Shown piece by piece: positions 1-64,000 of a DNA stretch of 64,000 bases. The stretch lies in IMG/VR virus record IMGVR_UViG_3300032268_000986, positions 124,001-188,000 of that record; one strand, 5' to 3'. The notes beneath the pieces were generated by a model. That model was not told where the DNA came from. It did not search any database and worked only from the letters and a program-made list of their open reading frames with translations. The translations under genes and the position numbers were made by a program. Within the stretch, counting starts at the first letter, position 1; every line of letters starts with the position of its first letter.

Positions 1-130
1 GTTTTTCAGTCTTGACTGGATCTCGGGGCTTCTTGACAGGAGGTGCCGGCTGCGCATCAGGTTGGGGAGCAGCAGGTGCAGGGTTTACGTTGGCATTCTT
101 ACCAAACCATCCCTTGATTGATTCAAACAT
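1..130 (-). CDS. Hypothetical protein, N-terminal part (runs off window start)
   Basis: ATG at 130 abuts the queE stop; reads MFESIKGWFGKNANVNPAPAAPQPDAQPAPPVKKPRDPVKTEK with no stop. Confidence 0.7.
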   Translation of the reverse strand, partial: MFESIKGWFGKNANVNPAPAAPQPDAQPAPPVKKPRDPVKTEK

Positions 131-1018
131 TTATTTTCCCCATCCATTGCCCCAGAGATCCACATGCAATCTTGGGCTGTAGTTGTAGCCACGCTCCAGG
201 GCCCAGTTAGCCACATTCACACGATTCTTCTCATAAGGCACAGCTACGCCGCCCTGGGGCATGACAAAAACTTTACCTTTGAATCCTGCCTCACGATACT
301 CAGACACAGCCTGATCAACTTCTTCAAAGTGTGCCGCACTGTCAACAACAAACTTGAGATACACTGTGCCAACCCACTCATAGTCCACGACAATCTTGGG
401 TCGGATGGCGTCTGCCCATGATTCGCCACTGGCACTCAACTTTGGACTCACACTGAATGTGAGTGCTGCCGGTGTTCTTTTTTGCGCCAAGGAGTTGTGT
501 TTGCTGTTCAAGGTCCAGTTCAACAAGTATTGTCTAAACGCAGGTTGTAGTTCCTGAGTGCCATTGGTTTCAAATGTTAAATTTTGCAAATTCAACATGT
601 CAGGATGTGACAGCAATTCTTCATACGCACGTTGCCAACCCAGCAACGGCTCACCACCCGTGATCACAAGATGTACATCGTTACCATTGCGTTGTAACCA
701 TGTATGATTGGGAGTAAGCGCCAACATGCGCTCTACTACTTCACCAGTATTATAATTGGGACTTAGATGTTTGTAAGCCGGATGCCATGATGCATAGCTG
801 TCACATCCGGTTTCTACCAGGGGTAGATCTTCAAACCGATTATACATGTGAACAACTTCGGCCACTTCATCTGCACCAGTGGATCGTTCTCCAGGTTTGC
901 ATCCAAACCCTGCACAGGTAAAGTTACATCCAAATGTTCTCAAAAACACACTGGGCACGCCAACAAATCGGCCTTCGCCCTGTGCAGAATAAAATAGTTC
1001 GCTGATTTTTAATTTCAT
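131..1018 (-). CDS. queE: 7-carboxy-7-deazaguanine synthase (radical SAM)
   Basis: ISELFYSAQGEG, FLRTFGCNFTC...GCDS, VITGGEPL, FETNGT, SVSPKL, YSPRLHVDLWG are QueE-family motifs; clustered with queD and folE. Confidence 0.93.
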   Translation of the reverse strand: MKLKISELFYSAQGEGRFVGVPSVFLRTFGCNFTCAGFGCKPGERSTGADEVAEVVHMYNRFEDLPLVETGCDSYASWHPAYKHLSPNYNTGEVVERMLALTPNHTWLQRNGNDVHLVITGGEPLLGWQRAYEELLSHPDMLNLQNLTFETNGTQELQPAFRQYLLNWTLNSKHNSLAQKRTPAALTFSVSPKLSASGESWADAIRPKIVVDYEWVGTVYLKFVVDSAAHFEEVDQAVSEYREAGFKGKVFVMPQGGVAVPYEKNRVNVANWALERGYNYSPRLHVDLWGNGWGK

Positions 1019-1043
1019 ACTGTATTGTACAATAAATTTAATG

Positions 1044-3011
1044 TCAAGTCAATGCCGCAGTTTGCCCACGACGTGCAAAAGTGTCAGTACTGCCCACACG
1101 CTCAATTGATGCTTTGCCAAAGTTACGTCGTCGAGCAAAATAAAACAGCTCTAGGAATCGCGGAAAACTCATGGTTTTTTCTTCGGGAAAGTCCAAGTGA
1201 TAGGTCACTGTTGCTTTTTCAAGTTTGGCATCAGTGGTGATGTATTCCCAAATGTTGTAGTCAAGTTTGAGCTGTTGCGGATAAGACGATATGGAATCAT
1301 ACGCCACTAGATATCTGCGTTGGAATCGCATGACATCGGCCAACAAGTCTTGTGGTAGATCGTAGCGTTGCATGAACTGTTCCAGTCTTTCAAATATGTT
1401 GTCATACTGATGATGCACATGCATGTTCAAGATTGAACGATGAATCAAGTTCCAGCCATGTATCTCAATGCCGCCAATGTCGGGGTGGCGTATTTGGCCT
1501 TGAGTCATCCAGTTTTTGTAATACTGTCTTACTTCTTGCATCTCTTGCACGAACCATGAGTCCTGTTGCAAGAACTCAAACAGATCATCATAGAACTTGC
1601 TGTAATCCACGCCCTGATACTTGTAGACCAGTCGGCTCAGCAGTGTGCTCACACCATTGATATGGAATGTGTTGATGTACCATGAAAACACTTCGGCATC
1701 CAGCATGATTTCGTCGGGCAGATCCTTGGTGGCAGTGATGATGTCAATGCCTTCTTCAATGTGTTCGTTTGAATAACTGCCTGAGAAGTAGTCAGTCACT
1801 CGTGCTGACTTGATCTGAAACAGTTTTTTCTGCAACAGATTCATTTCTGCGTTTTCCAGCAGTTGTGCTTGGAACACAGTGAGGCCAGTGTGATTGCCCA
1901 TGCGGAACAAGCGCCAGAAGTTGTCTTTCCATGTGGTAAGACTTTCGCCGGGCAATCCCAGAATCAGTTCGGTATAAGTGGGAATGTTGCGCTGTTCACA
2001 AAGTTCAAACACTTCTTCCAGCTTGTTCATTTCCATGTTTTTGCGTCGAATGTTTTCCAACACATCCACGTCAAGACTCTGCACCGACAAAGTAAGTCCT
2101 TGGTTGAACCCCGGGGCATCCAAGAGTTTCTTCACAATGTCTACTACTTCTTTTTTTTGATTCTTGGCCCAGGCCACTGAGAAAGTCTTGGGGTAACCGT
2201 ATTTTTCTTGAACTTCAATGATCTTGTCAGCAATCATATTGTCACGCTCGGGAAACATACCAAAGTTGGCATCTGTGATGGATATAAACCCACAACGATG
2301 CTTGGCCATCCATTCCAGTTCGTCAAACACTCGTTCCAGTCCAAAGTGCTTGACCTTGTTGTAGGTCAAGCTGCCCCAGTCGCAAAAGGTACAGGCAAAC
2401 GGACAACCACGATTGGTCTCCAGAGTGCCGTTCCATTCCACGTCGGGATTGTCAGCCATGATCTGATCAAATATTCCTGTTAGATACGGACTGGGCACTT
2501 CTCCCAGGGTTTCTATTCGTTTGGCGTCCGGCGTTTTTACTGCTTCTCCGCCGCGATTGATCAACAGGCCTGGAATATCTTCCCAGCGTTGATTTTCAAA
2601 GTTACGCAGTATTTCGCGAAATGTGATCTCGCCTTCAAAACAGATCACAAGATCCATGTAGGGCTCTTTGCGAAAAATATCAGGATCAGTCACAGCAGGT
2701 TCGGGCCCACCAAACACAATCAAACAATTGGGATTGAGTTCTTTGACCATGCGAGCCAGGGTGTAGTTGTACTGGTGATTCCACACATAGGTGCTGAATG
2801 CTACTACATGATTCTGCGCCAACTGTTGTGCCAAGGGCTCCACAGCATCTCGACGCCACACCATGTCAGTACATTCAAAGTTTTGTCCAATCCACTCATC
2901 GGCCCGGGCATAACTCCAGATCACTCCGGCAGAATAAGGCAAGTAATGGGCATTGAATTCTTTTGGCCCCTGTTGAAAGTTGGGTTGTACCCATGCAATT
3001 TTATATGTCAT
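1044..3011 (-). CDS. Cobalamin-dependent radical SAM protein
   Basis: N-terminal B12-binding-like domain (FSTYVWN, VFGGPEP), ETNRGCPFACTFCDWG CxxxCxxC motif, DANFG, ELILGLPGE. Confidence 0.88.
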   Translation of the reverse strand: MTYKIAWVQPNFQQGPKEFNAHYLPYSAGVIWSYARADEWIGQNFECTDMVWRRDAVEPLAQQLAQNHVVAFSTYVWNHQYNYTLARMVKELNPNCLIVFGGPEPAVTDPDIFRKEPYMDLVICFEGEITFREILRNFENQRWEDIPGLLINRGGEAVKTPDAKRIETLGEVPSPYLTGIFDQIMADNPDVEWNGTLETNRGCPFACTFCDWGSLTYNKVKHFGLERVFDELEWMAKHRCGFISITDANFGMFPERDNMIADKIIEVQEKYGYPKTFSVAWAKNQKKEVVDIVKKLLDAPGFNQGLTLSVQSLDVDVLENIRRKNMEMNKLEEVFELCEQRNIPTYTELILGLPGESLTTWKDNFWRLFRMGNHTGLTVFQAQLLENAEMNLLQKKLFQIKSARVTDYFSGSYSNEHIEEGIDIITATKDLPDEIMLDAEVFSWYINTFHINGVSTLLSRLVYKYQGVDYSKFYDDLFEFLQQDSWFVQEMQEVRQYYKNWMTQGQIRHPDIGGIEIHGWNLIHRSILNMHVHHQYDNIFERLEQFMQRYDLPQDLLADVMRFQRRYLVAYDSISSYPQQLKLDYNIWEYITTDAKLEKATVTYHLDFPEEKTMSFPRFLELFYFARRRNFGKASIERVGSTDTFARRGQTAALT

Positions 3012-3018
3012 TGGGTAT

Positions 3019-3852
3019 TTATTTTGATTTACTGTGTGGATATTTGAATTGCATCATCTGGCTGTTGATATCATTTTGTGCTAATTTCTCCCAGGGGTCC
3101 TGTGTGCCTTTGAATATATTTTGAAAGAATTCCACACTCATGCCAATGTTGTGCATGTGATTGGCCAACTTGATACAATCCTTGTGTCGCAATTCAATCA
3201 TACCGGCGCTATGGAAATCGTTGGGGTCATCAGGCTTGCCCTCTAACATGGGACGATTGCGGAACACATCATCGTTGTTGTTGCCTGTTAGATCATAACG
3301 ATCGTGCAACACATGTACGTCAATGCGCTGGTAAATGTCCAACATATAAGCCTGCTGGCTCACCCAGCCATCTTGTGTGGGATGTGGTGATATGTAGCCC
3401 AGTAACTCATACCACTTGCGCGGTACAATGGGAAAAATGCTATAGGGATGATCTCTGTGAGTGCGGAAAGACAAAAGTTTAAACTGATCAGTATAGCCGG
3501 CAATGACCTGATCCCAGTCCTGTGTTTCCATCACAGCATCATCATTCCACACTATCAACCAGTCAGCATCAGCATGTTTGGCCAAGGCATTGCTGTATTT
3601 GTGCAGGTTCACATAGCCCATGCGACGAAATTGCATGGCAATGAACTGAATGTGGTGTTGTTCCAACCAAGGTTTTAGGTGATCATGGAAATAAGTCAGG
3701 CCCACTTGATCATCATCATCAAACGCAAACAGCAGTTGAATTCGTTCTGGGCAGTCAGCAAGTTCAATCAAACTGCGAACACTGCGACCCAACATGTTGT
3801 CAGTACGTCCACGAGTAGCCAGCAGCACAGCAATGTCAAATCTAGATGTCAT
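3019..3852 (-). CDS. GT-A fold (family 2-like) glycosyltransferase
   Basis: IAVLLATRGR, FAFDDDD, WNDD acidic motif; start moved to MTSRFD behind GAGGAG RBS. Confidence 0.75.
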   Translation of the reverse strand: MTSRFDIAVLLATRGRTDNMLGRSVRSLIELADCPERIQLLFAFDDDDQVGLTYFHDHLKPWLEQHHIQFIAMQFRRMGYVNLHKYSNALAKHADADWLIVWNDDAVMETQDWDQVIAGYTDQFKLLSFRTHRDHPYSIFPIVPRKWYELLGYISPHPTQDGWVSQQAYMLDIYQRIDVHVLHDRYDLTGNNNDDVFRNRPMLEGKPDDPNDFHSAGMIELRHKDCIKLANHMHNIGMSVEFFQNIFKGTQDPWEKLAQNDINSQMMQFKYPHSKSK

Positions 3853-3853
3853 G

Positions 3854-4393
3854 TTACTCCTCGTAGGTTGCACTGTTTCCGGCATGTTCAAATACTTCAA
3901 CTGAACGCAGACGAACTTGTTCATTCATGAGATAACCAATGCTGTAGCCTTGTGATTGACCAGTGCGGTGGTTTGTGAATTCATAACGTTCGTCATCTTG
4001 AAATTTACGCAAGATACGAGCCATTTCTTCATATGCCAGTTTGGCAAATTTTTCACAACCCACACCATTGTCGAATATGCGTATATCACAAATGCCACCT
4101 CGATCTTGTATCCCAAGATCGGCCATGCTCTTGAACAGATCCACATGAGGATCATCACGTGCCACCAGTAGAGTATGATCAAACATGTTTTTAGCCCAGT
4201 CATGGAAGGACTTTAGCACGTCCGAATCTATGACCCAGTTGCAAACATCTAGAGACTCAGACTCAAACACCAAACGAAAGCCAATGGAATAACCATGAAG
4301 CAGACTACGGTGACTGTGGCGACTACGCCACTGTCTAAACACGCAGGAAAATCCTTGATCAGTGCCGTAGGTTTTTGTACTAGTATATTTCAT
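3854..4393 (-). CDS. Second, degenerate QueD-like protein (Cys replaced by Arg)
   Basis: Aligns with adjacent QueD (STKTYG, FRQW, LHGYS, NWV.D, FDH, EKFA, EHAGNSA.YE); HSHRSLLHG instead of HSHCHLLHG; start moved to MKYTSTK. Confidence 0.8.
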   Translation of the reverse strand: MKYTSTKTYGTDQGFSCVFRQWRSRHSHRSLLHGYSIGFRLVFESESLDVCNWVIDSDVLKSFHDWAKNMFDHTLLVARDDPHVDLFKSMADLGIQDRGGICDIRIFDNGVGCEKFAKLAYEEMARILRKFQDDERYEFTNHRTGQSQGYSIGYLMNEQVRLRSVEVFEHAGNSATYEE

Positions 4394-4868
4394 CCAACAA
4401 GTCCTCGTTCCAGTTGTTATGACCTTCGTAGATGGCGCTGTTGGCACCGTGTTCAGCGCACTCAACTCGTACACAATAACAACGATCGTTGGTCTTTTGT
4501 CGAATCAAGTCATCAGCAAAGTTAAAGGCATGTTCAGCAAACTTCTCTGCACCCACGCCATCAAAAATTCTAATCTCAGCTAGATCCAATGCTTCCAGTT
4601 CTTGGAATTTGGCCAAGTGTGGATCATTTTGATCCAAGGCTAGCTTGTGATCAAAGTGATCTTCCAGCCATGCTTTCAGCGGTTTGAGTCCGCCAAAGTC
4701 CACAGCCCAGTTCTTGTTGTCTAATTGATCACATCCAAATGTGAATGTAAACGCCAGACTGTAGCCATGTAGCAAATGACAGTGTGAATGATCTGCGTTG
4801 GGTTGACGGAACACCGCTGACAGACCAATGTTGTGTCCGTAATGTTTTGTTGAGTAATATTTTGCCAT
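4380..4868 (-). CDS. queD: 6-carboxy-5,6,7,8-tetrahydropterin synthase
   Basis: HSHCHLLHGYS (CxxxHG), VDFGGLK, DHFDHK, AEKFA motifs. Confidence 0.9.
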   Translation of the reverse strand: MAKYYSTKHYGHNIGLSAVFRQPNADHSHCHLLHGYSLAFTFTFGCDQLDNKNWAVDFGGLKPLKAWLEDHFDHKLALDQNDPHLAKFQELEALDLAEIRIFDGVGAEKFAEHAFNFADDLIRQKTNDRCYCVRVECAEHGANSAIYEGHNNWNEDLLDEIY

Positions 4869-4940
4869 TGTGATTCCCCTATGTTAGATTATAGCATAGG
4901 CAGCAGAGTTTGTATAGCGGGATGAAGCCAAAGACCGCTT
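4869..4940 (-). promoter_or_regulatory. Structured queD leader (preQ1-I-like stem-loop plus RBS-occluding hairpin) overlapping a possible sigma70 promoter
   Basis: AGCGG/CCGCU stem, A-rich tail, CCUAUG/CAUAGG hairpin over AGGGGA RBS; also TATACA-17-TATAAT with an extended -10 TG. Confidence 0.55.
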
Positions 4941-4948
4941 AAAAATAC

Positions 4949-5344
4949 TTATGCAGGCAGTTGATAGCCGTCTGCTTTGTAGTTGGCTTGCCCGGCAATA
5001 ACTCCACGCACACCGCCAATGGGATCAGCACAGTCACCCACACGGCGTGGTATCAAATGCACATGTGGGTACATCACAGTTTGCCCTGCTTCTCGACCCA
5101 TGTTGATGCCAATGTTAAATGCCGCACATTCACCTGTGGCTACCATTCTACGACCATGCCGCATGGCTGATTCAAAACATTCTATGATTACATCATCGGT
5201 ATTGTACTTGGGCACAAACAACAAGTGTCCATGCGTGACTGGAAACCGGTCCTGAAACACCGAGACATGATAGTCTGATAATTCACCTACCAACAGATCC
5301 CAGGGTGCAACACCATCTTTTTGTGCTTGTTCTAGGTCGGTCAT
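4949..5344 (-). CDS. HIT family nucleotide hydrolase
   Basis: FPVTHGHLLFVPK, GQTVMYPHVHLIPR (HxHxx variant of the histidine triad). Confidence 0.88.
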   Translation of the reverse strand: MTDLEQAQKDGVAPWDLLVGELSDYHVSVFQDRFPVTHGHLLFVPKYNTDDVIIECFESAMRHGRRMVATGECAAFNIGINMGREAGQTVMYPHVHLIPRRVGDCADPIGGVRGVIAGQANYKADGYQLPA

Positions 5345-5346
5345 GT

Positions 5347-6030
5347 TTAACCTCTGGTACAAGCATTGACAATGTTCATGAACTCAGTGCGCACTGATGG
5401 GTCACTGCGGAACACACCACCTAGTCGACTGGTCACAGTGCTGGATCCTGTGTCCTCAACACCACGACTTTTCACACAGTAGTGTTGAGCATTGATTACC
5501 ACGCCAATGTCATCAGTTTCCAAGATGTATTGCAAGGCATGATACACTTGTTCAGTCAGTCGTTCTTGAATTTGAGGACGCTTGGAGAAGTACTCTACGA
5601 TGCGATTGATCTTGCTGAGTCCCAGAACTTTTTGCTTGGGAATATAGCCCACAGTGGCCAAGCCGTCTATGACAACAAAGTGATGTTCACAGTTGCTTTG
5701 TACCGAAACGTTGCGTTCCACAACCATTTCATCATACTTCATTTTGTTGTCTACTGTGGTACACTTGGGAAACGCCTCGTAGTCCAGACCCCAGAAGATT
5801 TCGTTTACATACATCTTGGCCACACGCTTGGGTGTGTCACGCAGGCTGTCGTCATCTAGATCCAGACCCAGTACTTCCATGATGTGTTTGAAATCTTTTT
5901 CAATCAGTTCAATTTTATCTTTGCGATCAACTGAATGTTGAAATGTTGGAGTTTCCACACCACACTTGATCAAGTGCTGATGTACTAGTTGACCCAACTC
6001 GGGGTCGCATTTGGTTTTGTTATAGCTCAT
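5347..6030 (-). CDS. folE: GTP cyclohydrolase I
   Basis: TPKRVAKMY, SNCEHH, LGLSKINR, RPQIQERLT, HYCVKSRGV. Confidence 0.96.
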   Translation of the reverse strand: MSYNKTKCDPELGQLVHQHLIKCGVETPTFQHSVDRKDKIELIEKDFKHIMEVLGLDLDDDSLRDTPKRVAKMYVNEIFWGLDYEAFPKCTTVDNKMKYDEMVVERNVSVQSNCEHHFVVIDGLATVGYIPKQKVLGLSKINRIVEYFSKRPQIQERLTEQVYHALQYILETDDIGVVINAQHYCVKSRGVEDTGSSTVTSRLGGVFRSDPSVRTEFMNIVNACTRG

Positions 6031-6097
6031 TTTGATATCCTTCCTTACACGGATGTTAATTTTGAAGTTTGCTACCGTTGTGTAGCATGTTTATTTA
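6031..6097 (-). promoter_or_regulatory. TAAATA late-promoter motif and hairpin leader of folE
   Basis: TAAATA overlapping the upstream stop; UGCUAC/GUAGCA hairpin; AAGGAAGGA RBS. Confidence 0.5.
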
Positions 6098-6676
6098 GTC
6101 AGTGATTGTGATGGTTCTACAATCTGGATACATAACATGCTTGGGTGGCTCACTAACATATTTTGCCAGCAACTCACTGCCATGCTGGGCTTCTTCTATT
6201 GTGGGTTTGTAGTGATAGCCCACGCGGAAAACACGTTGGTCCTGCCAAGGGGCAATATTCAAATCCCTGCCATCATAACGCATGCGGATAATATCCTCAT
6301 AGGCCTGGTGGTCATCAAGTAGTATAGCACCACCGCGGCCTATTTGTAAAGGCTTAGTGTGTCCAAAACTCAAGCACTGCATGGCACCACCCTTGTACAT
6401 GTCCTGCTCTAGCCTGCGAGCACTATCCCAGATTCTAGTGCCCACAAACTCATATTCGCCTTGCCAGGACGTTGCCGTCAACTCATAATCAATGCCCAGT
6501 CGATGCATGATCATGGGCACACTCAAATAAGTGTAGCAGGTAAATGAACACTGCTTGACTTGATCATATCTCATGCACAGTTCAATTGCATGTGTGCAGC
6601 AATCGGTCATGATGGCATAGGGGGCGCCAGTGAACTTGGCCAGGCTTTTTTCAAATTTTAATATTTCGTCAAACAC
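6095..6676 (-). CDS. Compact DegT/DnrJ/EryC1/StrS-like PLP aminotransferase
   Basis: FEKSLAKFTGAPYA, THAIEL, WDSA, LSFGHTKPLQIGRGGAIL; GTG start overlapping the upstream stop inferred. Confidence 0.8.
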   Translation of the reverse strand: MFDEILKFEKSLAKFTGAPYAIMTDCCTHAIELCMRYDQVKQCSFTCYTYLSVPMIMHRLGIDYELTATSWQGEYEFVGTRIWDSARRLEQDMYKGGAMQCLSFGHTKPLQIGRGGAILLDDHQAYEDIIRMRYDGRDLNIAPWQDQRVFRVGYHYKPTIEEAQHGSELLAKYVSEPPKHVMYPDCRTITITD

Positions 6677-7667
6677 AATTTCTCTCCGGAAAAAAATCTT
6701 GTTTCTCTCCCTGTCGGGCAAGATCCAATGTAATGCAGTGTATGCCACCGTCCCAGAAATATCTATGTCTAAATGGGACAATGTGAGGGGTGATGCCATG
6801 ACGATCAAACGCCTCGAACACTTTTTCATTATAGTTATTGACAATCACATTGGTTGGATCGATGGTCAGCATGTTGACATCAAACACTGTTTCTTCAACA
6901 TAGCCCACCCAATGACTCAACCAGGTTTCCACGCAATCAATTACATCTTGGTCCTGTTCAAAGCCTGGAATCCACCAACGGCCTTGGTTCTTTTGTTTGA
7001 GAGTCATGAAACCTTGTACCTTGGCCCAGCTTTGGTCAGGCAAGTATACAACTTCCCAATCAGGGAATGTTTCTGTATAAGTGGGTATGTCATGCAGACT
7101 TACAATCAATCCCGGAGCCACTGGACAAAATGTACCATCAGTGTGACCAAAAGTTTCAATCACATGGGATCGATAACCAGGAAACTGTGCAGCCGCATAT
7201 TTTTTCATCTCTGCGTATGGCTCTGCTTGATAGCTACCAAAGTACAAGTCCTTGCCGATGCGACTGACCATGGCACCATTGGTCCATGAGTTTTGCATCA
7301 AGTGGGCGTTGTTGCCTTGTTGCTTGACAAGATTCAAAATTGGAGACCAGGTAGTTTGGTCATAGTAACTGTGATAAAACTCATTACCAATCATGATGGC
7401 ATTATCACGTGGCTGCATTGGTGGGCGAGTAATAGTTCCGTATTGGTTAAACGGTTCAGCCGGTAATTCGGGCCTAACCACTGTGACATCAAACTCTTGA
7501 AGTTTGTTGATTATGGCTTGGTAGTCTTCTTCGGTCTCTTGAGCTATTTTTTCAAACAACTCACGAACATGCGGAACCTTGATCCATGAATAAAACTCAG
7601 GTGGATAACTACGGCCCACTGCACACACCTGCAATGGATCCCAGGGTTGATGTACGCTGTAAGTCAT
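6669..7667 (-). CDS. Amidinotransferase family protein (glycine/inosamine-phosphate amidinotransferase-like)
   Basis: WDPLQVCAVG, QPRD, HTDG, DVNML, HRYFWDGGIHCITLD with C-terminal catalytic Cys. Confidence 0.85.
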   Translation of the reverse strand: MTYSVHQPWDPLQVCAVGRSYPPEFYSWIKVPHVRELFEKIAQETEEDYQAIINKLQEFDVTVVRPELPAEPFNQYGTITRPPMQPRDNAIMIGNEFYHSYYDQTTWSPILNLVKQQGNNAHLMQNSWTNGAMVSRIGKDLYFGSYQAEPYAEMKKYAAAQFPGYRSHVIETFGHTDGTFCPVAPGLIVSLHDIPTYTETFPDWEVVYLPDQSWAKVQGFMTLKQKNQGRWWIPGFEQDQDVIDCVETWLSHWVGYVEETVFDVNMLTIDPTNVIVNNYNEKVFEAFDRHGITPHIVPFRHRYFWDGGIHCITLDLARQGEKQDFFPERNCV

Positions 7668-8623
7668 CGCTGATACCAGGCCCATGCATGGCGAATCATG
7701 TCATCTAATTCAAACTGTCGCCAACTTCCGGCAACCTGGGAAAATTTGGCAGCACTGGCTGTGAGCACAGCCGGGTCTCCGGGCCTAGCATTACCTAGCA
7801 CAACTTTTAATTTTCGCCCGGTTACACGTTCAGCTGCGGCAATGATTTCTCTATTGCTAATACCGTTGTTGGAACCCAGATTGTAGACACCAGAAGGCAG
7901 TACTGGATTCAATGCCATGACATGTGCCTGGGCTATGTCTGCCACATGCACGTAGTCACGTACACATGTGCCATCCAGTGTGGGATAGTCTACACCATTT
8001 AATATAAATTCACGATCATCTCTCATGGCTTCCAACACTCTGGCAATGATGTGTGTAGCACCGGGCCTTTGCCCATGACGTTGTTGTGGATCAGCACTGC
8101 AAGCATTGAAATAACGGAATGCCACATACTCAAGCCCATAAGCACGATGATAACTTTTCAACATCATTTCAGTCATGTACTTGCTTTCGCCGTAAGGTGA
8201 GATTGGTTGAGCCACGTCAACTTCATGACAGGGATTCATCATGGGTTCACCATATACTGCGGCCGATGAACTAAAAATAAATCGAGTACGGGGCATGGCC
8301 TGACGAATAATGTCTAGTAAGATCTTGGTCTTGATCACATTGTTTTCGTAGTATGAAGATGGATCTGCAATGCTGGGACCTACCAAACTGGTACCACCAC
8401 AATGAATCACAGCAGAGGGCCGTGCCACAACAATATGTTTCAGTGCATCGTCGCTGGCAAAGTCAGCTAACAAAAATTCGTACCGGTCTGAAGGCTCTAT
8501 CTGTAGAGTTGATGGCATTTTTTGATTGTCAATACCCAGAACACTGTGACCAGCGTCGAGCAATGCCATTACAATTTGTCCGCCAATGTAGCCAGCGGCC
8601 CCTGTTACAATTATTTTATTCAT
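7664..8623 (-). CDS. galE: UDP-glucose 4-epimerase-like NAD-dependent epimerase
   Basis: VTGAAGYIG, FSSSAAVYG, SPYGESK (YxxxK), FRYFNA, RDYVHVAD. Confidence 0.9.
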   Translation of the reverse strand: MNKIIVTGAAGYIGGQIVMALLDAGHSVLGIDNQKMPSTLQIEPSDRYEFLLADFASDDALKHIVVARPSAVIHCGGTSLVGPSIADPSSYYENNVIKTKILLDIIRQAMPRTRFIFSSSAAVYGEPMMNPCHEVDVAQPISPYGESKYMTEMMLKSYHRAYGLEYVAFRYFNACSADPQQRHGQRPGATHIIARVLEAMRDDREFILNGVDYPTLDGTCVRDYVHVADIAQAHVMALNPVLPSGVYNLGSNNGISNREIIAAAERVTGRKLKVVLGNARPGDPAVLTASAAKFSQVAGSWRQFELDDMIRHAWAWYQR

Positions 8624-8624
8624 A

Positions 8625-9470
8625 TTATCCACAATGTTTAATACATTTTTGATTGGTCAAATCAGTGTCAACTTCTTGAATGTGTATTACATTTTGAAAT
8701 TTTTCACTTTTTTCTAAATAACAACATCTACTAATACTACCGTCAGCTGACACGTACACACTTGGAATAGACAAATGCATACAATTTTTAGCTTCAACAG
8801 TAGTTTTGACTCGATTAACTGTTGCTTGCATAAAAGTAGCCGGCAACAATTCAAACTCTTCGCCTGTTTGATAATGCCTGGCTTTTTTATTTGTACGATA
8901 GGTGTGCGCTAGACAAAACTTTTTAAAATTCATCTTTTGGCTCAACATTAGGCATTCAGGAATCTGGTGCTCGTTATGCCGGTAAGGGATAAACTGCCAA
9001 ATTGCATTTCCACCGTGATCAATAAATGCTTGTGCATTTTTTATGATCTTGTTAAAATCTGTGCCTTGCCTGTAGATTTCATGTACGCCAGCTAGTCCAT
9101 CAATACCAAACCAAACTTCATGATTCATGTCGGCAAGTTGTTGTGCAAACTCGGTCCACCAACTTTCGTTACGTAAACTACCATTGGTATGAAGTTGTAT
9201 TTTTTTACCGTATTTTTTTGAAATTGCAATCAAGTCAGTAATGTAGTCAGACGCAATGGGGTCACCGTAATTTCCACACAGTTGTACAGTATGAGAGTTT
9301 GGGAATTGTACAATAATCTCCTCATAGCGTTCCGGCATCAAATCCTGCTTGACAAGATTCGGATTGACACCAAATCCGTTTAGAGTTCGTGGACATGCTG
9401 GGCACCATGCATTGCATTTTGAGCTTGCTTCTACATGTATCCATCCAACGTCCTTGACAGATAGCGTCAC
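8625..9470 (-). CDS. Radical SAM protein with C-terminal SPASM/twitch-like Cys cluster
   Basis: SKCNAWCPACPR, GNYGDP, HTNGS, CCY; paralog of 24992..26035; GTG start overlapping the upstream TGA inferred. Confidence 0.85.
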   Translation of the reverse strand: MTLSVKDVGWIHVEASSKCNAWCPACPRTLNGFGVNPNLVKQDLMPERYEEIIVQFPNSHTVQLCGNYGDPIASDYITDLIAISKKYGKKIQLHTNGSLRNESWWTEFAQQLADMNHEVWFGIDGLAGVHEIYRQGTDFNKIIKNAQAFIDHGGNAIWQFIPYRHNEHQIPECLMLSQKMNFKKFCLAHTYRTNKKARHYQTGEEFELLPATFMQATVNRVKTTVEAKNCMHLSIPSVYVSADGSISRCCYLEKSEKFQNVIHIQEVDTDLTNQKCIKHCG

Positions 9471-10195
9471 TCTTCTATCCTTCTCGGTTTTTCCCATATC
9501 AGTCTCAACGATCCATTGAGATCCCCCAATGTTTGTCCTACATGATTTTCTACTACCAGCCAATGAAACGGCAATTGACGAATTGTTTGGTCAAAAAACT
9601 CAGCCAACTGCCAACTGGTTGGTTCAGCAGTTCCGAGATATTCAATAAACTGATCTGGGCGATTGGTTCTATTAACCATGCCTTGCACTGGTAGTGTCAC
9701 ACATGCCCGTCCACCAGGTGCCAACAAAAGATCAACGTCTAACAAGGATGCAGTAAGCGATCCTACATGATCATGATAGAGACTGTTAAAAGCAGCAACT
9801 GAATCAAACATGCCTGCATGTTCCACAGCGTACTGGTGATCGAAAGCAACAATTTCATCAGCATGCCCTGCAAACTTTTGGTCTATATCTATACCATGCA
9901 CTTGCGGATAAAATTTCTTAAAAATATTCATACCACATCCAATGTCAAGTATGGTAGCTGGTGACTTTTCTGCCACAATGTCGTAATATCGAAAAATTCC
10001 CATACCAAACATAGGTGTAAGAAATCGATCTCTAGGATTAATACCACGCATATCAGCATCGGCAAAAGTAGAATAACCAAATTGTATTCGATCCCCGGTA
10101 TTAAATGCATTACGAACACGTTCTTCGTATTGTTGTTTCTTGGCCGGAGTCCAGAACTCAATTTCGTTATAAGGGTTGATACATAACAATGACAT
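9467..10195 (-). CDS. Class I SAM-dependent methyltransferase
   Basis: ILDIGCG motif I, GIDID, LLAPGGR. Confidence 0.8.
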   Translation of the reverse strand: MSLLCINPYNEIEFWTPAKKQQYEERVRNAFNTGDRIQFGYSTFADADMRGINPRDRFLTPMFGMGIFRYYDIVAEKSPATILDIGCGMNIFKKFYPQVHGIDIDQKFAGHADEIVAFDHQYAVEHAGMFDSVAAFNSLYHDHVGSLTASLLDVDLLLAPGGRACVTLPVQGMVNRTNRPDQFIEYLGTAEPTSWQLAEFFDQTIRQLPFHWLVVENHVGQTLGDLNGSLRLIWEKPRRIEE

Positions 10196-10206
10196 TGATT
10201 ACCTTT

Positions 10207-11454
10207 TTATGATTCAATTTTTACCACTTGATATTTTTCATGGGCCACGTGATCACGATAGCGAGCACCTGAACGATTCCATGGTGTTGCTCGACACTCC
10301 ATGCCACCTTCGGCTATGGTTCCAGCAGTCTGCATGATGTCAATCACACGATCAACAGTGGCATTGTTCCAGTCTGAGATCAAGCCCATGTTGTGATGAG
10401 GTTCACGCAACAACAACTGCATCTTGTGGTAGGCATCATCTATGCTCCAAGGGACATAAAGCCTGTTTGGATCGTTGGCAAAGGTTTCGGGGAAACTACG
10501 ATAGGCAGGATAAAGCACGTTACAGCCAAGAGTGTCAGCCTCGGAAACTGTGTTAGAGACCCAGTCTTGTAAAGCACAATTAAACAACACACGAGTATTA
10601 TTGAGATGAGCATAGTATTCGTTCTTGCCAATGTTGTCGTAAATCTTTAGCTTGCCTTCAGCTTCCATGCGGCGGGCACGTTCAACAAACTCGGGATTGT
10701 TGCTTCGCAAAGGGCCGCCTGAGTATACTGCAAACTCACAGGGCTCACTGGTAAGTTCGCCATACATCTCAATCAGGTCCATGAAAAAGCCCGGTTGCTT
10801 CTCTTGGTCAAAGCGAGCTGCAAACCCCACTCTCCGAGGACGCTGATCAAACGGCTGGATATTTTCTACTCCACCAATACGTTCTAACACTTCCTCTTTG
10901 CCAAATGCCAGGCCAGATATGTTGTAGATGGGAGCCGTCCAACCAGCAATACGCATGTGGGCAACCATTTCTTCGTTTGTGGCAAGAACCGCACCACCAG
11001 AGAATGCCACCATCTCATTGACCATTTTTTCATACAGGTCCATCCACCGGTTCATGCCCCAGACATGCACAAAGTCATCAGGATCAATGGCCTGTGCTAG
11101 ACAACGCACAAAGATTCGTGGGCACTGCTCGCGAGGAATCTGATTCATGATGTAACCAAGACTTTCAAAGCCTGGTTGGAACATGTCTTCAAAGTAGATC
11201 ACATCGTCACCGGCGATGTCTCCGTTCTTCATCAGCTGAACCAGGTTCATCATTTGACTCATGGCAAAGTAACTGCGACCATGTGCGTCTAACACTTGCC
11301 CAACTGAGATGGCCTGTGTGTTGTCAATTGTAGTTCCGGGAACATACACAACATCAAGACCTCTACGATCAAACACGCGGCGGTTCCACTCTGTGAGTTG
11401 TAGAGTGTAGCGAGCTTCGTAACTTTCCAAGCCCATGTAAAATAGTTTTCTCAT
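10207..11454 (-). CDS. GT-B (family 4-like) glycosyltransferase
   Basis: GFAARFDQEKQP, SNTVSEADTLGC (E-x7 region), AYRSFPE. Confidence 0.8.
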   Translation of the reverse strand: MRKLFYMGLESYEARYTLQLTEWNRRVFDRRGLDVVYVPGTTIDNTQAISVGQVLDAHGRSYFAMSQMMNLVQLMKNGDIAGDDVIYFEDMFQPGFESLGYIMNQIPREQCPRIFVRCLAQAIDPDDFVHVWGMNRWMDLYEKMVNEMVAFSGGAVLATNEEMVAHMRIAGWTAPIYNISGLAFGKEEVLERIGGVENIQPFDQRPRRVGFAARFDQEKQPGFFMDLIEMYGELTSEPCEFAVYSGGPLRSNNPEFVERARRMEAEGKLKIYDNIGKNEYYAHLNNTRVLFNCALQDWVSNTVSEADTLGCNVLYPAYRSFPETFANDPNRLYVPWSIDDAYHKMQLLLREPHHNMGLISDWNNATVDRVIDIMQTAGTIAEGGMECRATPWNRSGARYRDHVAHEKYQVVKIES

Positions 11455-11455
11455 C

Positions 11456-12340
11456 TCAGTCCTTTAGTAACCTAATAGTATTATTATACAACGTATTAAA
11501 CAAATGTCTAGTGTTGGATGAATTGTATTTGCTCATACTCTCATTGTATTCTTGAATAATTTTGTTTTTCTCGTATGACATCTTGCCATGCGGTGATTGA
11601 TAGTGTTCAATTACATATTCTGTGGGCATGATCAACACAGATTTTTTTAAAACATATTTAAAAAACAACGAATGATCAAGCACCAACTTGGACATATTGG
11701 TCCAATCGTTATCAATCCAGGTTTGAGTAATAGCAGGCACCTGGAAGTCATAGTTATCCAGGGGGCTTCCTTTTACGTTGTGGAGCACACGATTTGATGC
11801 TATCATTATCCACAAACTACTGGCGCACTCCCATTGGTCTTCTCTCCAATTTAACACAGACGATTCAGCATTTAGAAATCGTTGATCAATACGTCTTGTA
11901 TGTTCAAAACTTTTTTTCCCTTGTGCTTTCCAGGCTTGCTCTAGGTGAGAACTTGCGGTTCTACCGGTAGTAATGATAACACACTCGGCAACAGAATTTG
12001 TGGGCAATACAAAGTCGCACACAATCTCATCTGAAAAACAAAGGTTATTCACCACAGCATTGTTTAACCAAGTAACTTGATCATACGGGTGACACTCGGG
12101 CAACAAGTTTGCTAGATCGTCGGCATGCGTGGATATATGTCTCACAATCCGCACTCCTAGCTCTCGTGCCTGTTGCAGATTTTCTGTAGAAGCGTCTGCG
12201 TGGCAAATTTCATACAGCCCCGGTTTAATATGGTACTTGGCCGACTCTGCCCAGTTACCATGAAACTGCAAATAACTAAATTTGTTTTTGTAAAATTCAA
12301 CTATTCTGCGGTTGCCGTTATGAAAAATGCAAACACTCAT
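11456..12340 (-). CDS. Hypothetical protein with a sulfotransferase-like P-loop segment
   Basis: IITTGRTASSHL resembles the PAPS-binding 5'-PSB motif; AT-richer than its neighbours. Confidence 0.4.
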   Translation of the reverse strand: MSVCIFHNGNRRIVEFYKNKFSYLQFHGNWAESAKYHIKPGLYEICHADASTENLQQARELGVRIVRHISTHADDLANLLPECHPYDQVTWLNNAVVNNLCFSDEIVCDFVLPTNSVAECVIITTGRTASSHLEQAWKAQGKKSFEHTRRIDQRFLNAESSVLNWREDQWECASSLWIMIASNRVLHNVKGSPLDNYDFQVPAITQTWIDNDWTNMSKLVLDHSLFFKYVLKKSVLIMPTEYVIEHYQSPHGKMSYEKNKIIQEYNESMSKYNSSNTRHLFNTLYNNTIRLLKD

Positions 12341-12564
12341 GCAGGGCGGTATCCTGCAAAGCGGCGTAGATCTTCACTCCACATGTTCTTGGCGTTCTTG
12401 CCTTGTGAGAACTTGTTGTACTGTTGCCAGGCATAGGCCTTGAAATTGTAGAGATCGGCTTCGTTGTAGCGATAGCCGTGATCTACACAGAACTCTCGAA
12501 GTTTGTCCAAGTCGTCAAACAGGTCACGCACACGAGGATTGGGTTTGATAGTAAATTTTGCCAT
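12337..12564 (-). CDS. Small hypothetical protein
   Basis: 75-aa ORF tightly packed in the operon. Confidence 0.7.
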   Translation of the reverse strand: MAKFTIKPNPRVRDLFDDLDKLREFCVDHGYRYNEADLYNFKAYAWQQYNKFSQGKNAKNMWSEDLRRFAGYRPA

Positions 12565-12566
12565 GA

Positions 12567-13016
12567 TTAAATTTTAATTGAAAGATTGGGACGAGTGAGT
12601 TCATATTTAATAAAGCAGCCGTTCTCACCATCTTCGGCTATTTCAATCCAGACTGTACGTCCGGGATACTTTTGCACAATCTGATCATATAGATCGTCTG
12701 CGATCATTTCACATGATTTGTAGTCTAACGACAATACACCTTGGTCGCTATGATACAGTCTTTCCAACCAGCGTTTGAATTGTATAAACTCCACATCTCG
12801 GTCATTGTGGAATACGTCAATCCAAACCCTAAAATGAAAAATATGGCGATGAGGATAGCCCAAAAACGAAACATCATATTCATCTCCTGTTGCTAGTTGT
12901 GGGTCTTGTGAGGCTGCTGGATACTTATGGATACCTTCTTTGCGGAACGTGATCCAGATTTTTCGTTCAGCATGTTGTTTGATTCGGTCAACTGTTTCTC
13001 GTTCTTGTTGGTTCAT
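12567..13016 (-). CDS. dpdL: DpdL-like T-fold protein (candidate 7-carboxy-7-deazaguanine decarboxylase)
   Basis: LGYPHRHIF fits the LxxxHRHxF signature as I recall it; KSCEMIA parallels the T-fold PTAENIA motif; near the TGT-like gene. Confidence 0.72.
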   Translation of the reverse strand: MNQQERETVDRIKQHAERKIWITFRKEGIHKYPAASQDPQLATGDEYDVSFLGYPHRHIFHFRVWIDVFHNDRDVEFIQFKRWLERLYHSDQGVLSLDYKSCEMIADDLYDQIVQKYPGRTVWIEIAEDGENGCFIKYELTRPNLSIKI

Positions 13017-13510
13017 AATGGTTCATCCTTGCTGTAATCATCCCATGATGTAAATGCATCACGACTCATTAGACTGTGTAGACTGTGACACCAAACACCA
13101 GGATTGGTGGCATCAAAGTCTTTGTCGTCTATTTTTAACATTGTATTATAATTCCACAACTTTGTATACGGTACACTTACTCGAATCTGTGGAATAAAGT
13201 TGCGGTACTCGCAAAGTGAGCCATCATTGAATTCTTCCACATGCGTGACGGGAATGTCCAGACTGCACAAATAACCCTGGGCCAAGAACGGCTCAATCAT
13301 GCTTTCCCACCTCTGCCACTCTAGACGATCATCAGGATGAAAACTGTGATTGGCACCAAAGAAAATGTGCTCTGCCCCATTCAGGTTCAATGCAATTGCA
13401 TCGGCGGATTGAACACCAACCACAAACAATGTGCGCCGGCCAAATGCTGGGGTTCGTTCTACTTCGGTTCCGGTAAAGAAATTGACATTGCCATGACCTT
13501 CTCGATTCAT
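13013..13510 (-). CDS. Hypothetical protein between dpdL-like and dpdA-like genes
   Basis: 165-aa ORF with ATGA-type overlaps on both sides. Confidence 0.75.
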   Translation of the reverse strand: MNREGHGNVNFFTGTEVERTPAFGRRTLFVVGVQSADAIALNLNGAEHIFFGANHSFHPDDRLEWQRWESMIEPFLAQGYLCSLDIPVTHVEEFNDGSLCEYRNFIPQIRVSVPYTKLWNYNTMLKIDDKDFDATNPGVWCHSLHSLMSRDAFTSWDDYSKDEPL

Positions 13511-15051
13511 ATGCTATCCTCTAATTCATCTAGTTTGTCAGTATCCAACTCATCGGGGTCAATGGTCACAGGTTCATCAAAACTGAACAACACATCAAAC
13601 ATGGGTCTTGCTGACACCAGTTTTTTGCCGGTAAATCCACGTGTGCCAATGATCAGGTCCAGGACTTTTTCATAGTGAGTGATACGGTCCATTCTGCTAG
13701 TATAGCTGGGTTGGCTAAAGATGTCATCCACTATGGCACGGAAATCATGATCAGGAGTGGTACGCCCGGCCAACATTCCAGGCTTGCTGCCCAGATCATA
13801 TTGCTCGTTGGCAGTTTGCACAGCATTGATGTGCTGCCACACATTGTGGCCCATGAGCAATGCATAACTGAAACTGTCCCATGATGTTTTGCCTTCTTTG
13901 CCAATCTTGTTGAGATCACCGGGTCCGTAAACACAAACATCAGAAACCTTGAGCCTGGCCGAAATTGGAGAATCATCAAACTCGGTATGAATACCATCTT
14001 GAATCACTGCATCTCGGAAACTGCGTTGGTCTGTCTTGTACTTTTTGTTGTCGGCAGTGGGTGCCATGCGATAGGTCCACTTGTCACGATTGGGATAACT
14101 GCTTTGATAATACAGTTGACCATTTGCTGTGGCCAGGAACGGTGATGCACAGTCAAACGAAATTGTGAACTGTGGATTGTGATACTTGCGCACCGCACGT
14201 TGGATGTCTGTGAGCAAACACGCCCACTCCAGTTTGCTGGTGCCCAAGAAGTGCATCCAGTCATGTACGCCAGGTTCCAGCAACCGGTCACGCATGAGTG
14301 TGACTATTCTACGCAACACCAAGTGAACATCGCACATGTTCTGTCCGCCCATGCCCCAACCATTGAAGTGGCGTCCGGGGTATTGCACAGGATCAGAATA
14401 CTTCTTCATGGTCTCGTACCAGGAGTCTGCTTCCACATGATTGGCACCTTGCAACACATTGAGCAGTCGTGCTCCACCGTTGTCTATGCCGCGACGATTG
14501 GCAATAAAGTAATCGTTGTTGTAGATTGTGGCATCCACCGCATCTTGGTAGTTGCGGATACCGGTCTTTTCACTGCTGCCAGGCCACTTTGATGTCCATG
14601 TAGGGATATCCAAGGTCAAGCCATATGTGGCCAGGCCGTCTTGCCATTTGAGCACGGCTTCTCGTTTTTTCTGTGCCCGGGGACAACCTGAATTGGCCTT
14701 CCAGTCACCGTCCCACACACCCTTGGCAATTTGGAATCCACCCGAGTCACACAACAATACAGTATTGGGGTCGCGACTGCGCAACATGTCCTCTTTGGGA
14801 TTGTGCTTGGTCAAGTCTAAGTCAGCATGTCCAGCCGAATACAATGCCCAACGATATGGGAACAGTCCTTGCTGTGCATTGAGAAAATTCATGCTCTCCA
14901 TGTCAGGCATGTTCTTGGGCATGCGGGCAGCTTCTACATAGGGTTCAAATCGTTGACGCCCAATGTAGGTACTGTAGAAACTGCTGATGGCCGGCAAGAA
15001 CACAGCATAGTCATGCTGTCTTGCAGTTAGATCATGTTGCTCTATGGTCAT
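13507..15051 (-). CDS. dpdA: TGT-fold transglycosylase, DpdA-like (inserts 7-deazaguanine base into DNA)
   Basis: CDSGGFQ, LDIP, NVLQG, GWGMGG, HFLGTS, SFDCASP; lacks the CxCxxC Zn site of bacterial tRNA Tgt; phage context with folE/queD/queE. Confidence 0.8.
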   Translation of the reverse strand: MTIEQHDLTARQHDYAVFLPAISSFYSTYIGRQRFEPYVEAARMPKNMPDMESMNFLNAQQGLFPYRWALYSAGHADLDLTKHNPKEDMLRSRDPNTVLLCDSGGFQIAKGVWDGDWKANSGCPRAQKKREAVLKWQDGLATYGLTLDIPTWTSKWPGSSEKTGIRNYQDAVDATIYNNDYFIANRRGIDNGGARLLNVLQGANHVEADSWYETMKKYSDPVQYPGRHFNGWGMGGQNMCDVHLVLRRIVTLMRDRLLEPGVHDWMHFLGTSKLEWACLLTDIQRAVRKYHNPQFTISFDCASPFLATANGQLYYQSSYPNRDKWTYRMAPTADNKKYKTDQRSFRDAVIQDGIHTEFDDSPISARLKVSDVCVYGPGDLNKIGKEGKTSWDSFSYALLMGHNVWQHINAVQTANEQYDLGSKPGMLAGRTTPDHDFRAIVDDIFSQPSYTSRMDRITHYEKVLDLIIGTRGFTGKKLVSARPMFDVLFSFDEPVTIDPDELDTDKLDELEDSI

Positions 15052-15057
15052 GCGTGA

Positions 15058-15780
15058 TTACTTGCTTTGTGCCGGCAGTGTGTAATCGTACACAGCAATA
15101 CCTGAATCCACAGTGATTTGCATGGCACCGTCATCGCTGATGCGCATGATCTTGTTGCCACTCAAGGCCAAGATACTCATGACCTGCACAGCTGGCCACG
15201 ACAGTGGTCGTTTGAGAGAATTTTTTACACCGCTGTGAAACACAAAGTTACCGGCATGTGTGCTATGATCACCAAAGAAGAACTTGAGATCACCATTGTC
15301 AGTCTTGACCTGAAAGTTGGCTTGTTCAGAGTTGGCCTGAGCCTGCATACGCAATCTCAGGATAGCAGCCGCGGCAGGCTCAAATTCAATGTGCCAGTTG
15401 ACTCCGTTGAACTTGGGAGTCTTGAGCTTGTCAGTGATGATTTGACTGGCCATGAATCGATAACTGTTACGAAAGTCGCCAGCGGCATTTTCAAAGTCAA
15501 TGCCCTCAAGATCACCGCTGGCCTGTTTCTTAATGGCCAACTTGGCGTTTTCCTTGTATTCGGGCAAGTTCAGCAAAATCTTTAATTTGGCCAAGTTTGG
15601 CATACCAAACGTGCCCACAAATTCTGCCACTGGGTTATGGAATCTAGCGTCCAGTACCACACTGAGGTCTGTGGCCAGGCCAACCACAGAAGTTTTGTCA
15701 GCTGTGCCAACAATTTTGATTAGGTCAATACAACCAAGATCAAGAGTATGACCCACTAGGTCCAATAAACAATCACGCAT
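15058..15780 (-). CDS. Probable DNA sliding clamp (gp45/PCNA-like)
   Basis: 240 aa, beta-rich repeated-domain pattern, ends ITVDSGIAVYDYTLPA; lies next to DNA polymerase. Confidence 0.55.
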   Translation of the reverse strand: MRDCLLDLVGHTLDLGCIDLIKIVGTADKTSVVGLATDLSVVLDARFHNPVAEFVGTFGMPNLAKLKILLNLPEYKENAKLAIKKQASGDLEGIDFENAAGDFRNSYRFMASQIITDKLKTPKFNGVNWHIEFEPAAAAILRLRMQAQANSEQANFQVKTDNGDLKFFFGDHSTHAGNFVFHSGVKNSLKRPLSWPAVQVMSILALSGNKIMRISDDGAMQITVDSGIAVYDYTLPAQSK

Positions 15781-15810
15781 AATTTCTCCTTGTTTAACAG
15801 TATATGCTTT

Positions 15811-16755
15811 TTATTTAGATCGCGCAAGAATTTTGGCCAAACTTTGGCCTCCTCGAATGCTGTGCATTTCTCCAGGTTTACGAAATGCTAGCCAACACAC
15901 ATCACCGCTACCACGATGTCGATCTGTTACTGTCAAACCGGCCACATGTGCCTGTTCCACTAGACAGTGTCCTGGTACATAGCTCATGAATGACTGTTCG
16001 GCCAAGGCCACACCATGTGCCCAGTCGCAGTCGTTGTATGTGATGATAGCTTCGCCGCCGGGTCTCAATTTGTCCGCAATTTCTGTAATGTATTGCTTTA
16101 CCACTTCCAACGGCTTGTAGTTCATGTAGTTGTAGGCCAAAATCAACCCAAACTGATTGGCAGGAAAATTTTTAAGATAAGGTTCAGGGGCATGATCGTT
16201 CACAGTGTATCGTCGCAAACGCCGTTGATACTCAAGAGTGAATTTGTTCACACATGGCTCCAACAATTCATTTCGTTCATCTACAATGTAGAGTGGATCC
16301 CAATTTACCATGTTGTCAACAAATGTATCTAGGCCTGGCCGTATTACCATGGCTGGCATGCGCCAGTCAGAGATATTGTTGACTCTGCCAACTAGCTTTT
16401 CACGATCTTCGCTGTCAATCAACAGTTGACGTTGCAAAATTTGATCTGACTTGTCGGTCAAGGGTTGCATGCGGTGAACTTCGCGACTGTTTTCTAACAT
16501 AGCTGGTTCACGGTCCTGGATCATGGATTCAAGTTGCATGTCCATGGCCCGCATGGTTTCTAGAAAATTAGTCACGCCAGACCGCACAGATTCCAAATGC
16601 ACCACAAGATCTTCCACTCGGTTGGGCAACCTTATGTTGTGCCCATCAACCTGATGTATCAATGACTCCAAGTGCCGAGCAGTGGAATAACACTTGGGGT
16701 CAGGGGAGAACTCGCCTAGCAAATTCTTGAGGTGTACAATTTCACTTAATCTCAT
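15811..16755 (-). CDS. Coiled-coil protein with C-terminal methyltransferase-like domain
   Basis: FGLILAYNYMNY...KLRPGGEAIITY resembles class I MTase motifs IV-VI; motif I degenerate. Confidence 0.5.
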   Translation of the reverse strand: MRLSEIVHLKNLLGEFSPDPKCYSTARHLESLIHQVDGHNIRLPNRVEDLVVHLESVRSGVTNFLETMRAMDMQLESMIQDREPAMLENSREVHRMQPLTDKSDQILQRQLLIDSEDREKLVGRVNNISDWRMPAMVIRPGLDTFVDNMVNWDPLYIVDERNELLEPCVNKFTLEYQRRLRRYTVNDHAPEPYLKNFPANQFGLILAYNYMNYKPLEVVKQYITEIADKLRPGGEAIITYNDCDWAHGVALAEQSFMSYVPGHCLVEQAHVAGLTVTDRHRGSGDVCWLAFRKPGEMHSIRGGQSLAKILARSK

Positions 16756-19418
16756 TCGAATGTAAACAATAAACTAAATGTGTTTTCAGTGTTGGTGGCC
16801 GCGGCTAAATCCCAGTCCAACACGCCCAATAGGTTGTCAACTTTTTTGTCCACCACTGTGGCCTCCATGGCGTCACTGTCAAACGGCAATTCAGTAAACC
16901 AAGTAGGCAGCCGCTGCTCGTCAGTGGGATAGCCAATTGATGTCCAGCCCAGGGGATTGTCTTTGAGTTTGCACACAATGGTTTTCATGCCATCGACGAT
17001 TTGCATGCTGTAGTTGTCTGAGTTCATTCTGCGCATTTGATTCCAGTTCATTGCGGCTCTAACATGTCCTGGCATGTTGGCTTTGCCTTGTTGTTTTTCT
17101 TTCTTGCCATACATGGTCAAGTTGTTCACACGCTTGGGTGATCCTTTTTCCCAGGCTGGACGTTCTTTGAACAAGTATTTGAATTCACGAATCTTTGAAA
17201 CAACATCATCACGTGGCACGCCGCACAACACATCATGTAACACGTCGCTGAGAAAATCCTGAATTACCTTGGGTGTGTCACTGCGTTTGAGATCCAAGCC
17301 CATGGCCTTGACCTTGCCAGGTTTGCCATCTCGATCCAAGCGCCGCCCTTCCTTGTCAATGATCATCACAGCATAGCGTTTCTTGGTGATGAACAGGCCT
17401 TTTGACGCCACAATTTCACGGCCACCTTTGATCACACTGCCCATTTCTCTAGGACAGTGAAATGCCTGCTCCATGAATCCAGGAAAGCTCTTGTTGACTT
17501 CTTCGGCAATACCGTCATACAGGCTGATACAAGTTTCCTTGTTCCATTCCATACGGCCTTCTTCAACTTCTTTCTTGAGCACAGGCCATGCTGAGAAATA
17601 GCACGAGTCAGTGTCACCATAGATAATGGTTTCACCAGTGTGATCATATTTGCCAGTGATACACTCGTTGACATGAGCATCCATGTGACGGGCAATTGCA
17701 CGGCCTGTGAGTGTGGTACTCTGTCCGATACGTTTGTCAAAGAATCTACATCCTGCATTGAGGATAGCGCCATACAACGAGTTCAAGTTGATCTTCTTGA
17801 CCAACTGACGTTTGTCCCAGTACTCGTATTGAGTCTTGTCAACACCCTCTACTTCCTTGGATTTCTTCTGCATGTCTTTGCGTTCAGCGTACCAACGCTT
17901 GAGCAGGCCGGGAATGATACCTTCCTTCTCATAGGTAAAAATTGTACCGTTGGCACTGAGTATCCAAGGGCGGTTGCTGTTGAATATGACATCCCAGAGT
18001 TCGGCAGCTGAGTGTACGGTCTCTTCGCCATTTTCCCAGTCAACAGTGATTTCGGTACCACGCTGTTGTTCCATCACAGCAGTGTATTCAAGACTGCCAA
18101 ACAGGCCTTCCCAGGCACCGGCAAAACTTTCGCCTTTGGCCATGTTTTCTTTGATCAATCGATCTGTCATGATAGGGCGCAGTTGCCCCACAATGGTTTC
18201 TGGACCCATGTTCAGCGCACGAATTGCACTGGGATACAAACTGTTGATGTCAATGCTGCCAATGTATTCATGAATACCTTTTTTGGGGTATGCCACATAG
18301 GCACCGGCAGCTTGAGTGTCCTCGTCGGTGAGTCGCTCACGTCGATTGGGCACCACAAATCCTCGTTCATGTGCTTCGTTGATAATGGCCTGTTCGGTCA
18401 CAGCCACGGCACCCATGGTGGTCTGGAGCAACACAGTGTTCTCATGCGCCAGGGTACTGGCCAAATCCAGAAACTTGAGTTTCTTGTCCAGCTTGTGTAC
18501 CAGTAATGTATCTTGGCGGTTGTATTCAATAAACTTTTTAAAGTGTTGATTGTACAGTTGATCCAAGGTACCTTCAAACTGAGTCTTGCGTTCGTCCAGT
18601 TCGTATTCGCCAATGGCATCCAAGCTGTAGCTGTGACGTTCTTCATAGGTGTACTTGCGATACAGTTGCATATAGTCCATATGCACACGACCCACTAGGT
18701 CAAATGTGATCTGTTCAGCACCGTACCGTTCAAATGTTCTTGGTTTGGGCAGTTGTCCCCACAAACAAAACTTGCGAGTATCGTCTTTGCTGAGTATGCG
18801 TATGGTACGATTCACAGTGTAGGGTATGTCATAGCCTTCTGAGTTCCAGCCACTGATGACATCAGCGTCATCAATCAGGTCCAGAAACGATTTGACCATG
18901 TCCTCTTCACGTTCAAACAATATGGTGTTGTCAAACTCACTCACCAGTTCCTGTGCAGTTTCCCAGCTCAAGCCACGTGGAGGAACTGCCAAGGTCACTA
19001 GTTGATCCAGCCAGTCCAGGTAAACAGAAATTGCTGTGATAGGATTGAATGGATCATCTGTGGGCGAGAACCCTCGCTCTTGGTCAAAGGCCACTTCAAT
19101 GTCAAAGAATGCTGTTTGTAGTTTGGGCGCATCTTGTCCTTTGTAGTTGTCTTCAAAGCAACGAAACACAGGATTGATATCGCTCTCATACAATTTCTTG
19201 CCCGAGTGCATGCGAAGTTCTTTGCGGAACTCTTTGTTGTTGCGAGTTGAAAATCTGCTGACTGGTGTTCCATGTATTGACTGAAACTTGCCTCGCGGAT
19301 CGTCATAATAGAACACATACTGTGCTGGATATTCGCGGTATACTCGTTCGCCATTGCAGCGTTCAACCACGTGAATACGATCGTGTTCACGATCAAAAAG
19401 TGCGTCTACGTAACTCAT
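16752..19418 (-). CDS. Family B DNA polymerase with 3'-5' exonuclease (gp43-like)
   Basis: FFDIEV, GWNSEGYDIPY, YNRQD (exonuclease); SIDINSLYPS, KINLNSLYG, YGDTDS (polymerase). Confidence 0.97.
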   Translation of the reverse strand: MSYVDALFDREHDRIHVVERCNGERVYREYPAQYVFYYDDPRGKFQSIHGTPVSRFSTRNNKEFRKELRMHSGKKLYESDINPVFRCFEDNYKGQDAPKLQTAFFDIEVAFDQERGFSPTDDPFNPITAISVYLDWLDQLVTLAVPPRGLSWETAQELVSEFDNTILFEREEDMVKSFLDLIDDADVISGWNSEGYDIPYTVNRTIRILSKDDTRKFCLWGQLPKPRTFERYGAEQITFDLVGRVHMDYMQLYRKYTYEERHSYSLDAIGEYELDERKTQFEGTLDQLYNQHFKKFIEYNRQDTLLVHKLDKKLKFLDLASTLAHENTVLLQTTMGAVAVTEQAIINEAHERGFVVPNRRERLTDEDTQAAGAYVAYPKKGIHEYIGSIDINSLYPSAIRALNMGPETIVGQLRPIMTDRLIKENMAKGESFAGAWEGLFGSLEYTAVMEQQRGTEITVDWENGEETVHSAAELWDVIFNSNRPWILSANGTIFTYEKEGIIPGLLKRWYAERKDMQKKSKEVEGVDKTQYEYWDKRQLVKKINLNSLYGAILNAGCRFFDKRIGQSTTLTGRAIARHMDAHVNECITGKYDHTGETIIYGDTDSCYFSAWPVLKKEVEEGRMEWNKETCISLYDGIAEEVNKSFPGFMEQAFHCPREMGSVIKGGREIVASKGLFITKKRYAVMIIDKEGRRLDRDGKPGKVKAMGLDLKRSDTPKVIQDFLSDVLHDVLCGVPRDDVVSKIREFKYLFKERPAWEKGSPKRVNNLTMYGKKEKQQGKANMPGHVRAAMNWNQMRRMNSDNYSMQIVDGMKTIVCKLKDNPLGWTSIGYPTDEQRLPTWFTELPFDSDAMEATVVDKKVDNLLGVLDWDLAAATNTENTFSLLFTFE

Positions 19419-19495
19419 TGTTCTCCGTTTATGGCCGGTAAGCCGTGATTCATGTTCCTTACGGGAACGACTCGCTGTTGTAAACAGTATTTATA
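19419..19495 (-). promoter_or_regulatory. TATAAATA late-type promoter and multi-hairpin leader of DNA polymerase
   Basis: TATAAATA at 19495-19488; hairpins CUGUU/AACAG, GUUCC/GGAAC and CGG/CCG; GGAGA RBS. Confidence 0.6.
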
Positions 19496-19751
19496 GGGTC
19501 TTGCCCACGGTCTCAAGGATAGTTTCCAATAACTCATGATCTTGTTTGGCTTTGCCAAACTCGGCCTTGTGTGCCAGTTTGATGGCTTTCTTCAACACCG
19601 CAGGTTTGATTTCCAGCTCTTCTGCAATGGCCTTGATGGTGTCGTTTAATCCACCCTGCAAGGTTTCAATTTCTTGGGTAACTTGCATGCCCTCATTGAT
19701 GATTTGAGTGAGCTTGATCTTTTGATCGCCGTTGAAAGTTTTGGTTTCCAT
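19491..19751 (-). CDS. Small dsDNA-binding protein, T4 DsbA/GapR-like
   Basis: 86-aa helical protein with IKAIAEELEIKPAVLKKAIKLAHK pattern typical of this family. Confidence 0.6.
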   Translation of the reverse strand: METKTFNGDQKIKLTQIINEGMQVTQEIETLQGGLNDTIKAIAEELEIKPAVLKKAIKLAHKAEFGKAKQDHELLETILETVGKTL

Positions 19752-19771
19752 GATCTCTCCGTTAAAAAATT

Positions 19772-19800
19772 AGTATAACACAATTGTCAACGTTTTGCAA
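19772..19800 (-). promoter_or_regulatory. Sigma70-type promoter
   Basis: TTGCAA-17 bp-TATACT with TG extension, upstream of the GGAGAG RBS of 19751. Confidence 0.65.
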
Positions 19801-20596
19801 TTTGATGTTGCTCAAACTGACGACGCTGTTGCAATAACCATTCTGTTGTATTGGTCACACGGGTACGTTCTTGCCACTCTTGCCACATCACTTGTTGAAA
19901 CGGCTCAGTACTGTGTGCAAGGTTAACAATGTTTTCTAGCCCCAGTCTGCCTGCACCGCCTAGTCCATAGTTGATGTGAATACTTTCTCGAATCCGTCCA
20001 GGTGGTACTGGCAAAGTTTTGTGGACTTTTGGGTATCGATTGTCATTGATGTAGCCCCAGTTTGATTTAAACGGCACTGTGAAATACTGATCTTCTGGTA
20101 TGTCCAGATCAATCCGGTGTGAATCAAACATGGTAAAACAATGTTGATTGATTTCAGAATTCAAACAGAATTGTGTTCCCATGGCCGGCTCGTCAAAGTC
20201 TATCATGTACAACTGCACATTGACCAAGAATTCTGAGCTGTCAAAGTGTTTGAAGAAAAAACTGTTGCTGAAATCTTTGTAGCCACGCACTGAAGCAATG
20301 GCCAACTCACAACCAGTCAATTGGTTTAGCTTGGGAATCAAACTGCCCCCAAAATTGATAGCGTTGACCCAATTTTCAGATTCGCACACCAATCGATTGC
20401 CGTACCGGCTGCTCCACAAACTTTCAGTGCATCGCATTTCGCGACAGAGAACATCAAAGTATTCTGGAGACAAGAAATCTTGCAGCACCCAAAGGCTGGG
20501 AGAAACTTGCGTTTTGTTTTCCCAGTTGTACCGGGGTTCCACAATATCAGTAGCGGTAGAGATCACTCTTGAAAGGTCCGTTGCGGGCAATGCCAA
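19787..20596 (-). CDS. 2OG-Fe(II) oxygenase-like protein (start uncertain, possibly GTG 20542)
   Basis: KHFD (HxD), distal H in PKVHK, RES (RxS) in beta-strand context. Confidence 0.6.
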
Positions 20597-21848
20597 TGTA
20601 GCTGGCCTGACGATCAGTCAACATGGTCAATTGCACACCCAGTTGGTCCAGATGCAGTCTAGCAACTTCTTCGTCGATGTGCTTGGGCAACAGATGCACT
20701 TGGCCTGAAACATAGTCAGCGGTGCGATTGAACATTTCAATCTGAGCCAAGACCTGATTGGTAAAACTATTGCTCATGACAAAACTAGGATGCCCGGTAG
20801 CACAGCCCAAATTTACCAAGCGACCTTCGGCCAAGAGTATGATCTTGCGGCCATTGGGCATGTGAATCAAATCCACTTGAGGTTTGATGTTTTCCCAGCG
20901 ATATGGTTTGAGGCTGGCCACATCAATTTCAGTATCAAAGTGACCAATGTTGCACACAATGGCATTGTTTTTCATGGCATGCATGTGTTCGAACTTGATC
21001 ACATCCACGTTGCCTGTGGCAGTTACAAAGATGTCTGCTTTGTCGGCAGCATATTCCATTGTGACCACACGATAGCCTTCCATGGCAGCTTGCAGGGCAC
21101 AGATGGGATCAACTTCAGTGACCCAGACCTGGGCACTGAGAGCCTTCAAGGCCTGAGCTGAACCTTTGCCCACATCACCATAGCCGGCTACCACAGCCAC
21201 CTTACCGGCAATCATGAAATCGGTTGCACGTTTGATGGCATCCACAAGGCTTTCACGACAACCATAGAGATTGTCAAACTTGGTCTTGGTCACAGAATCG
21301 TTCACATTGATTGCTGGAATTTTCAGTGTGCCTGCTGCCACACGTTCTAGTAGTTTGTGAACACCAGTGGTGGTTTCCTCTGTCACTCCAAGAATACCAG
21401 GCAACAAATCAGGACGACGATCATGCACATAAGCAGTAAGGTCATGTCCGTCATCCAGCAGCATGTTGGGCTGCCAGTTGTTGGGACCTTGCAGTGTTTG
21501 CTCAATGCACCACCAGTATTCTTCTTCAGTCTCGCCTTTCCAGGCAAACACCGGAATGCCATTAACAGCCAGTGCTGCCGCGGCATGATCTTGTGTGGAA
21601 AAGATATTACATGAGCTCCAGCGTACTTCAGCACCCAGAGCAATCAAGGTTTCAATCAGTACAGCAGTTTGGATTGTCATGTGCAGGCTACCGGCAATGC
21701 GAGCACCTTTTAGTGGTTGTTCGCCGCGATAACGTTCACGTATTGCCATCAAGCCAGGCATTTCACCTTCGGCAATGACAATTTCTCTTTGGCCCCATTC
21801 GGCCAGGCCAATGTCGGCCACTCGGTAGTCTTGGGTTTGTGTGTTCAT
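20547..21848 (-). CDS. ahcY: S-adenosylhomocysteine hydrolase
   Basis: [68 protein letters not shown]. Confidence 0.98.
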
Positions 21849-21853
21849 AGACT

Positions 21854-21883
21854 ATTATATATGTTTCTACAAACACCATGCAA
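21854..21883 (-). promoter_or_regulatory. Sigma70-type promoter giving a near-leaderless ahcY mRNA
   Basis: TTGCAT-18 bp-TATAAT, ATG only 5 nt after the -10 box, no SD. Confidence 0.55.
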
Positions 21884-21886
21884 GGA

Positions 21887-22291
21887 TTATTTTTGGAAAT
21901 ATCCCCAGATCAAGAACCAAGCAATAACTGGGCCAAGATACAGCATCTGATATTGATGTCCGGTTCGGGCAAACAACTCGTCTCGTGTACATGCTCTACA
22001 GGTCCAGTTGTCAAACCACCAACCATCAGCTTCGCCAACCACATGATACCCATTGGTGGATTTTACCCGATGCAACCGATAGCGATGCAGAATCAACACG
22101 TTCCAGATAAAAGACCATATGTTGCTGCCGCACAGTAACCACAGCACGGTGATGCTGTAGTCATCGCAGTCACCGCGCAGCTGACCATCTTTCTCCTGCA
22201 TCACAAACCAGTAGTCGGTGAAGAAGCTCCTGGGATCACTTTGATAGTGAAACTTTTGATTCACTGTGTCAATTGCGTGTTCAAGTTGCAT
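21887..22291 (-). CDS. Transglutaminase-like cysteine peptidase family protein
   Basis: GDCDDYS...GYHVV...WFDN gives a Cys-His-Asp triad. Confidence 0.6.
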   Translation of the reverse strand: MQLEHAIDTVNQKFHYQSDPRSFFTDYWFVMQEKDGQLRGDCDDYSITVLWLLCGSNIWSFIWNVLILHRYRLHRVKSTNGYHVVGEADGWWFDNWTCRACTRDELFARTGHQYQMLYLGPVIAWFLIWGYFQK

Positions 22292-22303
22292 GATGTTGTT
22301 TGA

Positions 22304-22402
22304 TAGTGCTCACTTCCGGGATTCTGAGTAGCGAATTCAGCCGTCCCGCGCCAGCAGCCTGCGCACACTAGTGGTAACAAGTACCAGTCCTAAGGTGTGT
22401 TC
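22304..22402 (-). ncRNA. Candidate structured RNA (three hairpins plus pseudoknot), family unknown
   Basis: Fully intergenic; stems CACAC..UAG/CUA..GUGUG, UGGUA/UACCA, GCGCAG/CUGGCGC, GGGA/UCCC, CUGA/UCAG; loop UUCGCU complementary to downstream AGUGAG. Confidence 0.55.
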
Positions 22403-22404
22403 TT

Positions 22405-23307
22405 TTAAACCATGCGGCGCTTGATGGCACCTACCAAGGTAATTTGTTCCAACAAGGCCTTGCGGAAGTTGCGTTGAGCTTCGGTCATCTTGGCAGGGAA
22501 CTGCGCATTCACAAATGTCTTGACTCCGTTGAAGTCTTTTGCTGTTTTTGCTCGACGTACCATGTCAACGACTTTTTTCATCGCTTGTGGGCTAAATGCA
22601 GGACGTTGTGATGTCTGCGCGGTAGGCGCAGTCCAAGTTTTGTTGGCAGTCTTTTCTCGGGCAGCACGTTTGCGAATGGCATTGGGAGTCATGCTGACTT
22701 TACCGGCGACCTTGCCACCAGTTCGTTGTTTGACCGGTGTTGTGGCAGCGGCAGTAGTAGTTGCGGCAGTTTTGAGATTGGGGTTGTTGGGGTTAGAGGT
22801 ATGGCGAACTACTCCGCTGCCCACGCCCGAAACTCCTGTGGTAGTACCACCAGTGCTAGACGTAGTGGGTCTTGACGCCAACTGACTTGCCATGTTGCCA
22901 AATACACCTGCACCAGCACCTGGCTCCACAGTAGAAGTTGCAGCAGGCGCAGCAACTGAAGTAGCCCTGGTGGTAAATGCCGGGGTTGACATGTTTGGCA
23001 TGTTACTGGTTGGAACATTGTATGTTGTTGACTTGTACCCAGTAGTGGCTGCCGGTGCGCGGTTCAAGGGACGAATACCTTTGTTGGGAGTCTTGGGCAA
23101 ATACGGGGTGTTGGCAGATCCATCGGCCTTGGTCGTATCGGCCTTGGTCGTATCAGCCTTGGCTGTATCATTCCAGGTTGGTTCAACACGACCGTATGCA
23201 TCTGCACCATCGGCAAAATCATCACTGGTGTACAATTTTTTGGTGCGAGGATTGATTGACGCAGTCTGTGTGGTAATGGCTTCGTTGAATAATTCTGAAA
23301 CAATCAT
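22405..23307 (-). CDS. Low-complexity Thr/Ala-rich basic protein, putative internal head protein
   Basis: N-terminus MIVSELFNE resembles a capsid-targeting motif; largely disordered composition. Confidence 0.7.
   Translation of the reverse strand: MIVSELFNEAITTQTASINPRTKKLYTSDDFADGADAYGRVEPTWNDTAKADTTKADTTKADGSANTPYLPKTPNKGIRPLNRAPAATTGYKSTTYNVPTSNMPNMSTPAFTTRATSVAAPAATSTVEPGAGAGVFGNMASQLASRPTTSSTGGTTTGVSGVGSGVVRHTSNPNNPNLKTAATTTAAATTPVKQRTGGKVAGKVSMTPNAIRKRAAREKTANKTWTAPTAQTSQRPAFSPQAMKKVVDMVRRAKTAKDFNGVKTFVNAQFPAKMTEAQRNFRKALLEQITLVGAIKRRMV
23122..23166. repeat. 15-bp tandem repeat x3 (encodes KADTT-like units)
   Basis: atcggccttggtcgt atcggccttggtcgt atcagccttggctgt. Confidence 0.9.
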
Positions 23308-23308
23308 G

Positions 23309-24064
23309 TTATTTTTCTTCCAGGTAATCTTGGTTTTGTTGTTCTGGCTGTTGACGGCGCTGGAACAACTTTACAGCCATGTCGGCATGTGATAATTTGG
23401 GAAATCGTGTGGGCAGTTGACGTTGGCCATGACGAATTTCAAATCCTTGATCCTCATTGCCCCAGCACTCAAGCACTGTGCCATCTTCCATGGCATAGGT
23501 TTTGACCGGCTGCTGTGCAGCCACGACTGAGGTGGCCACTTGATCTTCAACATCATGTGCAACTTCACTGTCCATGGCAGAACCTTCTTCAGAGTCCCAG
23601 CCTTCTTCTACATCCTCTTCGGCTTGTTTCTGTTTCACAGCCGACTTGGCTTTGTCAATCAAATCACGGTCAACCCGAGCTTTCTTGGCCAGTTTATCTA
23701 GTTCAGGAGTTGAACGTTCACGACGGCCATCATCTCGATGGCTTATGGAATCTTCCAAACTATCCAAGTATGCATTGAGATCTTTCTTGACCTTGCTCAG
23801 CATGTCTTCTTCAACTTCTTGCATGGCTTCTTCGAGGCTGGACTTCTTGGGCTCCACTGAGTCGCCTACCATGTAACCGGCCATGGGATGTTTTTGATAG
23901 GGCTTCTTGGTCAATGTGGTAGAAATGTTCTTGGGCTTGAACAATGCCGGCAACTGAGGCACATCTCGTTGCTGTTGATTGAGTCCGTGCTTGACCGACA
24001 CCGGGGTAGTCTTACCCTCAATCAAGGCCAATCTCTCAATTATCTTGTAGATTGGATCACTCAT
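23309..24064 (-). CDS. Hypothetical protein (acidic/charged)
   Basis: Start MSDPIYK overlaps the dps stop (ATGA); contains LIE/LEE sites. Confidence 0.75.
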   Translation of the reverse strand: MSDPIYKIIERLALIEGKTTPVSVKHGLNQQQRDVPQLPALFKPKNISTTLTKKPYQKHPMAGYMVGDSVEPKKSSLEEAMQEVEEDMLSKVKKDLNAYLDSLEDSISHRDDGRRERSTPELDKLAKKARVDRDLIDKAKSAVKQKQAEEDVEEGWDSEEGSAMDSEVAHDVEDQVATSVVAAQQPVKTYAMEDGTVLECWGNEDQGFEIRHGQRQLPTRFPKLSHADMAVKLFQRRQQPEQQNQDYLEEK

Positions 24065-24501
24065 GCTCTGGCGTCTTTCAAATAACTGCGCAGTTGCCAA
24101 TGATATTTTCCGTGTTGACTCAGGCGCTGACTCACAAAGTCTGCAATGCCTTGTTGATTTTCTTGTTCAGCGTCAGCAAAGCATTGATTTAAAATTTCAA
24201 TCATCTGTTGATTGTTGGCCAGCAGTTCTTCCAGCATGAGCCTGGCACGAGGTATCTTGGTTTGTCCAGATATCTTTGTCAATTCGGCAAAACGTTCAAA
24301 ACTTCCTGGAGCATATTCATCTAGGTATCTGATGTATTCTGCGGTGGGGTCTATGGCCGAATAGGCATCTTCATAGATATTTTGAAAAAACTCATGCAAT
24401 TCACCAAAGTCAGGTCCTTCCACATTCCAATGGAACTGCTGAGCCTTTAGGTAATAGGCAAAATTACTTGCCAGGAGAGTTTTTAAAGTGTCCGCTAACA
24501 T
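24061..24501 (-). CDS. dps: Dps/ferritin-like DNA protection protein
   Basis: KAQQFHWNVEGPDFGELHEFF, D..AEYIR, HGKYHWQLRS ferroxidase-centre motifs. Confidence 0.92.
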   Translation of the reverse strand: MLADTLKTLLASNFAYYLKAQQFHWNVEGPDFGELHEFFQNIYEDAYSAIDPTAEYIRYLDEYAPGSFERFAELTKISGQTKIPRARLMLEELLANNQQMIEILNQCFADAEQENQQGIADFVSQRLSQHGKYHWQLRSYLKDARA

Positions 24502-24664
24502 TCTTGTTCCTTTTGTATTCCCGAGGCGTATTAGGCGTAGGATCAGTTGTATATTTACCATTTAGTAGAGAACCGCCTGATCTTGATACCATGCCCATGG
24601 GTTGTGCCACAGTGGCAATTGATCCTGAAGTAGTAGTCTCTGTCACAATGTCATGTACTTTCAT
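24464..24664 (-). CDS. Small hypothetical protein, putative internal head protein
   Basis: Starts MKVHDIVTE, a capsid-targeting-like motif. Confidence 0.65.
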   Translation of the reverse strand: MKVHDIVTETTTSGSIATVAQPMGMVSRSGGSLLNGKYTTDPTPNTPREYKRNKNVSGHFKNSPGK

Positions 24665-24950
24665 GCCATATCTCCACAATGTTATCATTGACAATACGAC
24701 CTGGGCCATGATCTACGCGAATATTTCGTATTTTTAATCGAGCACCAACATCGTCAACAAACTCAAATCGAATGGGATATTGTCCTGGCACGGCCTCAAT
24801 TTGAAGATTCTCTTCAAGATACATGCCCTGCCAGATCCAGGTGCGTTCGGCAAACAGTTCGTCATTGACATAACATCGATATGTTGGCTCAACTTCATAC
24901 CACTTGCAGTAGACGTCACAGATTACTCGGACATAATTGCGCTTGTTCAT
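24651..24950 (-). CDS. Hypothetical protein
   Basis: 99-aa ORF downstream of TAAATA at 24961-24956. Confidence 0.7.
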   Translation of the reverse strand: MNKRNYVRVICDVYCKWYEVEPTYRCYVNDELFAERTWIWQGMYLEENLQIEAVPGQYPIRFEFVDDVGARLKIRNIRVDHGPGRIVNDNIVEIWHEST

Positions 24951-24955
24951 AAGAA

Positions 24956-24984
24956 TATTTAGCCAAAATCTACGTCTATAAATA
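24956..24984. promoter_or_regulatory. Divergent pair of late-promoter motifs
   Basis: TAAATA on - (24961-24956) and TATAAATA on + (24977-24984) between divergent genes. Confidence 0.65.
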
Positions 24985-24991
24985 TCTCTAT

Positions 24992-26035
24992 ATGATCAAG
25001 TTCAATCAAATCACACGAGTACAGGTTGAGTTAACCACACGATGCAATGCTCGGTGTCCCATGTGTCCACGAAACTATCGTGGGTCAGACTACAACAGCG
25101 GATATCCCGTGACAGAGTTGTTGCTAGAAGATTTTAAAAAGATTTTTACTCCAAAGTTTTTACAACAATTGCGAGAACCTGCGGCTCCTCAGGATGGATT
25201 CAAGCATCGGTCATTCAAGTTCTACGGAGTGATGTTCAATGGAAATCTAGGTGACTTTGGCCTGGCTCGGGACGGAGTAGAAATTGTAGAATATCTTGTG
25301 GCACACAATGTACGTGTGATGATTAACACAAATGGCAGCATGCGAACTCCTGCTTGGTGGAGCCGCTTGGCCTTGCCCGGAGTAGAGATTGGGTTTGCCC
25401 TAGATGGGCTTGCTGACACCCATGGTCTGTATCGTCAAGACACTGACTGGAATCGTGTGATAGAAAACGCCCAAGCATTTATTGCAGCCGGTGGTCAAGC
25501 AGTGTGGAGATTTATTCCGTTTGATCATAACCGACATCAAGAACAACAGTGTCGTGACCTGGCCCAAGAATACGGCTTTGTTAAATTTGAAAACATATAT
25601 GATGGTAGAGACACCGGACCAGTGTTTACACGATCAGGTGAATTCAGTCACCAAATTGGGCATGATCCTTCGGGGGTGACTCCCACACTACAGCCCTTGC
25701 TGGAAAGTCATCAATCATGGTTCAATCACAAGACCATACGCATTGCCAAGGACAAACCTGACCTTGAATTGACCTGCATACACAAGGTCAATGAAGAAAT
25801 ATACGTGGCAGCAGATGGCACTGTGTACCCTTGTTGTTTCTTGGGATTTTATCCCACACAAATGCATCATCCCGGCAACGAACAAGTAAAAAACATTGTG
25901 CAGGAAAACTCAGCACTGAAGCATGGACTGGAACATGCCATGGCCTGGTTTGAACGTGTAGAACAATCTTGGAGTCATGGCAGCATTGCTGAAGGCAGAC
26001 TCTATAATTGTGTGAACAGTTGTGGAAAAATATGA
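24992..26035 (+). CDS. Radical SAM protein with SPASM/twitch-like domain
   Basis: [27 protein letters not shown]; paralog of 8625..9470. Confidence 0.87.
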
Positions 26036-26655
26036 ACTCAGACTTACAAAAATTATTTACTAGATTTTACAATCCAAAAGACCAAGAACCAGAACCCACG
26101 CGAGGGCCCAGCAGCATAGAAGGGACCAAAAAGATTTGTGATGAGCTGTGGCCATTGTTTGAACGGCACGGCATTTGCAGTATGTTTGACGCTGGATGTA
26201 ATGACTGTGTCTGGGCACAAGCAATTGATGCTAGGATTATCTACAGCGGCGGGGATATCAGTGCCGAGATCATTGCCGAAGCACAACGTTGTTACCCCCA
26301 TCTAAACGTCCAGGTGTTTGACATCACAACTGATCCAATTCCTGCAGTGGATGTGCTGTTCATGCGTGATGTTGCAATTCATCTTTGCAATGCAGACAAA
26401 CTTAAGATGTTACAAAACTGGCTTGACAGCGAAATTCCCTGGCTGTTGACCACGACAGAACCTGCGCACCCAGAAAATTTAGAAATTGAATACAACGCTG
26501 ATGGTTTCCCTTGGGCAGGAATAAATTGGCAGCTGCCACCATGGAACTTTCCCGAACCTAGAGACTGCATTGTCGAACAATCACATGAAAGCCGAAGACT
26601 GGCACTATGGCACCGAGATCAACTCAAGGACCTGATATGGCAGTTGCCCGAGTAA
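26032..26655 (+). CDS. Class I methyltransferase-like protein
   Basis: [32 protein letters not shown]. Confidence 0.7.
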
Positions 26656-27515
26656 TGTTCCTGGCCAAGTATCGTGTGCCACATGCGTGTTTTAGTTTGC
26701 AGTGGGATCAACACATTCTAGGCATAGACAAAACCATTGTTGCCAGTCCAGTACCCCGAGATGAACTGTGGCGTGCGTTTGACTCTTACAACATTGATAC
26801 TTCTCGGTTTGAATATGTCAATGATGACATCATTTATCGGCTGTATCCCGAAGTCAACAACTGGGTATTTGAAAATGACTATCGTATATGGTGGCTGCGC
26901 CAACAAGCAATCAAATTAAGTTACATTGATTATCTTGGCGAAGATGTGATGTTGATGTATGATCCTGACACATTCATGATTGAAGATTACCGTTGTTACA
27001 ATCCTGACACTGACACATTGAATTTTATGGCCTTGTTGAATACCACTCAAGGCAGTTACAACCGTGTGTTTGAGTGCATCACTGGTTTGAACAAAGTAAC
27101 TCCGCATTGCTTTGTAACCGAACTGGTGCCAGTGCGCCGCACCGACTGGTTGGCTCTTAGAGAACACCTTGCTCGGCGTTGGCCAGGCAAACACTGGTTG
27201 GATGCCATAATTGATCCTGTGCCAGGTTGGCCTGCTGTGCCGCCTTGGCACTTTGAAGGGCATATTAAGTGGTTTTCTGAGTACGAGTTTGTGGGCAATT
27301 GGGCAGCACGCCGAGGCAACGTCACCTATCAGGCACAACGCAGATTTGAATACGATGAGTTAGACAAGTTGGTTCAACTGGATCCCGCACAACATAATGC
27401 TGTGTGCGATGCTATGACCGACCTATCACGCAGCATGATCATGGACTGGGATACCTATACTATTCACAATTTTGATCGATATCGCAACATGGTCTTGGAG
27501 GCCTTGGCAAAATGA
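26637..27515 (+). CDS. GT-A-like protein (DUF6492-like)
   Basis: WLRQQAIKL, YDPDTF (DxD); paralog of 29985..30806. Confidence 0.55.
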   Translation: MAVARVMFLAKYRVPHACFSLQWDQHILGIDKTIVASPVPRDELWRAFDSYNIDTSRFEYVNDDIIYRLYPEVNNWVFENDYRIWWLRQQAIKLSYIDYLGEDVMLMYDPDTFMIEDYRCYNPDTDTLNFMALLNTTQGSYNRVFECITGLNKVTPHCFVTELVPVRRTDWLALREHLARRWPGKHWLDAIIDPVPGWPAVPPWHFEGHIKWFSEYEFVGNWAARRGNVTYQAQRRFEYDELDKLVQLDPAQHNAVCDAMTDLSRSMIMDWDTYTIHNFDRYRNMVLEALAK

Positions 27516-28627
27516 GATTCTGTTATCCTGTATATGATCCAGTGGGCACAGCATTTGGTGTGCATCGTCAGGCACACTGGGATTGTGATTTGACCACAGA
27601 CCTAGATCTAGTATCACAGCAGCCATTTCGTGTGGCCACAGTGCCAGTATTTTTTAACAGTGAGACATTTTGGCCCGGGATCAACTTATTAAAGATCAAT
27701 CCTGACCTGGCCGCAGTGAGGTTAGATGAATTTGATCTAGTACTGGTTCATGATGTAGAATGTTGCCGTTGGCCAGATGTTGAAGACTGGTTGCAGTCAG
27801 TGGGCATTGTGCGTTATCTATTTGTGGCCAATAATTTAACAGCCACGAGAAATTTGCCCAGTGAGAAATTCTTTTTTAAACCGCATTGGATGATCAAAAC
27901 AGTAGACGACAATCTATCTGTGCCAACCAACCAGTCTGGTGATAAACCATACATGTTTGAAGCCATGATGGGAGCTCGACGGCCGCACCGTGACTACATC
28001 ATGTTGGCCATGACTTGCAGTGGACAACTTGAACATAACATAGTCAACTATCGTGGATTTCCCGGCGGATCTACAGATGTTCACACCGAGGAGTTTCAAA
28101 ACATTTTTCCTGGCACACAGTTGAATTTTCCCTATATCAGTCCCAAGTATGATCCTGCCTGGGAACCAGTCAGCACCGTGCTCAGTAGCAATATCAGTTT
28201 TCCAGTGCCATCGGGAATCTATCAGAAAACACATTATAGCATAGTGCCCGAATCCCAGTACACTGGAGACACATTCTTTGCCACAGAAAAGACCGCCAAG
28301 GTATTGTTGGCACAACGACTGGCAGTGTGGTTTGCTCCTGAAAACTTTTTGCAAAATCTTCGCAGCCTGGGGTTTGAAACGTTTGGAGATGTCATAGACG
28401 AAAGCTATGATCAAGATGACTATCATCGTGATTGGAAACGATTTGAACGTGCCTGGCACACTGTAGAGCACATGGCCAGGTTTGAAGATCCTGTGTTGCT
28501 GTATCAAAAGCTACGCCCAAGACTGGAACACAATCGCAATCACATGCTGACCTTGGAACAACGCACACTGGCAGCTTGGCAACAGCGCCTGCAGGAATTG
28601 ATTCCTGCCGAACACTGGTCAGTTTAA
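27512..28627 (+). CDS. Putative glycosyltransferase-like protein
   Basis: YSIVPES...FATEKTAK...LRSLGFETF resembles the C-terminal motif of GT10-like GT-B proteins. Confidence 0.45.
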   Translation: MRFCYPVYDPVGTAFGVHRQAHWDCDLTTDLDLVSQQPFRVATVPVFFNSETFWPGINLLKINPDLAAVRLDEFDLVLVHDVECCRWPDVEDWLQSVGIVRYLFVANNLTATRNLPSEKFFFKPHWMIKTVDDNLSVPTNQSGDKPYMFEAMMGARRPHRDYIMLAMTCSGQLEHNIVNYRGFPGGSTDVHTEEFQNIFPGTQLNFPYISPKYDPAWEPVSTVLSSNISFPVPSGIYQKTHYSIVPESQYTGDTFFATEKTAKVLLAQRLAVWFAPENFLQNLRSLGFETFGDVIDESYDQDDYHRDWKRFERAWHTVEHMARFEDPVLLYQKLRPRLEHNRNHMLTLEQRTLAAWQQRLQELIPAEHWSV

Positions 28628-29446
28628 ACCAAAGTCATCACGCATTCTCTGCAGGAAGTTTTCGGCAATTTCCACCTGCCCCGATGGTGCCATGTGATAG
28701 CCGGGATCTTGGCCCACATGTTCGTGACGAGCACTGATGGGCAAGTAACTTTGTTTTTCATTCAACATGATGTTGCGGTCTGGAATCATAGAGGGGAATG
28801 CCGTACGCCACTGTGTTTGGTTGGCAGGATCAAACGGCCACAGCAGTATGGGAACCACTATGAAATTGATACCATCTAGATGCAGTTGCATGATGCCTTC
28901 GCGAATGATCCACTCGTCTTGTTGCTTCTTCCAGTCTGAATCATACAGGTTGTTGATGTAGTGCTTGACCGCAGTCTGCGCATCGTGACTGATTTTTTGT
29001 GACCTGTATTGGTGTGGATAGTTTTCAGCCAAGCTGAAAATGGTTTCACAAATCATGCGATAGGGATTGTTGCCATAGTTGACATTGTCAATGCCAGCTG
29101 CTCGATCGTATCCATTTTTCAATTGGGTATTCTGTAGGTGACGCTGTAGGTCTGAACCTCTGCCGCCCCAACCTCTGCCTTTGTCTTCACTATCACTGGG
29201 TTGATACGGAGCCGCTGAAGCAGGTATTTCCATTCTGTCCCAGAACGTGGGAGTGATTATTGCAAAGTCTGGACGCTGGCGTCTTATTTCTTCTATCTGC
29301 ACACGCACACCACCGTTGCTGCACCCCTGACGTGCTAGATTAACAAGGTTCCAGCCCAAGCGTTGAGACATGACTTCGCTCCAGGCTGTGCCGGGCAGGG
29401 TTTGACTGGGTGCTGAATAACTACAGCCTGCTACCATTAACTTCAT
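28619..29446 (-). CDS. SGNH/GDSL hydrolase-like protein
   Basis: VAGCSYS (block I), NLARQGCSN (block II), DPGYH (block V-like). Confidence 0.6.
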   Translation of the reverse strand: MKLMVAGCSYSAPSQTLPGTAWSEVMSQRLGWNLVNLARQGCSNGGVRVQIEEIRRQRPDFAIITPTFWDRMEIPASAAPYQPSDSEDKGRGWGGRGSDLQRHLQNTQLKNGYDRAAGIDNVNYGNNPYRMICETIFSLAENYPHQYRSQKISHDAQTAVKHYINNLYDSDWKKQQDEWIIREGIMQLHLDGINFIVVPILLWPFDPANQTQWRTAFPSMIPDRNIMLNEKQSYLPISARHEHVGQDPGYHMAPSGQVEIAENFLQRMRDDFGLN

Positions 29447-29988
29447 TAGTGATCCTTGAGAAATTCTTTGACTGATGTGGGGATGGTGTACTCGTTGATG
29501 TGTCCCAGACTGTGAAAACCAGCCACAATGTCCTTGTGCATGGGCAGTTCGCTGGAATCATACACGCCCGGGGGAATTACAAAACGATTTGTTCCTTGTC
29601 CGTGTGGTGCAAATGTTGCCAAGTTTGAGTGATTGGCCACTGCGTCATGCACCAAGCGATGGTGTATGTGTCCGTAATCACCTTCAGCATCATGAGTCAA
29701 CACAAGATCAAATCCTTGGGCCAGGTCATACATGCGTCTTTGTGCTTCGGTACTGCTCCAACGAGTGAACTGTTGTTGTTGCTGATCTGCATAGTCATCT
29801 TCAAATCCCAGGAACACTGTTTTGATCCCACGTCGACGCCAAAATGCAGCAACTTCACTGCCGCGTGGACTGGTTTCAGTATAGGTCAAATAACCAATGG
29901 TCCAGTCCAGTCGCTGATAGCGATGGATAAAACTGTATCCAAATATCACACAATCATCAGGATGTGCAACTAGGCATAGTGCTTTCAT
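29446..29988 (-). CDS. PIG-L/LmbE-family deacetylase
   Basis: VAHPDD and LTHDAEGDYGHIHH metal-binding motifs. Confidence 0.82.
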   Translation of the reverse strand: MKALCLVAHPDDCVIFGYSFIHRYQRLDWTIGYLTYTETSPRGSEVAAFWRRRGIKTVFLGFEDDYADQQQQQFTRWSSTEAQRRMYDLAQGFDLVLTHDAEGDYGHIHHRLVHDAVANHSNLATFAPHGQGTNRFVIPPGVYDSSELPMHKDIVAGFHSLGHINEYTIPTSVKEFLKDH

Positions 29989-30806
29989 TTGATTCCCTTT
30001 GTAACTAAAAAGTCTAGGTAACATTGTTGACGTTCACTGTCAAGATTTGACCAGGCATTGCGATGCACACTCACAGTCATGCTGTTTTGCATTTCTGTAA
30101 ACTTGCGATCAAATGATTCAACTTCACTGTGACACACATTGCACACCGGAACCGATTGAATCTGTGTGTTGTACAGTGTGTCAAAGTTGCCATGCATGGC
30201 ATGCACAAATCCCGAATACAAAATAAATTCAGTCAGTCGACCGTGAGCTTGAAACCACTGTGGGAACACCTGACCAGACTGTGTTTCCACAGCAGCAATC
30301 ATGGCTCTAGCTGTGGCATTGTGTACAAAGAACGGCACCCCACCGGGACCAATCTGTTGTGGTAGATCAATCTTGAAAAAATCATTTACAATACTGCGAC
30401 TGGCCTCAAACACTGGATAGATGTCCAGTGTGCCTACCTGCACTCGACCGTGCTGATCAAACAACTTGGCTAACTCAAGCTCATGTACAAATATGGTCTT
30501 GGCATCCAAGACCATGCTCCAGGTGTTGTAGCTCATGCCCGATGCCATGAGCTTGATGGCTTGTTGACTTACCCAACCAGTGGTGTGAAACGAGGTAGAG
30601 AATGCGCTGGCAGGTACAATTCGAACCCTGGACTGCATGCTGCCCCACCAAGCAGTGTCAATTTCTTGAGCCACTGCGTCGTCATCATTTACAAACACAT
30701 AGATGCTGCTGGCACCAATGTTCCGACAGTAGAGGTCAAGGCTCTGAGCCTGCCGACGCAGCACATCAAGCTCGTCTCGAAAAACCACAGTAACAATATC
30801 AATCAT
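29985..30806 (-). CDS. GT-A-like protein (DUF6492-like)
   Basis: GWVSQQAIKL, VLDAKT; paralog of 26637..27515. Confidence 0.55.
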   Translation of the reverse strand: MIDIVTVVFRDELDVLRRQAQSLDLYCRNIGASSIYVFVNDDDAVAQEIDTAWWGSMQSRVRIVPASAFSTSFHTTGWVSQQAIKLMASGMSYNTWSMVLDAKTIFVHELELAKLFDQHGRVQVGTLDIYPVFEASRSIVNDFFKIDLPQQIGPGGVPFFVHNATARAMIAAVETQSGQVFPQWFQAHGRLTEFILYSGFVHAMHGNFDTLYNTQIQSVPVCNVCHSEVESFDRKFTEMQNSMTVSVHRNAWSNLDSERQQCYLDFLVTKGIK

Positions 30807-31204
30807 GCAGTATGTATGAGGTCAAACAGTGGGCCAGCGTGAAATTCTCCTGACTGGGCCGTGATGCCTTGAGACAAATCAGCATGATTAAGTGGTACAA
30901 TATGTGTTTCCACTGGGACGTCACCCTGTAACTGCATCAAGGCCAACATGCGGTGCCGCCCATTGTGTGCAATCACTGCGGGAGGATCTTGGTTGTCAAG
31001 ATACAACACAGGATATCCAATTCCGGGATAAACCAGTCTGTGCTTGATCCAGTCAATGGTGTTCTGTTCTTGTGCGGTAAGCTCAATTGGCCGGCACAAC
31101 GATAGAAATACTGTAGGGCGCATGCTCACCAACAAACGATGCGTATCTGCAGGTAAATGAGCAGCTCCTATACCATAGTCGTTGTTGATGGTGTACGTGG
31201 TCAT
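30803..31204 (-). CDS. ParB/Srx-like domain protein
   Basis: VIAHNGRHRMLAL resembles the DGxHR motif. Confidence 0.5.
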   Translation of the reverse strand: MTTYTINNDYGIGAAHLPADTHRLLVSMRPTVFLSLCRPIELTAQEQNTIDWIKHRLVYPGIGYPVLYLDNQDPPAVIAHNGRHRMLALMQLQGDVPVETHIVPLNHADLSQGITAQSGEFHAGPLFDLIHTA

Positions 31205-32646
31205 TTGTTACGACCCGACTTCATGTTGGCGCACCAGTGATACATGCGGGCCTTCTCACCTGATGCACGTTTGGCACGGGCACGTAGGTCAGTAACTGAT
31301 CCGTCGCAGCTGGCACCTGCCCGTTTCACACGGCCCGGGCGACTCTTGCCTTGGACTTTGCCGTCTGCAAAGTTTTCATTCAAGCCATTTAATTCTTGTT
31401 CACCTTGAGGTGTTAGAAACCAGAACCCGTCACCTGGTGTAACAATCAAGCCGGCATTTTCTAAACTGTCGTATACATTTTGTTGTGCATCAGTTATACC
31501 ACGTATGTCTTGTTGAAAATCCAATCCATGGTTGTTGGCTACATCAATTGCTTTCATTAATAGTAATTTACCGTAACCTTGTCCTTGCCAGCGTGATTCA
31601 ACTTCTGCTTCATTGTTGACGTCATCTGTGTCAGCACTGCGTACAAAATTGAAATACCCTACATGTTTTCCATGCACTGCTAGTGTGATTTGAAAACTGT
31701 GTTTATATCCGTCAGGTGAAGTGACTGTGAATTTTACAGGGTTTCCGCCATCTGCAAAGTTTTCTGCCACAGCTGGTTGTACTCTACTCAATTCATATAT
31801 AACTAAATCGCCAGTGTCTGCACGAAAAGCTCTATAACCCCAGGCCCGAGCATAACGTTGAACCAGTCTGTCATACAACTTGGCACGACTTTCAGGATTT
31901 GGTTGAGGCTGGTCAGGCTCATAATATATTGTTGGGTCAGTTGCTTTACTGGCTGAAAAACTCAATCTTGAAGGTTTGTATTTTTTAATGTACTTTTGTA
32001 TGGAAGCCAACACTGTGGCAAAGATTCTCTGGGCATCGCCTTCGCCAGTGACTTCTTGACTGTTGTTTCTATAAAATTCAACCTGCACTATTTCTTTGCC
32101 CTCGTCATCTTGTTGATTGTTGAACATGATGCTTAAATTTGTTCCGTCGGGCAATTTGGCCAACATATCAACATCACCATACTCACTTTTTTCTGATTTG
32201 GTTTTGTAGGGGTTGTTGAAAGCTTCTGGCACAGGTTCCCAGGCCATGTTTTTACTGCCCTTGACCGCAGGCCGGAATCCCTGTGATCGATAGAACTTCA
32301 TCAGTTTGCTTTGACTGACTTGGCCCTTGTCCCAGGGGTATAATGTGAGTGCAATGTTATCTTCTTGTGCCAGACGTTGCAGTTCCCGCATGGCACGTGA
32401 TCCAACTCCGGCACGCAGGGGATAGGCCTGGAACCATTTGACTTCCACTGCGTCACGTTTGCTGTTGCTGGGTGTGAGTTCAAACATGGCAAACTGTTGA
32501 TCCTCGCCTGAACCGCCCATGGGCATGACATGATTGTTTTGCCAGGTCTGTGGATATGCTGCATAGACTTTTTGAATCCAGTCATATGCTCGTTGCTGTG
32601 GACTCAGCTTGATTGTGTTGTCAACAATGAATTCCTGTGCTCTCAT
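31201..32646 (-). CDS. Modular protein with two GNAT acetyltransferase-like domains and a basic C-terminal module
   Basis: MRAQEF start; AGVGSRAM..KFYRSQGF (GNAT 1); VESRWQGQGYGKLLL (GNAT 2); duplicated ENFADG. Confidence 0.75.
   Translation of the reverse strand: MRAQEFIVDNTIKLSPQQRAYDWIQKVYAAYPQTWQNNHVMPMGGSGEDQQFAMFELTPSNSKRDAVEVKWFQAYPLRAGVGSRAMRELQRLAQEDNIALTLYPWDKGQVSQSKLMKFYRSQGFRPAVKGSKNMAWEPVPEAFNNPYKTKSEKSEYGDVDMLAKLPDGTNLSIMFNNQQDDEGKEIVQVEFYRNNSQEVTGEGDAQRIFATVLASIQKYIKKYKPSRLSFSASKATDPTIYYEPDQPQPNPESRAKLYDRLVQRYARAWGYRAFRADTGDLVIYELSRVQPAVAENFADGGNPVKFTVTSPDGYKHSFQITLAVHGKHVGYFNFVRSADTDDVNNEAEVESRWQGQGYGKLLLMKAIDVANNHGLDFQQDIRGITDAQQNVYDSLENAGLIVTPGDGFWFLTPQGEQELNGLNENFADGKVQGKSRPGRVKRAGASCDGSVTDLRARAKRASGEKARMYHWCANMKSGRNK
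31364..31764. repeat. 14-bp direct repeat TCTGCAAAGTTTTC flanking the second GNAT module
   Basis: Exact copies at 31364-31377 and 31751-31764. Confidence 0.9.
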
Positions 32647-32650
32647 AAAA

Positions 32651-35600
32651 CTATTTAACTACGCCTTCGTCTAGCTCGTCTTCGGTCATGATTGGCACAA
32701 CAGACATTTCTGTGCCGTATGCATAACCGTTGTTCTGCATCCACTGAGTGGCCACACGATTTGCATCACGTTGCTGATTACCAATACCTGAGAATCTATA
32801 CAACTCATTACCATCAGCATCTAGAATCTGCCAAGCACCGGAGAATGTGCCCGGAGTGGCTCGTTGCTGTGCCAAGGCTGCTGTGCTTCCAGGGTAGACC
32901 ACCTCTATATCTGGTTCAATGTCAATGATACCATTTTGAGAAGAATCTTGACCAGTCTGACGAGTTCTCACTTCAAACTCATTGGGATTGTGTCCGTTTT
33001 GGCTTAGCCAAGTTCGTGCTTCGGATTCTGCATTGCGTCGGTACGTGCTGGGCGGGTTGAAGTAAACTTGATTGTTGCTTCTGCTGGCCACTTCCCAGGG
33101 CCCAGGACCGGTGGGTCTCAGCGGGTTAGTATCTGTCTGAGTGTTGGTCACACCGGGGCCACGCCGCATGCCAAATGTTCTTATAGCATCCTGAGTGTTC
33201 AATCTATGCGGCCCGTGCGCACGATAATCATCTAGGCGAATCTGAGCTTCGTCATCGTTGCGTAGCTGTGCAGTGTCAACTACCGCACCAGTTTCTCTAT
33301 TGTAGATTTCGTAATCAACACTGGTGTCCACACCTTGTGGCTCTGGTGCAGCAGGTTCAATCTCTTGAACTGTTAATTCAAGATCATTTCCAGGGTTCCT
33401 TATGTTGTAATCCTGTATCCAGGCTCGAGCAGCGGCCTGGTCTCTAAATCGTCTAGTCACAGACTCGCCGTCAACATTCATTGTTGCAAAGCGATCAAGC
33501 ACTGCTACCCAAATACCCCAATTGCCAGTTGGTGTGCTGTCTTGTTCTTCAGCTGGGCGAATGGGCTGAGCCTGCCAGCCTTTGTCTCTAAACCATTCTT
33601 GTTCAGTGGCACCGCCGGTGTTCAAATTCCATTGTTGTCGGGCTTGTTGCATGGCTTCAAATTTACTAGAAGCAATGACCTCTATGCCTTGACTTTGATA
33701 TGGAGAATCACTTGCACCAGTGACCTTCCATACAAATGGTCTATCCAAACTTTTATTATCAACAGGCTCTTCATACGGACGCACTGGCTTGGCCACAACT
33801 GATTGTCTGGTGTTGGCCCAGCTGGGATAGCCATCTGCACCCAAGGCTTTTTCAATGGCTTCTTCTTTAGTGGTGGCAACAACTTCTATACCGGCTAGAC
33901 TTTGCGGGGGATTTGTCACGCTCCACCACATTTTTTTACCGCTAGTCGCGCCGCGTTTGACCTGTCGTGTCAGCTGAGCCTGCTTGACAAAACTGCGCAG
34001 GGCTGCCTTGGGAATCTTGCCGGCTACGTATTCGGAAAAATATCTTATAGTGTCAGCGTCATCCTTGTTGTTTTCAGTCAACAGCTTGTACAGCTTCTTG
34101 AGGTATTCTTCTCTGTATGCTGCAGGATTCAAGGCAGCACTCATGGCCACTGTGAATCGCAACAGGGTGTTTTCAATTTGATCAAAGTTTTCGTCCAGCC
34201 AGTCGCCACCAGGTGAGCGGAATTCAATGTGCCCGTCCTTGGTATTGATTGATGTGTACTTGCTGGTCACACCCGAGTGTATGGCCTTGGAAGCCAGGCT
34301 GTCCAAGTTGCCTTTCATTTTTTCCAGCAGTTGTTGAGCCGAGTCTGGATCGTTGCGCACCTTGCCCTTGACCATGTCCAGGGCAGACTTGGCATAGGTG
34401 TTGCCAGCTCGGCCAAACAGATCCAGCACATATTTGTCGCCCATCAGCAGGGCCAGTTTTACAAAGTCCAGATTCTCTCTGCTGTAGCCCGGCACTGAAA
34501 TATTGATGTGCAGGCCTGTGGAGTCATTGGTATAGCAGCCATATTCCTTGGCCCAGGCCTTGACCTTGTTCAAGTCGCTGAGTATTTCGTCAATGGGCAA
34601 GGGCGGGCTCACAAACTCCAGGCCAGTGTCGCCAGGATTATCGCCATCCAAGCTGCCGTCTGGTTCCACAATATAGTGTTGTGATGTTGGGCTAGGACGC
34701 GGTACTCGTCCTGAATGATAGCTGCCACTGGCCTTGGTGTCACGACCAATGGCGTTTTCAAACTCCTGTGCCACATCTTCAATGCTGGCTTCGCCACCGC
34801 CTACAGTGGTCCAGTACGGCCAAGAAATCTCATAGGCATTTTCTACACCGCTCATGCGATCCAAGTCTTCGGCATCCAGCCAGTCGCTTTCGTCGTAACT
34901 TTCAAAATTTTCTTCACGGAACTCTTCAAAAGCATCACTACTGCCGGGGTCGATATGCAGGTTGGCAATGTATACCTCTAGTGCTTCCTCACGAGCTTCG
35001 CCCTCCAAGCCGTCGGGATTCCACTCAGATTCGTCTACATTGTTGGGCACCCATTCTTCTAGGAATTCTTCGCCACTGCGTTCCCAGTCTCGATAGAGTT
35101 TGTCATCCAGCCATTCCTGGAAATCATTCTGCATTCTTTCACGCAGGCGTTCTACTTCTCTACGACCATTGTAGTCACCATCATGGAAGAAGGCCACAGC
35201 ATCATCAATGCTGCGGCAGCGTTCGTCTTGGTCATAGTCTGGCTCCAGATCACCGTCATCATCGTTTTCGGTGTTGGGCACAATCATTTCAAATTCCATG
35301 CCGGCAATGGCGCCGGTACGGGCAGCTTCCTGCCGCAGGCTTGACGGACTCATGTTGATCTCACCCAGGAACTCATCTTCCAACAAGGCAAATTCCCAAT
35401 GTAGGTCATTGGCAAGCTCTTCACGCAGGTTGGCAGTCTTCATCAACAGTGCCGGGCGGCCTTGACTGTCAGTGTCCAAGGCCAGCTTGTTGGCTTCTCG
35501 GCCCACTTGTCCAGGCTTGATATCCACAGTCAAGGCCATGCTGTAGCGCGGGTCACGTGCTTCTTTTTTGTTTCGGGGAATGTAGCCCGATGCACTTTCT

Positions 35601-36772
35601 TTGATGGGTGCATCATCAAACTGTTCAGGATGTGCGACGGCCCAGTCACGCATGATAATGCCGGCTCTAGCATTGGCATCGTTTTCCCAGCGTGATCCAG
35701 TTTCTCCTGCGTCTGCAGGCAAGGGGCGAGTCTGATGCTGGGCGCAGTGTACCAGTTCATGTGCCACGGTACGCAGTACATCCAGTATGTGTCGATTTGT
35801 CAAGCTCACATTCAGCGTGTGTGCTTCAGGATCGTAGCGACCAAAGCTGTGATTGCTGGTGCCCCAGTCAGGGTCAGTGTGCAACACCACACGTGGTAAA
35901 GGATCAATATCTAACCGGTTGGCCACATGTTGTATAAAATCATTGATAGTGTCTGGATCCAAGTCATCTTCACAGAACATCTTGGTACTGGGGCTGACAC
36001 CGTCGGGCGTGGATCCTGCATCTTCAGCAAAGCCATAACGGAAACGCTGACGCGGCTTGTTTTGTTCACGCAGACTCAGCTCATGATCACGAGCAGCAGT
36101 TCTAGCATCACGCAAGGCCTTGATGCAGCCCTTGGTTCTTAGAATTTTAAAAACAATGTTTTCGCAGCCAAACTCACCATGCTGGTCCAGCCCACTCTGG
36201 CGCATGTTTCTAATCTTGTCCCATAGCCGGCCCATGGCATCTGCATCACCCGACTGAATGGCGCTGTGAATGCGAGCGTCTAGGTCTTCTACCTTGGCTC
36301 GCACACAGGTGTCATCAATACGAGCACGTTTTTTACGTGGTACTTGTATCCAACGGTCATTCATGACCGAGTATTCGCCTTGGCTTACCGGAGCTTCGGC
36401 AGCATTTTGCACATAGAGTTCAACTGGTATCTTGCCAATGGACAATGTGTGTTCGTCATTGTACTGATATTTCTTGGCGTTGAACAGTTCTTGATACACA
36501 TCATCCTGGCTGGGAAAATCCACCACAAGATGTAGATCAATATCTGACTGCGGAGTATAACTGAAAGCAGCATTGCTGCCGCTCACAGTTATGTCTTTTA
36601 CCTGTAGGTCAGATACACCTAGAAACTCCCGAAAATCAGCAGCAATTTCCAGGAGTTTGTCACGTACCTCGGGCAACATGTTTTCATCTCGTGCCCAAAT
36701 CACAGGATTGAGACGATTGTGAAATTTTACTGCGTCGGTTAATTTAAAAGAATCCAGCTCATGAATGTTCAT
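32651..36772 (-). CDS. 1373-aa multidomain protein: Pol-beta-like nucleotidyltransferase, HExxH module, amidoligase-like domain, C-terminal repeats
   Basis: SGSNA..SDIDLH; AHELVH; GMEFE, EPDGSL, GLEFVSPP, STGLHINIS, KYTSIN, IEFRSPGG. Confidence 0.8.
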   Translation of the reverse strand: MNIHELDSFKLTDAVKFHNRLNPVIWARDENMLPEVRDKLLEIAADFREFLGVSDLQVKDITVSGSNAAFSYTPQSDIDLHLVVDFPSQDDVYQELFNAKKYQYNDEHTLSIGKIPVELYVQNAAEAPVSQGEYSVMNDRWIQVPRKKRARIDDTCVRAKVEDLDARIHSAIQSGDADAMGRLWDKIRNMRQSGLDQHGEFGCENIVFKILRTKGCIKALRDARTAARDHELSLREQNKPRQRFRYGFAEDAGSTPDGVSPSTKMFCEDDLDPDTINDFIQHVANRLDIDPLPRVVLHTDPDWGTSNHSFGRYDPEAHTLNVSLTNRHILDVLRTVAHELVHCAQHQTRPLPADAGETGSRWENDANARAGIIMRDWAVAHPEQFDDAPIKESASGYIPRNKKEARDPRYSMALTVDIKPGQVGREANKLALDTDSQGRPALLMKTANLREELANDLHWEFALLEDEFLGEINMSPSSLRQEAARTGAIAGMEFEMIVPNTENDDDGDLEPDYDQDERCRSIDDAVAFFHDGDYNGRREVERLRERMQNDFQEWLDDKLYRDWERSGEEFLEEWVPNNVDESEWNPDGLEGEAREEALEVYIANLHIDPGSSDAFEEFREENFESYDESDWLDAEDLDRMSGVENAYEISWPYWTTVGGGEASIEDVAQEFENAIGRDTKASGSYHSGRVPRPSPTSQHYIVEPDGSLDGDNPGDTGLEFVSPPLPIDEILSDLNKVKAWAKEYGCYTNDSTGLHINISVPGYSRENLDFVKLALLMGDKYVLDLFGRAGNTYAKSALDMVKGKVRNDPDSAQQLLEKMKGNLDSLASKAIHSGVTSKYTSINTKDGHIEFRSPGGDWLDENFDQIENTLLRFTVAMSAALNPAAYREEYLKKLYKLLTENNKDDADTIRYFSEYVAGKIPKAALRSFVKQAQLTRQVKRGATSGKKMWWSVTNPPQSLAGIEVVATTKEEAIEKALGADGYPSWANTRQSVVAKPVRPYEEPVDNKSLDRPFVWKVTGASDSPYQSQGIEVIASSKFEAMQQARQQWNLNTGGATEQEWFRDKGWQAQPIRPAEEQDSTPTGNWGIWVAVLDRFATMNVDGESVTRRFRDQAAARAWIQDYNIRNPGNDLELTVQEIEPAAPEPQGVDTSVDYEIYNRETGAVVDTAQLRNDDEAQIRLDDYRAHGPHRLNTQDAIRTFGMRRGPGVTNTQTDTNPLRPTGPGPWEVASRSNNQVYFNPPSTYRRNAESEARTWLSQNGHNPNEFEVRTRQTGQDSSQNGIIDIEPDIEVVYPGSTAALAQQRATPGTFSGAWQILDADGNELYRFSGIGNQQRDANRVATQWMQNNGYAYGTEMSVVPIMTEDELDEGVVK

Positions 36773-36787
36773 GGCTGTATTTAGCTT

Positions 36788-37720
36788 TTATTCTGGAGCA
36801 ACCGTGCTTTGTTCCACGGGCTCGATGTTGCTGGCAATCACAGTGGCTTCGGGTTCAACATTGAGTTGTTCCGGAGCAATATCATGTCCACCTTGTGGAA
36901 CCATGCCAGCGACGTCGGCTGCAGGTGCAGAATTCACGGGCGAAAACACCGCGGCAAGATCTTGGTACAGTTTTTCTTGTGTGGTGCCATCAAACACATA
37001 GGTACCAGTGTGGCGCAACAGCACACGCTTGTCTACCCAGACTTGTCCGCCAAGGTCACGCCAGTTTTCACAGAATGTCCAGTCTTCCGAGTAGTAGCGA
37101 TTTTCACGCACTGCTGTGTCAAAATAGGTTTTCATGTACTGATTCAAACTGGCATCTAGGCCAATGTCATTGTTGAAATGACGCACAGCAGGATGGCTGT
37201 TGAGCTTTTCAAACACTTCACGCTTCATCAACAAGAAGCCTGTGCCAGTCTTGGTGACTTCGATCAAGGGATTGTCGGGCGTCTCTACAAATCCAGGAAG
37301 TCCGTTCACACACCATTTCACTGGCAGGCTCTTCATGGGATACAAGCCGCCAATCACGTCTTTTTGTGCATCCAACAGCACCAACACATGCCAGGGTTCC
37401 CAGCCAATGTCTGCGTCAATAAACATCAAGTGTGTGCTGCCTTCAGTGGCCAAGAACTTGGCAGTGAGTGTGTTTCTAGCACGGCTGATCAAGCTCTCGT
37501 TGGTCATGGTTTCCACGGTCCAATCCAGCCCCAGTTGACGGGCTGTGTTGGCCCACTTGATAAAACTCATAAAAGTCTGCTCAGTGAGTTGACCACCATA
37601 ACAAGGCATACAGAAGTGTACTCTTGTGGTTTTTAAATAGTCAAGGTTTACTTGAATATTGGTCTGGTTGGTCTGTTGTGTGTCGCTTGGGGGCGTAGTA
37701 GTGGGTTGGGCGTCTGCCAT
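36788..37720 (-). CDS. GT-A fold glycosyltransferase-like protein
   Basis: FCMPCYGG, ESLISRARN, THLMFIDADIGW, TGFLL, SEDWTFC. Confidence 0.75.
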   Translation of the reverse strand: MADAQPTTTPPSDTQQTNQTNIQVNLDYLKTTRVHFCMPCYGGQLTEQTFMSFIKWANTARQLGLDWTVETMTNESLISRARNTLTAKFLATEGSTHLMFIDADIGWEPWHVLVLLDAQKDVIGGLYPMKSLPVKWCVNGLPGFVETPDNPLIEVTKTGTGFLLMKREVFEKLNSHPAVRHFNNDIGLDASLNQYMKTYFDTAVRENRYYSEDWTFCENWRDLGGQVWVDKRVLLRHTGTYVFDGTTQEKLYQDLAAVFSPVNSAPAADVAGMVPQGGHDIAPEQLNVEPEATVIASNIEPVEQSTVAPE

Positions 37721-37783
37721 GTTTACTCCGTAAAAGTTGTGTATTATTTACAGAGTATAGCATGCTGGATGATTTTTTCCTAG

Positions 37784-38362
37784 CTATTTGACGCCAATGA
37801 TCATGAAACGAGTATATGCAGTTTCAGGATCTTCAAGAGATAGGCTGCCTGAATACAATATCTGACTCAAGGGAAATTGTTGTTGAATATCTTTTGCACT
37901 GAAAAACGGGTTCTCTTCCACATGGTCACGTGCCTGCATGGCCACTAGTGTTCCCGGAGGAATATTCTGAAACCAGTCACTGCCCGCTATGTCGGTCAGG
38001 CTCAGATTGATCACACTGCCTTGGCCGTCCAGTTGTTGGTAGTCAAGACCATTGGCGTCTTTGCGCATGTGTTCAACGCCCTGATATCCCAGTTGATCCA
38101 GCATGGTTTTACCTGTGAACAAACGTTCACTGTTGGTTTCTACATTGATTATCTTGTCTACCTCCAGGGCAGACTGGCGTCTTATCAGCAGAGCCAGGTT
38201 ACTGTACCAAGACCCCAGCACATACATCACAGAAACATAATCGGTAATCTTGGACAACTCCTGGATCAACCACAACTTGCTGAATACCAGGTCTGGTGTA
38301 AAACTACCACTGAAGCTGTAGCCTGAGCTTTCGGCCAGGCCCACTACATCTTCCACAATCAT
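37784..38362 (-). CDS. Class I methyltransferase-like protein with capsid-targeting-like N-terminus
   Basis: VMYVLGSWYS (motif I variant), INVE, TRFMIIG; begins MIVEDVVGLAE. Confidence 0.6.
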   Translation of the reverse strand: MIVEDVVGLAESSGYSFSGSFTPDLVFSKLWLIQELSKITDYVSVMYVLGSWYSNLALLIRRQSALEVDKIINVETNSERLFTGKTMLDQLGYQGVEHMRKDANGLDYQQLDGQGSVINLSLTDIAGSDWFQNIPPGTLVAMQARDHVEENPFFSAKDIQQQFPLSQILYSGSLSLEDPETAYTRFMIIGVK

Positions 38363-39918
38363 TTTTTACGACCCTGACAGTGAGCTCGCTGACTGAATCC
38401 CCGGGGACTGGCGCAGTTGATTGAACTTTTGTATTTTTGACTCCACTTTTCATCAATGTAGTCTTCGTCCACGGGCTGATTTTCTCTACGTTGATAGCTG
38501 GCAGTCATGCCACCCACAAAGTTTTGTGCATCAACTTCGGTCATGTCAGGCTTGTCCATCAGGGGACCACCTGTGACCCAGGCATCGCAGGTTCTGCGAC
38601 TGGCACATTTGAACTTTAGAAACTTGCAGTATCCCAGGTCGCCGGCGTCAATCACACCTTCTGCATCTGCAGGCGAGTCAGCATCAATACCTTGCGCAAT
38701 GCAGTCCAAGGTGTCTTGGCGTATGTCAAATGCCGCACAGTTGCCGCACAGGCTTTGTTTTGCTTCTTCTGCACTGTCAAGATTCCACTCGTCAACTTTT
38801 TTCATCCAGAACTTGCGGTTGGACATGTCTGGGTTGAGTGGGCCATATCCGTATTCGTCAATGGCTTTTTGTCTGTTCTTGAGATTCAGTGTGATGTCCT
38901 GTGTGGCAGGCGGACACTTCTTTTCAGCCTCCGCCACACCTTGTGATTCAAAATTATCTATATTTCTAGAAACTCTACGCTCACTGCCTTGAGCAGGGAA
39001 TCCTGAACTTTGTGATTGCGGCGCAGGTCTTCCTGGGGCATACTTAGATAACTTTTCAGTGGCTTTTTCTCTAGCAATAGTCATCCACATTTGTTGTTGT
39101 CTGCGATCAATAGGCTGGCCACGTGTGGCAACTATTTGTTCATAGATTGCTCGTGCCATTTCCTCTATGTCTTTATTGTGTTGCACACGAGGATCATCTT
39201 GACGCATGTTTTGGAATTCTCTTGAAACATCAACAGGACGTGATTGTGCTATTGCAGATCCAGCTGCACCTGCCACAGCCGCCGCACCTAGTCCACGTAA
39301 GAATCCTCTACGGCTCAAGTCTTCGTCAAGTTCACCGCCAATGGCTGTGTCCAACAGTTTGACAACCGTGGCAGCTAGTCGGGGATTGGTTTGTGTCTTG
39401 GGATACAAGCTCATTACCAGAGCTGTTTTGCGTTGATCATTTAACCGGGGCCAGGCAGCGCGAATTTCTGTGGCCGATGTCATTCCGGGACCAAATTCCA
39501 CAGTGGGCAAGTAGGCCATGTAGGCATGCCGGGCAAATGGTTCTAGTCGGCGAGCACCCATGAGTGGTTGCAGGTATGCAGGTGATCCGTCTTTTTTTAC
39601 ACCACCGGCCTGGGGTGGTTTGTTGGCGTCTTTTTCACTGCGTACAAAGATCAGTCGATCCTGTGCAGGGTCAAATTGAGCAGTGATTTCCTCGGCACGA
39701 AATGGTGATTTGACCTGCACAAAATGTCCAGGCTCAACTCCAGCCAACTTGGCCAGTTTTTCTTTTACAGCAAATGGAAATGGTCTAGCCGATGTGTCAT
39801 TTGTGGCTGCCACAAATACTTTGGCGTCGGGAAATGCTCTGCGGGCAGAGTTGTAAAGGGCTGCATGGCCAGCATGAAAAGGGTGAAACCCACCCGGTAT
39901 AATAACAACGGTAGTCAT
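38359..39918 (-). CDS. Modular protein: HxGH nucleotidyltransferase-like domain, internal Tat-signal module, Cys-rich module, basic C-terminal peptide
   Basis: GGFHPFHAGH; LDE-DLSRRGFLRGLGAAAVAGAAGSAIA; SQGVAE; CGNC...CKFLKFKC..C; KWSQKYKSSINC. Confidence 0.8.
   Translation of the reverse strand: MTTVVIIPGGFHPFHAGHAALYNSARRAFPDAKVFVAATNDTSARPFPFAVKEKLAKLAGVEPGHFVQVKSPFRAEEITAQFDPAQDRLIFVRSEKDANKPPQAGGVKKDGSPAYLQPLMGARRLEPFARHAYMAYLPTVEFGPGMTSATEIRAAWPRLNDQRKTALVMSLYPKTQTNPRLAATVVKLLDTAIGGELDEDLSRRGFLRGLGAAAVAGAAGSAIAQSRPVDVSREFQNMRQDDPRVQHNKDIEEMARAIYEQIVATRGQPIDRRQQQMWMTIAREKATEKLSKYAPGRPAPQSQSSGFPAQGSERRVSRNIDNFESQGVAEAEKKCPPATQDITLNLKNRQKAIDEYGYGPLNPDMSNRKFWMKKVDEWNLDSAEEAKQSLCGNCAAFDIRQDTLDCIAQGIDADSPADAEGVIDAGDLGYCKFLKFKCASRRTCDAWVTGGPLMDKPDMTEVDAQNFVGGMTASYQRRENQPVDEDYIDEKWSQKYKSSINCASPRGFSQRAHCQGRKK
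38928..38942. repeat. GVAE cassette-boundary repeat (variant copy)
   Basis: CCTCCGCCACACCTT shares 13 nt with the 16-mer at 49493, 55816, 56608 and 57217. Confidence 0.8.
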
Positions 39919-39930
39919 ACCGTTATTTAG

Positions 39931-40296
39931 TTAGTATGTGATGGTGACAGAGTTGATGACACCGCCTGAAAAGCCTTCAACTCGTAAGCGTATCCAGGTA
40001 AAGTTTCCGGCAATGGCAGCAGGGTGATAGTCAGTCAGTGGCACAGTGCTGCCATCCCCGTACACATAGGTGGTAAACCAAGCAGCACTATCAGCGGTGT
40101 CGTCCAGTGTGGCTTCCACATAGATGATTCCTTCAAAGTTCTGCACACTGAATGTCAGGGTTTGAATACTGCCGCGACCATGATAGTAGTCGGCCGCAGT
40201 CACAGCTGGTGATGACCAATCTTGACTGCTGCCATCATAATTGCCAGCAGCTTGACCATATGTGGTGGTATCAAGAATGGTTTGTGTGGTGATCAT
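39931..40296 (-). CDS. Hypothetical beta-rich protein (possible virion component)
   Basis: 121-aa ORF, late-gene context. Confidence 0.7.
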   Translation of the reverse strand: MITTQTILDTTTYGQAAGNYDGSSQDWSSPAVTAADYYHGRGSIQTLTFSVQNFEGIIYVEATLDDTADSAAWFTTYVYGDGSTVPLTDYHPAAIAGNFTWIRLRVEGFSGGVINSVTITY

Positions 40297-40463
40297 TACG
40301 CTTGTTCAATTTCAACAATCACGCCGGCACCGGCCAACTCTTCGGCCACGGCCTGAAGCGCATCGCAGATGTCGCTGTTGGCAATCTGCTGATCTGCACT
40401 GTCTTTTTCCTTGATCAATTTTGAGAGTTTGATCACAACTACTTCTTCGTGTATTTTTGCCAT
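40296..40463 (-). CDS. 55-aa hypothetical protein (not in ORF track)
   Basis: MAKIHEEVVVIKLSKLIKE...VIVEIEQA; TAAATA upstream; TAATG overlap with the next gene. Confidence 0.75.
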   Translation of the reverse strand: MAKIHEEVVVIKLSKLIKEKDSADQQIANSDICDALQAVAEELAGAGVIVEIEQA

Positions 40464-40469
40464 AGTGTG

Positions 40470-41135
40470 TTATTTAGCCTGTATTGGTAGTGTTTTTCTA
40501 ATGATCCCGGGAGACACTAGATTCAACATTTGAATGTCACGCACATCGTCATGATCAATAAAAAAGTGACTCTGCACATAAACATGCCGGGATGCGGCGA
40601 GCCGCTCGCGAAACCCCGGGGTCAAACGATAGCAATCGCCTCGATTCAGCAGAAATCTTCGCAGTGCATGCCCTTGCTCTTGCTCCAGCATGCGACCACG
40701 GAAATAACTGCGATACCGGTGTTGTGGTTTTTCCAGTATCACAACATCTCGGGGCAATGCTACCCGAGCTCGAGTACCGTTTCCGTCTGGCTGTGCAGCC
40801 ACCAGCCGGTCAAGATCTGCTAGACTGTTGGTGTACACGTACATCCAGTCACTGTAGAAAATACGCTTGTGGGGTTCTTCAAATGCCGCCAACACATCAC
40901 ACATGTCGTGCAATCGTGCCACCCAGTTGTCATCAATGACTCTAGCCGGGTTTGACCAGCTGTATTTCAACAGTAGAGTGTTTGTTGCACCAACGGCGGT
41001 ACTCACAGCTTCATGGGTGAGAGTGTGCAAGCACCTGGCTCCACGCATGGCAAAGTTGTAGCCAAATTCGTACTGATCATAGAACAGCCGATCTCGCACA
41101 CGATCTTCAAATGTTGTCAAGTCTAATGATGCCAT
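40470..41135 (-). CDS. Hypothetical protein
   Basis: 221-aa ORF following clpA. Confidence 0.7.
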   Translation of the reverse strand: MASLDLTTFEDRVRDRLFYDQYEFGYNFAMRGARCLHTLTHEAVSTAVGATNTLLLKYSWSNPARVIDDNWVARLHDMCDVLAAFEEPHKRIFYSDWMYVYTNSLADLDRLVAAQPDGNGTRARVALPRDVVILEKPQHRYRSYFRGRMLEQEQGHALRRFLLNRGDCYRLTPGFRERLAASRHVYVQSHFFIDHDDVRDIQMLNLVSPGIIRKTLPIQAK

Positions 41136-43371
41136 CGCTGCCTACTGTTTGTGTGCTGGGGGAAATTACCACAAATTCAACTTGATCATCTACTAGATCA
41201 GCCACAACTTCGCAATCTCTAAGTTGATCAAACAAGATGCGTTTGCTGAGTGGCACACGCAACAACTCGTCAATCTTGCGGCTCAAGGGTCTGGCACCCA
41301 ACTTGCTGTCGTAGCCCTTTTTGGCCAACAAGTCCACGGCAGCTTCGCTCACAGTGAGTCGAATGTTGCGCTGGGCCAGGCTGGTTTTGAGATCGTCTAC
41401 AAATTTTACCACGACCTTTTTAATGGACAAATTGTCCAGCTTTTGGAACTTGACCACTGAGTCAATACGGTTTCGCATTTCGGGCTTGAAAAACTCTTTT
41501 ACTGCTCGATCATCTTCGCCGGTTTTCTCAAAGCTACCAAAGCCAATGTTGTTGGTTTCACTATCTCGGGCGCCCAGGTTTGATGTCATGATGATGATGC
41601 AGTTCTTGCAATTGGCTTTCTTGCCATTTGAACTGGTGATAACACCTTCGTCCAGCATCTGCAACATGATGTTGGTGACGTCGGGGTGAGCCTTTTCAAT
41701 CTCGTCAAACAGCACAATGGCAAAGGGATTTTTGCTGAGATCTGAAATCAGTTTGCCACCGCCTATGTTGCCATCTTCAAAACCCACGTAGCCTGGCGGC
41801 GCACCAATCAAGCCGCTGACCGAGTGACGTTCTTGAAATTCACTCATGTCGTATTTCAGCAAGGGCATGTCAAGATTTGCACTCAACAATCGAGCCAGTT
41901 CAGTCTTGCCTGTGCCAGTGGGTCCTGTGAACAAGAAACTGGCCATGGGACGCTTGTCATTGCCAATGCCAGCGAAGGAAATATACACACGTTCCAGCAC
42001 TGTGTCCACAGCTGAATCTTGCCCGTATAACTTTTGTTTGATATTGCTTTCAAGTTCCACAATTTTGGCTGATCGTTCGTTCTGCAGACGGTCTGTGGGC
42101 ACACCGGTCACACGACTCAGTTGAGCTTCAATCAAGGCACGAGTAATGGTCACACAGCCTTGATCCCGCACACGTTCACGAGCACAGGCACCGTCAATCA
42201 AGTCAATTGATTTGTCGGGATTCTTTTTGTCATGAATGTAACGATTTGCCAGTTCCACAGCAGTGGTCATGGCCTCGGTGTCAATCAACACATTGTGGAA
42301 TGTTTCCAGGCGTGGTGAGAGACCAATCAGGATCTGTTCTGTGGTCACTGCATCGGGTTCATCAATGCTGAGCTTGTGAAAGCGGCGCATCAAGGCACGA
42401 TCTTTTTCAAAGCTCTCGTAAAACTCTTCCCAGGTGGTTGATGCCACTACCTTGAGCATGCCCTTGGTGATGGCCGGTTTCAGCATGTTGGCAAAGTCCA
42501 AGCTGGAGTTTGATCCAGAACCGGCGCCACGCATGGTGTGAGCCTCGTCGATGAACAAAATGGTCTTTTTCTTGGTCTCCAAGGCTGCAATCACCTGTTT
42601 GAATTTTTCTTCAAACTCACCGCGGTACTTTGACCCAGCCAGCAAACTACCAATTTCCAGGCTCCACACTTCGTGATCTTTGAGAAACTCGGGCACACGT
42701 CCTGCATGAATTTCCTGGGCCAGTCCATCCACAATGGCAGTTTTGCCCACGCCGGGATCGCCCACCATGAGCACATTGGCTTTGAAGCGTCGAGCCAACA
42801 CCGTGATCATGTCTGACAGTTCGGTGCTGCGACCAATCATGGGTTCCAGTTGATTTTTTGCAGCACGAGCAGACAAATTCATGCAGTATTCTTCCAGCAC
42901 AGCATCGGCCTGTTGCTCAGACATCACTGCCGAAGATTCTTGACTGTAGTTTTTGCTCCAGAACTCAACAAATTCTGCTTTCTTCACTCCATACTTGAGC
43001 AAGAAATAGTGTGCATGACTGTTGGTTTCGGCCATGATAGACAGATACAAGTCAATCGTGGTCAATTGACGTCGTCCAGTAAACATCACTTGTACATTGG
43101 CGCGATTAAAAATGCGTTCCAGTGACTGTGTTTTTTTAGGTTGTGTGTCTGGAGTGTTGCTGATCATGCCCACTAGACTGCCAAGATATGCTGTTATGTC
43201 AGCATCCAGGTTGACCACGTCGGCACCAAAGCGTTCCAGAGTCTTACGGAATGGGTCAAATCGAATCATGCTCAACAACAGGTGTTCAGTCAGCACATAC
43301 TCGTGTTTTTGGTCACGAGCAATTTTCACGGCCTGTTCAACAACAAATTCAATATCGGGGCTATTTTGCAT
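41107..43371 (-). CDS. clpA: ClpA-type Hsp100 AAA+ chaperone
   Basis: Clp N-domain (EHLLL), Walker A GDPGVGKT and GPTGTGKT, FIDEAH, FDEIEKAH, no ClpB middle domain, IGF loop. Confidence 0.92.
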   Translation of the reverse strand: MQNSPDIEFVVEQAVKIARDQKHEYVLTEHLLLSMIRFDPFRKTLERFGADVVNLDADITAYLGSLVGMISNTPDTQPKKTQSLERIFNRANVQVMFTGRRQLTTIDLYLSIMAETNSHAHYFLLKYGVKKAEFVEFWSKNYSQESSAVMSEQQADAVLEEYCMNLSARAAKNQLEPMIGRSTELSDMITVLARRFKANVLMVGDPGVGKTAIVDGLAQEIHAGRVPEFLKDHEVWSLEIGSLLAGSKYRGEFEEKFKQVIAALETKKKTILFIDEAHTMRGAGSGSNSSLDFANMLKPAITKGMLKVVASTTWEEFYESFEKDRALMRRFHKLSIDEPDAVTTEQILIGLSPRLETFHNVLIDTEAMTTAVELANRYIHDKKNPDKSIDLIDGACARERVRDQGCVTITRALIEAQLSRVTGVPTDRLQNERSAKIVELESNIKQKLYGQDSAVDTVLERVYISFAGIGNDKRPMASFLFTGPTGTGKTELARLLSANLDMPLLKYDMSEFQERHSVSGLIGAPPGYVGFEDGNIGGGKLISDLSKNPFAIVLFDEIEKAHPDVTNIMLQMLDEGVITSSNGKKANCKNCIIIMTSNLGARDSETNNIGFGSFEKTGEDDRAVKEFFKPEMRNRIDSVVKFQKLDNLSIKKVVVKFVDDLKTSLAQRNIRLTVSEAAVDLLAKKGYDSKLGARPLSRKIDELLRVPLSKRILFDQLRDCEVVADLVDDQVEFVVISPSTQTVGSDGIIRLDNI

Positions 43372-43427
43372 ATGGTTCCTTGAAATACTTTCAATAATTT
43401 TAACACACTGGCCTGGCTGATGCAACC

Positions 43428-44228
43428 TTATTGGCAGTGTTCCTTGATGGCCTGTGTCACAGCGTCGGGCACATGATCGGGTATGTATGCTGTCAGGCGC
43501 AGCATGAGATCGCCACGACCTGTGCCAGAATCTTGCAGTCCACGCTGTCGCAGCCGCATCACAGTTCCAGGTTGGCTGGCAGCAGGTATGTTGATGGTCA
43601 GTTCATTGCCCAAAAAATCACTCAGGTCAACATCGCCGCCTGTGATCAATTTCCAGATTGAAATCCTAAAATCAGTGTGCAAGTTCAAACCATCTCGGCG
43701 CCACGCAGGATCGGGCTGCACTCGATACTGCACCACAAGGTCTTGTCCCCCGGGCGCTACACCACTGTATTGTACATTGTCCCCGTCCTGGATACCACGG
43801 GGCACTGAAATTTCCACAGTGGTGGTACCGGCACTGCTGCCAATGGACACACGTCGAGTGGATCCCAGTGCAACATCACGCAACTGTATAGTGACCGACA
43901 TGCGAACATGACTGCGTCGAGGCTGTGCGCCACCGGGAAATCCTCCAGTGAATCCACCCTGACGAAACATGCTGAACAAGTCATTGATGTCCACTCCAGC
44001 CGGGTGAAACCCACCACCCCCGCCGCCCTGGAATGGCGAGGGATTGTCATAGGCTGCTCGTTTGTTGGGATCACTCAGGGTGTCATAGGCTACCTGAATT
44101 TCTTGAAATCGAGCTGTGTCGCCACCTTTGTCGGGATGATGCTGGCTGGCCAGTCGACGGAAAGCACGTTTGATTTCATCGGCAGCAGCGGTTCGAGCAA
44201 CTCCTAGAGTTGCATAGTGATCGGTCAT
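43428..44228 (-). CDS. DnaJ/CbpA-type co-chaperone (no Zn finger)
   Basis: J-domain with HPD (HHPDKGG), G/F-rich linker, C-terminal GDL domain. Confidence 0.92.
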   Translation of the reverse strand: MTDHYATLGVARTAAADEIKRAFRRLASQHHPDKGGDTARFQEIQVAYDTLSDPNKRAAYDNPSPFQGGGGGGFHPAGVDINDLFSMFRQGGFTGGFPGGAQPRRSHVRMSVTIQLRDVALGSTRRVSIGSSAGTTTVEISVPRGIQDGDNVQYSGVAPGGQDLVVQYRVQPDPAWRRDGLNLHTDFRISIWKLITGGDVDLSDFLGNELTINIPAASQPGTVMRLRQRGLQDSGTGRGDLMLRLTAYIPDHVPDAVTQAIKEHCQ

Positions 44229-44234
44229 AGAAAA

Positions 44235-44280
44235 GGTCCAGTACAACATTAATTATACTGGACCTGCGGATGATAATCAA
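44235..44280 (-). promoter_or_regulatory. Sigma70 promoter whose -10 box lies within a terminator-like inverted repeat
   Basis: TTGATT (44280-44275)-17-TATAAT (44257-44252); GGTCCAGTA/TACTGGACC stem followed by TTTT. Confidence 0.65.
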
Positions 44281-44499
44281 TTATTTTTTGACTGGAACTG
44301 CTGTGGTGTCTTCGAGTTTTTTGTGAACTTTGACTTCTTTGCAATTCTGTTTGACTTTGCCAGTCTTGGCATCCTTGACTGGTTGACCTTGTTTGTCCTT
44401 GACATCCACACAGACTTGTTTGGTTTCTTTCTTGGGCTCGTCAGCAATGACAAATTGACTACCTAGAGCTAGTGTTAATGCGATCAATAAGTGTTTCAT
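44281..44499 (-). CDS. Small secreted Lys-rich protein
   Basis: Signal peptide MKHLLIALTLALGSQFVIA; two Cys. Confidence 0.7.
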   Translation of the reverse strand: MKHLLIALTLALGSQFVIADEPKKETKQVCVDVKDKQGQPVKDAKTGKVKQNCKEVKVHKKLEDTTAVPVKK

Positions 44500-44501
44500 G
44501 T

Positions 44502-44845
44502 TTAATCCTGTTTAAGTTTACCGACTGAGTTTTTTATACCTAATCGGTCCTCGAGTATAGCAATGTGCTGACGATTTTCAGCAATCATGTCACGATTACG
44601 TTGAATCTCTTTTTCAAGATCTTGGCGTAGTTTTTCTCTAGCAAGTTCAGCACCGGTGTTTGTGGCCTGCTTGTTGTCCGTGGTCACTACCAGACTTACT
44701 TTCTGGTTGAGGATTGTGACATCGTGCTGTATTGCCCCAGGGCCGAAATCAAGTAACCTGTTGAACCAATCAGCAGTGGTAAGAGAGCAAACAACAGTTT
44801 CTCTATAAATGCACCCTTGGCGCTTTCTTTGTTTTCATCTGCCAT
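44502..44845 (-). pseudogene. Membrane/coiled-coil protein gene split by a 1-nt frameshift in a G run
   Basis: MADENK..LISALG continues as AIQHDVTILNQKVSLVVTTDNKQ only after a frame change at CTGGGGCAATA (~44735); span 344 nt is one short of 115 codons. Confidence 0.7.
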
Positions 44846-44869
44846 TTTATTTTCCTTTATAGTTTTTGT

Positions 44870-45439
44870 TTACCGTTCTGGAAACGGTGGAATTATCGGG
44901 GCTGGTTTTCCGCCCCATCCGGCAACGACTTCTGTGAGCATAGGCGCTGGTGCTCCAAGGCCTGCACTACTACCATAGCCTGTTGTAGGTGCGCTTCCAA
45001 AGCCGCTTCCGCCGCCCAGGGGTTGTGTTCCCCAGGACTGTGTGACTGTGGTTGCTGTTGGTGTACCGAACATACTGGTTGTGGACTGTCCCACTGGCGG
45101 CGGTGGCGTGTATGTTGTTCCGACATTTGATGGTAGGGTGATTCCGCCATTGTTGGCTCCTGACATTTTTTCCTGTGTGCGACCATAGGCTGCGATACCC
45201 AGCACAGCACCCATGGCAATGTGGAACAAGCCGGCACCCTGCAAGGTAATGGGTTGCCACTGTATGTTGACCTGGCCTTTGCTCACAGCCTGCAACAGAC
45301 TCCACAGTATGGGAAACAACACAAAGTCCATGACACAAACCAGCATGTACATCCAACCCATCATGGGTCGCCATTTTGAGTTCATCCAGTCTTCTTTTTT
45401 CTTTTCTGACTCACTCATGGGTTTTTGTTCTTCTGTCAT
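44870..45439 (-). CDS. Holin-like membrane protein (3TM holin-like) with low-complexity tail
   Basis: WRPMMGWMY..FVLFP..AMGAVLGIAAYGRTQEK; lysis-gene neighbourhood. Confidence 0.55.
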   Translation of the reverse strand: MTEEQKPMSESEKKKEDWMNSKWRPMMGWMYMLVCVMDFVLFPILWSLLQAVSKGQVNIQWQPITLQGAGLFHIAMGAVLGIAAYGRTQEKMSGANNGGITLPSNVGTTYTPPPPVGQSTTSMFGTPTATTVTQSWGTQPLGGGSGFGSAPTTGYGSSAGLGAPAPMLTEVVAGWGGKPAPIIPPFPER

Positions 45440-45465
45440 GCCAGCTCCTTGTGTAACAAAAGTAT

Positions 45466-46248
45466 TTACCGTCCAACGTAGATTTGGGGCAGAGCGTCTT
45501 GCGCACGTTGTTGTTCTGTGCGGGGGAACAGCCCTGGTCCATATTGAGGATACTTTTGCTGGCGGTCATGTGCTACCCACACAAACACTCCGCCCATGAC
45601 AAATACTATTGTAATGATGGCAACACCTATTGTGAATTCTTCTCTGAGTTGTTTCAATCTGGCCTGACGCCGTCGTTGCTGGGCTTCGTGTACCTTCATT
45701 TGTTTTATCACAAGAGTCTGTTGTTCTGCACTCATTTGTTTCATCATTTCTTCTACTTCGGTGTACAGCGCACCCAGTTCTGGCGGGCTTTGATAGATCA
45801 TTAATTCCCGTAGTTCAACTTCCATTTGTTGCAGTTGTTTGCGCATGAGCACACGTTGTAGAGCACGTTTGCCCAGACTGTCATCGCCGGTGTAAATTTC
45901 ACGCCGGGCTCGACGTTCTTGTTCGTCAAATATGGCCATGCACTTGTAGAAGTTGTCATAGTATGTGCCCAGGTGATTGCCAATTTCTTGATAGACACTG
46001 CTGTGATCGCCTGCATTGGCTTTTTTGTTTAGATCTATTACACGATTCTTTTCTTCTATGTAGGCATTCTTTTGTGCCACAGTGGCAGGTTTTTCAGGAG
46101 GATAGAGTTTTTGAAACTGACTGTCAAGATCCTTGAGGACATCACGGACTTCACCGGCAGCGCCTTTGATGTCTTTGTAAAGTTTACATCCTGCCTTGAC
46201 AGCGGACACAGCCCCGTTGGCCAGGGCAAATAATGTTAAGGGATCCAT
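45466..46248 (-). CDS. Coiled-coil protein with C-terminal TM helix
   Basis: MDPLTLFALANGAVSAVK; TM IGVAIITIVFVMGGVFVWV; paralog of 47026..47523. Confidence 0.75.
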   Translation of the reverse strand: MDPLTLFALANGAVSAVKAGCKLYKDIKGAAGEVRDVLKDLDSQFQKLYPPEKPATVAQKNAYIEEKNRVIDLNKKANAGDHSSVYQEIGNHLGTYYDNFYKCMAIFDEQERRARREIYTGDDSLGKRALQRVLMRKQLQQMEVELRELMIYQSPPELGALYTEVEEMMKQMSAEQQTLVIKQMKVHEAQQRRRQARLKQLREEFTIGVAIITIVFVMGGVFVWVAHDRQQKYPQYGPGLFPRTEQQRAQDALPQIYVGR

Positions 46249-46285
46249 TTTTGATTTTTATATTCCCAGCAGCAGTCATGAAAAA

Positions 46286-46307
46286 GCCCTGTAAGTATTT
46301 ACAGGGC
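46286..46307 (-). terminator. Intrinsic terminator-like hairpin containing TAAATA
   Basis: GCCCTGTAAATACTTACAGGGC followed by TTTTT on the minus strand. Confidence 0.65.
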
Positions 46308-46334
46308 CCGGGATTTATATTAAATGCAGGTTTA

Positions 46335-46880
46335 TTAAATTGCCGGGATCCACAGCCAATAGCCCTGGGCCATCAGCACCAGTCCAACTGCGCCCACCGC
46401 CAGGCTGACATGATACATGCGATTGTTCACGGTCAAAATACTGGCACTCAGCAACACAATGGCCAGTTGGAACAGCATGCCTGAAAATGTCAACCATGGG
46501 CCATGAGCTCTGGCAGCTTCACGTGCAGCTTCTTGTGCTCGTGCTTTGGCCAGCAGTTCCCGCTTGCCTTCGCCGGTGTCGGGTTCACTTTCGTAACGAG
46601 CAATTTTGGCTTCAAGTTTGGCAATGCGAGCAGTGTCTGTGCCTTTGCGAGCTTCTTCCAACTGTCCTTCGGCAAGAGTTTGTTTGATACTCTTGCTTTG
46701 ATAGAATCCGTAAGTGTTGCTGGCCTGTAACAGATTGGTCTGTGCTGTGCTGCTGAATCCGTTGGCAAGATAGGTATTGGCTGCTAAAAACAGCGCCATG
46801 AACACAATGACCAAGCCGGCCTTATCCTTGATCAGTGCTTCACGTTCACTGCGACTCAGATGTTTGTTTTCTTCTGTCAT
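46335..46880 (-). CDS. Membrane protein, DUF4337-like
   Basis: N-terminal TM, Y.FYQSKSIKQ, C-terminal two TMs (LFQLAIVLLSASIL). Confidence 0.65.
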   Translation of the reverse strand: MTEENKHLSRSEREALIKDKAGLVIVFMALFLAANTYLANGFSSTAQTNLLQASNTYGFYQSKSIKQTLAEGQLEEARKGTDTARIAKLEAKIARYESEPDTGEGKRELLAKARAQEAAREAARAHGPWLTFSGMLFQLAIVLLSASILTVNNRMYHVSLAVGAVGLVLMAQGYWLWIPAI

Positions 46881-46903
46881 TTTGTTTTCCTTTTTTGTAT
46901 TTA

Positions 46904-47029
46904 TTAACCAGGTAAAAATCTAAAACCATCAACCAGCCATGAGGCAATGATCACGCCACAAATGATTTTGAGTAATTTGTCAACGTTATCTTTGTAATCA
47001 AAGACTTCATATTTGTGTTCGGGCTTCAT
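46904..47029 (-). CDS. 41-aa single-TM protein (not in ORF track)
   Basis: MKPEHKYEVFDYKDNVDKLLKIICGVIIASWLVDGFRFLPG; ATGA overlap with the upstream stop. Confidence 0.6.
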   Translation of the reverse strand: MKPEHKYEVFDYKDNVDKLLKIICGVIIASWLVDGFRFLPG

Positions 47030-47523
47030 CTACTGCAACTCCTAGATGTTTGGCAATACTGCATGAGTTCATACAAACCCCAGGCCATGCCCACCAGTGC
47101 AACAATGGCCAAAAACACTGCAATGACTATTTCTGTAGTTTCCTCTATCTCTCTCTTGCGTTTTGCAGCAGCTTCCTTTTCTCTTCTGGCATCATGGGCA
47201 GCTTCAAGATCCATGGATTGCGACCTTGCTTTGATTTTATTCCATACGTCAACCTTGCCAGCTTGCATGAACAGCAGTTGCAATTCTTTTTCAAACCGGG
47301 CGGCCTGGTCCAAGGCCATTTCAATTTCAATTGCCGCTGCCATGCTGGACTTCTTGCCACTGGTTTTGGCCTGTACTGCGGCCTTGGTTGCATTGCTTTT
47401 GGCATCAAAATACTTGCCCAACACCGGGCCCAGGGATGAAACATCATCCACGGTTTTTGATACTTTCTTGATTAACGCAACAGCGGATTGTATGCCTGCC
47501 AGTGCGGTGATTGGATCAATCAT
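47026..47523 (-). CDS. Coiled-coil protein with C-terminal TM helix
   Basis: MIDPITALAGIQSAVALIK; paralog of 45466..46248. Confidence 0.75.
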   Translation of the reverse strand: MIDPITALAGIQSAVALIKKVSKTVDDVSSLGPVLGKYFDAKSNATKAAVQAKTSGKKSSMAAAIEIEMALDQAARFEKELQLLFMQAGKVDVWNKIKARSQSMDLEAAHDARREKEAAAKRKREIEETTEIVIAVFLAIVALVGMAWGLYELMQYCQTSRSCSR

Positions 47524-47744
47524 TTTTTTCTTTCCTTGTCAGGTTCTTTTTTGTGCCACTCCAAGCAAACCACAGTTCTATTGTATACATCACCGGTCCA
47601 GGTCCATCTAATGCACCTGGGCGGTGGTTCAGATTTGTTGGCTAGCAATGGTTGTGCTGCCTGAGGTTGAGGCGGTGTAATGGTTTGTGATGACGTGTTG
47701 ATAAACGCCATGACTGCAACAGCAGCAATGATGGGTTTATTCAT
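47520..47744 (-). CDS. Small secreted/membrane protein
   Basis: Start moved to MNKPIIAAVAVMAF; C-x-W-x-W...C motif. Confidence 0.6.
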   Translation of the reverse strand: MNKPIIAAVAVMAFINTSSQTITPPQPQAAQPLLANKSEPPPRCIRWTWTGDVYNRTVVCLEWHKKEPDKERKK

Positions 47745-47823
47745 GGCTCCGGCCCTTTGTATACGCTCGATCTTTGCCGAGTCTATATACTTACAAGGGC
47801 CGGGGTTGAACTTTACAGTGTGT

Positions 47824-47943
47824 TTATTGATCTTTTCGAAATGCAGCAATCACACGTGCCTGTATGCGCTTGGCAAATTCGGGTTGAGGAAAATTCCATC
47901 CAATAAATGCGCCCAATACCAACCAAAATAGTGTTTCCAACAT
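47824..47943 (-). CDS. 39-aa single-TM protein (not in ORF track)
   Basis: MLETLFWLVLGAFIGWNFPQPEFAKRIQARVIAAFRKDQ directly after the endolysin. Confidence 0.6.
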   Translation of the reverse strand: MLETLFWLVLGAFIGWNFPQPEFAKRIQARVIAAFRKDQ

Positions 47944-47946
47944 GAT

Positions 47947-48567
47947 TTATACTCCCAGTACGTGTAATGCGTGTTCGGTGTGCTTGACACGATCTTCTAG
48001 ACCAATGTATCCACCGTTGATGGCTCGTGTGAGGCCACGCACATCATTGGCGTCGGCAAAACGATTCAGGTTGTTTTGTTCCCAGTACCAACAGGCGCTT
48101 TGAGCAGCACCTTCAAATGTGTGCAGATATTCACTGGCTTCTTCTGTGGAGATTTCCAAGCTGCCGGCAAAGAATGTGTAGTTGTCCCGGCCTGTGAGCT
48201 GTATCAAGCCACGACCACAGTAGCGATATCCATCGCCTGATGCTTCGTCACCATTGCCCATGCGGCTGGCGTAGACTCGGTTGGCAATCTTTTCTGGTTT
48301 GTTGGCATATTGTGCCGCCAGTTCAGCTGTGGGAAAATACCGGGGAAATGTCTTTTGCAGGCTGGCAGCACGATAGTTGAGATTCTCTTTGATAAACACA
48401 AAGTTGCCCGACTCGTGTGCGCACTGTGCTACAAAATGTGCCACACGCAAGGGTGTGTTGATGTCATAGTCAGGCAGCAGTTGACTCAGTGCGTCATACC
48501 AGTTGTTGATATAAGGGTTCTTGACCATCTGCTTCAGCTGCGGTAGTGTTAGAATACATTCACTCAT
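47947..48567 (-). CDS. Glycoside hydrolase family 19 endolysin
   Basis: AHFVAQCAHESG, ENLNY, ANRVYASRMGNG, YCGRGLIQLTGRDNY, SACWYW, TRAINGG. Confidence 0.93.
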   Translation of the reverse strand: MSECILTLPQLKQMVKNPYINNWYDALSQLLPDYDINTPLRVAHFVAQCAHESGNFVFIKENLNYRAASLQKTFPRYFPTAELAAQYANKPEKIANRVYASRMGNGDEASGDGYRYCGRGLIQLTGRDNYTFFAGSLEISTEEASEYLHTFEGAAQSACWYWEQNNLNRFADANDVRGLTRAINGGYIGLEDRVKHTEHALHVLGV

Positions 48568-48597
48568 GGTGGGCTCCTTGTTTGATTTATTTTGTTA

Positions 48598-49713
48598 TCA
48601 GCAGTTCCACTTGCGCAGTGCCAGAGCCTTGCGAGTGGGTTTACCATTGGGCTTTTTCATGGGGCCTTTGACGCCGCCCATTCTGGCACAAAATGATTTT
48701 CTGCGCTTGGCTGCTTTGGAACCTGGCTTGAGTTTTGAAGGCTTGGTGGTCACTGCCATTTGCAGTTTGCTACCGGGATTCTCTCTGCGATAGCTGGCCA
48801 CACCCTTGGCATTGAGTCCGCCCTTTTTGCTCTTGCCTTCTTTTCTGCGCCAGGCAGCAGTTTCATACAGCACGTTGTCTGGCAGGGCTTCAAACTGTTC
48901 CCATACTAGATCTTTACTCACACGATTTTTCACTGCCATTTCTTCGGCCAGTTGATCCATGGCTTCAAACATCTCATCCACTTCAGGATCCACTTCGTCC
49001 GACGCTTCTTCAGAGTACATGTAGTCCCACACTGCGACCAGCATGCTCTTGGCCACAGCAATCTTTTCCTGGCACCATTCAGGCAAGTTGTCGCCTGAGT
49101 CAATCAAGTCGTCGATACCTCGAACAGCACGATCCAGGGTTTCTAGATTGTTGTCGGCCATGCCGGCTTCGTCGTCATACTCGGGATTGTAGTTTTCTGG
49201 CATGGTTTGTTCACCAAAACGTTGACGATAGCTGTTGGGGTTCATTGACGATCTGGTCCCGACCACAGCATTGCCTTCGCCACTTAATAACAAATCATAC
49301 ATGAGTTTGATTACTTTTAAGGGGCTATTCATTCTTTCCAGGGCGTTTTTAAACCATTCAACTTTTTCTGGTTTCATTGGCTTGGAACTGGGCTTGCTGA
49401 TCAGCGCCAGGGCCTGAGCCTTTAGCGTGGACAAGTCTCTGATTTGTTCAAGACGTTTTAAATCCTCAATATCAAAGTTGTAATCGGCTTTGCCTTCCGC
49501 CACACCTTCTGACTTGTTGCCATAGTTGCCAGCGCCTTTTTTGCGGCACTGAACCAGGCGTCCTGATGCATAGGCTGACGGCCATACTTTTGCACTAGAC
49601 TTGACCTTGTAGTAACAGGCGTCTTTCTTTTCCATCATCAGCATTTCGCTGAACATGGGGCCACCACAGTGTGGGCATGACTGTTTGGATTCAACCAAGT
49701 CTTTGAATTTCAT
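48598..49713 (-). CDS. Modular putative internal head polyprotein (basic Cys-containing modules)
   Basis: MKFKDLVE start; DACYYKVK..WPSAYASG; SEGVAEG; DNLPEWCQEKI; C-terminal KKGGLNAKG..RRKSFCARM. Confidence 0.78.
   Translation of the reverse strand: MKFKDLVESKQSCPHCGGPMFSEMLMMEKKDACYYKVKSSAKVWPSAYASGRLVQCRKKGAGNYGNKSEGVAEGKADYNFDIEDLKRLEQIRDLSTLKAQALALISKPSSKPMKPEKVEWFKNALERMNSPLKVIKLMYDLLLSGEGNAVVGTRSSMNPNSYRQRFGEQTMPENYNPEYDDEAGMADNNLETLDRAVRGIDDLIDSGDNLPEWCQEKIAVAKSMLVAVWDYMYSEEASDEVDPEVDEMFEAMDQLAEEMAVKNRVSKDLVWEQFEALPDNVLYETAAWRRKEGKSKKGGLNAKGVASYRRENPGSKLQMAVTTKPSKLKPGSKAAKRRKSFCARMGGVKGPMKKPNGKPTRKALALRKWNC
49493..49508. repeat. GVAEG cassette-boundary 16-mer
   Basis: CCTTCCGCCACACCTT exact copy. 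Confidence 0.9.
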
Positions 49714-50273
49714 TTGCGTTTTCCTTTGGTACTTACATTTATGGCTGCGCCTGATCGATTGGCATTGGGATCTTCTCGGCGCTTTCTTGCGGCTGCACTG
49801 GCACGACCCTTTTTGCCCAGGGCATGTGCCTTGGCCTGTGGCAAACACTTGGGCTTGCCTTCTTTGCTACTGCCTCTGGCACAGTCTCCACGTATTTTGC
49901 CGTCGGGTCCAAAACGAACCCATTTTTGTTTGAACCAGTCACGTAGATTTTCTTCCAGCTCTTGTGTGGACATTTTCTTTTCATATCCCTGCACAGAGGT
50001 GGTCTTGTCGGGGTCAGGCGCACCTTGCAATTTGGCAGCTGGCAAAAACTTCCGTATACTCTGCAGGGTCAGCGGACCCATCACGCCATCCACATCCAGG
50101 TTGGCACGGTACTGTTGATTCAGCATCTGTTGTATTCTGCGAACTTGATCTGACGTCATGTCTTGTTCTTCACTCACAGGCACACAATTGGGTACCATTC
50201 GGGAACCTTTTTTCTTCATGCCTTGACGACGATATCCGGTCCAGCAGGCTTCCAATATTTCTCTATATCTCAT
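49710..50273 (-). CDS. Modular putative internal head protein with a peptidoglycan-binding-like module
   Basis: MRYREILE; ACWTGY..VPNCVP; IQQMLN..LDVDGVMGPLT (PG-binding pattern); LEE-NLRDWFKQKW..KPKCLP. Confidence 0.75.
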   Translation of the reverse strand: MRYREILEACWTGYRRQGMKKKGSRMVPNCVPVSEEQDMTSDQVRRIQQMLNQQYRANLDVDGVMGPLTLQSIRKFLPAAKLQGAPDPDKTTSVQGYEKKMSTQELEENLRDWFKQKWVRFGPDGKIRGDCARGSSKEGKPKCLPQAKAHALGKKGRASAAARKRREDPNANRSGAAINVSTKGKRK

Positions 50274-50302
50274 GGCTGCTGCCCTGTTGCCCGGTATTTC
50301 AT

Positions 50303-50911
50303 TTATTTCACACTTTCAAAAATCTTTTTCTGTTCACGATACCACTGCTGCCAGGCCTTTAGTTTTTCGGCGTTTTCGTGGCAGCTTCCGTAGTTGTCGA
50401 CAACGGTTTCGAGGAGGGTAGAGGCTTTAACATCGCTGGGGGTTCCATCAGTTGACTCGGGACCTCGGGCCACTTCATTACGACTGGCGCTGTCGTGCAG
50501 GCTGACAGTAGACCTAGGCAGAGTACACTGATTATCCAGCTGTGCGCCGGCAACTTCGCGAATGATTTCTTTGTTGATGTAAACATTTTCTTTGACCACC
50601 TTTATCTTTTCAACCACACGGGTTTGTACGACTGTGTTGACCTGCTGTGATTTTTCTTCAGCCGTCTTGACCCGGGCTTCTAGTTCACGCACACGTTCGC
50701 GCCAGGTCATTTCGGTGCTGTAGCCACCATAGAAATACGCTGCCACGATCACTGCCACGATGCCCACTAATTCAGCAGGCAGTCGATATTGCCGCATGAT
50801 GGGAATCCACTGCACCAGCTTGGAAGCTGTGTACAGCGCCAGACCCAGTGCAAACAACACATAGGTAACAAACAAGATTATGCTGTCAGGCAGCCAATGC
50901 AGTATCCACAT
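50303..50911 (-). CDS. Rz-like inner-membrane spanin
   Basis: N-terminal TMs, coiled coil, C.LP...V.LHD.A and NY..CHENAEKL segments; embedded lipoprotein gene. Confidence 0.7.
   Translation of the reverse strand: MWILHWLPDSIILFVTYVLFALGLALYTASKLVQWIPIMRQYRLPAELVGIVAVIVAAYFYGGYSTEMTWRERVRELEARVKTAEEKSQQVNTVVQTRVVEKIKVVKENVYINKEIIREVAGAQLDNQCTLPRSTVSLHDSASRNEVARGPESTDGTPSDVKASTLLETVVDNYGSCHENAEKLKAWQQWYREQKKIFESVK
50359..50586 (-). CDS. Rz1-like outer-membrane lipoprotein spanin embedded in the +1 frame
   Basis: Basic N-region, hydrophobic WIISVLCLGL, lipobox LSAC, Pro-rich mature part. Confidence 0.7.
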   Translation of the reverse strand: MFTSTKKSFAKLPAHSWIISVLCLGLLSACTTAPVVMKWPEVPSQLMEPPAMLKPLPSSKPLSTTTEAATKTPKN

Positions 50912-50938
50912 ACTGCTATTTAGTTGTCTATTATAGAA

Positions 50939-51736
50939 TTATTTCAGGCCCAGGCTTTTTCGTATGTTTGTGGCACTGATATTGTGAATACGATCATCAA
51001 ATGTTTCCTGTTCTATTTTGTACCCAACATCCCTGCCGTAGGTGATGTTGACAATGTTGGGCACCACTTGGATTTCGTACTGTCCCTGATACACCATGTC
51101 TAGATCTCTGCGTATATAATTCTTTACTTGATCAATGGCAAATGGGTTTGATCCCTGCCAACCCTGACAGTCCCTGATTTGTATCACAACTTGTCCGGTT
51201 TTGGCAATGGCACGTTCAAACAGGGCACGATGTCCCTCATGCCAGGGCTGCCAACGTCCCAGCATTTGCACAGTTTCCTTCTGCCAGTCAAACACGGGTC
51301 TGCGGCGGTTGTCCAGTACATGTGCGGCAATGAATTCTCCCCATTTTTCTGCATGTTGTTCAGTGATACGGAAATCATATACTTCGGGTGCAACAAACGC
51401 TCGATTTGTGTCCTCGTAGCGGCCACGGTCAATGGTGTCAACCCATACAGTCCAGTCGGCCTTGAAGTTGTTGCGCATTTCCACCAAGGGTGCAACAAAA
51501 TCACAGATGACATAATCCGCATCTGTCATTGCATCTGCTAGACTACGCATACGCAGACTTTGACGAATACGACCTGCTTCGCTGAAGTCCCAGTCATTGT
51601 GCTCTTTGCGCACATCGTCGGCATTGAGCCAACGCACACGTTTCTTTTCGGCCTGCAAGTGCTCAAGAATGTGCTGTGCTAGATATGTTTTGCCTGCACC
51701 GGGCAGGCCCATGATTAGTATTCGTTGTGGGGTCAT
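50939..51736 (-). CDS. APS kinase-like domain fused to a small HxGH nucleotidyltransferase domain
   Basis: GLPGAGKT, LNADDVR, DFS..GR..Q, DFVAP; GRWQPWHEGH. Confidence 0.8.
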   Translation of the reverse strand: MTPQRILIMGLPGAGKTYLAQHILEHLQAEKKRVRWLNADDVRKEHNDWDFSEAGRIRQSLRMRSLADAMTDADYVICDFVAPLVEMRNNFKADWTVWVDTIDRGRYEDTNRAFVAPEVYDFRITEQHAEKWGEFIAAHVLDNRRRPVFDWQKETVQMLGRWQPWHEGHRALFERAIAKTGQVVIQIRDCQGWQGSNPFAIDQVKNYIRRDLDMVYQGQYEIQVVPNIVNITYGRDVGYKIEQETFDDRIHNISATNIRKSLGLK

Positions 51737-51752
51737 TTACGTTTCCTTTGGG

Positions 51753-51977
51753 TTAATCTTTATCTGTGACTATGACAGCAGTTTGGTCAACCCAAACTAT
51801 TCTGCCCTCACAGGCAATGTTCCATTTGGTTACACCGTGCTCGTGTGTGCATTCAGTGTAGGTTTCTCCAATGATGCGAACATCTGTGGCCAAGTGTTCC
51901 ACACCATTTTCAAATATGCGCCACACCAAGTCACTGCCGTGGTGTTGTGTATTGAATCTAACGTGATACTTGTTCAT
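51753..51977 (-). CDS. Small hypothetical protein
   Basis: 74-aa ORF in the operon. Confidence 0.65.
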   Translation of the reverse strand: MNKYHVRFNTQHHGSDLVWRIFENGVEHLATDVRIIGETYTECTHEHGVTKWNIACEGRIVWVDQTAVIVTDKD

Positions 51978-52624
51978 CTGGGCAAGTGAGCCAAAAAATC
52001 ATTTGTTTTTTCAGTTCTGACTCCGGTAAGCTGTAGTGTGACTCGGGCATGGTGTCCTGCGTTGGCTGTTGAATGTGGAATGTTGGCCCAGTCAAACGTG
52101 GTCACAGATCCGGCCCGCCACTGATTCCAGTGATGGTTGCCGTATTCCCAGAACTGTCCCGGTTGCCAGGCCGTGAGCTGAACAAATATTCGCATCACAC
52201 GGGCAGGATCTTCGGGTAGCCATTTCTGCAGTTTGTCAATGTGCAGGTTCCACACTTCGCCGAGCCGTTGCACGTGAATGCGAGCCATGCAGTCTGCCAG
52301 TCCAAATTGATCCACAATCTGTTTCAATGAATCGGGAATTTGCCAATTCATGTGAGTAATGATCATTTGGGGATCAGCGCCCACCCGAGAGATATCATAT
52401 TCTTCGGCTGCCAGGTCCTCGGACGGAACATGCACACCCTTGCCTTTGTAGCCACGTGTGGCCCAGGTAGCAGGTTGTGAATTGGCAATTATCAAGTCCA
52501 AATCTGCCAGCCACGTGGGTTCAATGTGTCCCAGTTGAATCAGTACATCTTCGGCACGGTCCTCACGAGTGGGGTCAAAATGATAGTTTGATTTTTGTTT
52601 TGTGGTGTCCCAACTGCTGTTCAT
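51974..52624 (-). CDS. Cupin/2OG oxygenase-like protein
   Basis: NLHIDK (HxD), HSTAN.G..ARVTLQLTG. Confidence 0.55.
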   Translation of the reverse strand: MNSSWDTTKQKSNYHFDPTREDRAEDVLIQLGHIEPTWLADLDLIIANSQPATWATRGYKGKGVHVPSEDLAAEEYDISRVGADPQMIITHMNWQIPDSLKQIVDQFGLADCMARIHVQRLGEVWNLHIDKLQKWLPEDPARVMRIFVQLTAWQPGQFWEYGNHHWNQWRAGSVTTFDWANIPHSTANAGHHARVTLQLTGVRTEKTNDFLAHLPR

Positions 52625-53250
52625 ATCACTGTTACCTTGATGTCGTTGTTTGTGTAGTTTTGTCTATAATTGCTGTCGGGCCAGGCAATGTTCAATGCAT
52701 CACATAATTCCAAATTGGTAGATACTGGTTTTGATCCGCGATGTTTGTAATCCCACATGGCATCAGTGATGCCTGTGTTCTGTTGTTTAATTATGCCGGA
52801 CATGGTCTTTAAATCTTTATAGTATGTATCATACAATGGATAGGTGATGTCAAAATGTCCACACTTGACCCACCAGCCCAGACAAGCATCATCTGAGCGA
52901 TGTACCAACACAATAGGCGACTCAGGCCAGAGACTCTTTAGTGTGCCAATCTGTGTGGAAAAACAGTGACTTTTGATAATGCGAATACCCGAACCACAAA
53001 ATGGTCTATCAAATTCAGCCTCCAGCATTTCTTTTTTATATTGTGCTAGATTGTCAAATCCTGTGCCAAACTCCATGCCTGGATCCCAGTAAGCACCCAG
53101 ATGCATCAGGTCCATTCGGCCCGCAGCGTCATGGTAGTAGGTACGTGCATCAGAGTAGTCGGTTTGATCAATGCTGGGCGAATAATAAATGTTTTTTACC
53201 ACACTGCTCCATTTTGAGCCTGGGGCACCGGCCACAAAGATGTATTTCAT
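52621..53250 (-). CDS. Hypothetical protein, sulfotransferase-like
   Basis: IFVAGAPGSKWS, IIKSH, IVLVHR pattern of P-loop sulfotransferase folds. Confidence 0.45.
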   Translation of the reverse strand: MKYIFVAGAPGSKWSSVVKNIYYSPSIDQTDYSDARTYYHDAAGRMDLMHLGAYWDPGMEFGTGFDNLAQYKKEMLEAEFDRPFCGSGIRIIKSHCFSTQIGTLKSLWPESPIVLVHRSDDACLGWWVKCGHFDITYPLYDTYYKDLKTMSGIIKQQNTGITDAMWDYKHRGSKPVSTNLELCDALNIAWPDSNYRQNYTNNDIKVTVI

Positions 53251-54209
53251 TGGTTGGGATCAATTCTACGTGCAATGGGTTGCCAGGTCTGTTGCAGGCG
53301 AGCCATGCTGGCTCTAACACCAGCTGGACTGTGTTCTTCGGGTGTGATATACATCATGTTTTCACGAAATTTAGCACCGGCTTCTGCTGACCGTATTGCC
53401 GGCACAAACTGGTCACGATACCATGCTTGTATTTCAGCAGGTGTACCTGGTGGCAACACCATGTTCCAGCAGCCGTGTATGCTGAGTCCAGGGGCGGCTC
53501 GGCTCATTAAAGGAATGTGCTCAAGTCCTGGTAGAGTGCGTGTGTCAGCAATGCCGATAAACTTGAGAAGCCCGGCCTGCGCATGTGGATAGCCCACGGC
53601 CACTGGAGTCACACCAAATTCCACATGTCCGCCCATGACATCTGTCAAGGCCTGTGCCGGTCCTTTGTACATCACAGTTTGCAAGTTGTCGCTGCCAGGC
53701 GCACTGACTCGGTCCACAAGATATTCCACTGCCAGCTTGTGTCCGCCGCCACCAATGGCCACCATTAGTCGCTGTCGATTACGAATGGCAGCCACAAACT
53801 CTTCTGGAGTGTTGATTCGACTGCTGGGGTGTGCCCAGAATGCCAAGGGGCTGCGGGCAATGTTGGCAATGGGTTCTAGATCCATGGGATTATATTTTAT
53901 CATTTTTGGATACCATATCTCAGGTGTGACCCAGTTTGATTGGCAAGCAGGCACAGCAATGGTGTGCCCATCTCGAGGCTGTGTGACAAAGTGATTGATG
54001 GCAATGTTGCCATCAGCACCGGGACGATGTTCTGGCTTGAACACTGCACCAGTTTTCTTCTCCACAATGTCGGCCACGATGCGGAACGAGATTTCGTTGC
54101 CGGCGCCGGGTCCATTGGGGAATATCACAGTCACAGGTTTTGAGGGCTGCCATGCAAATGCTATGGCAGGCGCCAACAACAGCGCAGCAAATAATTTTTT
54201 GATCAACAT
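53247..54209 (-). CDS. TctC/Bug-family tripartite tricarboxylate transporter substrate-binding protein
   Basis: Signal peptide (AIAFA-W), PGAG.E, RPGADGNIA, DGHT, YKGPAQALTDVMGGHV, PPGTP. Confidence 0.9.
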   Translation of the reverse strand: MLIKKLFAALLLAPAIAFAWQPSKPVTVIFPNGPGAGNEISFRIVADIVEKKTGAVFKPEHRPGADGNIAINHFVTQPRDGHTIAVPACQSNWVTPEIWYPKMIKYNPMDLEPIANIARSPLAFWAHPSSRINTPEEFVAAIRNRQRLMVAIGGGGHKLAVEYLVDRVSAPGSDNLQTVMYKGPAQALTDVMGGHVEFGVTPVAVGYPHAQAGLLKFIGIADTRTLPGLEHIPLMSRAAPGLSIHGCWNMVLPPGTPAEIQAWYRDQFVPAIRSAEAGAKFRENMMYITPEEHSPAGVRASMARLQQTWQPIARRIDPNQ

Positions 54210-54218
54210 GTTTTTCCT

Positions 54219-54291
54219 TAAATAATAGTGTTGATTTCAACAAGAGCCACAAATTTTTTGTGGTACTGTTTAAAATTCTACTCTATTTATA
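54219..54291. promoter_or_regulatory. Face-to-face late-promoter motifs
   Basis: TAAATA on + (54219-54224) and TATAAATA on - (54291-54284), with a CCACAAA/TTTGTGG inverted repeat between them. Confidence 0.5.
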
Positions 54292-54300
54292 AAATTTTCT

Positions 54301-55020
54301 ATGAACACCAAAATTTTTAACCTTTTGCAAAAAAATTTGCACACAGCATTTGCTCTGCCCAAGTATGCCAACATTGTGATTGATGCCAACACTCGGGTGC
54401 AAGACCTGCCCTGGACTCCGGCTCGATACCGCAAGTTCAAGGATGCAGTGGATGCTGAATTGAGCCTGCCCTGTGACTACATGGGCACCTTGCGTGAGAT
54501 CACGCATGACCTAAGTGAGCGATATATTCATCGCTTCTTTGCTGAAATATGGAAACCTCGAACCAATGACTATGATTACACTGGCTGGCAACTGGCTGAA
54601 GAAATTAACCAACTCAATCCGCGATCGGTACTGGACGTGGGTTGTGGATACCATCCGTTCAAAGGGAGAATTAATAATCTCACTGGGATCGATCCTTACA
54701 ACAACTGTGCTGATTATATGGTTGACATCTTGGAATACGTGGGATCACATGACGTTGTCATCGCGTTGGGTTCAATAAACTTCAATGATCGCGAAGAAAT
54801 TGAAGCACGATTTGCTCGCTGCGTGAGTGTGCTGGATGTGGGCGGCCGGTTCTATCTACGTGCCAATCCTGGTATCACACATCGCACAGGACCTTATGTG
54901 GAAATATTCCCCTGGACGTTTGAAGTGGTCAAAGAATTTGAATCACGATACAACCTGCGCTTGGACACCTTCAAAAAGGATGCCAACGACCGACTGTACT
55001 TTGTTTATACTCGACTGTGA
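54301..55020 (+). CDS. Class I SAM-dependent methyltransferase
   Basis: VLDVGCG, TGIDPY, VLDVGGRF. Confidence 0.8.
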   Translation: MNTKIFNLLQKNLHTAFALPKYANIVIDANTRVQDLPWTPARYRKFKDAVDAELSLPCDYMGTLREITHDLSERYIHRFFAEIWKPRTNDYDYTGWQLAEEINQLNPRSVLDVGCGYHPFKGRINNLTGIDPYNNCADYMVDILEYVGSHDVVIALGSINFNDREEIEARFARCVSVLDVGGRFYLRANPGITHRTGPYVEIFPWTFEVVKEFESRYNLRLDTFKKDANDRLYFVYTRL

Positions 55021-55653
55021 TCAGCGCCCGGCCACTGCCAAGGCAGCACCGTTGTTGAAACTCTGACTGTGCGACTGCGCCTGACGCAGACCCTTGCGCT
55101 TTGACCACTCATATCCAGCACGATGGCCCGAGCAGTCCTTGGTACAGGGCGAGCCTAGGAACGACAGCTCTTGCAAGTGTTCGGCTGACTCGCCCAGTTC
55201 AATTTCCGGGGTCACGCTCTGAAACGTGCGATCCATCACAGCAGTCTTGAACTGAAACTCTGAGGTTTGTTCGTTGTTGCGGCGTAGGCCAATGCTGAGT
55301 CCAGTATCGGGATCACGCACCCAGACCTTGCTGGCAGCTGGCATGCGCATGAGCTGATCCTGGATGCTGGGCAGTCGGCGCAGAGCTTGATCCACAATGC
55401 CAGGATCTATTTCACGAAAATACACCTGTTCAATGGCATGGCTGTCTACGTCAATGGTCAAGTCGCCAATGTGTAAGTGTCCTTGTGATGTTTCTGCTAT
55501 GTGTGATTTTGATTCACCGCCTCCATCACCGCCACCTTCGCCAGAATCTTCACTGCCGTAGTAGGCATACCCTGGGAAAAAATATCCACCATAACGACTG
55601 GATTTTTTCCCACGACGTTTTTTGCGCTCGGTGACAAACTCTTGGGCTCTCAT
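55021..55653 (-). CDS. Modular putative internal head protein
   Basis: MRAQEFVTE start; basic/Gly-rich segment; IAE and LQE sites; C-terminal PCTKDCSGHRAGY. Confidence 0.75.
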   Translation of the reverse strand: MRAQEFVTERKKRRGKKSSRYGGYFFPGYAYYGSEDSGEGGGDGGGESKSHIAETSQGHLHIGDLTIDVDSHAIEQVYFREIDPGIVDQALRRLPSIQDQLMRMPAASKVWVRDPDTGLSIGLRRNNEQTSEFQFKTAVMDRTFQSVTPEIELGESAEHLQELSFLGSPCTKDCSGHRAGYEWSKRKGLRQAQSHSQSFNNGAALAVAGR

Positions 55654-57551
55654 TTTTTTGGTGGTTGCACTGCTGTGGGCACGTTACGGTACACACGTTT
55701 TTGTGGGTCGTACACTGTTTTAAGTGGGCCCATGCCTGCCAGTTTCTTTACTCTGGCCACCATGTCTTGATAGTCGTCACCGTAGTCGGCTTCGGGTGGC
55801 TCAGACTTCCGGTTGCCTTCCGCCACACCTTGTGATACGCTTTCAAACTCTGGCTTTTTATTTGAAGAAAGTCTATCTAATTTTTCAATAGTGCTACCTG
55901 CATTTCTAAAAAACTGTGCTGATTCTTTTTGGTATAATTCTGGATTATTTTTTAATACTTCTACACTTTGCTTTGCCTTAGGGTAGATGCTATTAACATA
56001 ATCTTTAGCATTGTTTGCATCAATAAACCTCTTAATAGATGCGGCAACTGCTTTAAATAAATCACTATTATCTAACTGTCTATCTTTACAAATTGCGTAT
56101 ACTATTAAAGCATCTATTAGGACATCAAATTCTTCTTTACCAAGATTGCCCATTGCAGATTTTTGTTGTTGTTGAGATTGGAGTGCAGAATTATATTTTT
56201 GATACGCTTCGCTTATACCTGCTCTATACGCATTTAAAAAATCCTGATAACGATTTTTCATATTAGTTAGAAACGCTGACACTAACTTATTCTCTTTATC
56301 TAACCCGGATGCCTCATATGCTTGTTGATTGCAAGTATCAATCACATTTTTTGCATTATATGAATTTGTTTGTCTACAATAGTCAGAGACCCAATTACCA
56401 ACATTAGTGACTAACCAATTTCTTAAATCATATCCTGTGTCCTGGTGAATACGACCCATTGTTCTTGTGGCCAAATCTGTAGCATATTTTGTCCATTGCG
56501 TAACTTCCTGAGCGTCTGCTTTTGTTGCAACACCACCGGCTGCACCTGTCACAGCCGCCGCACCCAAGCCCTTTAGGAATCCTCTACGGTCTATTTCTTC
56601 TAATGAGCCTTCCGCCACACCTTCTTGCATATTGTTTAACAATTCCTGCGCTTTTTCAATGCTGATCATGTATCTACCAAAGCGGTTAGGGTCTGCAGCC
56701 TTTTGTAGATATTCTTTGCTAAAGCCCTGTGGTCCGCTTGGTGAATCTATTCTAGCAGGAGCTGTGACTTGTTGCTTGCCATTTGCTCTGGCCTGTAGTT
56801 CTGCCTTGGCATCAGCAACACTGACCATTGGGCGAGGGTGTTCACCTGAAGCAACTTGTTGTAGATATTGTGTATTATAATTACTCAAGTCTGCCGCCTG
56901 AGCATGACCCATACCACCACCCATTGCCATGGCACCTGCTAATGCAGCTGAGCCCAATGCGCTTTTCCACCCTTCAGTTAAATCAGTTACACCAAAACCA
57001 ATATAGCTGTCACCGTGTTCGTCGCCTGATCGAACAACAAATGCGCCGCCCTCTTCACTTTCAATTTCACCAATTTCCCAACCTTGGCGAGCTAGAGCTT
57101 GTTCAACTTGTTGTTGTACAGCATCATCACCATTGTACCACATACGAGCGTACTTGTGTAGTGTATCTTCTTCACCACTGTCACCGCCATCACCTGGCGC
57201 AAATTCATTCAACGAGCCTTCCGCCACACCTTGGCTTTCACTGACTTCGGCAGCGGTCAGGTACACAGTCCAGGTCTTGCCCGAACTGGCGGATTTCCGT
57301 TCAGCCCACTGCTTCATGTTTTCAAGATTGCTGCGCTCTTCTGCACTGTCTGCTGTGCCACGGCCGGCAACCACTTTCCATGGTCTGCCATTGATGGCAA
57401 TTTGTATATTGTTGCGCTCGTGTGCCAGTTCTTGACGTAGGCCACGATGGTCATCGCCACGGCCCATGCCGCTCACACTGCTGTCGTAGTCACGCTGATA
57501 AGCATCACGACGGTCAAAGCGACTTTCTTGTGTTATTTGACTGACTTTCAT
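55650..57551 (-). CDS. 633-aa modular polyprotein with three GVAEG boundaries and internal Sec- and Tat-type signal peptides
   Basis: MKVSQITQE; QGVAEGSLNE; LTE-GWKSALGSAALAGAMAMGGGMGHAQA; EGVAEGSLEE-IDRRGFLKGLGAAAVTGAAGGVATKADA; QGVAEG. Confidence 0.8.
   Translation of the reverse strand: MKVSQITQESRFDRRDAYQRDYDSSVSGMGRGDDHRGLRQELAHERNNIQIAINGRPWKVVAGRGTADSAEERSNLENMKQWAERKSASSGKTWTVYLTAAEVSESQGVAEGSLNEFAPGDGGDSGEEDTLHKYARMWYNGDDAVQQQVEQALARQGWEIGEIESEEGGAFVVRSGDEHGDSYIGFGVTDLTEGWKSALGSAALAGAMAMGGGMGHAQAADLSNYNTQYLQQVASGEHPRPMVSVADAKAELQARANGKQQVTAPARIDSPSGPQGFSKEYLQKAADPNRFGRYMISIEKAQELLNNMQEGVAEGSLEEIDRRGFLKGLGAAAVTGAAGGVATKADAQEVTQWTKYATDLATRTMGRIHQDTGYDLRNWLVTNVGNWVSDYCRQTNSYNAKNVIDTCNQQAYEASGLDKENKLVSAFLTNMKNRYQDFLNAYRAGISEAYQKYNSALQSQQQQKSAMGNLGKEEFDVLIDALIVYAICKDRQLDNSDLFKAVAASIKRFIDANNAKDYVNSIYPKAKQSVEVLKNNPELYQKESAQFFRNAGSTIEKLDRLSSNKKPEFESVSQGVAEGNRKSEPPEADYGDDYQDMVARVKKLAGMGPLKTVYDPQKRVYRNVPTAVQPPKK
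55816..57232. repeat. Three exact copies of the GVAEG 16-mer
   Basis: CCTTCCGCCACACCTT at 55816, 56608 and 57217. Confidence 0.92.
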
Positions 57552-58132
57552 ATGATTCCTGCTGCGGCTTGTAACACACGAACATCAGCAGTGACTTCGT
57601 GTATGCGCCGGGTGGCCAGGCCAGCTGCGGCACGCATTTCATTTAGATCTTCCTCGTGGGTGCGACGATAGTCATCGGGTGTGCAGGGCACAGCTTTGGC
57701 AAATGTTTCTGGATTCCAAGGCCACTTTTTACCTTCGTAATGCACAGTCCAGTCTTCAGGGTCAAACTCGGTCAAGGTTGACAGGTCATCCAGGAGAGTC
57801 TGCACATGTTCAGGCGCTGACCTGCGTCGACGGATTTCCACATACACCAGGAATCTACTGGGCTTGATTTCACCTGGCGAGCGGTCAGCATCCATGACAA
57901 AGTCATAGCCTTTTTCAAACCAGGCCACTAGATCCTTGGCCGCAGACAAGTCACGTACAAAAAAGCTCAGCACAATGATGTCAGCATCATCGCCCATTTT
58001 GCTGGTGAATTCATCCACGTGAACCGTGGACTTCATTATGCCATCAAGGTCACGATACTGTAGACCCTCAGATAGTCGCTGGCGCCGCGGGTTGGTTGAG
58101 TTGTTGTTGTGCTGCATCAGCTGCTCCGTCAT
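57548..58132 (-). CDS. Hypothetical protein (start uncertain)
   Basis: LSE-GL..DEFTSKMGDD..FEKGYDFV; ATGA overlap with the next gene. Confidence 0.7.
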   Translation of the reverse strand: MTEQLMQHNNNSTNPRRQRLSEGLQYRDLDGIMKSTVHVDEFTSKMGDDADIIVLSFFVRDLSAAKDLVAWFEKGYDFVMDADRSPGEIKPSRFLVYVEIRRRRSAPEHVQTLLDDLSTLTEFDPEDWTVHYEGKKWPWNPETFAKAVPCTPDDYRRTHEEDLNEMRAAAGLATRRIHEVTADVRVLQAAAGII

Positions 58133-58649
58133 TTTGATATTCTTCTTGGTCAAGATCATTTTCATAGGCCTGATCCAATTCATCAAGTTCAATCTCTTCG
58201 TCTTCCATTTCAATGGAACCAGTGCGTATGTCCTGCATCAGGGCCTTGGGCATGGTGATTTCCACCAGCCACACTTTCTGACGCATGAGCTTGGCTTTTT
58301 TGGTGCCGGCTCGATAATCACTGGGATCTTCGATCTTGATGGGAATTTGAATTTCTTTTTTCATGAACTCCACGTTGCAGTCAAACGACAACAACCGGCG
58401 TGCGCCTCTAGGGTCGGGCATGAGTTTCAGGGGCCACATAAACGTGCAGGTCACTCGATAACGGCCAATTTCTGGGCCCGACACCAGCTCGCCAATTTCC
58501 CAGTTTTTGAAAGCATACAGGTCTACTTCGTCCAGCACACGCTCAAAATCCAAGAGTGTGACAAGACTGCCCTCGCTCATGTAGATGTCACGAATGTTGT
58601 CGGCTACTTGCCAGTAGTCGGTGTGATCGCGGAATATTTCTTTGTCCAT
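58068..58649 (-). CDS. Hypothetical protein
   Basis: Start MDKEIF just after TAAATA (58661-58656). Confidence 0.75.
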   Translation of the reverse strand: MDKEIFRDHTDYWQVADNIRDIYMSEGSLVTLLDFERVLDEVDLYAFKNWEIGELVSGPEIGRYRVTCTFMWPLKLMPDPRGARRLLSFDCNVEFMKKEIQIPIKIEDPSDYRAGTKKAKLMRQKVWLVEITMPKALMQDIRTGSIEMEDEEIELDELDQAYENDLDQEEYQNDGAADAAQQQLNQPAAPATI

Positions 58650-58685
58650 GTGGTTATTTATGGGTATATTATCAGTAGCCAAATC

Positions 58686-59426
58686 TTAGAATGGTACAGT
58701 AGCAGTTTGTGTTACTGTGCCGTTGTTTGTGACAGTTTGTGTGCCCGATGTGTCTGTGGTCACAGCCGCACCCAACATCAGGTACTTGGTATTAGCCAGG
58801 CTAGTCAATGGTGCCGACGGTGCTGTCACCGTACTACTGGTGCTGTTATACACTGCTGAGCCCACAGTGATTCTAAGGTTGGTTATAAAGCCAGACCAAT
58901 AGCCGCCATAGAATCTGCCGATCCAGTTACAGACACCTGTATAATCAAGATTGTTGACCTGTGTTCCGCCGCTAGGGCTGGTTCCGCCTGCGGCACCGGT
59001 AGCACGACTGCAGGTCACATAAGCACTAGTATTGACAAAAGTACCCACCCACATGGTTTCTACCTGTGTGCTGGCATTGCGGTTTAGTATGATGTACTGC
59101 CATTTGTTGACCTGCAAGGTGTTGCTGGGGAAAGTATAAGTCCTAGCACCGCCACCGCCGTATTTGTCCAGGGTAAATGACTGTGCATCAGTATTGAATA
59201 GGCTGAGAGCACCCGATTGATCTGTGGCAACCAACGCCTTTTGACTAGCATAGCTACTGTTGTTATAACACCAACCTTCTATAGTGTAAGCACCGGTGCC
59301 TAATGCGGCGCCAGGTGACATTGAGAGATACTGACTGCTTCCGTTGAACTGTAGGCTGCCTGCCAATGGCGTGTAATTTACAGCACTGGGCACATTGCTG
59401 GCCAGTGACATCATGATGCCGCTCAT
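58686..59426 (-). CDS. Concanavalin A/LamG-like lectin-fold tail protein
   Basis: SLQFNGSSQYL, YTIEGW, WQYIILNR, GFITNLRITVG; TAATG overlap with the fibre gene. Confidence 0.7.
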   Translation of the reverse strand: MSGIMMSLASNVPSAVNYTPLAGSLQFNGSSQYLSMSPGAALGTGAYTIEGWCYNNSSYASQKALVATDQSGALSLFNTDAQSFTLDKYGGGGARTYTFPSNTLQVNKWQYIILNRNASTQVETMWVGTFVNTSAYVTCSRATGAAGGTSPSGGTQVNNLDYTGVCNWIGRFYGGYWSGFITNLRITVGSAVYNSTSSTVTAPSAPLTSLANTKYLMLGAAVTTDTSGTQTVTNNGTVTQTATVPF

Positions 59427-62400
59427 TATGACAGTCCTGTTCCGTTGATGAACCAAGTATTGGCTGCGGTGTTCATGATAGTGGCCATGCCAAATGTGGC
59501 CAACACTCGGTTGCCCGCGGTGGCATTACCTGCCTGGTACATGCTTACGCCTGTGCCCTGATTTATCAAGATGCTGGCTGTGCCGGCATTTACAATTGTG
59601 ATAGCAGTGCCCACGGGCCATGCGACTGAAGTGTTGTTGGCAATGGTCAAACTCAAGTTTGATGCACTGACTGAGTAATAATGTCTACCAGCATCTGTAG
59701 CAGCAATGGTTGCGTTGGCAGAGAATGAGACCTGCGGTATATCTCGGTAGCCCACTGCTGTGGCACTACCATTGGGCGCATTGCCCAGGTCCATGTACAA
59801 GCCACGAGTGTTGCCTCCAGATTCAAAGAACCGCATGCCGTTTTGGAATACATCTTGAACCAGGCTTGTGCTCAACACTGTGTTGGCTAGCGCCGGGAGA
59901 GCCCAAAAAAGTTCAGCACCCTCGTTGCCACCCGGAGCATTGTCGATAGTAATGTTGGCACCAGTAAAACGAATGTTACCAATCACATTGCCAGTGACAC
60001 TTAAATTGCCACCTGTAATATTGGCAGTTGTTGTGATATTGGCAGCACTGGTCAACGCTGACACAACGTTGCCACTCAAACTCAATCCTGCGGCATTCAA
60101 TGTATTGGCACTGGTGACATTGCCGGTGGCACTGACACTGCCCGGAGCACTTAAATTACCAATGTTGCTAAATGACCATGTCTTGGCTGTGCCATTGACA
60201 TCGGTCATAATAGTGGCACTGTTAGCATAGGCGGATACAATAGTGTCTGGGTTAGGTTGTGTAGTTCTCCATGACAGCAACTGTGCTGGATTGTCTGTGC
60301 CATTGTTCATGGCCGCAATAGCAATGGCACCATTGGCCACAGTTTTGATAAGCCCGCCCGAGGTACCAGGTATGACCAAGTTGCCTGTGGTATCAAAGGT
60401 CCAGGTATTGGTGCCGTTGCTGGTCACAGTCACGTTGCCATTGCTGGTTGCAACACTTACATTACTATTACCATTGACAATGTTGCTACTTGGACTTGCA
60501 ACTATGCCAGTGAGTTGGCTACCATTACCTAGAATAAAATTGCCGCTGACGTTGCCGGTGGCTGATATTAAGCCACCAGTCAAGATGTTGCCACCTGTAA
60601 CGTTGCCAGCCACGCTCAAGGGAACGTTTTGTACCTGCACAAGCACGTTGCTTACCACAAGATTGTTGTTGCCGCCAGCACCAATATTGATAGCATTGCC
60701 GGGATTTGGTGCAAGGATGTTTGTGACGGTTAGGTTTGTACTGTTGACATTGAGTATATCTCCTATTGTTCCTTGGAGGTTGCCACCAGTGATGTTGCCT
60801 GTAGCAGATATCAGGCCACCTGTGAGTATGTTACCACCTGTGATATTAGCAGTTACACTCACGGTAGTTCCTGTGTGTGTGGTGGCATTGACATTGGCGC
60901 CACCTAGTACGTTGCCACCAGTGATATTGCCTGTGGCTGATATCAATCCGCCTGTGAGGATGTTGCCACCGGTGACGTTGCCGGAACTTACCAGACTGTC
61001 CACATTGGCTGTTTGGAAATAAGCCACGCTGTTGAGGCTGTTGCTGAGTGTGCTGTTGGCCTTGTCGTAGACCAAGCTGATGATACTGTGATTTCCTGCT
61101 ATGCTTACACGGGCCACATTGTCGGCTGCAGGAGTTACTATCTGATTGTTCATCAGTGTAACTACTGTGCCAGCACTGGCAGTGACAGCATTGGCTGTGT
61201 TGCTTGAAGCACGAATTATTGAATCAACAATGTTCAAACTACCTGCAGTGACCTGAGGCATCACGCAATCATTGGCTCCCTTGACCAACACAGCGGCTCC
61301 AGCATTGTTGACCACTAGATTGTCTATTTTGTTGCCAACAATGCTAATAGATCCTGAACCAGATATCAACACATTGCCTGTGACCTGTAGCTCACAATCA
61401 TCAACTTCTACATAGCCTGAACTGCTTTTGGTAAATTGTCCGGTCACAGTTGACATGCTGATATAAGCCTGTGAGTTGCCTGCGATGATCAGATTTGCCA
61501 TTCTGAGTCCAGCAATCCTGCTAGTAACATTGGCCATGGTGACTGTGCCAATGACTATAGTGCTGGCACCAGTGGCATCATAGGTTATTAGTTGTGTATT
61601 TGTACTGGTTATAGTGGGATTTTCTGTGTATTCACCTGGGTGTATCACAATGGTATCGCGACCACCAGCAACCTGTGTGAGTGCGTGAGTTATGGTCAGA
61701 TATGGTCGTAGTATGGTTCCTGTGCCAGTGCTGTCATTGCCGTCTTTGCTGACATGCATCTCATCAGCAAAACTAGTACTGATACCAGTCAGCTGTGATC
61801 CATTGCCAATAAAATAGTTGCCAGTGACGTTGCCTGCGGCTGAGATCAATCCACCTGTTAAGACGTTGCCACTTGTGACATTGCCCGACACTGAAACTGT
61901 GGTGCCTGTATGTGTTGTGGCATTGACATTGGCACCACCAAGTATGTTGCCACCAGTGATATTGCCTGTGGCGGATATCAATCCGCCTGTTAGGATGTTG
62001 CCACCTGTGACGTTGCCCGAAGCTGACACAGTGGCACTTTGTACCAGAGTTGCTGCTATGACGTTGCCGCCGCTGACGTTGCCAGTGGTCACTATCAGAC
62101 CAGCTGTGGTAATATTACCACCAGTTACGTTTGCACTTACTGAAACAGTGGTACCTGTGTGTGTTGTGGCATTGACGTTGGCTCCACCCAAGATGTTGCC
62201 ACCAGTGATGTTGCCTGTGGTTGATATTGGATTTGATCCCAACGCAGCCAAATTGGCCACAACATTGGCGTTGCCATAACTGGCAGCAATACCAGACAGC
62301 AGTGAACCGTTGCCTAGAATAAATCCACCGGAAATGTTAGCAGTGGTTGTGATGTTGCCCGTGCCACTGATAGTGTTGGCTCCCAAACTGGCCAATAGAG

Positions 62401-62776
62401 TAGTCACATTTGAATTGCCATATGTACCGCCCGACGTAATGGTCATTGTGGCCACTGCGCCGTTGGCAGTGACAGCAACGCCTGATCCAGTGAAGTTGAT
62501 TGCTGTGGCGTCTTTTACTATGATATTGCCATCCACCATGACTTCAATATAGTTGGGCACTGTGGGCTTGACGTTGGTAACAGTGGTGCTGCCAGCAGGG
62601 TTAACAGCAACTTCCTGCACAGGCACAACTGCAGGAGTTGTGCTGGCAGTGATGCCCAGTCCTGGTCCAGGTTCCACTGGTGCCGGAGTTCGATCTAACG
62701 GGGCTATTGGTGTTGGTGGGGGTGTAGAAGTGTCTACTGCGGCTGGTGCATAGGTGTAATTGTTATTTGTGGCCAT
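59426..62776 (-). CDS. Tail fibre/spike-like protein with G-N-I/V-T repeats and a beta-helix-like insert
   Basis: Many SATGNITGGNIL units; HVSKDGNDSTGTG..PYLTI..A motif; Asn/Thr/Gly-rich. Confidence 0.8.
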   Translation of the reverse strand: MATNNNYTYAPAAVDTSTPPPTPIAPLDRTPAPVEPGPGLGITASTTPAVVPVQEVAVNPAGSTTVTNVKPTVPNYIEVMVDGNIIVKDATAINFTGSGVAVTANGAVATMTITSGGTYGNSNVTTLLASLGANTISGTGNITTTANISGGFILGNGSLLSGIAASYGNANVVANLAALGSNPISTTGNITGGNILGGANVNATTHTGTTVSVSANVTGGNITTAGLIVTTGNVSGGNVIAATLVQSATVSASGNVTGGNILTGGLISATGNITGGNILGGANVNATTHTGTTVSVSGNVTSGNVLTGGLISAAGNVTGNYFIGNGSQLTGISTSFADEMHVSKDGNDSTGTGTILRPYLTITHALTQVAGGRDTIVIHPGEYTENPTITSTNTQLITYDATGASTIVIGTVTMANVTSRIAGLRMANLIIAGNSQAYISMSTVTGQFTKSSSGYVEVDDCELQVTGNVLISGSGSISIVGNKIDNLVVNNAGAAVLVKGANDCVMPQVTAGSLNIVDSIIRASSNTANAVTASAGTVVTLMNNQIVTPAADNVARVSIAGNHSIISLVYDKANSTLSNSLNSVAYFQTANVDSLVSSGNVTGGNILTGGLISATGNITGGNVLGGANVNATTHTGTTVSVTANITGGNILTGGLISATGNITGGNLQGTIGDILNVNSTNLTVTNILAPNPGNAINIGAGGNNNLVVSNVLVQVQNVPLSVAGNVTGGNILTGGLISATGNVSGNFILGNGSQLTGIVASPSSNIVNGNSNVSVATSNGNVTVTSNGTNTWTFDTTGNLVIPGTSGGLIKTVANGAIAIAAMNNGTDNPAQLLSWRTTQPNPDTIVSAYANSATIMTDVNGTAKTWSFSNIGNLSAPGSVSATGNVTSANTLNAAGLSLSGNVVSALTSAANITTTANITGGNLSVTGNVIGNIRFTGANITIDNAPGGNEGAELFWALPALANTVLSTSLVQDVFQNGMRFFESGGNTRGLYMDLGNAPNGSATAVGYRDIPQVSFSANATIAATDAGRHYYSVSASNLSLTIANNTSVAWPVGTAITIVNAGTASILINQGTGVSMYQAGNATAGNRVLATFGMATIMNTAANTWFINGTGLS
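60840..62230. repeat. Imperfect internal repeats of the tail fibre gene
   Basis: GGANVNATTHTGTTVSV unit three times (~60870, ~61910, ~62160) plus many gatgttgccacc units. Confidence 0.85.
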
Positions 62777-62967
62777 GGTGTTGGGATCCTTGCAATATTT
62801 ACCGCAGTATCAATTTTAATTCAATCTGCCTGGGTCAGCGCCAAACATGTTGTTTGGAGCCTAATACTTAGTCAAGCATGCCACTAAAATCTATCCACAT
62901 AATATTCATTGCACAATGTCGTAAATATTTCTGTCTCAGAACAGAGACTAACCTAGGAGATTTGCAC

Positions 62968-63705
62968 TTGAGCAGAAATCGCGCCGCTAAGGCACAGAAA
63001 CGACAGAGTCCGGAAACAGTGGAAAATACCATTAAATTCAACACAGCATCTAAGGTGGCACAGCGCCGCATAGAATTGATCCCTCGAACACGAAATCAAG
63101 AACAGCTGGTCATGGCTCTGCAAGATCCCAATCAACACATTGTAGTCACCACAGGGCCTGCAGGTACTGGTAAAACATACCTGGCCATGCTGGCGGCTAT
63201 ACGAGCACTAAAAGAAGGAGAATGCGATCGAATCATAATGACACGCCCCGCTGTGGGTGTAGAAGGTGAACAACATGGGTTCTTGCCCGGCAATCTAGTT
63301 GCCAAAATGGAACCATGGACTCGCCCCTTGTTGGATGTCATGCGCGAATATTATCGCCCTCAGGACATCTTGGCCATGATAGAAGATCAGGTAGTTGAAA
63401 TCGCGCCACTGGCTTACATGCGCGGACGCACCTTTAAAAACTCATGGATTATAGCCGACGAAATGCAAAATGCAACTCCGGCCCAGGCCAAGATGCTGAT
63501 GACCCGCATAGGAGTGAATTCACGTATTGTGATCACCGGTGACGTGGAACAGGCCGATCGCCACTCAGGCGAAAACGGTTTGTTGGATTTGTGTGAACGG
63601 CTTTGTTCAACTCCGGTTCGGGGTATAGCCGTGTGTGAAATGACTGCTCGTGATGTACAACGTCACGCCATCATTGGGTCAGTACTGGGACTTTATTCCA
63701 ACTGA
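62968..63705 (+). CDS. phoH: PhoH-family ATPase
   Basis: GPAGTGKT, TRPAV, GFLPG, PLAYMRGRTF, ADEMQN, TGDVEQAD; TTG start 7 nt after AGGAGA. Confidence 0.95.
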   Translation: MSRNRAAKAQKRQSPETVENTIKFNTASKVAQRRIELIPRTRNQEQLVMALQDPNQHIVVTTGPAGTGKTYLAMLAAIRALKEGECDRIIMTRPAVGVEGEQHGFLPGNLVAKMEPWTRPLLDVMREYYRPQDILAMIEDQVVEIAPLAYMRGRTFKNSWIIADEMQNATPAQAKMLMTRIGVNSRIVITGDVEQADRHSGENGLLDLCERLCSTPVRGIAVCEMTARDVQRHAIIGSVLGLYSN

Positions 63706-64000
63706 CCTGTTATCAGCTGGTAGATTTCACGCCAGTTTTTGACCACAGGATACGGGCACTCATGATTCATGTTGTGCCCGTGTTCCATTAGTATGCTCCG
63801 TAAACCCAGTCTATATCCTAGATCAGCGTTTTCGGGTTTGTCTTCAATCCAGTACAGGCCCGACCCACGATAGGGTTCCAGGGCAGCGTCTTTGTCTCCG
63901 CCGGTTTCCAGACACACCACACTTTCAAATGCAGTTTTACCAAACAACTTTCTGAGATTCATTTCTCGCAGTTTCTTGGCATTGGTGTCAGTGCTGAGAC
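63693..64000 (-). CDS. HAD-superfamily hydrolase, C-terminal part (starts beyond window end)
   Basis: DKDAAL...WIEDKPENADLG (motif III/IV); frame stays open to the window end. Confidence 0.7.
   Translation of the reverse strand, partial: LSTDTNAKKLREMNLRKLFGKTAFESVVCLETGGDKDAALEPYRGSGLYWIEDKPENADLGYRLGLRSILMEHGHNMNHECPYPVVKNWREIYQLITGQLE

What the first reader, a model, noticed from the sequence alone, without database searches (positions are those of the whole stretch)
131..15051. 7-deazaguanine DNA modification pathway without QueC but with a DpdL-like decarboxylase
Seen: folE, queD, queE, a TGT-fold gene lacking the tRNA-Tgt Zn motif, and a T-fold protein with LGYPHRHIF; no queC/queF/arcS in this window. 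Established (from recall): phage DpdA enzymes insert 7-deazaguanines into DNA, and DpdL, a QueD-like LxxxHRHxF protein, is proposed to decarboxylate CDG to 7-deazaguanine. Inference: the genome carries dDG (or dCDG) as anti-restriction protection.
Basis: partly seen in the sequence, partly recalled or inferred. Interest (0 to 1): 0.68.

Follow-up and report, generated by a model that had tools for sequence, protein, structure and literature searches.

The report
Jumbo-phage 7-deazaguanine DNA-modification island with sugar genes
A freshwater giant phage carries a known type of gene set for replacing guanine in its DNA with a 7-deazaguanine base, but it uses an unclassified inserting enzyme, and conserved sugar-transfer genes sit among the pathway genes, which hints at a more elaborate base than any yet described.

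Summary
On the minus strand of window 131-15051 lie FolE, QueD, a QueE-like radical-SAM enzyme, a DpdL homologue (LGYPHRHIF) and a 514-aa TGT-fold protein. That protein keeps the TGT catalytic residues but has no CxCxxC zinc motif. The 343-kb phage record, estimated 99% complete, has no QueC, QueF or ArcS.

The basic reading is sound but not new. A QueC-less FolE/QueD/QueE/DpdL/DpdA set is the Cellulophaga phage phiST type, whose DNA was shown to carry dDG.

Three points add to it:
- The TGT-like enzyme belongs to a very large family with no Pfam annotation. It includes PA5oct, Vibrio phage 2.275.O and Sinorhizobium phage Phosso. It is only remotely related to DpdA2-type enzymes and barely to DpdA3.
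In related loci with enough flank, a GT4-type glycosyltransferase (44/45), GalE (39/39) and two small proteins (63/63 and 48/48) are near-universal.
- The GT4 gene lies next to or near dpdL in seven phage lineages, whichever DpdA type they carry.

The end product may therefore be a decorated, possibly glycosylated, 7-deazaguanine rather than plain dDG. Only mass spectrometry of virion DNA can settle this.

The parts
131..1018 (-). QueE-like radical-SAM enzyme (CDG synthase candidate), 295 aa
   Evidence: phrog_2076 'QueE-like', E 9.5e-50 over the full length. NCBIfam QueE models match only residues 1-36. 43% identical to the annotated QueE of Synechococcus phage BUCT-ZZ01, 30-32% to those of PA5oct and Xanthomonas phage BUDD.
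1044..3011 (-). Cobalamin-dependent radical-SAM C-methyltransferase (TokK/CysS/KedN5-like), 655 aa; accessory
   Evidence: PF02310 and PF04055. NF033712, E 1.5e-81. PDB TokK, E 5.8e-86; CysS, E 5.8e-47. Found in only a subset of relatives.
3019..3924 (-). GT-A-like glycosyltransferase candidate, 301 aa
   Evidence: phrog_14945 'glycosyltransferase', E 1.3e-9. Lies between QueD and QueE in relatives whose flank reaches that far. No Pfam or PDB sequence hit.
3854..4474 (-). Second QueD/PTPS paralogue with the catalytic Cys replaced by Arg (SHRSLLHGY)
   Evidence: PF01242, E 4e-11. The Arg variant occurs only in the window and its closest relative L007.
4380..4868 (-). QueD (CPH4 synthase), 162 aa, motif SHCHLLHGY
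   Evidence: PF01242, 53 bits. phrog_2389, E 1.3e-41. 53%, 45% and 40% identical to the QueD of BUCT-ZZ01, phiST and ACP17.
4949..5362 (-). HIT-family nucleotide hydrolase/transferase, 137 aa
   Evidence: PF01230, E 1.7e-9. Lies between FolE and QueD in many relatives.
5347..6030 (-). FolE, GTP cyclohydrolase I, 227 aa
   Evidence: PF01227, E 5e-62. NF006824, 323.9 bits against a cut-off of 202.
6095..6844 (-). Short DegT/DnrJ-like PLP protein; the true start is uncertain because the ORF overlaps the upstream gene
   Evidence: PF01041, E 1.6e-12, covering the SF..HTK lysine region. Present in 23 related loci.
6669..7685 (-). Amidinotransferase-family enzyme, 338 aa, C-terminal GGIHCITLD; accessory
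   Evidence: PDB HsvA, E 8.5e-10; AGAT, StrB1 and SxtG, E 1e-6 to 3e-8, aligned across the catalytic Cys. Its position varies among relatives.
7664..8632 (-). GalE, UDP-hexose 4-epimerase, 322 aa
   Evidence: TIGR01179, 297 bits against a cut-off of 262. Present in 39 of 39 relatives with enough flank.
8625..9563 (-). Radical-SAM enzyme, 312 aa; insertion specific to this genome
   Evidence: PF04055 at the cut-off. phrog_21308, E 3e-24. Absent from this position even in the relative whose DpdA is 96% identical (L007).
9467..10195 (-). Class-I methyltransferase-like protein, 242 aa; insertion specific to this genome
   Evidence: PF13489, E 1.8e-5, below the cut-off. Found in 2 of 80 loci, at another position.
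10207..11454 (-). GT-B/GT4-type glycosyltransferase, 415 aa; core partner of DpdL
   Evidence: The AF2 model (pLDDT 72) matches BshA, MshA, PimA and PglA, E about 1e-9. D297-x7-E305 and R....EKQP are conserved. Present in 44 of 45 relatives. Homologues lie within about 4 kb of dpdL, mostly directly beside it, in PA5oct, ACP17, BUCT-ZZ01, Phosso, BUDD/X1 and BCSR5.
11456..12340 (-). Unknown 294-aa protein; accessory
   Evidence: No family hit. Found only in L007 and L008.
12337..12564 (-). Conserved 75-aa protein of unknown function
   Evidence: Present in 48 of 48 relatives with enough flank. Its stop overlaps the start of the next gene.
12567..13016 (-). DpdL homologue (proposed CDG decarboxylase), 149 aa, motif LGYPHRHIF
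   Evidence: 57% identical to ACP17 DpdL, 55% to the PA5oct homologue, 36% to phiST DpdL, in the alignment (tblastn). phrog_17812, E 3.7e-34. Present in 53 of 53 relatives.
13013..13510 (-). Conserved 165-aa protein of unknown function, overlapping DpdA and DpdL by 4 nt on each side
   Evidence: Present in 63 of 63 relatives. A homologue (31% identity, E 4e-12) lies directly upstream of dpdA in ACP17. The protein-atlas search gave only a weak helicase-C look-alike.
13507..15051 (-). Divergent DpdA-like guanine transglycosylase (TGT fold), 514 aa
   Evidence: AF2 pLDDT 90.6. Foldseek: TGTs, E about 4e-7. VIA-align: Z 19.8. D102, S103, G105, P150, H267, G270 and D300 are invariant across 59 diverse homologues. 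hhalign to ACP17 DpdA: 96.5%, E 7e-10. No Pfam or PDB sequence hit.
15058..19418 (-). Upstream replication genes in the same orientation: a clamp-like protein (15058-15780), a 314-aa unknown protein, and family-B DNA polymerase (16752-19418)
   Evidence: phrog_12062. The homologue in Phosso is annotated as a sliding clamp. PolB is 43-50% identical to those of PA5oct, Phosso and Vibrio 2.275.O. The synteny holds in 74-79 of 80 loci.

Best explanation
This is a phage DNA-modification island of the DpdL type.

Proposed pathway:
1. FolE turns GTP into dihydroneopterin triphosphate.
2. QueD makes CPH4.
3. The QueE-like radical-SAM enzyme makes 7-carboxy-7-deazaguanine (CDG).
4. Because the phage has no QueC, QueF or ArcS, the pathway does not go on to preQ0, preQ1 or G+.
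5. The DpdL homologue is inferred to remove the carboxyl group and give 7-deazaguanine. This activity has never been shown.
6. The divergent TGT-fold DpdA-like enzyme, encoded just downstream of the polymerase and a clamp-like gene, swaps that base for guanine in replicated phage DNA. This would protect the DNA from restriction enzymes.

The que genes are interleaved with a conserved sugar set: a GT4 glycosyltransferase, GalE, a GT-A-like protein, HIT, and a cytidylyltransferase-like gene just outside the window. This genome also carries tailoring enzymes: an amidinotransferase, a DegT-like protein, a TokK-like B12 methylase, a radical-SAM enzyme and a methyltransferase. I therefore think the inserted base, or a precursor, is further decorated, most likely glycosylated.

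Shown: gene identities, protein folds, conservation of catalytic residues, absence of QueC/QueF/ArcS, and synteny. Inferred: every chemical step, the DNA target, and the decoration. The confidence of 0.65 is for the core claim, that a CDG-derived, non-preQ0 deazaguanine is inserted into DNA by this enzyme. I give the decoration about 0.35-0.4.
For: -
- The DpdL motif and homology to the two phages in which DpdL was defined come and PMC10516641.
- The TGT fold is well supported (Z 19.8). The counterparts of TGT D102, D156, Q203, the GG pair and D280 are kept as D102, D148, Q201, G235/G236 and D300.
- The family links by profile to a phage DpdA. The nearest viral models include the 'tRNA guanine transglycosylase' of Achromobacter phage Motura and the DpdA2 of Vibrio phage nt-1.
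- Homologues of this enzyme lie beside QueF, QueC and FolE in Vibrio phage 2.275.O and near QueE in PA5oct.
- PA5oct DNA resists G-containing restriction sites and is attacked by nucleases that sense modified G (PMC12191111).
- No QueC, QueF, ArcS or thymidylate-synthase-like hydroxymethylase is present.
- Start and stop codons overlap or nearly abut along DpdA, u165, DpdL, u75, u294 and GT4.
- Conservation among relatives with enough flank: u165 63/63, DpdL 53/53, u75 48/48, GT4 44/45, GalE 39/39.
- Of 23 cultured-phage records with this GT4, 18 also carry DpdL, out of 28 DpdL records among 50,697 records. The two genes are next to or near each other in lineages with different DpdA types.
- The GT4 keeps its D/E-x7-E motif.
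Against: - No chemistry was measured.
- DpdL plus DpdA from phiST and ACP17 gave no dDG in E. coli (PMC10516641), so DpdL's role is unproven.
- phiST has DpdL but no GT4 within the 7 kb fetched on each side of dpdL, and its DNA carries plain dDG. DpdL therefore does not need the GT4.
- dDG has no hydroxyl group, so an O-glycoside is chemically awkward and no precedent exists.
- The host could supply QueC, which would allow preQ0.
- The QueE-like protein matches curated QueE models only at its N-terminus and has an unusual Cys spacing.
- The GT4 model is of moderate quality (pLDDT 72).
- The shared synteny across the 80 loci partly reflects common descent.
Confidence: 0.65

Rival explanations
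1. Plain dDG, as in phiST. The deazaguanine genes make 7-deazaguanine and DpdA inserts it. The glycosyltransferases, GalE and the tailoring enzymes serve something else, such as glycosylation of virion or host surface molecules, and merely share the early or replication transcription unit.
For: - phiST and vibriophage VP1 carry unadorned dDG at full replacement (PMC10516641; bioRxiv 10.1101/2025.10.29.685425).
- dDG has no obvious sugar acceptor.
- RHph_I1_18 and Ahp1 have DpdL without this GT4 within 12 kb, and phiST has none within the 7 kb fetched on each side.
- The tailoring genes vary between close relatives.
Against: - GT4 lies next to or near dpdL in seven lineages with different backbones and different DpdA types. 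The two genes overlap in 18 of 23 GT4 records, where chance would give about 0.01.
- GT4 is more conserved than DpdA itself (median 75% against 64% identity).
- The GT-A-like gene sits between QueD and QueE, and GalE between GT4 and FolE.
- No hydroxymethyl-pyrimidine pathway exists to give the glycosyltransferases another DNA acceptor.
Confidence: 0.3
2. CDG itself is inserted to give dCDG, and DpdL, with or without GT4 and u165, acts afterwards on DNA. Alternatively, DpdL is not a decarboxylase and the final base keeps a C7 substituent that provides the handle for glycosylation.
For: - Cui et al. consider that DpdA3 may insert CDG.
- VH7D DpdA2 inserts CDG at low efficiency (PMC10516641).
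- DpdL activity was never reconstituted.
- u165 and GT4 lie between or beside dpdA and dpdL and were not included in the failed reconstitution with ACP17 genes.
Against: - The structural model of DpdL in the founding paper was read as acting on the free base (PMC10516641).
- phiST DNA contains no dCDG.
- Nothing in my data separates the order of the steps.
Confidence: 0.15
3. The island does not modify phage DNA. It either manipulates the host's queuosine/tRNA or pterin metabolism, with the TGT-like enzyme acting on tRNA, or it overproduces CDG for the host QueC so that a preQ0-type base is made.
For: - The fold is that of tRNA-guanine transglycosylases.
- FolE and PTPS-family enzymes also serve pterin synthesis.
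- Iyer et al. note that phages may complement host deazaguanine systems (PMC7824862).
- The host is unknown.
Against: - There is no zinc motif, and the protein falls below every Pfam TGT threshold.
- The gene is embedded in the replication module.
- DpdL is present, and it is known only from phages with a DNA-modification cluster.
- PA5oct's DNA, not only its tRNA, behaves as G-modified (PMC12191111).
Confidence: 0.07

Closest known systems
Cellulophaga phage phiST dDG system (FolE, QueD, QueE, DpdL, DpdA3; Cui et al. 2023, PMC10516641)
   Same: It has the same logic and the same gene set without QueC. The DpdL is homologous (36% identity in the alignment) and carries the LxxxHRHxF motif. The QueD has the same CxxxHGY variant. 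The cluster lies next to the DNA polymerase.
   Different: - The transglycosylase is not DpdA3: BLAST finds no similarity, hhalign gives 68% over 82 columns, and Foldseek gives E 0.017.
- phiST has no GT4, u165 or GalE equivalents in the region fetched.
- phiST is a 78-kb phage, whereas this is a 343-kb jumbo phage.
Acidovorax phage ACP17 and Synechococcus phage BUCT-ZZ01 clusters (T4-like phages with DpdL)
   Same: Both have QueD, FolE, DpdA, GT4, DpdL and QueE in one cluster. ACP17 also has a u165 homologue directly upstream of dpdA. DpdL is 57% identical in ACP17, and GT4 is 63% identical in BUCT-ZZ01.
   Different: Their DpdA resembles nt-1/VH7D DpdA2 (33-36% identity), not the window's family. 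Their modification has not been determined, and reconstitution with ACP17 dpdA plus dpdL failed (PMC10516641).
Pseudomonas jumbo phage PA5oct (Wroclawvirus) deazaguanine system
   Same: It has the same DpdA-like family (36% identity), followed by GT4 and DpdL, with QueE nearby and PolB and the clamp-like gene upstream. Its DNA resists G-containing restriction sites (PMC12191111). Iyer et al. 2021 noted the system computationally (PMC7824862).
   Different: BLAST found no GalE, GT-A-like, amidinotransferase, DegT-like or B12 radical-SAM homologues in the region fetched; only a weak Rossmann-type match to GalE appeared. PA5oct's DpdL has HFH instead of HRH. Its modification has not been identified chemically.
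Bacterial, archaeal and eukaryotic tRNA-guanine transglycosylases (TGT / ArcTGT / QTRT1)
   Same: TIM-barrel fold, Z 19-20 over about 300 residues. The DSGG Asp, the substrate Asp, the QG and GG motifs and the nucleophile Asp are kept.
   Different: There is no CxCxxC zinc site, no Pfam TGT match and 12-16% identity. It carries N- and C-terminal extensions, and its gene context is DNA replication.
Phage DNA glycosylation systems (T4 alpha/beta-glucosyltransferases on 5hmC; arabinosyl-5-hydroxycytosine in RB69 and DLP3, PMC13326640)
   Same: Nucleotide-sugar-dependent glycosyltransferases and sugar-nucleotide supply genes are encoded together with base-modification genes in a replication-linked cluster.
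   Different: Those systems glycosylate a hydroxylated pyrimidine made by a thymidylate-synthase homologue, and none is present here. A glycosylated purine or deazapurine in DNA has no precedent in the literature I could search.

Membership tests
DpdA (DNA guanine transglycosylase superfamily) | TGT-type TIM-barrel fold | tested here: met
   AF2 pLDDT 90.6. Foldseek puts TGTs at the top, E about 4e-7. VIA-align gives Z 19.8, 304 aligned residues, rmsd 4.4.
DpdA (DNA guanine transglycosylase superfamily) | Catalytic Asp pair and the substrate-pocket residues of TGT | tested here: met
   D102 (DSGGFQ) and D300 (SFDCASP) are invariant in 59 homologues. D148 is nearly invariant (at least 90%), and the QG (Q201) and GG (G235/G236) motifs align to TGT D156, Q203 and G229/G230. 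The HMMER alignment to TGT is not significant on its own (E about 3).
DpdA (DNA guanine transglycosylase superfamily) | Encoded together with 7-deazaguanine synthesis genes in a phage | tested here: met
   for the window, for 80 relatives, and for PA5oct and Vibrio phage 2.275.O.
DpdA (DNA guanine transglycosylase superfamily) | Inserts a 7-deazaguanine into DNA | not testable with these tools
   This needs an enzyme assay or LC-MS of DNA.
DpdA3 subfamily (phiST, Campylobacter phages) | Sequence relationship to phiST CGPG_00065 | tested here: not met
   BLASTP finds nothing. hhalign gives 68.5% over 82 columns. Foldseek to the phiST model gives E 0.017.
DpdA2 subfamily (nt-1, VH7D; ACP17-like) | Sequence relationship to nt-1/VH7D/ACP17 DpdA | tested here: inconclusive
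   hhalign to ACP17 DpdA gives 96.5%, E 7e-10 over 176 columns. Foldseek to the nt-1 model gives E 9e-10. BLASTP finds nothing and tblastn retrieves no DpdA2 phage. This is a remote sister group, not a member. No tree against DpdA1-4 was built.
tRNA-guanine transglycosylase (Pfam PF01702) | Score above the Pfam gathering threshold; CxCxxC...H zinc site | tested here: not met
   No PF01702 match, either on the protein at E up to 0.01 or genome-wide at E up to 10. No CxCxxC.
DpdL (proposed CDG decarboxylase) | QueD-like T-fold paralogue with LxxxHRHxF in place of CxxxHGH | tested here: met
   LGYPHRHIF. It aligns with phiST LSLNHRHLF and ACP17 LGSPHRHLF.
DpdL (proposed CDG decarboxylase) | Homology to the founding members (phiST CGPG_00067, ACP17) | tested here: met
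   tblastn E 2e-38 to ACP17 and 7e-8 to phiST. 57% and 36% identity in the alignment.
DpdL (proposed CDG decarboxylase) | Occurs with FolE, QueD, QueE and DpdA but without QueC | tested here: met
DpdL (proposed CDG decarboxylase) | Decarboxylates CDG to 7-deazaguanine | not testable with these tools
   The activity has not been shown for any member; the founding paper reports failed reconstitution (PMC10516641).
QueD (CPH4 synthase) | PTPS fold, with the catalytic Cys in a CxxxHG[HY] motif | tested here: met
   For 4380-4868: PF01242, 53 bits, and SHCHLLHGY. The paralogue at 3854-4474 has Arg in place of Cys and does not meet this feature.
QueE (CDG synthase) | Full-length match to curated QueE models, with the radical-SAM Cys triad | tested here: inconclusive
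   The phage QueE-like phrog matches over the full length, E 9.5e-50. NCBIfam QueE equivalogs match only residues 1-36, far below their cut-offs. From the sequence, the third Cys appears displaced by an insertion of about 35 residues (C31, C35 ... C72-D).
GT4 / GT-B glycosyltransferases | GT-B two-Rossmann fold and the E/D-x7-E motif | tested here: met
   Foldseek to BshA, MshA, PimA and PglA gives E about 1e-9 to 1e-7, TM 0.5-0.6, on a model of pLDDT 72. D297-x7-E305 is conserved across lineages. The protein-atlas look-alikes carry Glycos_transf_1. The protein has no Pfam hit of its own.

The most novel reading that the evidence does not exclude
In this very large clade of freshwater jumbo phages, and in PA5oct, Phosso, ACP17, BUCT-ZZ01, BUDD/X1 and BCSR5, the DpdL route does not end at dDG. 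The conserved GT4, fed by GalE and followed by the GT-A-like enzyme, would attach sugar to the 7-deazaguanine or to a C7-substituted precursor. That would be the first glycosylated purine-type base in any DNA. In this genome the sugar or base would be tailored further by the amidinotransferase, the DegT-like protein and the TokK-like iterative C-methylase. The same idea would explain why dpdA plus dpdL alone failed to give dDG in E. coli.
Probability: 0.3. Interest if true: 0.85.

Novelty: new variant of a known kind. Interest (0 to 1): 0.55.

Why it matters
7-Deazaguanine DNA modifications are a major way for phages to escape restriction, and hosts now target them in turn with END nucleases and Dag glycosylases. 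Three things follow from this locus:

- A transglycosylase family with no Pfam annotation is one of the most abundant carriers of the pathway.
- The family is absent from the DpdA1-4 scheme as far as I could test.
- A GT4 glycosyltransferase and two small proteins travel with DpdL across unrelated phages. These are concrete candidates for the 'other unknown enzymes' that the DpdL discoverers suspected.

If the sugar genes act on the base, the result would be a new class of DNA hypermodification. It could be tested directly in cultured phages, including PA5oct, which has been studied as a candidate against P. aeruginosa infection (PMC13282480).

Tried and rejected
- Megablast of window 1-16000 against 50,697 phage records found nothing.
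- Pfam, NCBIfam and PHROGs gave nothing for the 514-aa protein. PF01702 found nothing genome-wide at E up to 10.
- PDB sequence searches found no significant TGT match, using the single protein, a 24-sequence profile and a 59-sequence profile. Only structure comparison and profile-profile comparison linked the protein to TGT and DpdA.
- The weak QueC hit is NadE. The weak QueF hit lies inside folE.
- There is no thymidylate-synthase homologue, so I rejected a hydroxymethyl- or hydroxy-pyrimidine acceptor for the glycosyltransferases.
- The PDB profile search for GT4 was uninformative.
- The protein-atlas search for u165 gave only a sub-threshold helicase-C look-alike, which I treat as no result.
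- The GT-A-like protein has no PDB sequence hit.
- The promoter and terminator scan was close to the shuffle expectation and did not define operon boundaries.
- The supplement of Cui et al. 2023 and the 2024 MMBR review are not held. I therefore could not check whether PA5oct-type enzymes were already assigned to a DpdA subfamily there.
- No phylogeny against DpdA1-4 was built. At 12-16% identity a tree would be unreliable, and I lacked reference sets for DpdA1, DpdA4 and bDpdA.
- Read laying and complex prediction were not used, because no claim here depends on them.

Full report
**Setting.** The window is bases 124001-188000 of a 342,865-bp IMG/VR virus record that CheckV rates 99% complete, so this is a jumbo phage. 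Megablast found no close cultured relative. Near-identical DNA occurs in the metagenomes of one study, and weaker partial matches are mostly in freshwater and lake metagenomes. From 131 to 19418 every real gene lies on the minus strand, and many start and stop codons overlap or nearly abut.

**Checking the observation.**
- FolE, 5347-6030: NF006824, 323.9 bits against a cut-off of 202.
- QueD, 4380-4868: PF01242; motif SHCHLLHGY.
- QueE-like radical-SAM protein, 131-1018: phrog_2076, E 9.5e-50 over the full length. Curated NCBIfam QueE models match only its first 36 residues.
- DpdL-like protein, 12567-13016, with LGYPHRHIF.
- A 514-aa protein, 13507-15051, with LLCDSGGFQ and SFDCASP.

The phage encodes no QueC, QueF or ArcS. 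The one weak QueC hit is NAD synthase. The one weak QueF hit lies inside folE. ArcS gave nothing.

**The TGT-like enzyme.** Sequence methods fail on it. It has no Pfam, NCBIfam or PHROG hit, no PF01702 match in the genome, and no significant PDB sequence hit even with profiles.

Structure comparison is clear. An AlphaFold2 model built on 59 diverse homologues reaches pLDDT 90.6. Its best Foldseek matches are all tRNA-guanine transglycosylases, at E about 4e-7. VIA-align gives Z 19-20 over about 300 residues for bacterial, archaeal and eukaryotic TGTs.

D102, S103, G105, P150, H267, G270 and D300 are invariant across the family. D102, D148, Q201, G235/G236 and D300 line up with TGT D102, D156, Q203, G229/G230 and D280.

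**How the enzyme relates to known DpdA subfamilies.**
- Profile comparison links the family to ACP17's DpdA at 96.5% probability, E 7e-10. ACP17's DpdA in turn resembles the DpdA2 of nt-1 and VH7D (PMC10516641).
- The link to phiST DpdA3 is weak, at 68.5%.
- The closest viral models are a 596-aa protein with no name in the library (E 6e-30), Achromobacter phage Motura's 'tRNA guanine transglycosylase', and nt-1 DpdA2. phiST DpdA3 ranks far below them.
None carries a Pfam domain.
- Cultured members are the PA5oct-like Pseudomonas jumbo phages (36% identity), Vibrio phage 2.275.O and Sinorhizobium phage Phosso.
- In Vibrio 2.275.O the gene sits beside QueF, a YhhQ-like transporter, QueC and FolE. 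In PA5oct it sits near QueE.

The family is therefore consistently tied to deazaguanine genes, but with different end products in different phages.

**DpdL.** The 149-aa protein is 57% identical to ACP17's DpdL and 36% to phiST's, the two phages in which DpdL was defined. It shares their LxxxHRHxF motif (PMC10516641). phiST DNA is fully substituted with dDG. A QueC-less FolE/QueD/QueE/DpdL/DpdA set is thus a published type, and vibriophage VP1 is a second phage fully substituted with dDG (bioRxiv 10.1101/2025.10.29.685425). DpdL's decarboxylase activity is still only a proposal. Cui et al. could not obtain dDG from dpdL plus dpdA in E. coli and suggested that other enzymes may be needed.

The span holds 18 genes, not five. 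The additional ones are:
- A TokK/CysS-like cobalamin radical-SAM C-methylase, 1044-3011 (PDB TokK, E 5.8e-86).
- A GT-A-like protein, 3019-3924.
- A second QueD paralogue with the catalytic Cys replaced by Arg, 3854-4474.
- A HIT protein.
- A short DegT-like PLP protein.
- An amidinotransferase, 6669-7685 (HsvA, AGAT and StrB1, E 1e-6 to 8.5e-10).
- GalE, 7664-8632 (TIGR01179, above its cut-off).
- A radical-SAM enzyme and a methyltransferase-like protein, 8625-10195.
- A 415-aa protein, 10207-11454, whose model is a GT-B/GT4 glycosyltransferase (BshA, MshA, PimA; E about 1e-9) with a conserved D-x7-E motif.
- Three small or unknown proteins (294, 75 and 165 aa).

Just left of the window lie a cytidylyltransferase-like gene, a 5'-3' exonuclease, an HhH-GPD fragment and a MazG-like gene.

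**Comparative evidence.** I fetched 80 IMG/VR loci around homologues of the 514-aa protein and mapped the window's proteins onto them. The recurring order is: PolB, u314, clamp-like, DpdA, u165, DpdL, u75, GT4, GalE, (DegT-like), FolE, (HIT), QueD, GT-A-like, (B12 radical-SAM), QueE, cytidylyltransferase-like.

Among loci with enough downstream sequence, the counts are u165 63/63, DpdL 53/53, u75 48/48, GT4 44/45, GalE 39/39 and FolE 33/37. GT4 is more conserved than DpdA (median 75% against 64% identity). The radical-SAM and methyltransferase pair, the 294-aa protein and the Arg-type QueD paralogue are private to this genome or its nearest relative.

Outside this clade, the GT4 lies within about 4 kb of dpdL, mostly directly beside it, in PA5oct, ACP17, BUCT-ZZ01 (63% identical), Phosso, BUDD/X1 and BCSR5. 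These lineages have different DpdA types. In the phage collection, 18 of the 23 records with this GT4 also carry DpdL, and there are 28 DpdL records among 50,697. ACP17 also has a u165 homologue directly upstream of its dpdA.

phiST (within 7 kb of dpdL), RHph_I1_18 and Ahp1 (within 12 kb) have DpdL without the GT4. The GT4 is therefore a frequent partner, not an obligatory one.

**Interpretation.** The core model is that FolE, QueD and QueE make CDG, DpdL acts on it, and the DpdA-like enzyme inserts the product into DNA after replication. Gene identity, fold, active-site conservation, the missing QueC/QueF/ArcS and the replication-module context all support this. PA5oct's G-linked restriction resistance and its sensitivity to nucleases that sense modified G support it too (PMC12191111). 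I give the core model about 0.65.

The interleaving of sugar genes and their cross-lineage linkage to DpdL argue that the end product in GT4-bearing phages is more than dDG. No hydroxylated pyrimidine pathway exists here to give the glycosyltransferases another DNA acceptor. Against this, dDG offers no hydroxyl group, phiST manages without the GT4, and nothing was measured. I give decoration about 0.35-0.4, and a genuinely glycosylated deazaguanine about 0.3.

**Novelty.**
- The basic pathway is known.
- Iyer et al. 2021 already noted a deazaguanine synthesis and incorporation system in PA5oct (PMC7824862).
- The END-nuclease preprint noted QueE and PTPS in PA5oct but not a transglycosylase (PMC12191111).
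- New here: the size and distinctness of this DpdA-like family, which fits neither DpdA3 nor, convincingly, DpdA2; the conserved DpdA-u165-DpdL-u75-GT4-GalE core; and the tailoring set in this genome.

I could not see the supplements of Cui et al. 2023, so an earlier subfamily assignment for PA5oct-type enzymes cannot be excluded.

Noticed in passing
window 20547-21848 (-): A full-length S-adenosyl-L-homocysteine hydrolase (PF05221, E 7e-130) lies about 1 kb upstream of PolB. It may recycle SAH from the many SAM-dependent enzymes of this phage: three radical-SAM enzymes and the methyltransferases.
   Followed up: no
window 24992-26035 (+): A further radical-SAM/SPASM enzyme on the opposite strand, in a short block of plus-strand genes. 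Its function is unknown.
   Followed up: no
window 32651-36772 (-): A 1373-aa protein with a central Amidoligase_2 domain (E 5e-6), followed at 31201-32646 by a 481-aa protein with weak GNAT matches. They could form a separate modification or conflict system.
   Followed up: no
window 41107-43425 (-): A ClpB/Hsp104-type double-AAA+ chaperone (AAA_2, E 2e-51, with Clp_N and ClpB_D2-small domains) encoded by the phage.
   Followed up: no
window 3854-4474 (-): A recent QueD duplicate with the catalytic Cys changed to Arg (SHRSLLHGY). It occurs only here and in the closest relative L007. Together with QueD and DpdL it gives three QueD/PTPS-type proteins in one island. Its function is unknown.
   Followed up: partly
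G000:C1:117109-123825 (just left of the window): Downstream of QueE on the same strand lie a cytidylyltransferase-like gene, two unknown genes, a 5'-3' exonuclease, a short HhH-GPD glycosylase-like protein, a MazG/PRA-PH-like pyrophosphatase and a Bax-inhibitor-1-like membrane protein. In phiST, a MazG-like gene lies directly beside dpdL.
   Followed up: partly
G000:C1:210392-211267 (L001 892-1767, -): The phage encodes an NAD synthase (NadE; PF02540, E 1e-47). This was the only weak QueC-like hit in the genome.
   Followed up: yes
L088 7093-7554 (Synechococcus phage BUCT-ZZ01): In BUCT-ZZ01 a gene annotated as xanthine-guanine phosphoribosyltransferase lies between QueE and QueD in the DpdL/GT4 cluster. 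This hints that some of these clusters may handle the base at the nucleotide level.
   Followed up: no
window 6669-6844: The DegT-like ORF overlaps the end of the amidinotransferase gene by up to 176 nt and lacks the usual DegT N-terminus. Its true start is unresolved.
   Followed up: no

What the first reader, a model, noticed from the sequence alone, without database searches (positions are those of the whole stretch)
1044..12340. Tailoring enzymes interleaved in the deazaguanine cluster: possible new hypermodified base
Seen: a B12 radical SAM gene and a GT2 gene sit between queE and queD. DegT-like, amidinotransferase, GalE, radical SAM, MTase, GT4 and sulfotransferase-like genes sit between folE and dpdL/dpdA, with overlapping start/stop codons. 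Established: class B radical SAM enzymes methylate unactivated carbons; DegT plus amidinotransferase builds amino- then guanidino-sugars (streptidine-type chemistry). Inference: C7 of deazaguanine could be methylated or decorated with an unusual (guanidino) sugar. Equally possible: these enzymes glycosylate virion proteins or host LPS.
Basis: inference. Interest (0 to 1): 0.65.

Follow-up and report, generated by a model that had tools for sequence, protein, structure and literature searches.

The report
Sugar-adding genes inside deazaguanine DNA cluster
A freshwater jumbo phage carries one tightly packed gene block for replacing guanine in its DNA with 7-deazaguanine, and a glycosyltransferase that sits beside dpdL in many unrelated phages suggests the base carries a sugar, which has not been reported for any DNA purine in the papers I could search.

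Summary
Window 131-15051 (minus strand) is one block of 18 abutting or overlapping genes. They are QueE, a B12 radical SAM enzyme, a GT-A-like protein, two QueD paralogs, HIT, FolE, a 193-aa mini DegT, an amidinotransferase, GalE, a radical SAM enzyme, a methyltransferase, a GT-B/GT4-fold glycosyltransferase, three unknowns (294, 75 and 165 aa), DpdL and a distant 514-aa DpdA. The genome has no QueC.

The tailoring genes split into two classes.
- **Core genes:** in 43 related loci that span DpdA to FolE, GT-B is present in 42, GalE in 42 and mini-DegT in 32.
- **Strain-specific additions:** amidinotransferase 3/43, the 294-aa protein 1/43, B12 rSAM 2/43, and rSAM plus MTase 0/43. The rSAM/MTase pair looks like a low-GC insertion.

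The GT-B family lies beside dpdL in differently arranged cultured phages (PA5oct, ACP17, Xanthomonas BUDD, Phosso) and in 35/35 loci retrieved with GT-B queries. It is absent from phiST-type phages, whose DNA holds plain dDG. A profile search found 955 representative clusters. Of six sampled, four had a dpdL/PTPS-like gene directly upstream, and the other two contigs were uninformative.

Most likely the 7-deazaguanine in this DNA is glycosylated, with strain-specific decoration of the sugar. No chemistry was tested. The "sulfotransferase" and "GT2" labels remain weak.

The parts
131..1018 (-). QueE-like 7-carboxy-7-deazaguanine synthase (295 aa)
   Evidence: phrog_2076 at E 9.5e-50. NCBIfam QueE models match the N-terminus. 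The translation shows QGEG and a Cys-rich motif.
1044..3011 (-). Cobalamin-dependent (class B) radical SAM enzyme, 655 aa. The C-terminal ~250 aa are unassigned. Accessory gene.
   Evidence: Pfam B12-binding 4.8e-10 and Radical_SAM 1.5e-11. NF033712 KedN5 family at 1.5e-81, but 274 bits against a 700-bit cut-off. Presence and position vary in relatives.
3019..3852 (-). GT-A-like putative glycosyltransferase (~277 aa; the ORF runs to 3924). Core gene of the clade.
   Evidence: phrog_14945 'glycosyltransferase' at 1.3e-9. Conserved TRGRT, FDxDD and NDDA motifs in 8 orthologs. The family has 3025 clusters, none with a Pfam domain. No PDB sequence match.
3854..4393 (-). QueD paralog whose catalytic Cys is replaced by Arg (HSHRSLLHGY)
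   Evidence: PTPS Pfam 4e-11 and phrog_2389. Orthologs in relatives keep the Cys. Only the window and L003, which have an extra QueD, carry C->R.
4380..4868 (-). QueD (6-carboxytetrahydropterin synthase), with Cys retained
   Evidence: PTPS 3.5e-14 and phrog_2389 at 1.3e-41; motif seen.
4949..5362 (-). HIT-family nucleotide hydrolase/transferase. Conserved in the clade; role unassigned.
   Evidence: Pfam HIT 1.7e-09. Present in relatives at 51-88% identity and in L169.
5347..6030 (-). FolE, GTP cyclohydrolase I
   Evidence: Pfam 5.3e-62; NF006824 at 324 bits, above its cut-off.
6095..6676 (-). Mini DegT-like PLP enzyme, 193 aa, about half the usual size. Core gene.
   Evidence: PF01041 at 1.6e-12. 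Invariant Lys in SFGxxKP and Asp in WDSA across 24 orthologs. GTG start at 6676 after GGAGA. 5733 homolog clusters, all about 193-208 aa. Present in 32/43 spanning loci.
6669..7685 (-). Amidinotransferase (338 aa). Accessory gene.
   Evidence: phmmer against PDB: HsvA 8.5e-10, AGAT, StrB1, SxtG. C-terminal GGIHC. Same position in L003 and L169. Present in 3/43 spanning loci. Paralogs exist elsewhere in the genome.
7664..8632 (-). GalE-type UDP-hexose 4-epimerase (SDR). Core gene.
   Evidence: Pfam Epimerase 1.3e-50; TIGR01179 galE at 297 bits against a 262-bit cut-off. Present in 42/43 spanning loci.
8625..9497 (-). Radical SAM enzyme with a Cys-rich C-terminus (the ORF runs to 9563). Strain-specific insertion.
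   Evidence: Radical_SAM 9.3e-07, phrog_21308 at 2.9e-24, CxxxCxxC motif. Absent at this position in 43/43 relatives. GC3 is 0.33. A 31%-identical paralog lies at 24992-26035.
9467..10195 (-). Class I SAM methyltransferase-like protein (242 aa). Strain-specific insertion together with the radical SAM gene.
   Evidence: Methyltransf_23 at 1.8e-05, below its cut-off. DIGCG motif. 0/43 relatives. GC3 is 0.31.
10207..11454 (-). GT-B (GT4-like) glycosyltransferase, the dpdL-associated family. Core gene.
   Evidence: No family hit. AF2 pLDDT 75, pTM 0.80. Foldseek finds BshA, MshA, PimA and PglA at E 4e-9 to 1e-7. BFVD finds the ACP17 GT1-domain protein at 7e-12. Present in 42/43 loci. Adjacent to dpdL in other lineages. 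955 representative clusters.
11456..12340 (-). 294-aa protein of unknown function. The 'sulfotransferase-like' label is not verified. Accessory gene.
   Evidence: No Pfam, NCBIfam or PDB hit. Atlas 0.79-0.80 to NKWYS/Sulfotransfer_2 clusters is noise level. Found only in L003/L004.
12337..12564 (-). Conserved 75-aa protein of unknown function
   Evidence: Present in 43/43 spanning loci, always after DpdL.
12567..13016 (-). DpdL, a QueD-like T-fold protein and proposed CDG decarboxylase
   Evidence: Motif LGYPHRHIF fits LxxxHRHxF (motif from PMC10516641). tblastn finds ACP17 at 56% and phiST at 34%, E 7e-8.
13013..13510 (-). Conserved 165-aa protein of unknown function. Weak QueE-like shape without the Fe-S cysteines.
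   Evidence: Present in 43/43 loci. Homolog in ACP17 at E 2e-12. AF2 pLDDT 87. No clear PDB fold: Foldseek E >= 0.03, VIA Z <= 6.4. QueE recurs at TM 0.54-0.60 and Z 5.2-5.6.
13507..15051 (-). Distant DpdA-family DNA guanine transglycosylase (514 aa)
   Evidence: DSGGFQ and FDCASPFLATANGQ motifs. Homologs lie in the deazaguanine clusters of PA5oct and Vibrio phage 2.275.O. hhalign to ACP17/BUDD-type DpdA: 89% probability, E 2e-6. Atlas 0.93 to a viral TGT-like cluster. Against: no PF01702 hit and no PDB sequence hit.

Best explanation
The block is a 7-deazaguanine DNA-modification operon with a built-in glycosylation module.

**Shown by homology.**
- FolE, QueD and QueE make 7-carboxy-7-deazaguanine (CDG).
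- The genome has no QueC, so the pathway leaves the preQ0 route at CDG.
- DpdL, the proposed CDG decarboxylase, and a distant DpdA are present.

**Inferred.**
- DpdA exchanges guanine in phage DNA for the deazaguanine base.
- The dpdL-associated GT-B glycosyltransferase then puts a sugar from a UDP-sugar on that base. It could instead act on the free base before insertion.
- GalE and the mini DegT-like PLP enzyme supply or alter the UDP-sugar, by 4-epimerisation or via a 4-keto intermediate to a 4-amino sugar.
- The GT-A-like protein may add a second sugar.
- In this phage and its nearest kin, accessory enzymes probably decorate the sugar further: the amidinotransferase between GalE and mini-DegT, the 294-aa protein, the radical SAM/MTase pair and the B12 radical SAM enzyme. 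This would give strain-specific variants, as in other phage hypermodification systems.

The acceptor atom is unknown. The candidates are the nucleophilic C7 of 7-deazaguanine (a C-glycoside), or the carboxylate of CDG if DpdL does something other than decarboxylation.
For: 1. One co-directional block with overlapping or abutting genes.
2. In 43 IMG/VR loci spanning DpdA to FolE (29 DpdA clusters at 90% identity), the 165-aa protein, DpdL and the 75-aa protein are each present in 43, GT-B in 42, GalE in 42 and mini-DegT in 32.
3. GT-B homologs sit next to dpdL in differently ordered clusters:
   - PA5oct: DpdA, GT-B, DpdL.
   - ACP17: DpdA, GT-B, DpdL, QueE.
   - Xanthomonas BUDD: GT-B, DpdA, DpdL, QueE.
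   - Phosso: DpdL, GT-B, then FolE one gene further on.
4. GT-B-centred scans from two other lineages gave 35/35 loci with dpdL adjacent, mostly with overlapping stop and start.
5. A profile search of 1.84 billion representatives found only 955 clusters, so this is a distinct family rather than generic GT4. Of six sampled divergent members, four have a dpdL/PTPS-like gene directly upstream, three of them with FolE and/or QueE nearby; the other two contigs were uninformative.
6. phiST-type loci, where dDG was shown chemically (PMC10516641), have dpdL and a short 259-aa DpdA3 but no GT-B. GT-B goes with the long 425-514-aa DpdA types.
7. PA5oct DNA resists G-containing restriction enzymes, and its base is unidentified (PMC12191111).
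8. The genome has no thymidylate-synthase-like hydroxymethylase, so no hm-pyrimidine acceptor is available.
9. GT-B fold with NDP-sugar-type relatives.
Against: - No chemical or read-level evidence of any modification. Only assembled contigs of public runs were available.
- DpdL's activity has never been reconstituted, and 7-deazaguanine offers no ordinary hydroxyl acceptor.
- GT-B has no Pfam hit, and its nearest solved folds act on small molecules or lipids. It could therefore work on a soluble intermediate.
- Unrelated genes (an S11 peptidase, an FG-GAP protein, Bax1-I) are also inserted in this region in relatives, so position alone does not prove pathway membership.
- The accessory genes are rare in relatives. 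The amidinotransferase and the radical SAM enzyme have paralogs elsewhere in the genome.
- The related loci are phylogenetically non-independent.
- DpdA fails PF01702.
Confidence: 0.55

Rival explanations
1. The GT-B enzyme glycosylates a soluble pterin or deazapurine intermediate rather than DNA. For example, it could act like cyanobacterial UDP-glucose:tetrahydrobiopterin glucosyltransferase on a product of FolE and the T-fold enzymes. The glycoside would then be a cofactor, a storage form or a decoy and would never enter DNA.
For: - The fold search lists BH4 glucosyltransferase (5ze7/5zer, TM 0.55) among GT-B matches, and the nearest folds all use small-molecule acceptors.
- The cluster has FolE plus three PTPS-like T-fold proteins.
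- SDR genes, which could be sepiapterin-reductase-like, occur in relatives and in PA5oct.
- DpdL chemistry is unproven.
Against: - The BH4 enzyme is one of hundreds of equal GT4 matches, at rank 35.
- GT-B always travels with DpdA and QueE, whose only known role in phages is DNA deazaguanine modification.
- GT-B presence tracks the DpdA type, which suggests the transglycosylase and the GT share a substrate.
Confidence: 0.15
2. The sugar and tailoring enzymes serve another target, such as virion proteins, host LPS or capsule, or a secreted metabolite. They would lie in the deazaguanine block only because this is a permissive region of the replication module. The DNA base would be plain dDG.
For: - Unrelated cargo genes are inserted at the same places in relatives: an S11 carboxypeptidase, a 794-aa FG-GAP protein and Bax1-I.
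- An amidinotransferase homolog lies beside baseplate and portal genes in another jumbo phage.
- This genome has three more amidinotransferase paralogs, one group next to a UDP-glucose dehydrogenase.
- A paralogous radical SAM enzyme with an adjacent methyltransferase sits 15 kb away.
Against: This cannot explain the GT-B/dpdL adjacency kept through at least six different gene orders and polymerase types. It also cannot explain the 42/43 conservation of GT-B and GalE inside the block. It remains plausible only for the accessory genes.
Confidence: 0.15
3. The glycosyltransferases modify a hydroxymethylated pyrimidine, as in T-even phages, and are unrelated to deazaguanine.
For: GT-B enzymes glucosylate hmC in T4-like phages. 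A cyanophage 'DNA alpha-GT' appears at rank 26 of the viral fold search.
Against: The 343-kb genome, 99% complete by CheckV, has no thymidylate-synthase/hydroxymethylase homolog (PF00303). The GT-B family is linked to dpdL, not to hydroxymethylases.
Confidence: 0.03

Closest known systems
Cellulophaga phage phiST dDG system (FolE, QueD, QueE, DpdL, DpdA3; Cui et al. 2023, PMC10516641)
   Same: Both have FolE, QueD and QueE without QueC, plus DpdL with the LxxxHRHxF motif (34% identity, E 7e-8) and a divergent DpdA near the DNA polymerase gene.
   Different: phiST has a short 259-aa DpdA3 and no glycosyltransferase, GalE, DegT or other tailoring genes, and its DNA holds plain dDG. Here the DpdA is 514 aa with no detectable sequence match to the phiST protein, and a sugar module is built in.
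Pseudomonas jumbo phage PA5oct (Wroclawvirus) modified-G cluster
   Same: Shared genes are the polymerase, a structural protein, DpdA (36% identity), a GT-B homolog (23%, E 9e-12), DpdL (56%), QueE and RNase H. Its DNA resists G-containing restriction enzymes (PMC12191111).
   Different: PA5oct lacks mini-DegT, the amidinotransferase, the GT-A-like protein, the B12 rSAM enzyme, HIT and the 75-aa and 165-aa proteins. It has a PRTase-like gene and a truncated SDR instead. Its base has not been identified chemically either.
Acidovorax phage ACP17 and Xanthomonas phage BUDD clusters
   Same: DpdL, a long DpdA (424-437 aa), QueE, FolE and a GT-B of the same family directly adjacent. ACP17 also has a homolog of the 165-aa protein.
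   Different: These are minimal clusters with no sugar-nucleotide enzymes, so they presumably use a host UDP-sugar. They are T4-like phages of 156-199 kb.
T-even phage glucosyl-hydroxymethylcytosine system
   Same: After replication, GT-B enzymes put a sugar from UDP-glucose on a modified base, and the sugar varies between strains. This is established knowledge, not tested here.
   Different: In T-even phages the acceptor is the hydroxyl of hmC, made by a dCMP hydroxymethylase. No such enzyme exists here, and the modified base is a purine analogue.
Mannosyl- and galactosyl-queuosine in animal tRNA
   Same: To my knowledge these are the only known glycosylated 7-deazaguanine derivatives.
   Different: They occur in tRNA, on the cyclopentenediol hydroxyl of queuosine, and are made by unrelated eukaryotic enzymes. 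No queuosine side chain can be made here because QueC, QueF and the later enzymes are absent.
Streptidine-type amidinotransfer (StrB1) and DegT sugar aminotransferases
   Same: The amidinotransferase matches StrB1 and AGAT with the catalytic Cys motif present. The DegT-like enzyme keeps the PLP lysine.
   Different: StrB1 acts on inosamine phosphate, not on a nucleotide sugar. The DegT-like protein here is half length. A guanidino sugar on DNA is pure inference.

Membership tests
Phage 7-deazaguanine DNA modification cluster (Dpd type) | DpdA/TGT-like transglycosylase | tested here: met
   For: DSGGFQ and FDCxxP...NGQ motifs; hhalign to ACP17/BUDD-type DpdA at 89% probability, E 2e-6 over 301 columns; homologs inside the deazaguanine clusters of PA5oct and Vibrio phage 2.275.O; Atlas 0.93 to a viral TGT cluster. 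Caveat: PF01702 does not match and there is no PDB sequence hit.
Phage 7-deazaguanine DNA modification cluster (Dpd type) | CDG pathway genes FolE, QueD and QueE | tested here: met
   FolE is above the NCBIfam cut-off. QueD and QueE are identified by Pfam and PHROG hits.
dDG branch (Cui et al. 2023) | No QueC, and DpdL with the LxxxHRHxF motif | tested here: met
   No PF06508 match in the whole genome. LGYPHRHIF motif. Similarity to phiST and ACP17 DpdL.
dDG branch (Cui et al. 2023) | dDG present in virion DNA | not testable with these tools
   Only assembled contigs of public runs were available. This needs LC-MS.
GT-B / GT4 glycosyltransferases | Two-Rossmann-domain GT-B fold | tested here: met
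   AF2 pTM 0.80. Foldseek finds BshA, MshA, PimA and PglA at E 4e-9 to 1e-7, TM about 0.6.
GT-B / GT4 glycosyltransferases | Match to Pfam Glycos_transf_1 or a related model | tested here: not met
   No Pfam, NCBIfam or PHROG family for the window protein. Some distant family members carry weak PF00534 or PF13524 hits.
DegT/DnrJ/EryC1 sugar aminotransferases | Pfam match with the PLP lysine and the pyridine-binding Asp | tested here: met
   PF01041 at 47.8 bits, above the 19.8-bit cut-off. Lys and Asp are invariant in 24 orthologs.
DegT/DnrJ/EryC1 sugar aminotransferases | Full two-domain architecture of about 370 aa | tested here: not met
   The protein is 193 aa. All 120 listed homologs, out of 5733, are 192-208 aa.
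Amidinotransferases (AGAT/StrB1 type) | Sequence similarity and the C-terminal catalytic His-Cys | tested here: met
   HsvA 8.5e-10, AGAT 2.9e-8, StrB1 8.5e-7. GGIHC motif. No Pfam family reached E 0.01.
Class B (cobalamin) radical SAM methyltransferases | B12-binding domain plus radical SAM domain | tested here: met
   Both Pfam domains score above their cut-offs. The KedN5 family cut-off is not reached, 274 against 700 bits. The substrate is unknown.
Sulfotransferases | Any significant family or fold match | tested here: inconclusive
   No Pfam, NCBIfam or PDB hit. Atlas 0.79 is at the level of shuffled sequences.
T4-type glucosyl-hmC system | dCMP/dUMP hydroxymethylase (thymidylate-synthase fold) | tested here: not met
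   No PF00303 match in the 343-kb genome.

The most novel reading that the evidence does not exclude
Virion DNA of this freshwater jumbo-phage clade, and of cultured phages PA5oct, ACP17, BUDD/X1 and Phosso, carries a glycosylated 7-deazaguanine. That would be the first sugar-bearing purine analogue reported in any DNA. The sugar would be made by a dedicated dpdL-associated GT-B family, possibly as a C-glycoside at C7. In this phage it would be further aminated, amidinated and methylated.
Probability: 0.35. Interest if true: 0.9.

Novelty: new variant of a known kind. Interest (0 to 1): 0.72.

Why it matters
Eight 7-deazaguanine bases are known in phage DNA, and none carries a sugar. A glycosyltransferase family that travels with dpdL through many phage lineages (955 representative clusters; thousands of metagenomic homologs of the companion genes) points to an abundant, undescribed DNA base in freshwater, soil and clinical-host phages.

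It could also explain two open points: why dpdL plus dpdA of ACP17 did not give dDG in E. coli, and what the unidentified "modified G" of PA5oct is.

The prediction can be tested at once, because four carriers are in culture. Such a base would bear on restriction and glycosylase evasion, on how these genomes behave in sequencing, and on enzymology if the link is a C-glycoside to a nucleobase.

Tried and rejected
- **megablast of 16.8 kb against GenBank phages:** no match.
- **PADLOC models:** no match on ten proteins of the locus (window 6669-7685 and 10207-19418).
- **Profile or sequence searches of PDB:** nothing useful for GT-B, DpdA, the GT-A-like protein or the 294-aa protein.
- **The 165-aa protein:** a good model (pLDDT 87) but no convincing fold match (Foldseek E >= 0.03, VIA Z <= 6.4). 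The recurring QueE resemblance is only a lead.
- **The 294-aa protein:** Atlas result at noise level.
- **Public runs:** only Logan contigs from lake and freshwater metagenomes, with no raw or long reads. No miscall or kinetic signal of modified G could be sought.
- **hm-pyrimidine acceptor:** rejected, because the genome has no PF00303 match.
- **GT-B near Vibrio phage 2.275.O DpdA:** none found. That phage has a QueC/QueF-type pathway.
- **Whole-record search of the 361-kb contig L167:** not possible, because the record is not held.
- **Genetic code and restricted material:** no alternative genetic code was needed.

Full report
**Source and gene map.** The window is bases 124001-188000 of a 342,865-bp IMG/VR virus record that CheckV rates 99% complete. 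Near-identical DNA occurs only in a few metagenome runs. Fragments of relatives occur in lake and freshwater metagenomes.

All genes from 131 to 19418 lie on the minus strand, and most are separated by overlaps or by gaps of 11 nt or less. Read in the direction of transcription, the order is:
1. Family-B DNA polymerase (16752-19418).
2. A 314-aa unknown.
3. A 240-aa protein, whose PA5oct and Phosso homologs are annotated as virion structural proteins.
4. DpdA (13507-15051).
5. A 165-aa unknown.
6. DpdL (12567-13016).
7. A 75-aa unknown.
8. A 294-aa unknown.
9. A GT-B glycosyltransferase (10207-11454).
10. A methyltransferase.
11. A radical SAM enzyme.
12. GalE.
13. An amidinotransferase.
14. 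A mini DegT-like protein.
15. FolE.
16. A HIT protein.
17. QueD.
18. A QueD paralog.
19. A GT-A-like protein.
20. A B12 radical SAM enzyme.
21. QueE (131-1018).

These assignments rest. Downstream of QueE in the genome lie a 142-aa unknown, a cytidylyltransferase-like protein, two unknowns, RNase H, an HhH-GPD protein and a MazG-like protein.

- Family models confirm the B12 radical SAM enzyme, GalE, FolE, QueD, QueE, the radical SAM enzyme and, weakly, the methyltransferase.
- The amidinotransferase has no Pfam hit. It matches solved amidinotransferases (HsvA 8.5e-10, AGAT, StrB1, SxtG) and keeps the C-terminal His-Cys.
- The "GT4" has no family hit in any library. Its AlphaFold model, built from 33 orthologs (pLDDT 75, pTM 0.80), is a GT-B fold nearest to BshA, MshA, PimA and PglA.
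- The DegT-like gene is really a 193-aa protein. It starts at a GTG at 6676 behind a GGAGA Shine-Dalgarno sequence and overlaps the amidinotransferase stop codon. It keeps the Schiff-base lysine and the pyridine-binding aspartate but is half the length of normal DegT enzymes. The family is very large: 5733 clusters, and all 120 listed are 192-208 aa.
- The "GT2" rests only on a PHROG hit (1.3e-9) and conserved DxD-type motifs.
- The "sulfotransferase-like" label could not be verified.

**The deazaguanine core.**
- DpdL carries LGYPHRHIF, the LxxxHRHxF motif that defines DpdL in Cui et al. 2023. It matches DpdL of ACP17 at 56% and of phiST at 34%.
- The 514-aa protein has the TGT-type DSGGFQ and FDCxxP...NGQ motifs.
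- Its homologs lie in the deazaguanine clusters of PA5oct and Vibrio phage 2.275.O.
- A profile-profile comparison with the ACP17/BUDD type of DpdA gives 89% probability, E 2e-6, over 301 columns.
- It fails PF01702.
- The genome has no QueC, so the pathway stops at CDG and goes through DpdL.

**Conservation in relatives.** IMG/VR holds 523 relatives of this DpdA, of which 80 loci were fetched. Forty-three of them span DpdA to FolE, representing 29 DpdA clusters at 90% identity. Counts:

| Gene | Present in spanning loci |
|---|---|
| 165-aa protein | 43/43 |
| DpdL | 43/43 |
| 75-aa protein | 43/43 |
| GT-B | 42/43 |
| GalE | 42/43 |
| mini-DegT | 32/43 |
| amidinotransferase | 3/43 |
| B12 rSAM (between DpdA and FolE) | 2/43 |
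| 294-aa protein | 1/43 |
| methyltransferase | 0/43 |
| radical SAM | 0/43 |

- The GT-A-like gene is present in all three loci that reach as far as QueE, and HIT recurs in many of the longer loci.
- The radical SAM/methyltransferase pair is missing from the closest relative (L003, DpdA 96% identical). It also has the lowest GC3 of the block, 0.31-0.33 against 0.40-0.53, so it is a recent insertion.
- The variable slots in relatives hold more radical SAM enzymes, an SDR, a PRTase and DUF6071. They also hold clearly unrelated cargo: an S11 carboxypeptidase, an FG-GAP protein and Bax1-I. Position in this block is therefore not proof of pathway membership for accessory genes.

**The main finding: GT-B and dpdL travel together.** GT-B homologs lie next to dpdL in phages with quite different gene orders:
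- PA5oct: DpdA, GT-B, DpdL.
- ACP17: DpdA, GT-B, DpdL, QueE.
- Xanthomonas BUDD: GT-B, DpdA, DpdL, QueE.
- Phosso: DpdL, GT-B, then FolE one gene further on.

Further evidence:
- Among 41 IMG/VR loci fetched with ACP17 DpdL, about half carry GT-B, usually overlapping dpdL.
- Scans that started from GT-B of two other lineages returned 35 loci, and every one has dpdL adjacent.
- A profile search of 1.84 billion representative proteins found only 955 clusters at E <= 0.001. This is a distinct family, not generic GT4.
- Of six divergent members sampled, four have a dpdL/PTPS-like gene immediately upstream, three of them with FolE and/or QueE nearby, and two of those lie in phages that also carry UDG/PolA-type or clamp-type replication genes. 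The other two contigs were too short or had no DNA available. None contradicted the pattern.

Loci without GT-B are mostly of the phiST type, with a short 259-aa DpdA3. Those are the phages where plain dDG was shown by mass spectrometry. GT-B goes mainly with the long DpdA types of 425-514 aa, though one lineage (L099-L101) pairs a partly similar 505-aa DpdA-like protein with no GT-B in reach.

In the searchable literature:
- Cui et al. never mention a glycosyltransferase.
- They report that ACP17 dpdL plus dpdA gave no dDG in E. coli.
- PA5oct is known only to have a "modified G".
- No paper found describes a glycosylated deazaguanine in DNA.

**Interpretation.** The GT-B enzyme is very probably an integral part of the dpdL branch of deazaguanine DNA modification. 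The simplest reading is that the deazaguanine base carries a sugar, added either on DNA or on the free base before a large-pocket DpdA inserts it. In minimal clusters (ACP17, BUDD, and the L114 metagenome lineage) a host UDP-sugar would be used.

In this clade GalE, mini-DegT and the GT-A-like protein suggest a modified or second sugar. The GalE, amidinotransferase, mini-DegT order recurs in L003 and L169.
- The amidinotransferase is rare in the clade.
- It has three further paralogs in this genome, one group next to a UDP-glucose dehydrogenase.
- A homolog sits among baseplate genes in another jumbo phage.

Nothing links the B12 radical SAM enzyme to C7. The acceptor atom is unknown. A C-glycoside at the nucleophilic C7, or a glycosyl ester of CDG, are inferences from general chemistry.

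**Rivals.**
- The GT could act on a soluble pterin or deazapurine. BH4 glucosyltransferase is among the fold matches.
- The accessory enzymes could serve virion or host glycans.
- The hm-pyrimidine route is excluded, because the genome has no thymidylate-synthase-like gene.

**Limits.**
- No chemistry was done and no read-level signal was available, because only assembled contigs were held.
- The related loci are not independent samples.
- The GT-B model is of moderate confidence.
- DpdL's own activity is unproven.

Noticed in passing
window 3854-4393 compared with 4380-4868: There are two QueD paralogs. In relatives with a single copy, the long-insert type keeps the catalytic Cys (HSHCSLLHGY). 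Only this phage and L003, which gained a second QueD, carry Cys->Arg in that copy. This suggests loss or change of function after duplication.
   Followed up: partly
window 20547-21848 (-), 24061-24561 (-): An S-adenosylhomocysteine hydrolase (Pfam 6.9e-130) and a ferritin-like protein lie just beyond the polymerase. They could support heavy SAM and Fe-S enzyme use during infection.
   Followed up: no
window 24992-26655 (+): A second radical SAM-SPASM enzyme, 31% identical to the one in the cluster, is followed by a methyltransferase-like gene. Relatives carry this copy upstream of the polymerase on the opposite strand.
   Followed up: partly
own genome G000:C1:233695-236534 and 63182-64198 (loci L175, L176): Three further amidinotransferase paralogs (37-46% identity) exist in this genome. 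One group sits with a UvdE-like endonuclease and a UDP-glucose/GDP-mannose dehydrogenase. Four copies of this family in one phage genome is unusual.
   Followed up: partly
window 13013-13510: The conserved 165-aa protein between DpdA and DpdL models well (pLDDT 87) but has no clear known fold. QueE recurs among weak shape matches, yet the protein lacks the Fe-S cysteines. A homolog precedes DpdA in ACP17.
   Followed up: yes
window 15058-15780: The 240-aa protein (phrog_12062) lies just upstream of the 514-aa type of DpdA in this clade, PA5oct, Phosso and Vibrio phage 2.275.O, directly or with one or two small ORFs between. In PA5oct it was found in virions by mass spectrometry.
   Followed up: no
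L083 13229-13825 (own genome, just downstream of QueE): A cytidylyltransferase-like nucleotidyltransferase (PF01467 at 2e-12, with a weak pantoate-ligase-like N-terminus) follows QueE. Homologs also sit beside QueE or near DpdL in clusters that lack GT-B (L106, L109, L110, L120, L121). It may belong to the deazaguanine pathway itself.
   Followed up: partly
L083 9573-10353 (own genome): An HhH-GPD-type DNA glycosylase-like protein and a MazG-like pyrophosphohydrolase lie a few genes downstream of the cluster. phiST also has a MazG next to DpdL.
   Followed up: no
related loci, e.g. L066 20011-20580; PA5oct EST35_0321: A phosphoribosyltransferase occurs in the cluster in six relatives and in PA5oct. 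This hints that some lineages turn the deazaguanine base into a nucleotide.
   Followed up: no
L178 1030-2142: In one metagenome contig, the 370-aa gene between FolE and GT-B matches the DpdL profile (E 5.7e-22). This would be a longer or fused form of DpdL.
   Followed up: no

Follow-up and report, generated by a model that had tools for sequence, protein, structure and literature searches.

The preQ1-I riboswitches (RF00522) are H-type pseudoknots of about 35-45 nt with a 5-6 bp P1 closed by a conserved G-C floor pair, a P2 formed between the hairpin loop and the 3' tail, an A-rich L3, a conserved U or UU directly after the P1 5' strand (UU in types I and III), and a strictly conserved specificity cytosine immediately 5' of the P1 3' strand, preceded by U in type I (Carnobacterium antarcticum type) and by A in types II and III; type I also has a conserved C in the tail (PMC11625349, PMC10622847). 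In translational members, the 3-4 bp P2 includes the Shine-Dalgarno (SD) sequence, so that the ligand hides the ribosome-binding site (RBS; OFF switch). Other H-type pseudoknot riboswitches (SAM-II/SAM-V, guanidine-III, SAM/SAH, fluoride) are also small aptamers with the ligand pocket at or near the helix junction and translational control through RBS accessibility. In translational ON riboswitches such as the Vibrio vulnificus add adenine riboswitch, a cellular three-way junction, a strand of an aptamer helix pairs with the RBS region in the absence of ligand and is captured upon binding, which frees the RBS. THF-I and THF-II (folE motif) riboswitches, which are hairpin or junction folds acting as OFF switches, sense a pterin-type heterocycle with a guanine-like face and are associated with the folE/pterin branch starting from GTP. 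Finally, the T4 gene 32 mRNA leader pseudoknot, also of H-type, governs translation of the downstream gene by binding the gene's own protein, without strand swap with the RBS.

The element studied here lies upstream of a QueD-like gene, in a window of 64,000 nucleotides (bases 124001-188000) of a 342,865-bp IMG/VR phage record judged 99% complete. It was originally predicted to be a preQ1-I-like aptamer with a shifted ligand, in which loop UGGC could pair with tail GCUG or GCC and a downstream hairpin occludes the RBS. The described sequence was found to the base on the minus strand (4939-4866), so the observation itself is confirmed, whereas its interpretation is only partly supported. The organization of the locus, as refined by the comparative analyses below, was the following (window coordinates):

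4949-6030, minus strand: upstream genes outside the switch, GTP cyclohydrolase I FolE (5347-6030) and a HIT-family protein (4949-5362)
4939-4935, minus strand: P1 5' strand, AGCGG
4934-4930, minus strand: L1, UCUUU, consensus N-C-U-(U)
4929-4923, minus strand: P2 5' strand, GGCUUCA
4922-4921, minus strand: L2, UC
4920-4916, minus strand: P1 3' strand, CCGCU
4915-4906, minus strand: L3, AUACAAACUC, consensus WUAYAAA-YUC, overlapping the -35-like TATACA (4916-4911)
4905-4899, minus strand: P2 3' strand, UGCUGCC, the proposed switching strand
4900-4878, minus strand: predicted RBS-sequestor hairpin, CCUAUG (4900-4895), an 11-nt loop and CAUAGG (4883-4878), sharing CC (4900-4899) with P2
4896-4888, minus strand: extended -10 promoter-like element TGCTATAAT, predicted transcription start at about 4881
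4879-4875, minus strand: SD, GGGGA (AGGAG in most relatives), partly inside the 3' arm of the sequestor
4868-4380, minus strand: QueD-like T-fold gene (PTPS family; start codon 4868-4866), separated from the HIT-family gene by an 80-nt gap
4474-131, minus strand: rest of the presumed operon, a second T-fold paralogue (3854-4474), a GT2-like protein (3019-3924; probable start at M25), a KedN5-family B12-binding radical-SAM C-methyltransferase (1044-3011), and a QueE-like radical-SAM protein (131-1018)

A conserved pseudoknot in phage leaders

Taken alone, the sequence of the window was not distinguishable from chance, with an MFE of -14.3 kcal/mol compared to -15.6 ± 2.8 in shuffles (z = +0.46) and 126 of 200 shuffles folding at least as well. 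Its own P2 is weak, with 5 Watson-Crick pairs of 7 and U*U and U*C mismatches. The QueD-like protein had more than 593 relatives in IMG/VR, of which 80 loci were retrieved, and their leaders showed compensatory changes. P1 varied between AGCGG/CCGCU, ACCGG/CCGGU, AGAGG/CCUCU, AGUGG/CCACU, UGCGG/CCGCA and AUCGG/CCGAU, and the loop paired with the tail in many versions, including GGCG/CGCC, GGUG/CACC, GGCAU/AUGCC and AUGACAU/AUGUCAU. Covariation among phage queD leaders, which had been set beforehand as a condition for the prediction to stand, was thus observed.

On a MAFFT alignment of 55 distinct sequences, 96.0% of cells were paired compared to 79.2 ± 1.1 in shuffles (0/500), the covariation score was 0.383 compared to 0.083, and 7 of 9 pairs showed double changes, while sliding the partners by 1-3 columns reduced pairing to 28-52%. 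All 5 pairs of P1 were paired in 55/55 sequences, 4 of them with compensatory changes, and RNAalifold recovered P1 independently. As MAFFT realignment could not bring the outer P2 pairs into register (the gap fell inside the P2 5' strand), these were counted on 137 distinct aptamers anchored at the invariant junction pairs. In this set, the three outer P1 pairs covaried (AU/UA, GC/CG/UA and CG/AU/UA), followed by two invariant G-C pairs. P2 positions 3-7 were paired at 0.79 compared to 0.52 ± 0.023 in 2000 permutations, register shifts collapsed the pairing, and one position carried all four Watson-Crick types (UA 40, GC 25, AU 20, CG 19). Overall, four to six P2 pairs covaried. G-U pairs were frequent on this strand only, which fixes the strand. 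These statistics are inflated to some degree by the relatedness of the sequences.

P2 is 7-10 bp long across the motif and starts with invariant A-U and C-G pairs, although the A-U pair at the junction changes to G-C in 3 relatives, and a U*C mismatch is conserved in 135/137. Of the two pairings originally proposed for the loop, the GCC option is right and the GCUG option is wrong. The conserved UCUGC is split, as UC ends L3 and UGC begins the P2 3' strand; an alternative pairing of UCUGC with the P1 5' strand was rejected because UCUGC stays constant while P1 changes. Invariant unpaired nucleotides cluster at the P1/P2 junction. The first L1 position was U 54, C 50, A 32 and never G (0/136), positions 2-3 were CU in 136/136, and L2 was UC in 122/136 and always ended in C. 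The A-rich part of L3 was always 7 nt, with A at positions 3, 5 and 7 in 136/136, followed by YUC.

The motif shares with type I preQ1-I the fold, the 5-bp P1 with its G-C floor pair, the UC before the P1 3' strand with its invariant cytosine, the A-rich L3, and a conserved C near the end of the tail (PMC11625349). The genes behind it are QueD-like and QueE-like, although TGT and a convincing QueC are absent from six near-complete genomes carrying the motif. However, it is not a detectable member of this family. No Rfam model matched the window at gathering score, and none relevant matched at E<=10 the leader (4780-5030) or the leader of one relative (L019), where only noise-level snoRNA matches on the opposite strand were found. 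RF00522 run on the whole genome gave six noise matches of at most 11.7 bits, none at the leader, against a gathering score of 39. Accordingly, no SAM-II/SAM-V, guanidine-III, SAM/SAH, fluoride or THF model matched; the consensus sequences and gene associations of the pseudoknot classes are unrelated, and, in contrast to the folE motif, folE itself lies here upstream of the element and outside its control. The motif also differs from preQ1-I by its N-C-U L1 instead of U-U, the three extra conserved nucleotides of L3, the longer P2 with its U*C mismatch, and a P2 3' strand that does not contain the SD, which lies 20-45 nt downstream. It is therefore described here as working like a preQ1-I-type pseudoknot aptamer, but not as a member of the family. 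No description of this motif was found in the literature.

A true but highly diverged preQ1-I riboswitch, binding preQ1 or preQ0 made by the host and reporting the host's queuosine-precursor pool to the phage, could account for the shared features and for the QueD-like nature of the regulated gene. It appears unlikely in view of the covariance-model results, the differences listed above, the predicted ON logic (see below), and the absence of TGT, QueF-type context and a convincing QueC in these phages.

Expression platform and proposed switching

The platform downstream of P2 differed completely between lineages, but the P2 3' strand and the few nucleotides after it were complementary to the RBS. 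In class a, which includes the window, CC+UAUG pairs with CAUAGG(AG), the SD, and UGCUG with UGGCA of the start codon and codon 2. In class b, G(C/U)CAUUG pairs with CAAUGGC; in class c, UGUC(A/G)UC with GAUGGCA; and in others, GUCUU with GAGAC. When the platform alone was folded, 123 of 129 distinct leaders paired at least 2 of the 4 distal P2-3' nucleotides with the SD/AUG window (mean = 3.43 compared to 1.91 in shuffles), through at least four unrelated designs. In the window, the sequestor hairpin is the MFE structure of the platform alone (-6.8 kcal/mol), and the downstream hairpin does occlude the RBS, as originally predicted. Relatives kept this stem with compensatory variants, CCUAUA/UAUAGG (relatives L151 and L319) and CUCUAUU/AAUAGAG (relative L193). 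The sequestor was favored over the bare P2 duplex by about 3.5 kcal/mol. The pseudoknot and the RBS sequestor are therefore mutually exclusive, which predicts an ON switch, opposite to the usual preQ1-I logic. This direction is inferred from nearest-neighbor energies that ignore pseudoknot and tertiary terms, and an ON switch on a biosynthetic operon is less common than an OFF switch.

The caveat of the original prediction, a TATACA-17-TATAAT promoter starting downstream of the aptamer, is correct and stronger than initially stated. The promoter scan gave a 10/12 match with an upstream TG, and the TGCTATAAT...CATAG signature (4896-4879) is shared with a family of at least 15 near-identical sigma-70-type promoters of this genome, GGTTGACCAATAA...TG(C/T)TATAAT-ATAnnCATAG, placed 17-31 nt before start codons. 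TGNTANAAT was enriched two-fold genome-wide and three-fold in non-coding DNA. A transcript starting near 4881 would lack the aptamer and the 5' arm of the sequestor. A strong promoter-like element was also found inside the platform in 64 of 134 relatives. That the conserved bases would only be a promoter and its surroundings, with a fortuitous RNA structure, is nevertheless contradicted as a full explanation: 70 of 134 relatives keep the aptamer without any internal -10 element, 28 have instead a TTGAC(C)-N16-17-TATAAT promoter whose -10 ends 7 nt (the mode) before the first P1 nucleotide, which places the aptamer at the very 5' end of the mRNA, hairpin variants without a -10 element keep the stem through compensatory changes, and promoter function cannot explain compensatory changes and strand-specific G-U pairs in P1 and P2. 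It survives only as a co-existing feature of the platform in the window. No terminator was detected between the HIT-family gene and the aptamer. In a lake metatranscriptome, a 173-nt contig 100% identical to the window spanned 4837-5009, from the HIT 3' end across the whole gap into the queD 5' end, and contigs from relatives covered their own aptamers. This is supportive but not decisive, as these are low-depth assemblies without strand information that could derive from DNA carried over into the library.

Taken together, the 4939-4899 segment would encode a roughly 41-nt pseudoknot aptamer of a class that is not in Rfam and has so far been seen only in uncultivated aquatic, mostly jumbo, phages. 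[quoted passage not shown] In this view, without ligand the P2 3' strand sequesters the RBS, and a small molecule binding at the junction would lock the pseudoknot, with the A-rich L3 lying along P1, remove the anti-RBS strand and turn on translation of the QueD-like gene, and probably of the second T-fold, GT2-like, B12 radical-SAM and QueE-like genes behind it. The ligand, on weaker grounds, would have a guanine-like Watson-Crick face read by the invariant L2 cytosine, pointing to a 7-deazapurine or pterin of the FolE > QueD > QueE pathway; with ON logic, a precursor such as the FolE product or a guanine compound is a more natural candidate than an end product. The ligands originally proposed (7-deazaguanine, CDG and guanine) remain conjectural, although a ligand other than phage-made preQ1 is reasonable given that the phage lacks QueC and TGT. 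A read-through mRNA from folE/HIT carrying the switch and a short unregulated mRNA starting near 4881 are expected. We assign this explanation a probability of about 0.55. Confidence in a functional cis-regulatory RNA structure is high, small-molecule binding is slightly more likely than not, and the ON direction has about even odds.

A ligand-independent element, in which the pseudoknot simply keeps the RBS open on transcripts carrying the 5' end, distinguishing long from short transcripts or acting as an RNA thermometer or folding device, is also conceivable, as nothing shows that a ligand chooses between the two structures and a P2 of 7-10 bp could form on its own co-transcriptionally. It seems improbable, since a mere structural toggle does not need invariant unpaired junction nucleotides, including a never-G position opposite the invariant C, and the fixed 7+3 nt L3 and conserved U*C mismatch suggest a pocket.

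A more tentative possibility, less likely than not, is that this is the first riboswitch class specific to phages, a preQ1-I-like pseudoknot re-tuned to a different guanine-face ligand (a 7-deazapurine or pterin intermediate such as CDG, or the FolE product dihydroneopterin triphosphate), working as an ON switch that lets giant aquatic phages start their own deazapurine pathway, with no QueC and no transglycosylase, only when the precursor is available. Phage-specific riboswitches are almost unknown, those seen in phages so far being copies of bacterial classes, and this motif, with hundreds of representatives, textbook covariation and one copy per roughly 350-kb genome, would show that giant phages carry their own metabolite-sensing RNAs. 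Its small size makes it a tractable case of how the minimal preQ1-I fold could be altered to bind another ligand with the opposite regulatory output, and it could serve as a compact ON-switch part.

Distribution and gene context

A motif pattern scan returned at least 120 hits in viral contigs, with P1 present in 107 of 120, and 52 true instances among 120 hits in metagenomes, including marine and estuarine contigs. In cellular genomes, only two short MAG contigs, from Bacteroidetes and Chitinophagales bins, carried the motif, and they are probably binned phage DNA. A second covariance-model hit in the window (42946-42987, plus strand, 17.8 bits) lies antisense inside a 772-aa ORF, lacks the GG/CC pairs and matches only ACAAAUUCUGC, and was rejected as chance. 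Six near-complete genomes of 343-382 kb, i.e. that of the window and five others (96-100% complete, 353-382 kb), carried exactly one copy each.

The regulated gene product matched Pfam PF01242 (E = 3.5e-14) and was about 50% identical to the QueD-like proteins of cultured phages with 7-deazaguanine gene clusters (Iggy, BcepGomr, the RHEph phages and cyanophage BUCT-ZZ01), none of which has the RNA motif. Blastn with the leader gave only 18-19-nt chance matches in cultured phages, and covariance model R1 found nothing near the QueD-like genes of Synechococcus phage BUCT-ZZ01, Pseudanabaena phage Pan1 or Achromobacter phage Motura. PDB sequence searches with the T-fold and GT2-like proteins returned nothing. 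QueC, TGT/DpdA and phosphoribosyltransferase genes were absent from the genome of the window. The six near-complete genomes have FolE and T-fold genes, but none has TGT or a convincing QueC, as only partial N-terminal matches were found in the five others, one of them just over the Pfam cut-off. The motif may thus mark an uncharacterized pathway, comprising FolE, two T-fold proteins, a GT2-like protein, a B12 radical-SAM methyltransferase and a QueE-like protein, whose product may be a new 7-deazapurine or pterin derivative, to which the ligand of the aptamer would be a direct clue.

Among 171 ORFs directly following the motif, 163 were T-fold/QueD-like. Such an almost exclusive link to one protein family would be expected for a protein-binding pseudoknot, i.e. 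translational autoregulation by the T-fold protein or another phage factor in the manner of T4 gene 32, for which the conserved loop nucleotides could equally be a recognition surface, all the more as no ligand is known. This alternative is considered unlikely because the motif also directly precedes non-T-fold genes and because the regulated T-fold proteins belong to distinct subfamilies while the junction nucleotides are invariant; the compact junction-centered conservation and strand-swap platform are, by inference, typical of small-molecule riboswitches. The exceptions were a cupin, a methyltransferase-like protein, a canonical PTPS and an unknown 235-243 aa family, most of them with a T-fold gene as the next ORF, and two contigs carried two aptamers in one operon. 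Recurrent downstream partners in relatives were the GT2-like protein, the QueE-like radical-SAM protein and the B12 radical-SAM methyltransferase, and in some phages a phosphoribosyltransferase, KdsA, methyltransferases and glycosyltransferases also occurred.

Promoter-like sequences in the phage genome

A family of at least 15 nearly identical sigma-70-type promoters was detected across the whole phage genome, with the form GGTTGACCAATAA-N-CCAATT-TG(C/T)TATAAT-ATAnnCATAG, followed by AAGGAGCC and the start codon 17-31 nt downstream. Examples were found on the minus strand of the genome contig at positions 321532, 252021, 251565, 225353, 214830, 84006, 83224 and 80873, while the corresponding element in the window was located at 4896-4879. 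The CATAG conserved after the -10 element may represent start-site context or a regulator site.

In addition, a weak covariance-model match for the RNA motif (17.8 bits) was obtained at 42946-42987 (plus strand) of the window, antisense inside a 772-aa ORF. Only the ACAAAUUCUGC stretch matched, and the match was judged to be a chance hit.

Gene content around the motif and radical-SAM complement

The gene set located at 131-6030 of the window (minus strand) comprised FolE, a HIT-family protein, two T-fold paralogues, a GT2-like protein, a B12 radical-SAM C-methyltransferase, and a QueE-like protein with an unusual CNFTCAGFGC cluster region. The second T-fold paralogue possessed an Arg in place of the catalytic-motif Cys (HSHRSLLHGY compared to HSHCHLLHGY). 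QueC, TGT/DpdA and PRTase were absent. This gene content suggests an undescribed 7-deazapurine or pterin product. Other ORFs and start sites in this part of the window were as follows:

3850-3924: 5' part of the GT2-like ORF, which probably starts at Met25 (ATG at about 3852) and not at 3924
About 4393: internal ATG (MKYTSTK...) at which the second T-fold gene probably starts, rather than at the GTG at 4474
6095-6844 (minus strand): ORF with only partial DegT/DnrJ/EryC1 aminotransferase matches
6669-7685 (minus strand): ORF overlapping the previous one, without any Pfam hit
7664-8632: NAD-dependent epimerase/dehydratase

Concerning the GT2-like ORF, the ESM Atlas holds the protein from residue 25, and this start abuts the stop of the preceding T-fold gene. 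The two overlapping ORFs (6095-7685) could correspond to a frameshifted or split aminotransferase next to the epimerase/dehydratase gene.

At the scale of the whole genome, the phage encoded 14 radical-SAM-domain matches (e.g. 125929-126417, 282935-283339, 56792-57259 and 51233-59377 on the genome contig), 9 of them above the Pfam cut-off and five forming a cluster at 51-59 kb, which is an unusually large radical-SAM complement for a virus.

Occurrence of the motif and of related gene sets elsewhere

Among 185,579 species-representative genomes, the only hits for the motif were two short contigs in MAGs binned as Bacteroidetes and Chitinophagales (CAIJZG010000025.1, 5785-5834; CAZXGO010000106.1, 110-162), which are probably mis-binned phage DNA. 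At best they provide a weak hint about the host, and the strong use of the AGGAG Shine-Dalgarno sequence argues against a Bacteroidota host.

The cultured freshwater cyanophage Synechococcus phage BUCT-ZZ01 (ON615601.1, 66502-74957) possessed genes for QueE, a xanthine-guanine phosphoribosyltransferase, a hypothetical protein, QueD and FolE, with no QueC or TGT in the 8.5-kb stretch examined. It had no RNA motif, because the genes abut. Some motif-bearing metagenomic loci had the same QueD/PRTase/QueE combination, which may point to a pre-replicative 7-deazapurine nucleotide route.

Finally, two contigs among the motif-bearing loci carried two copies of the putative aptamer in one operon (L003, 2139-2182 and 2929-2971; L007, 2134-2176 and about 2929), the first copy preceding an unknown 235-236 aa protein without any Pfam hit and the second preceding the T-fold gene.
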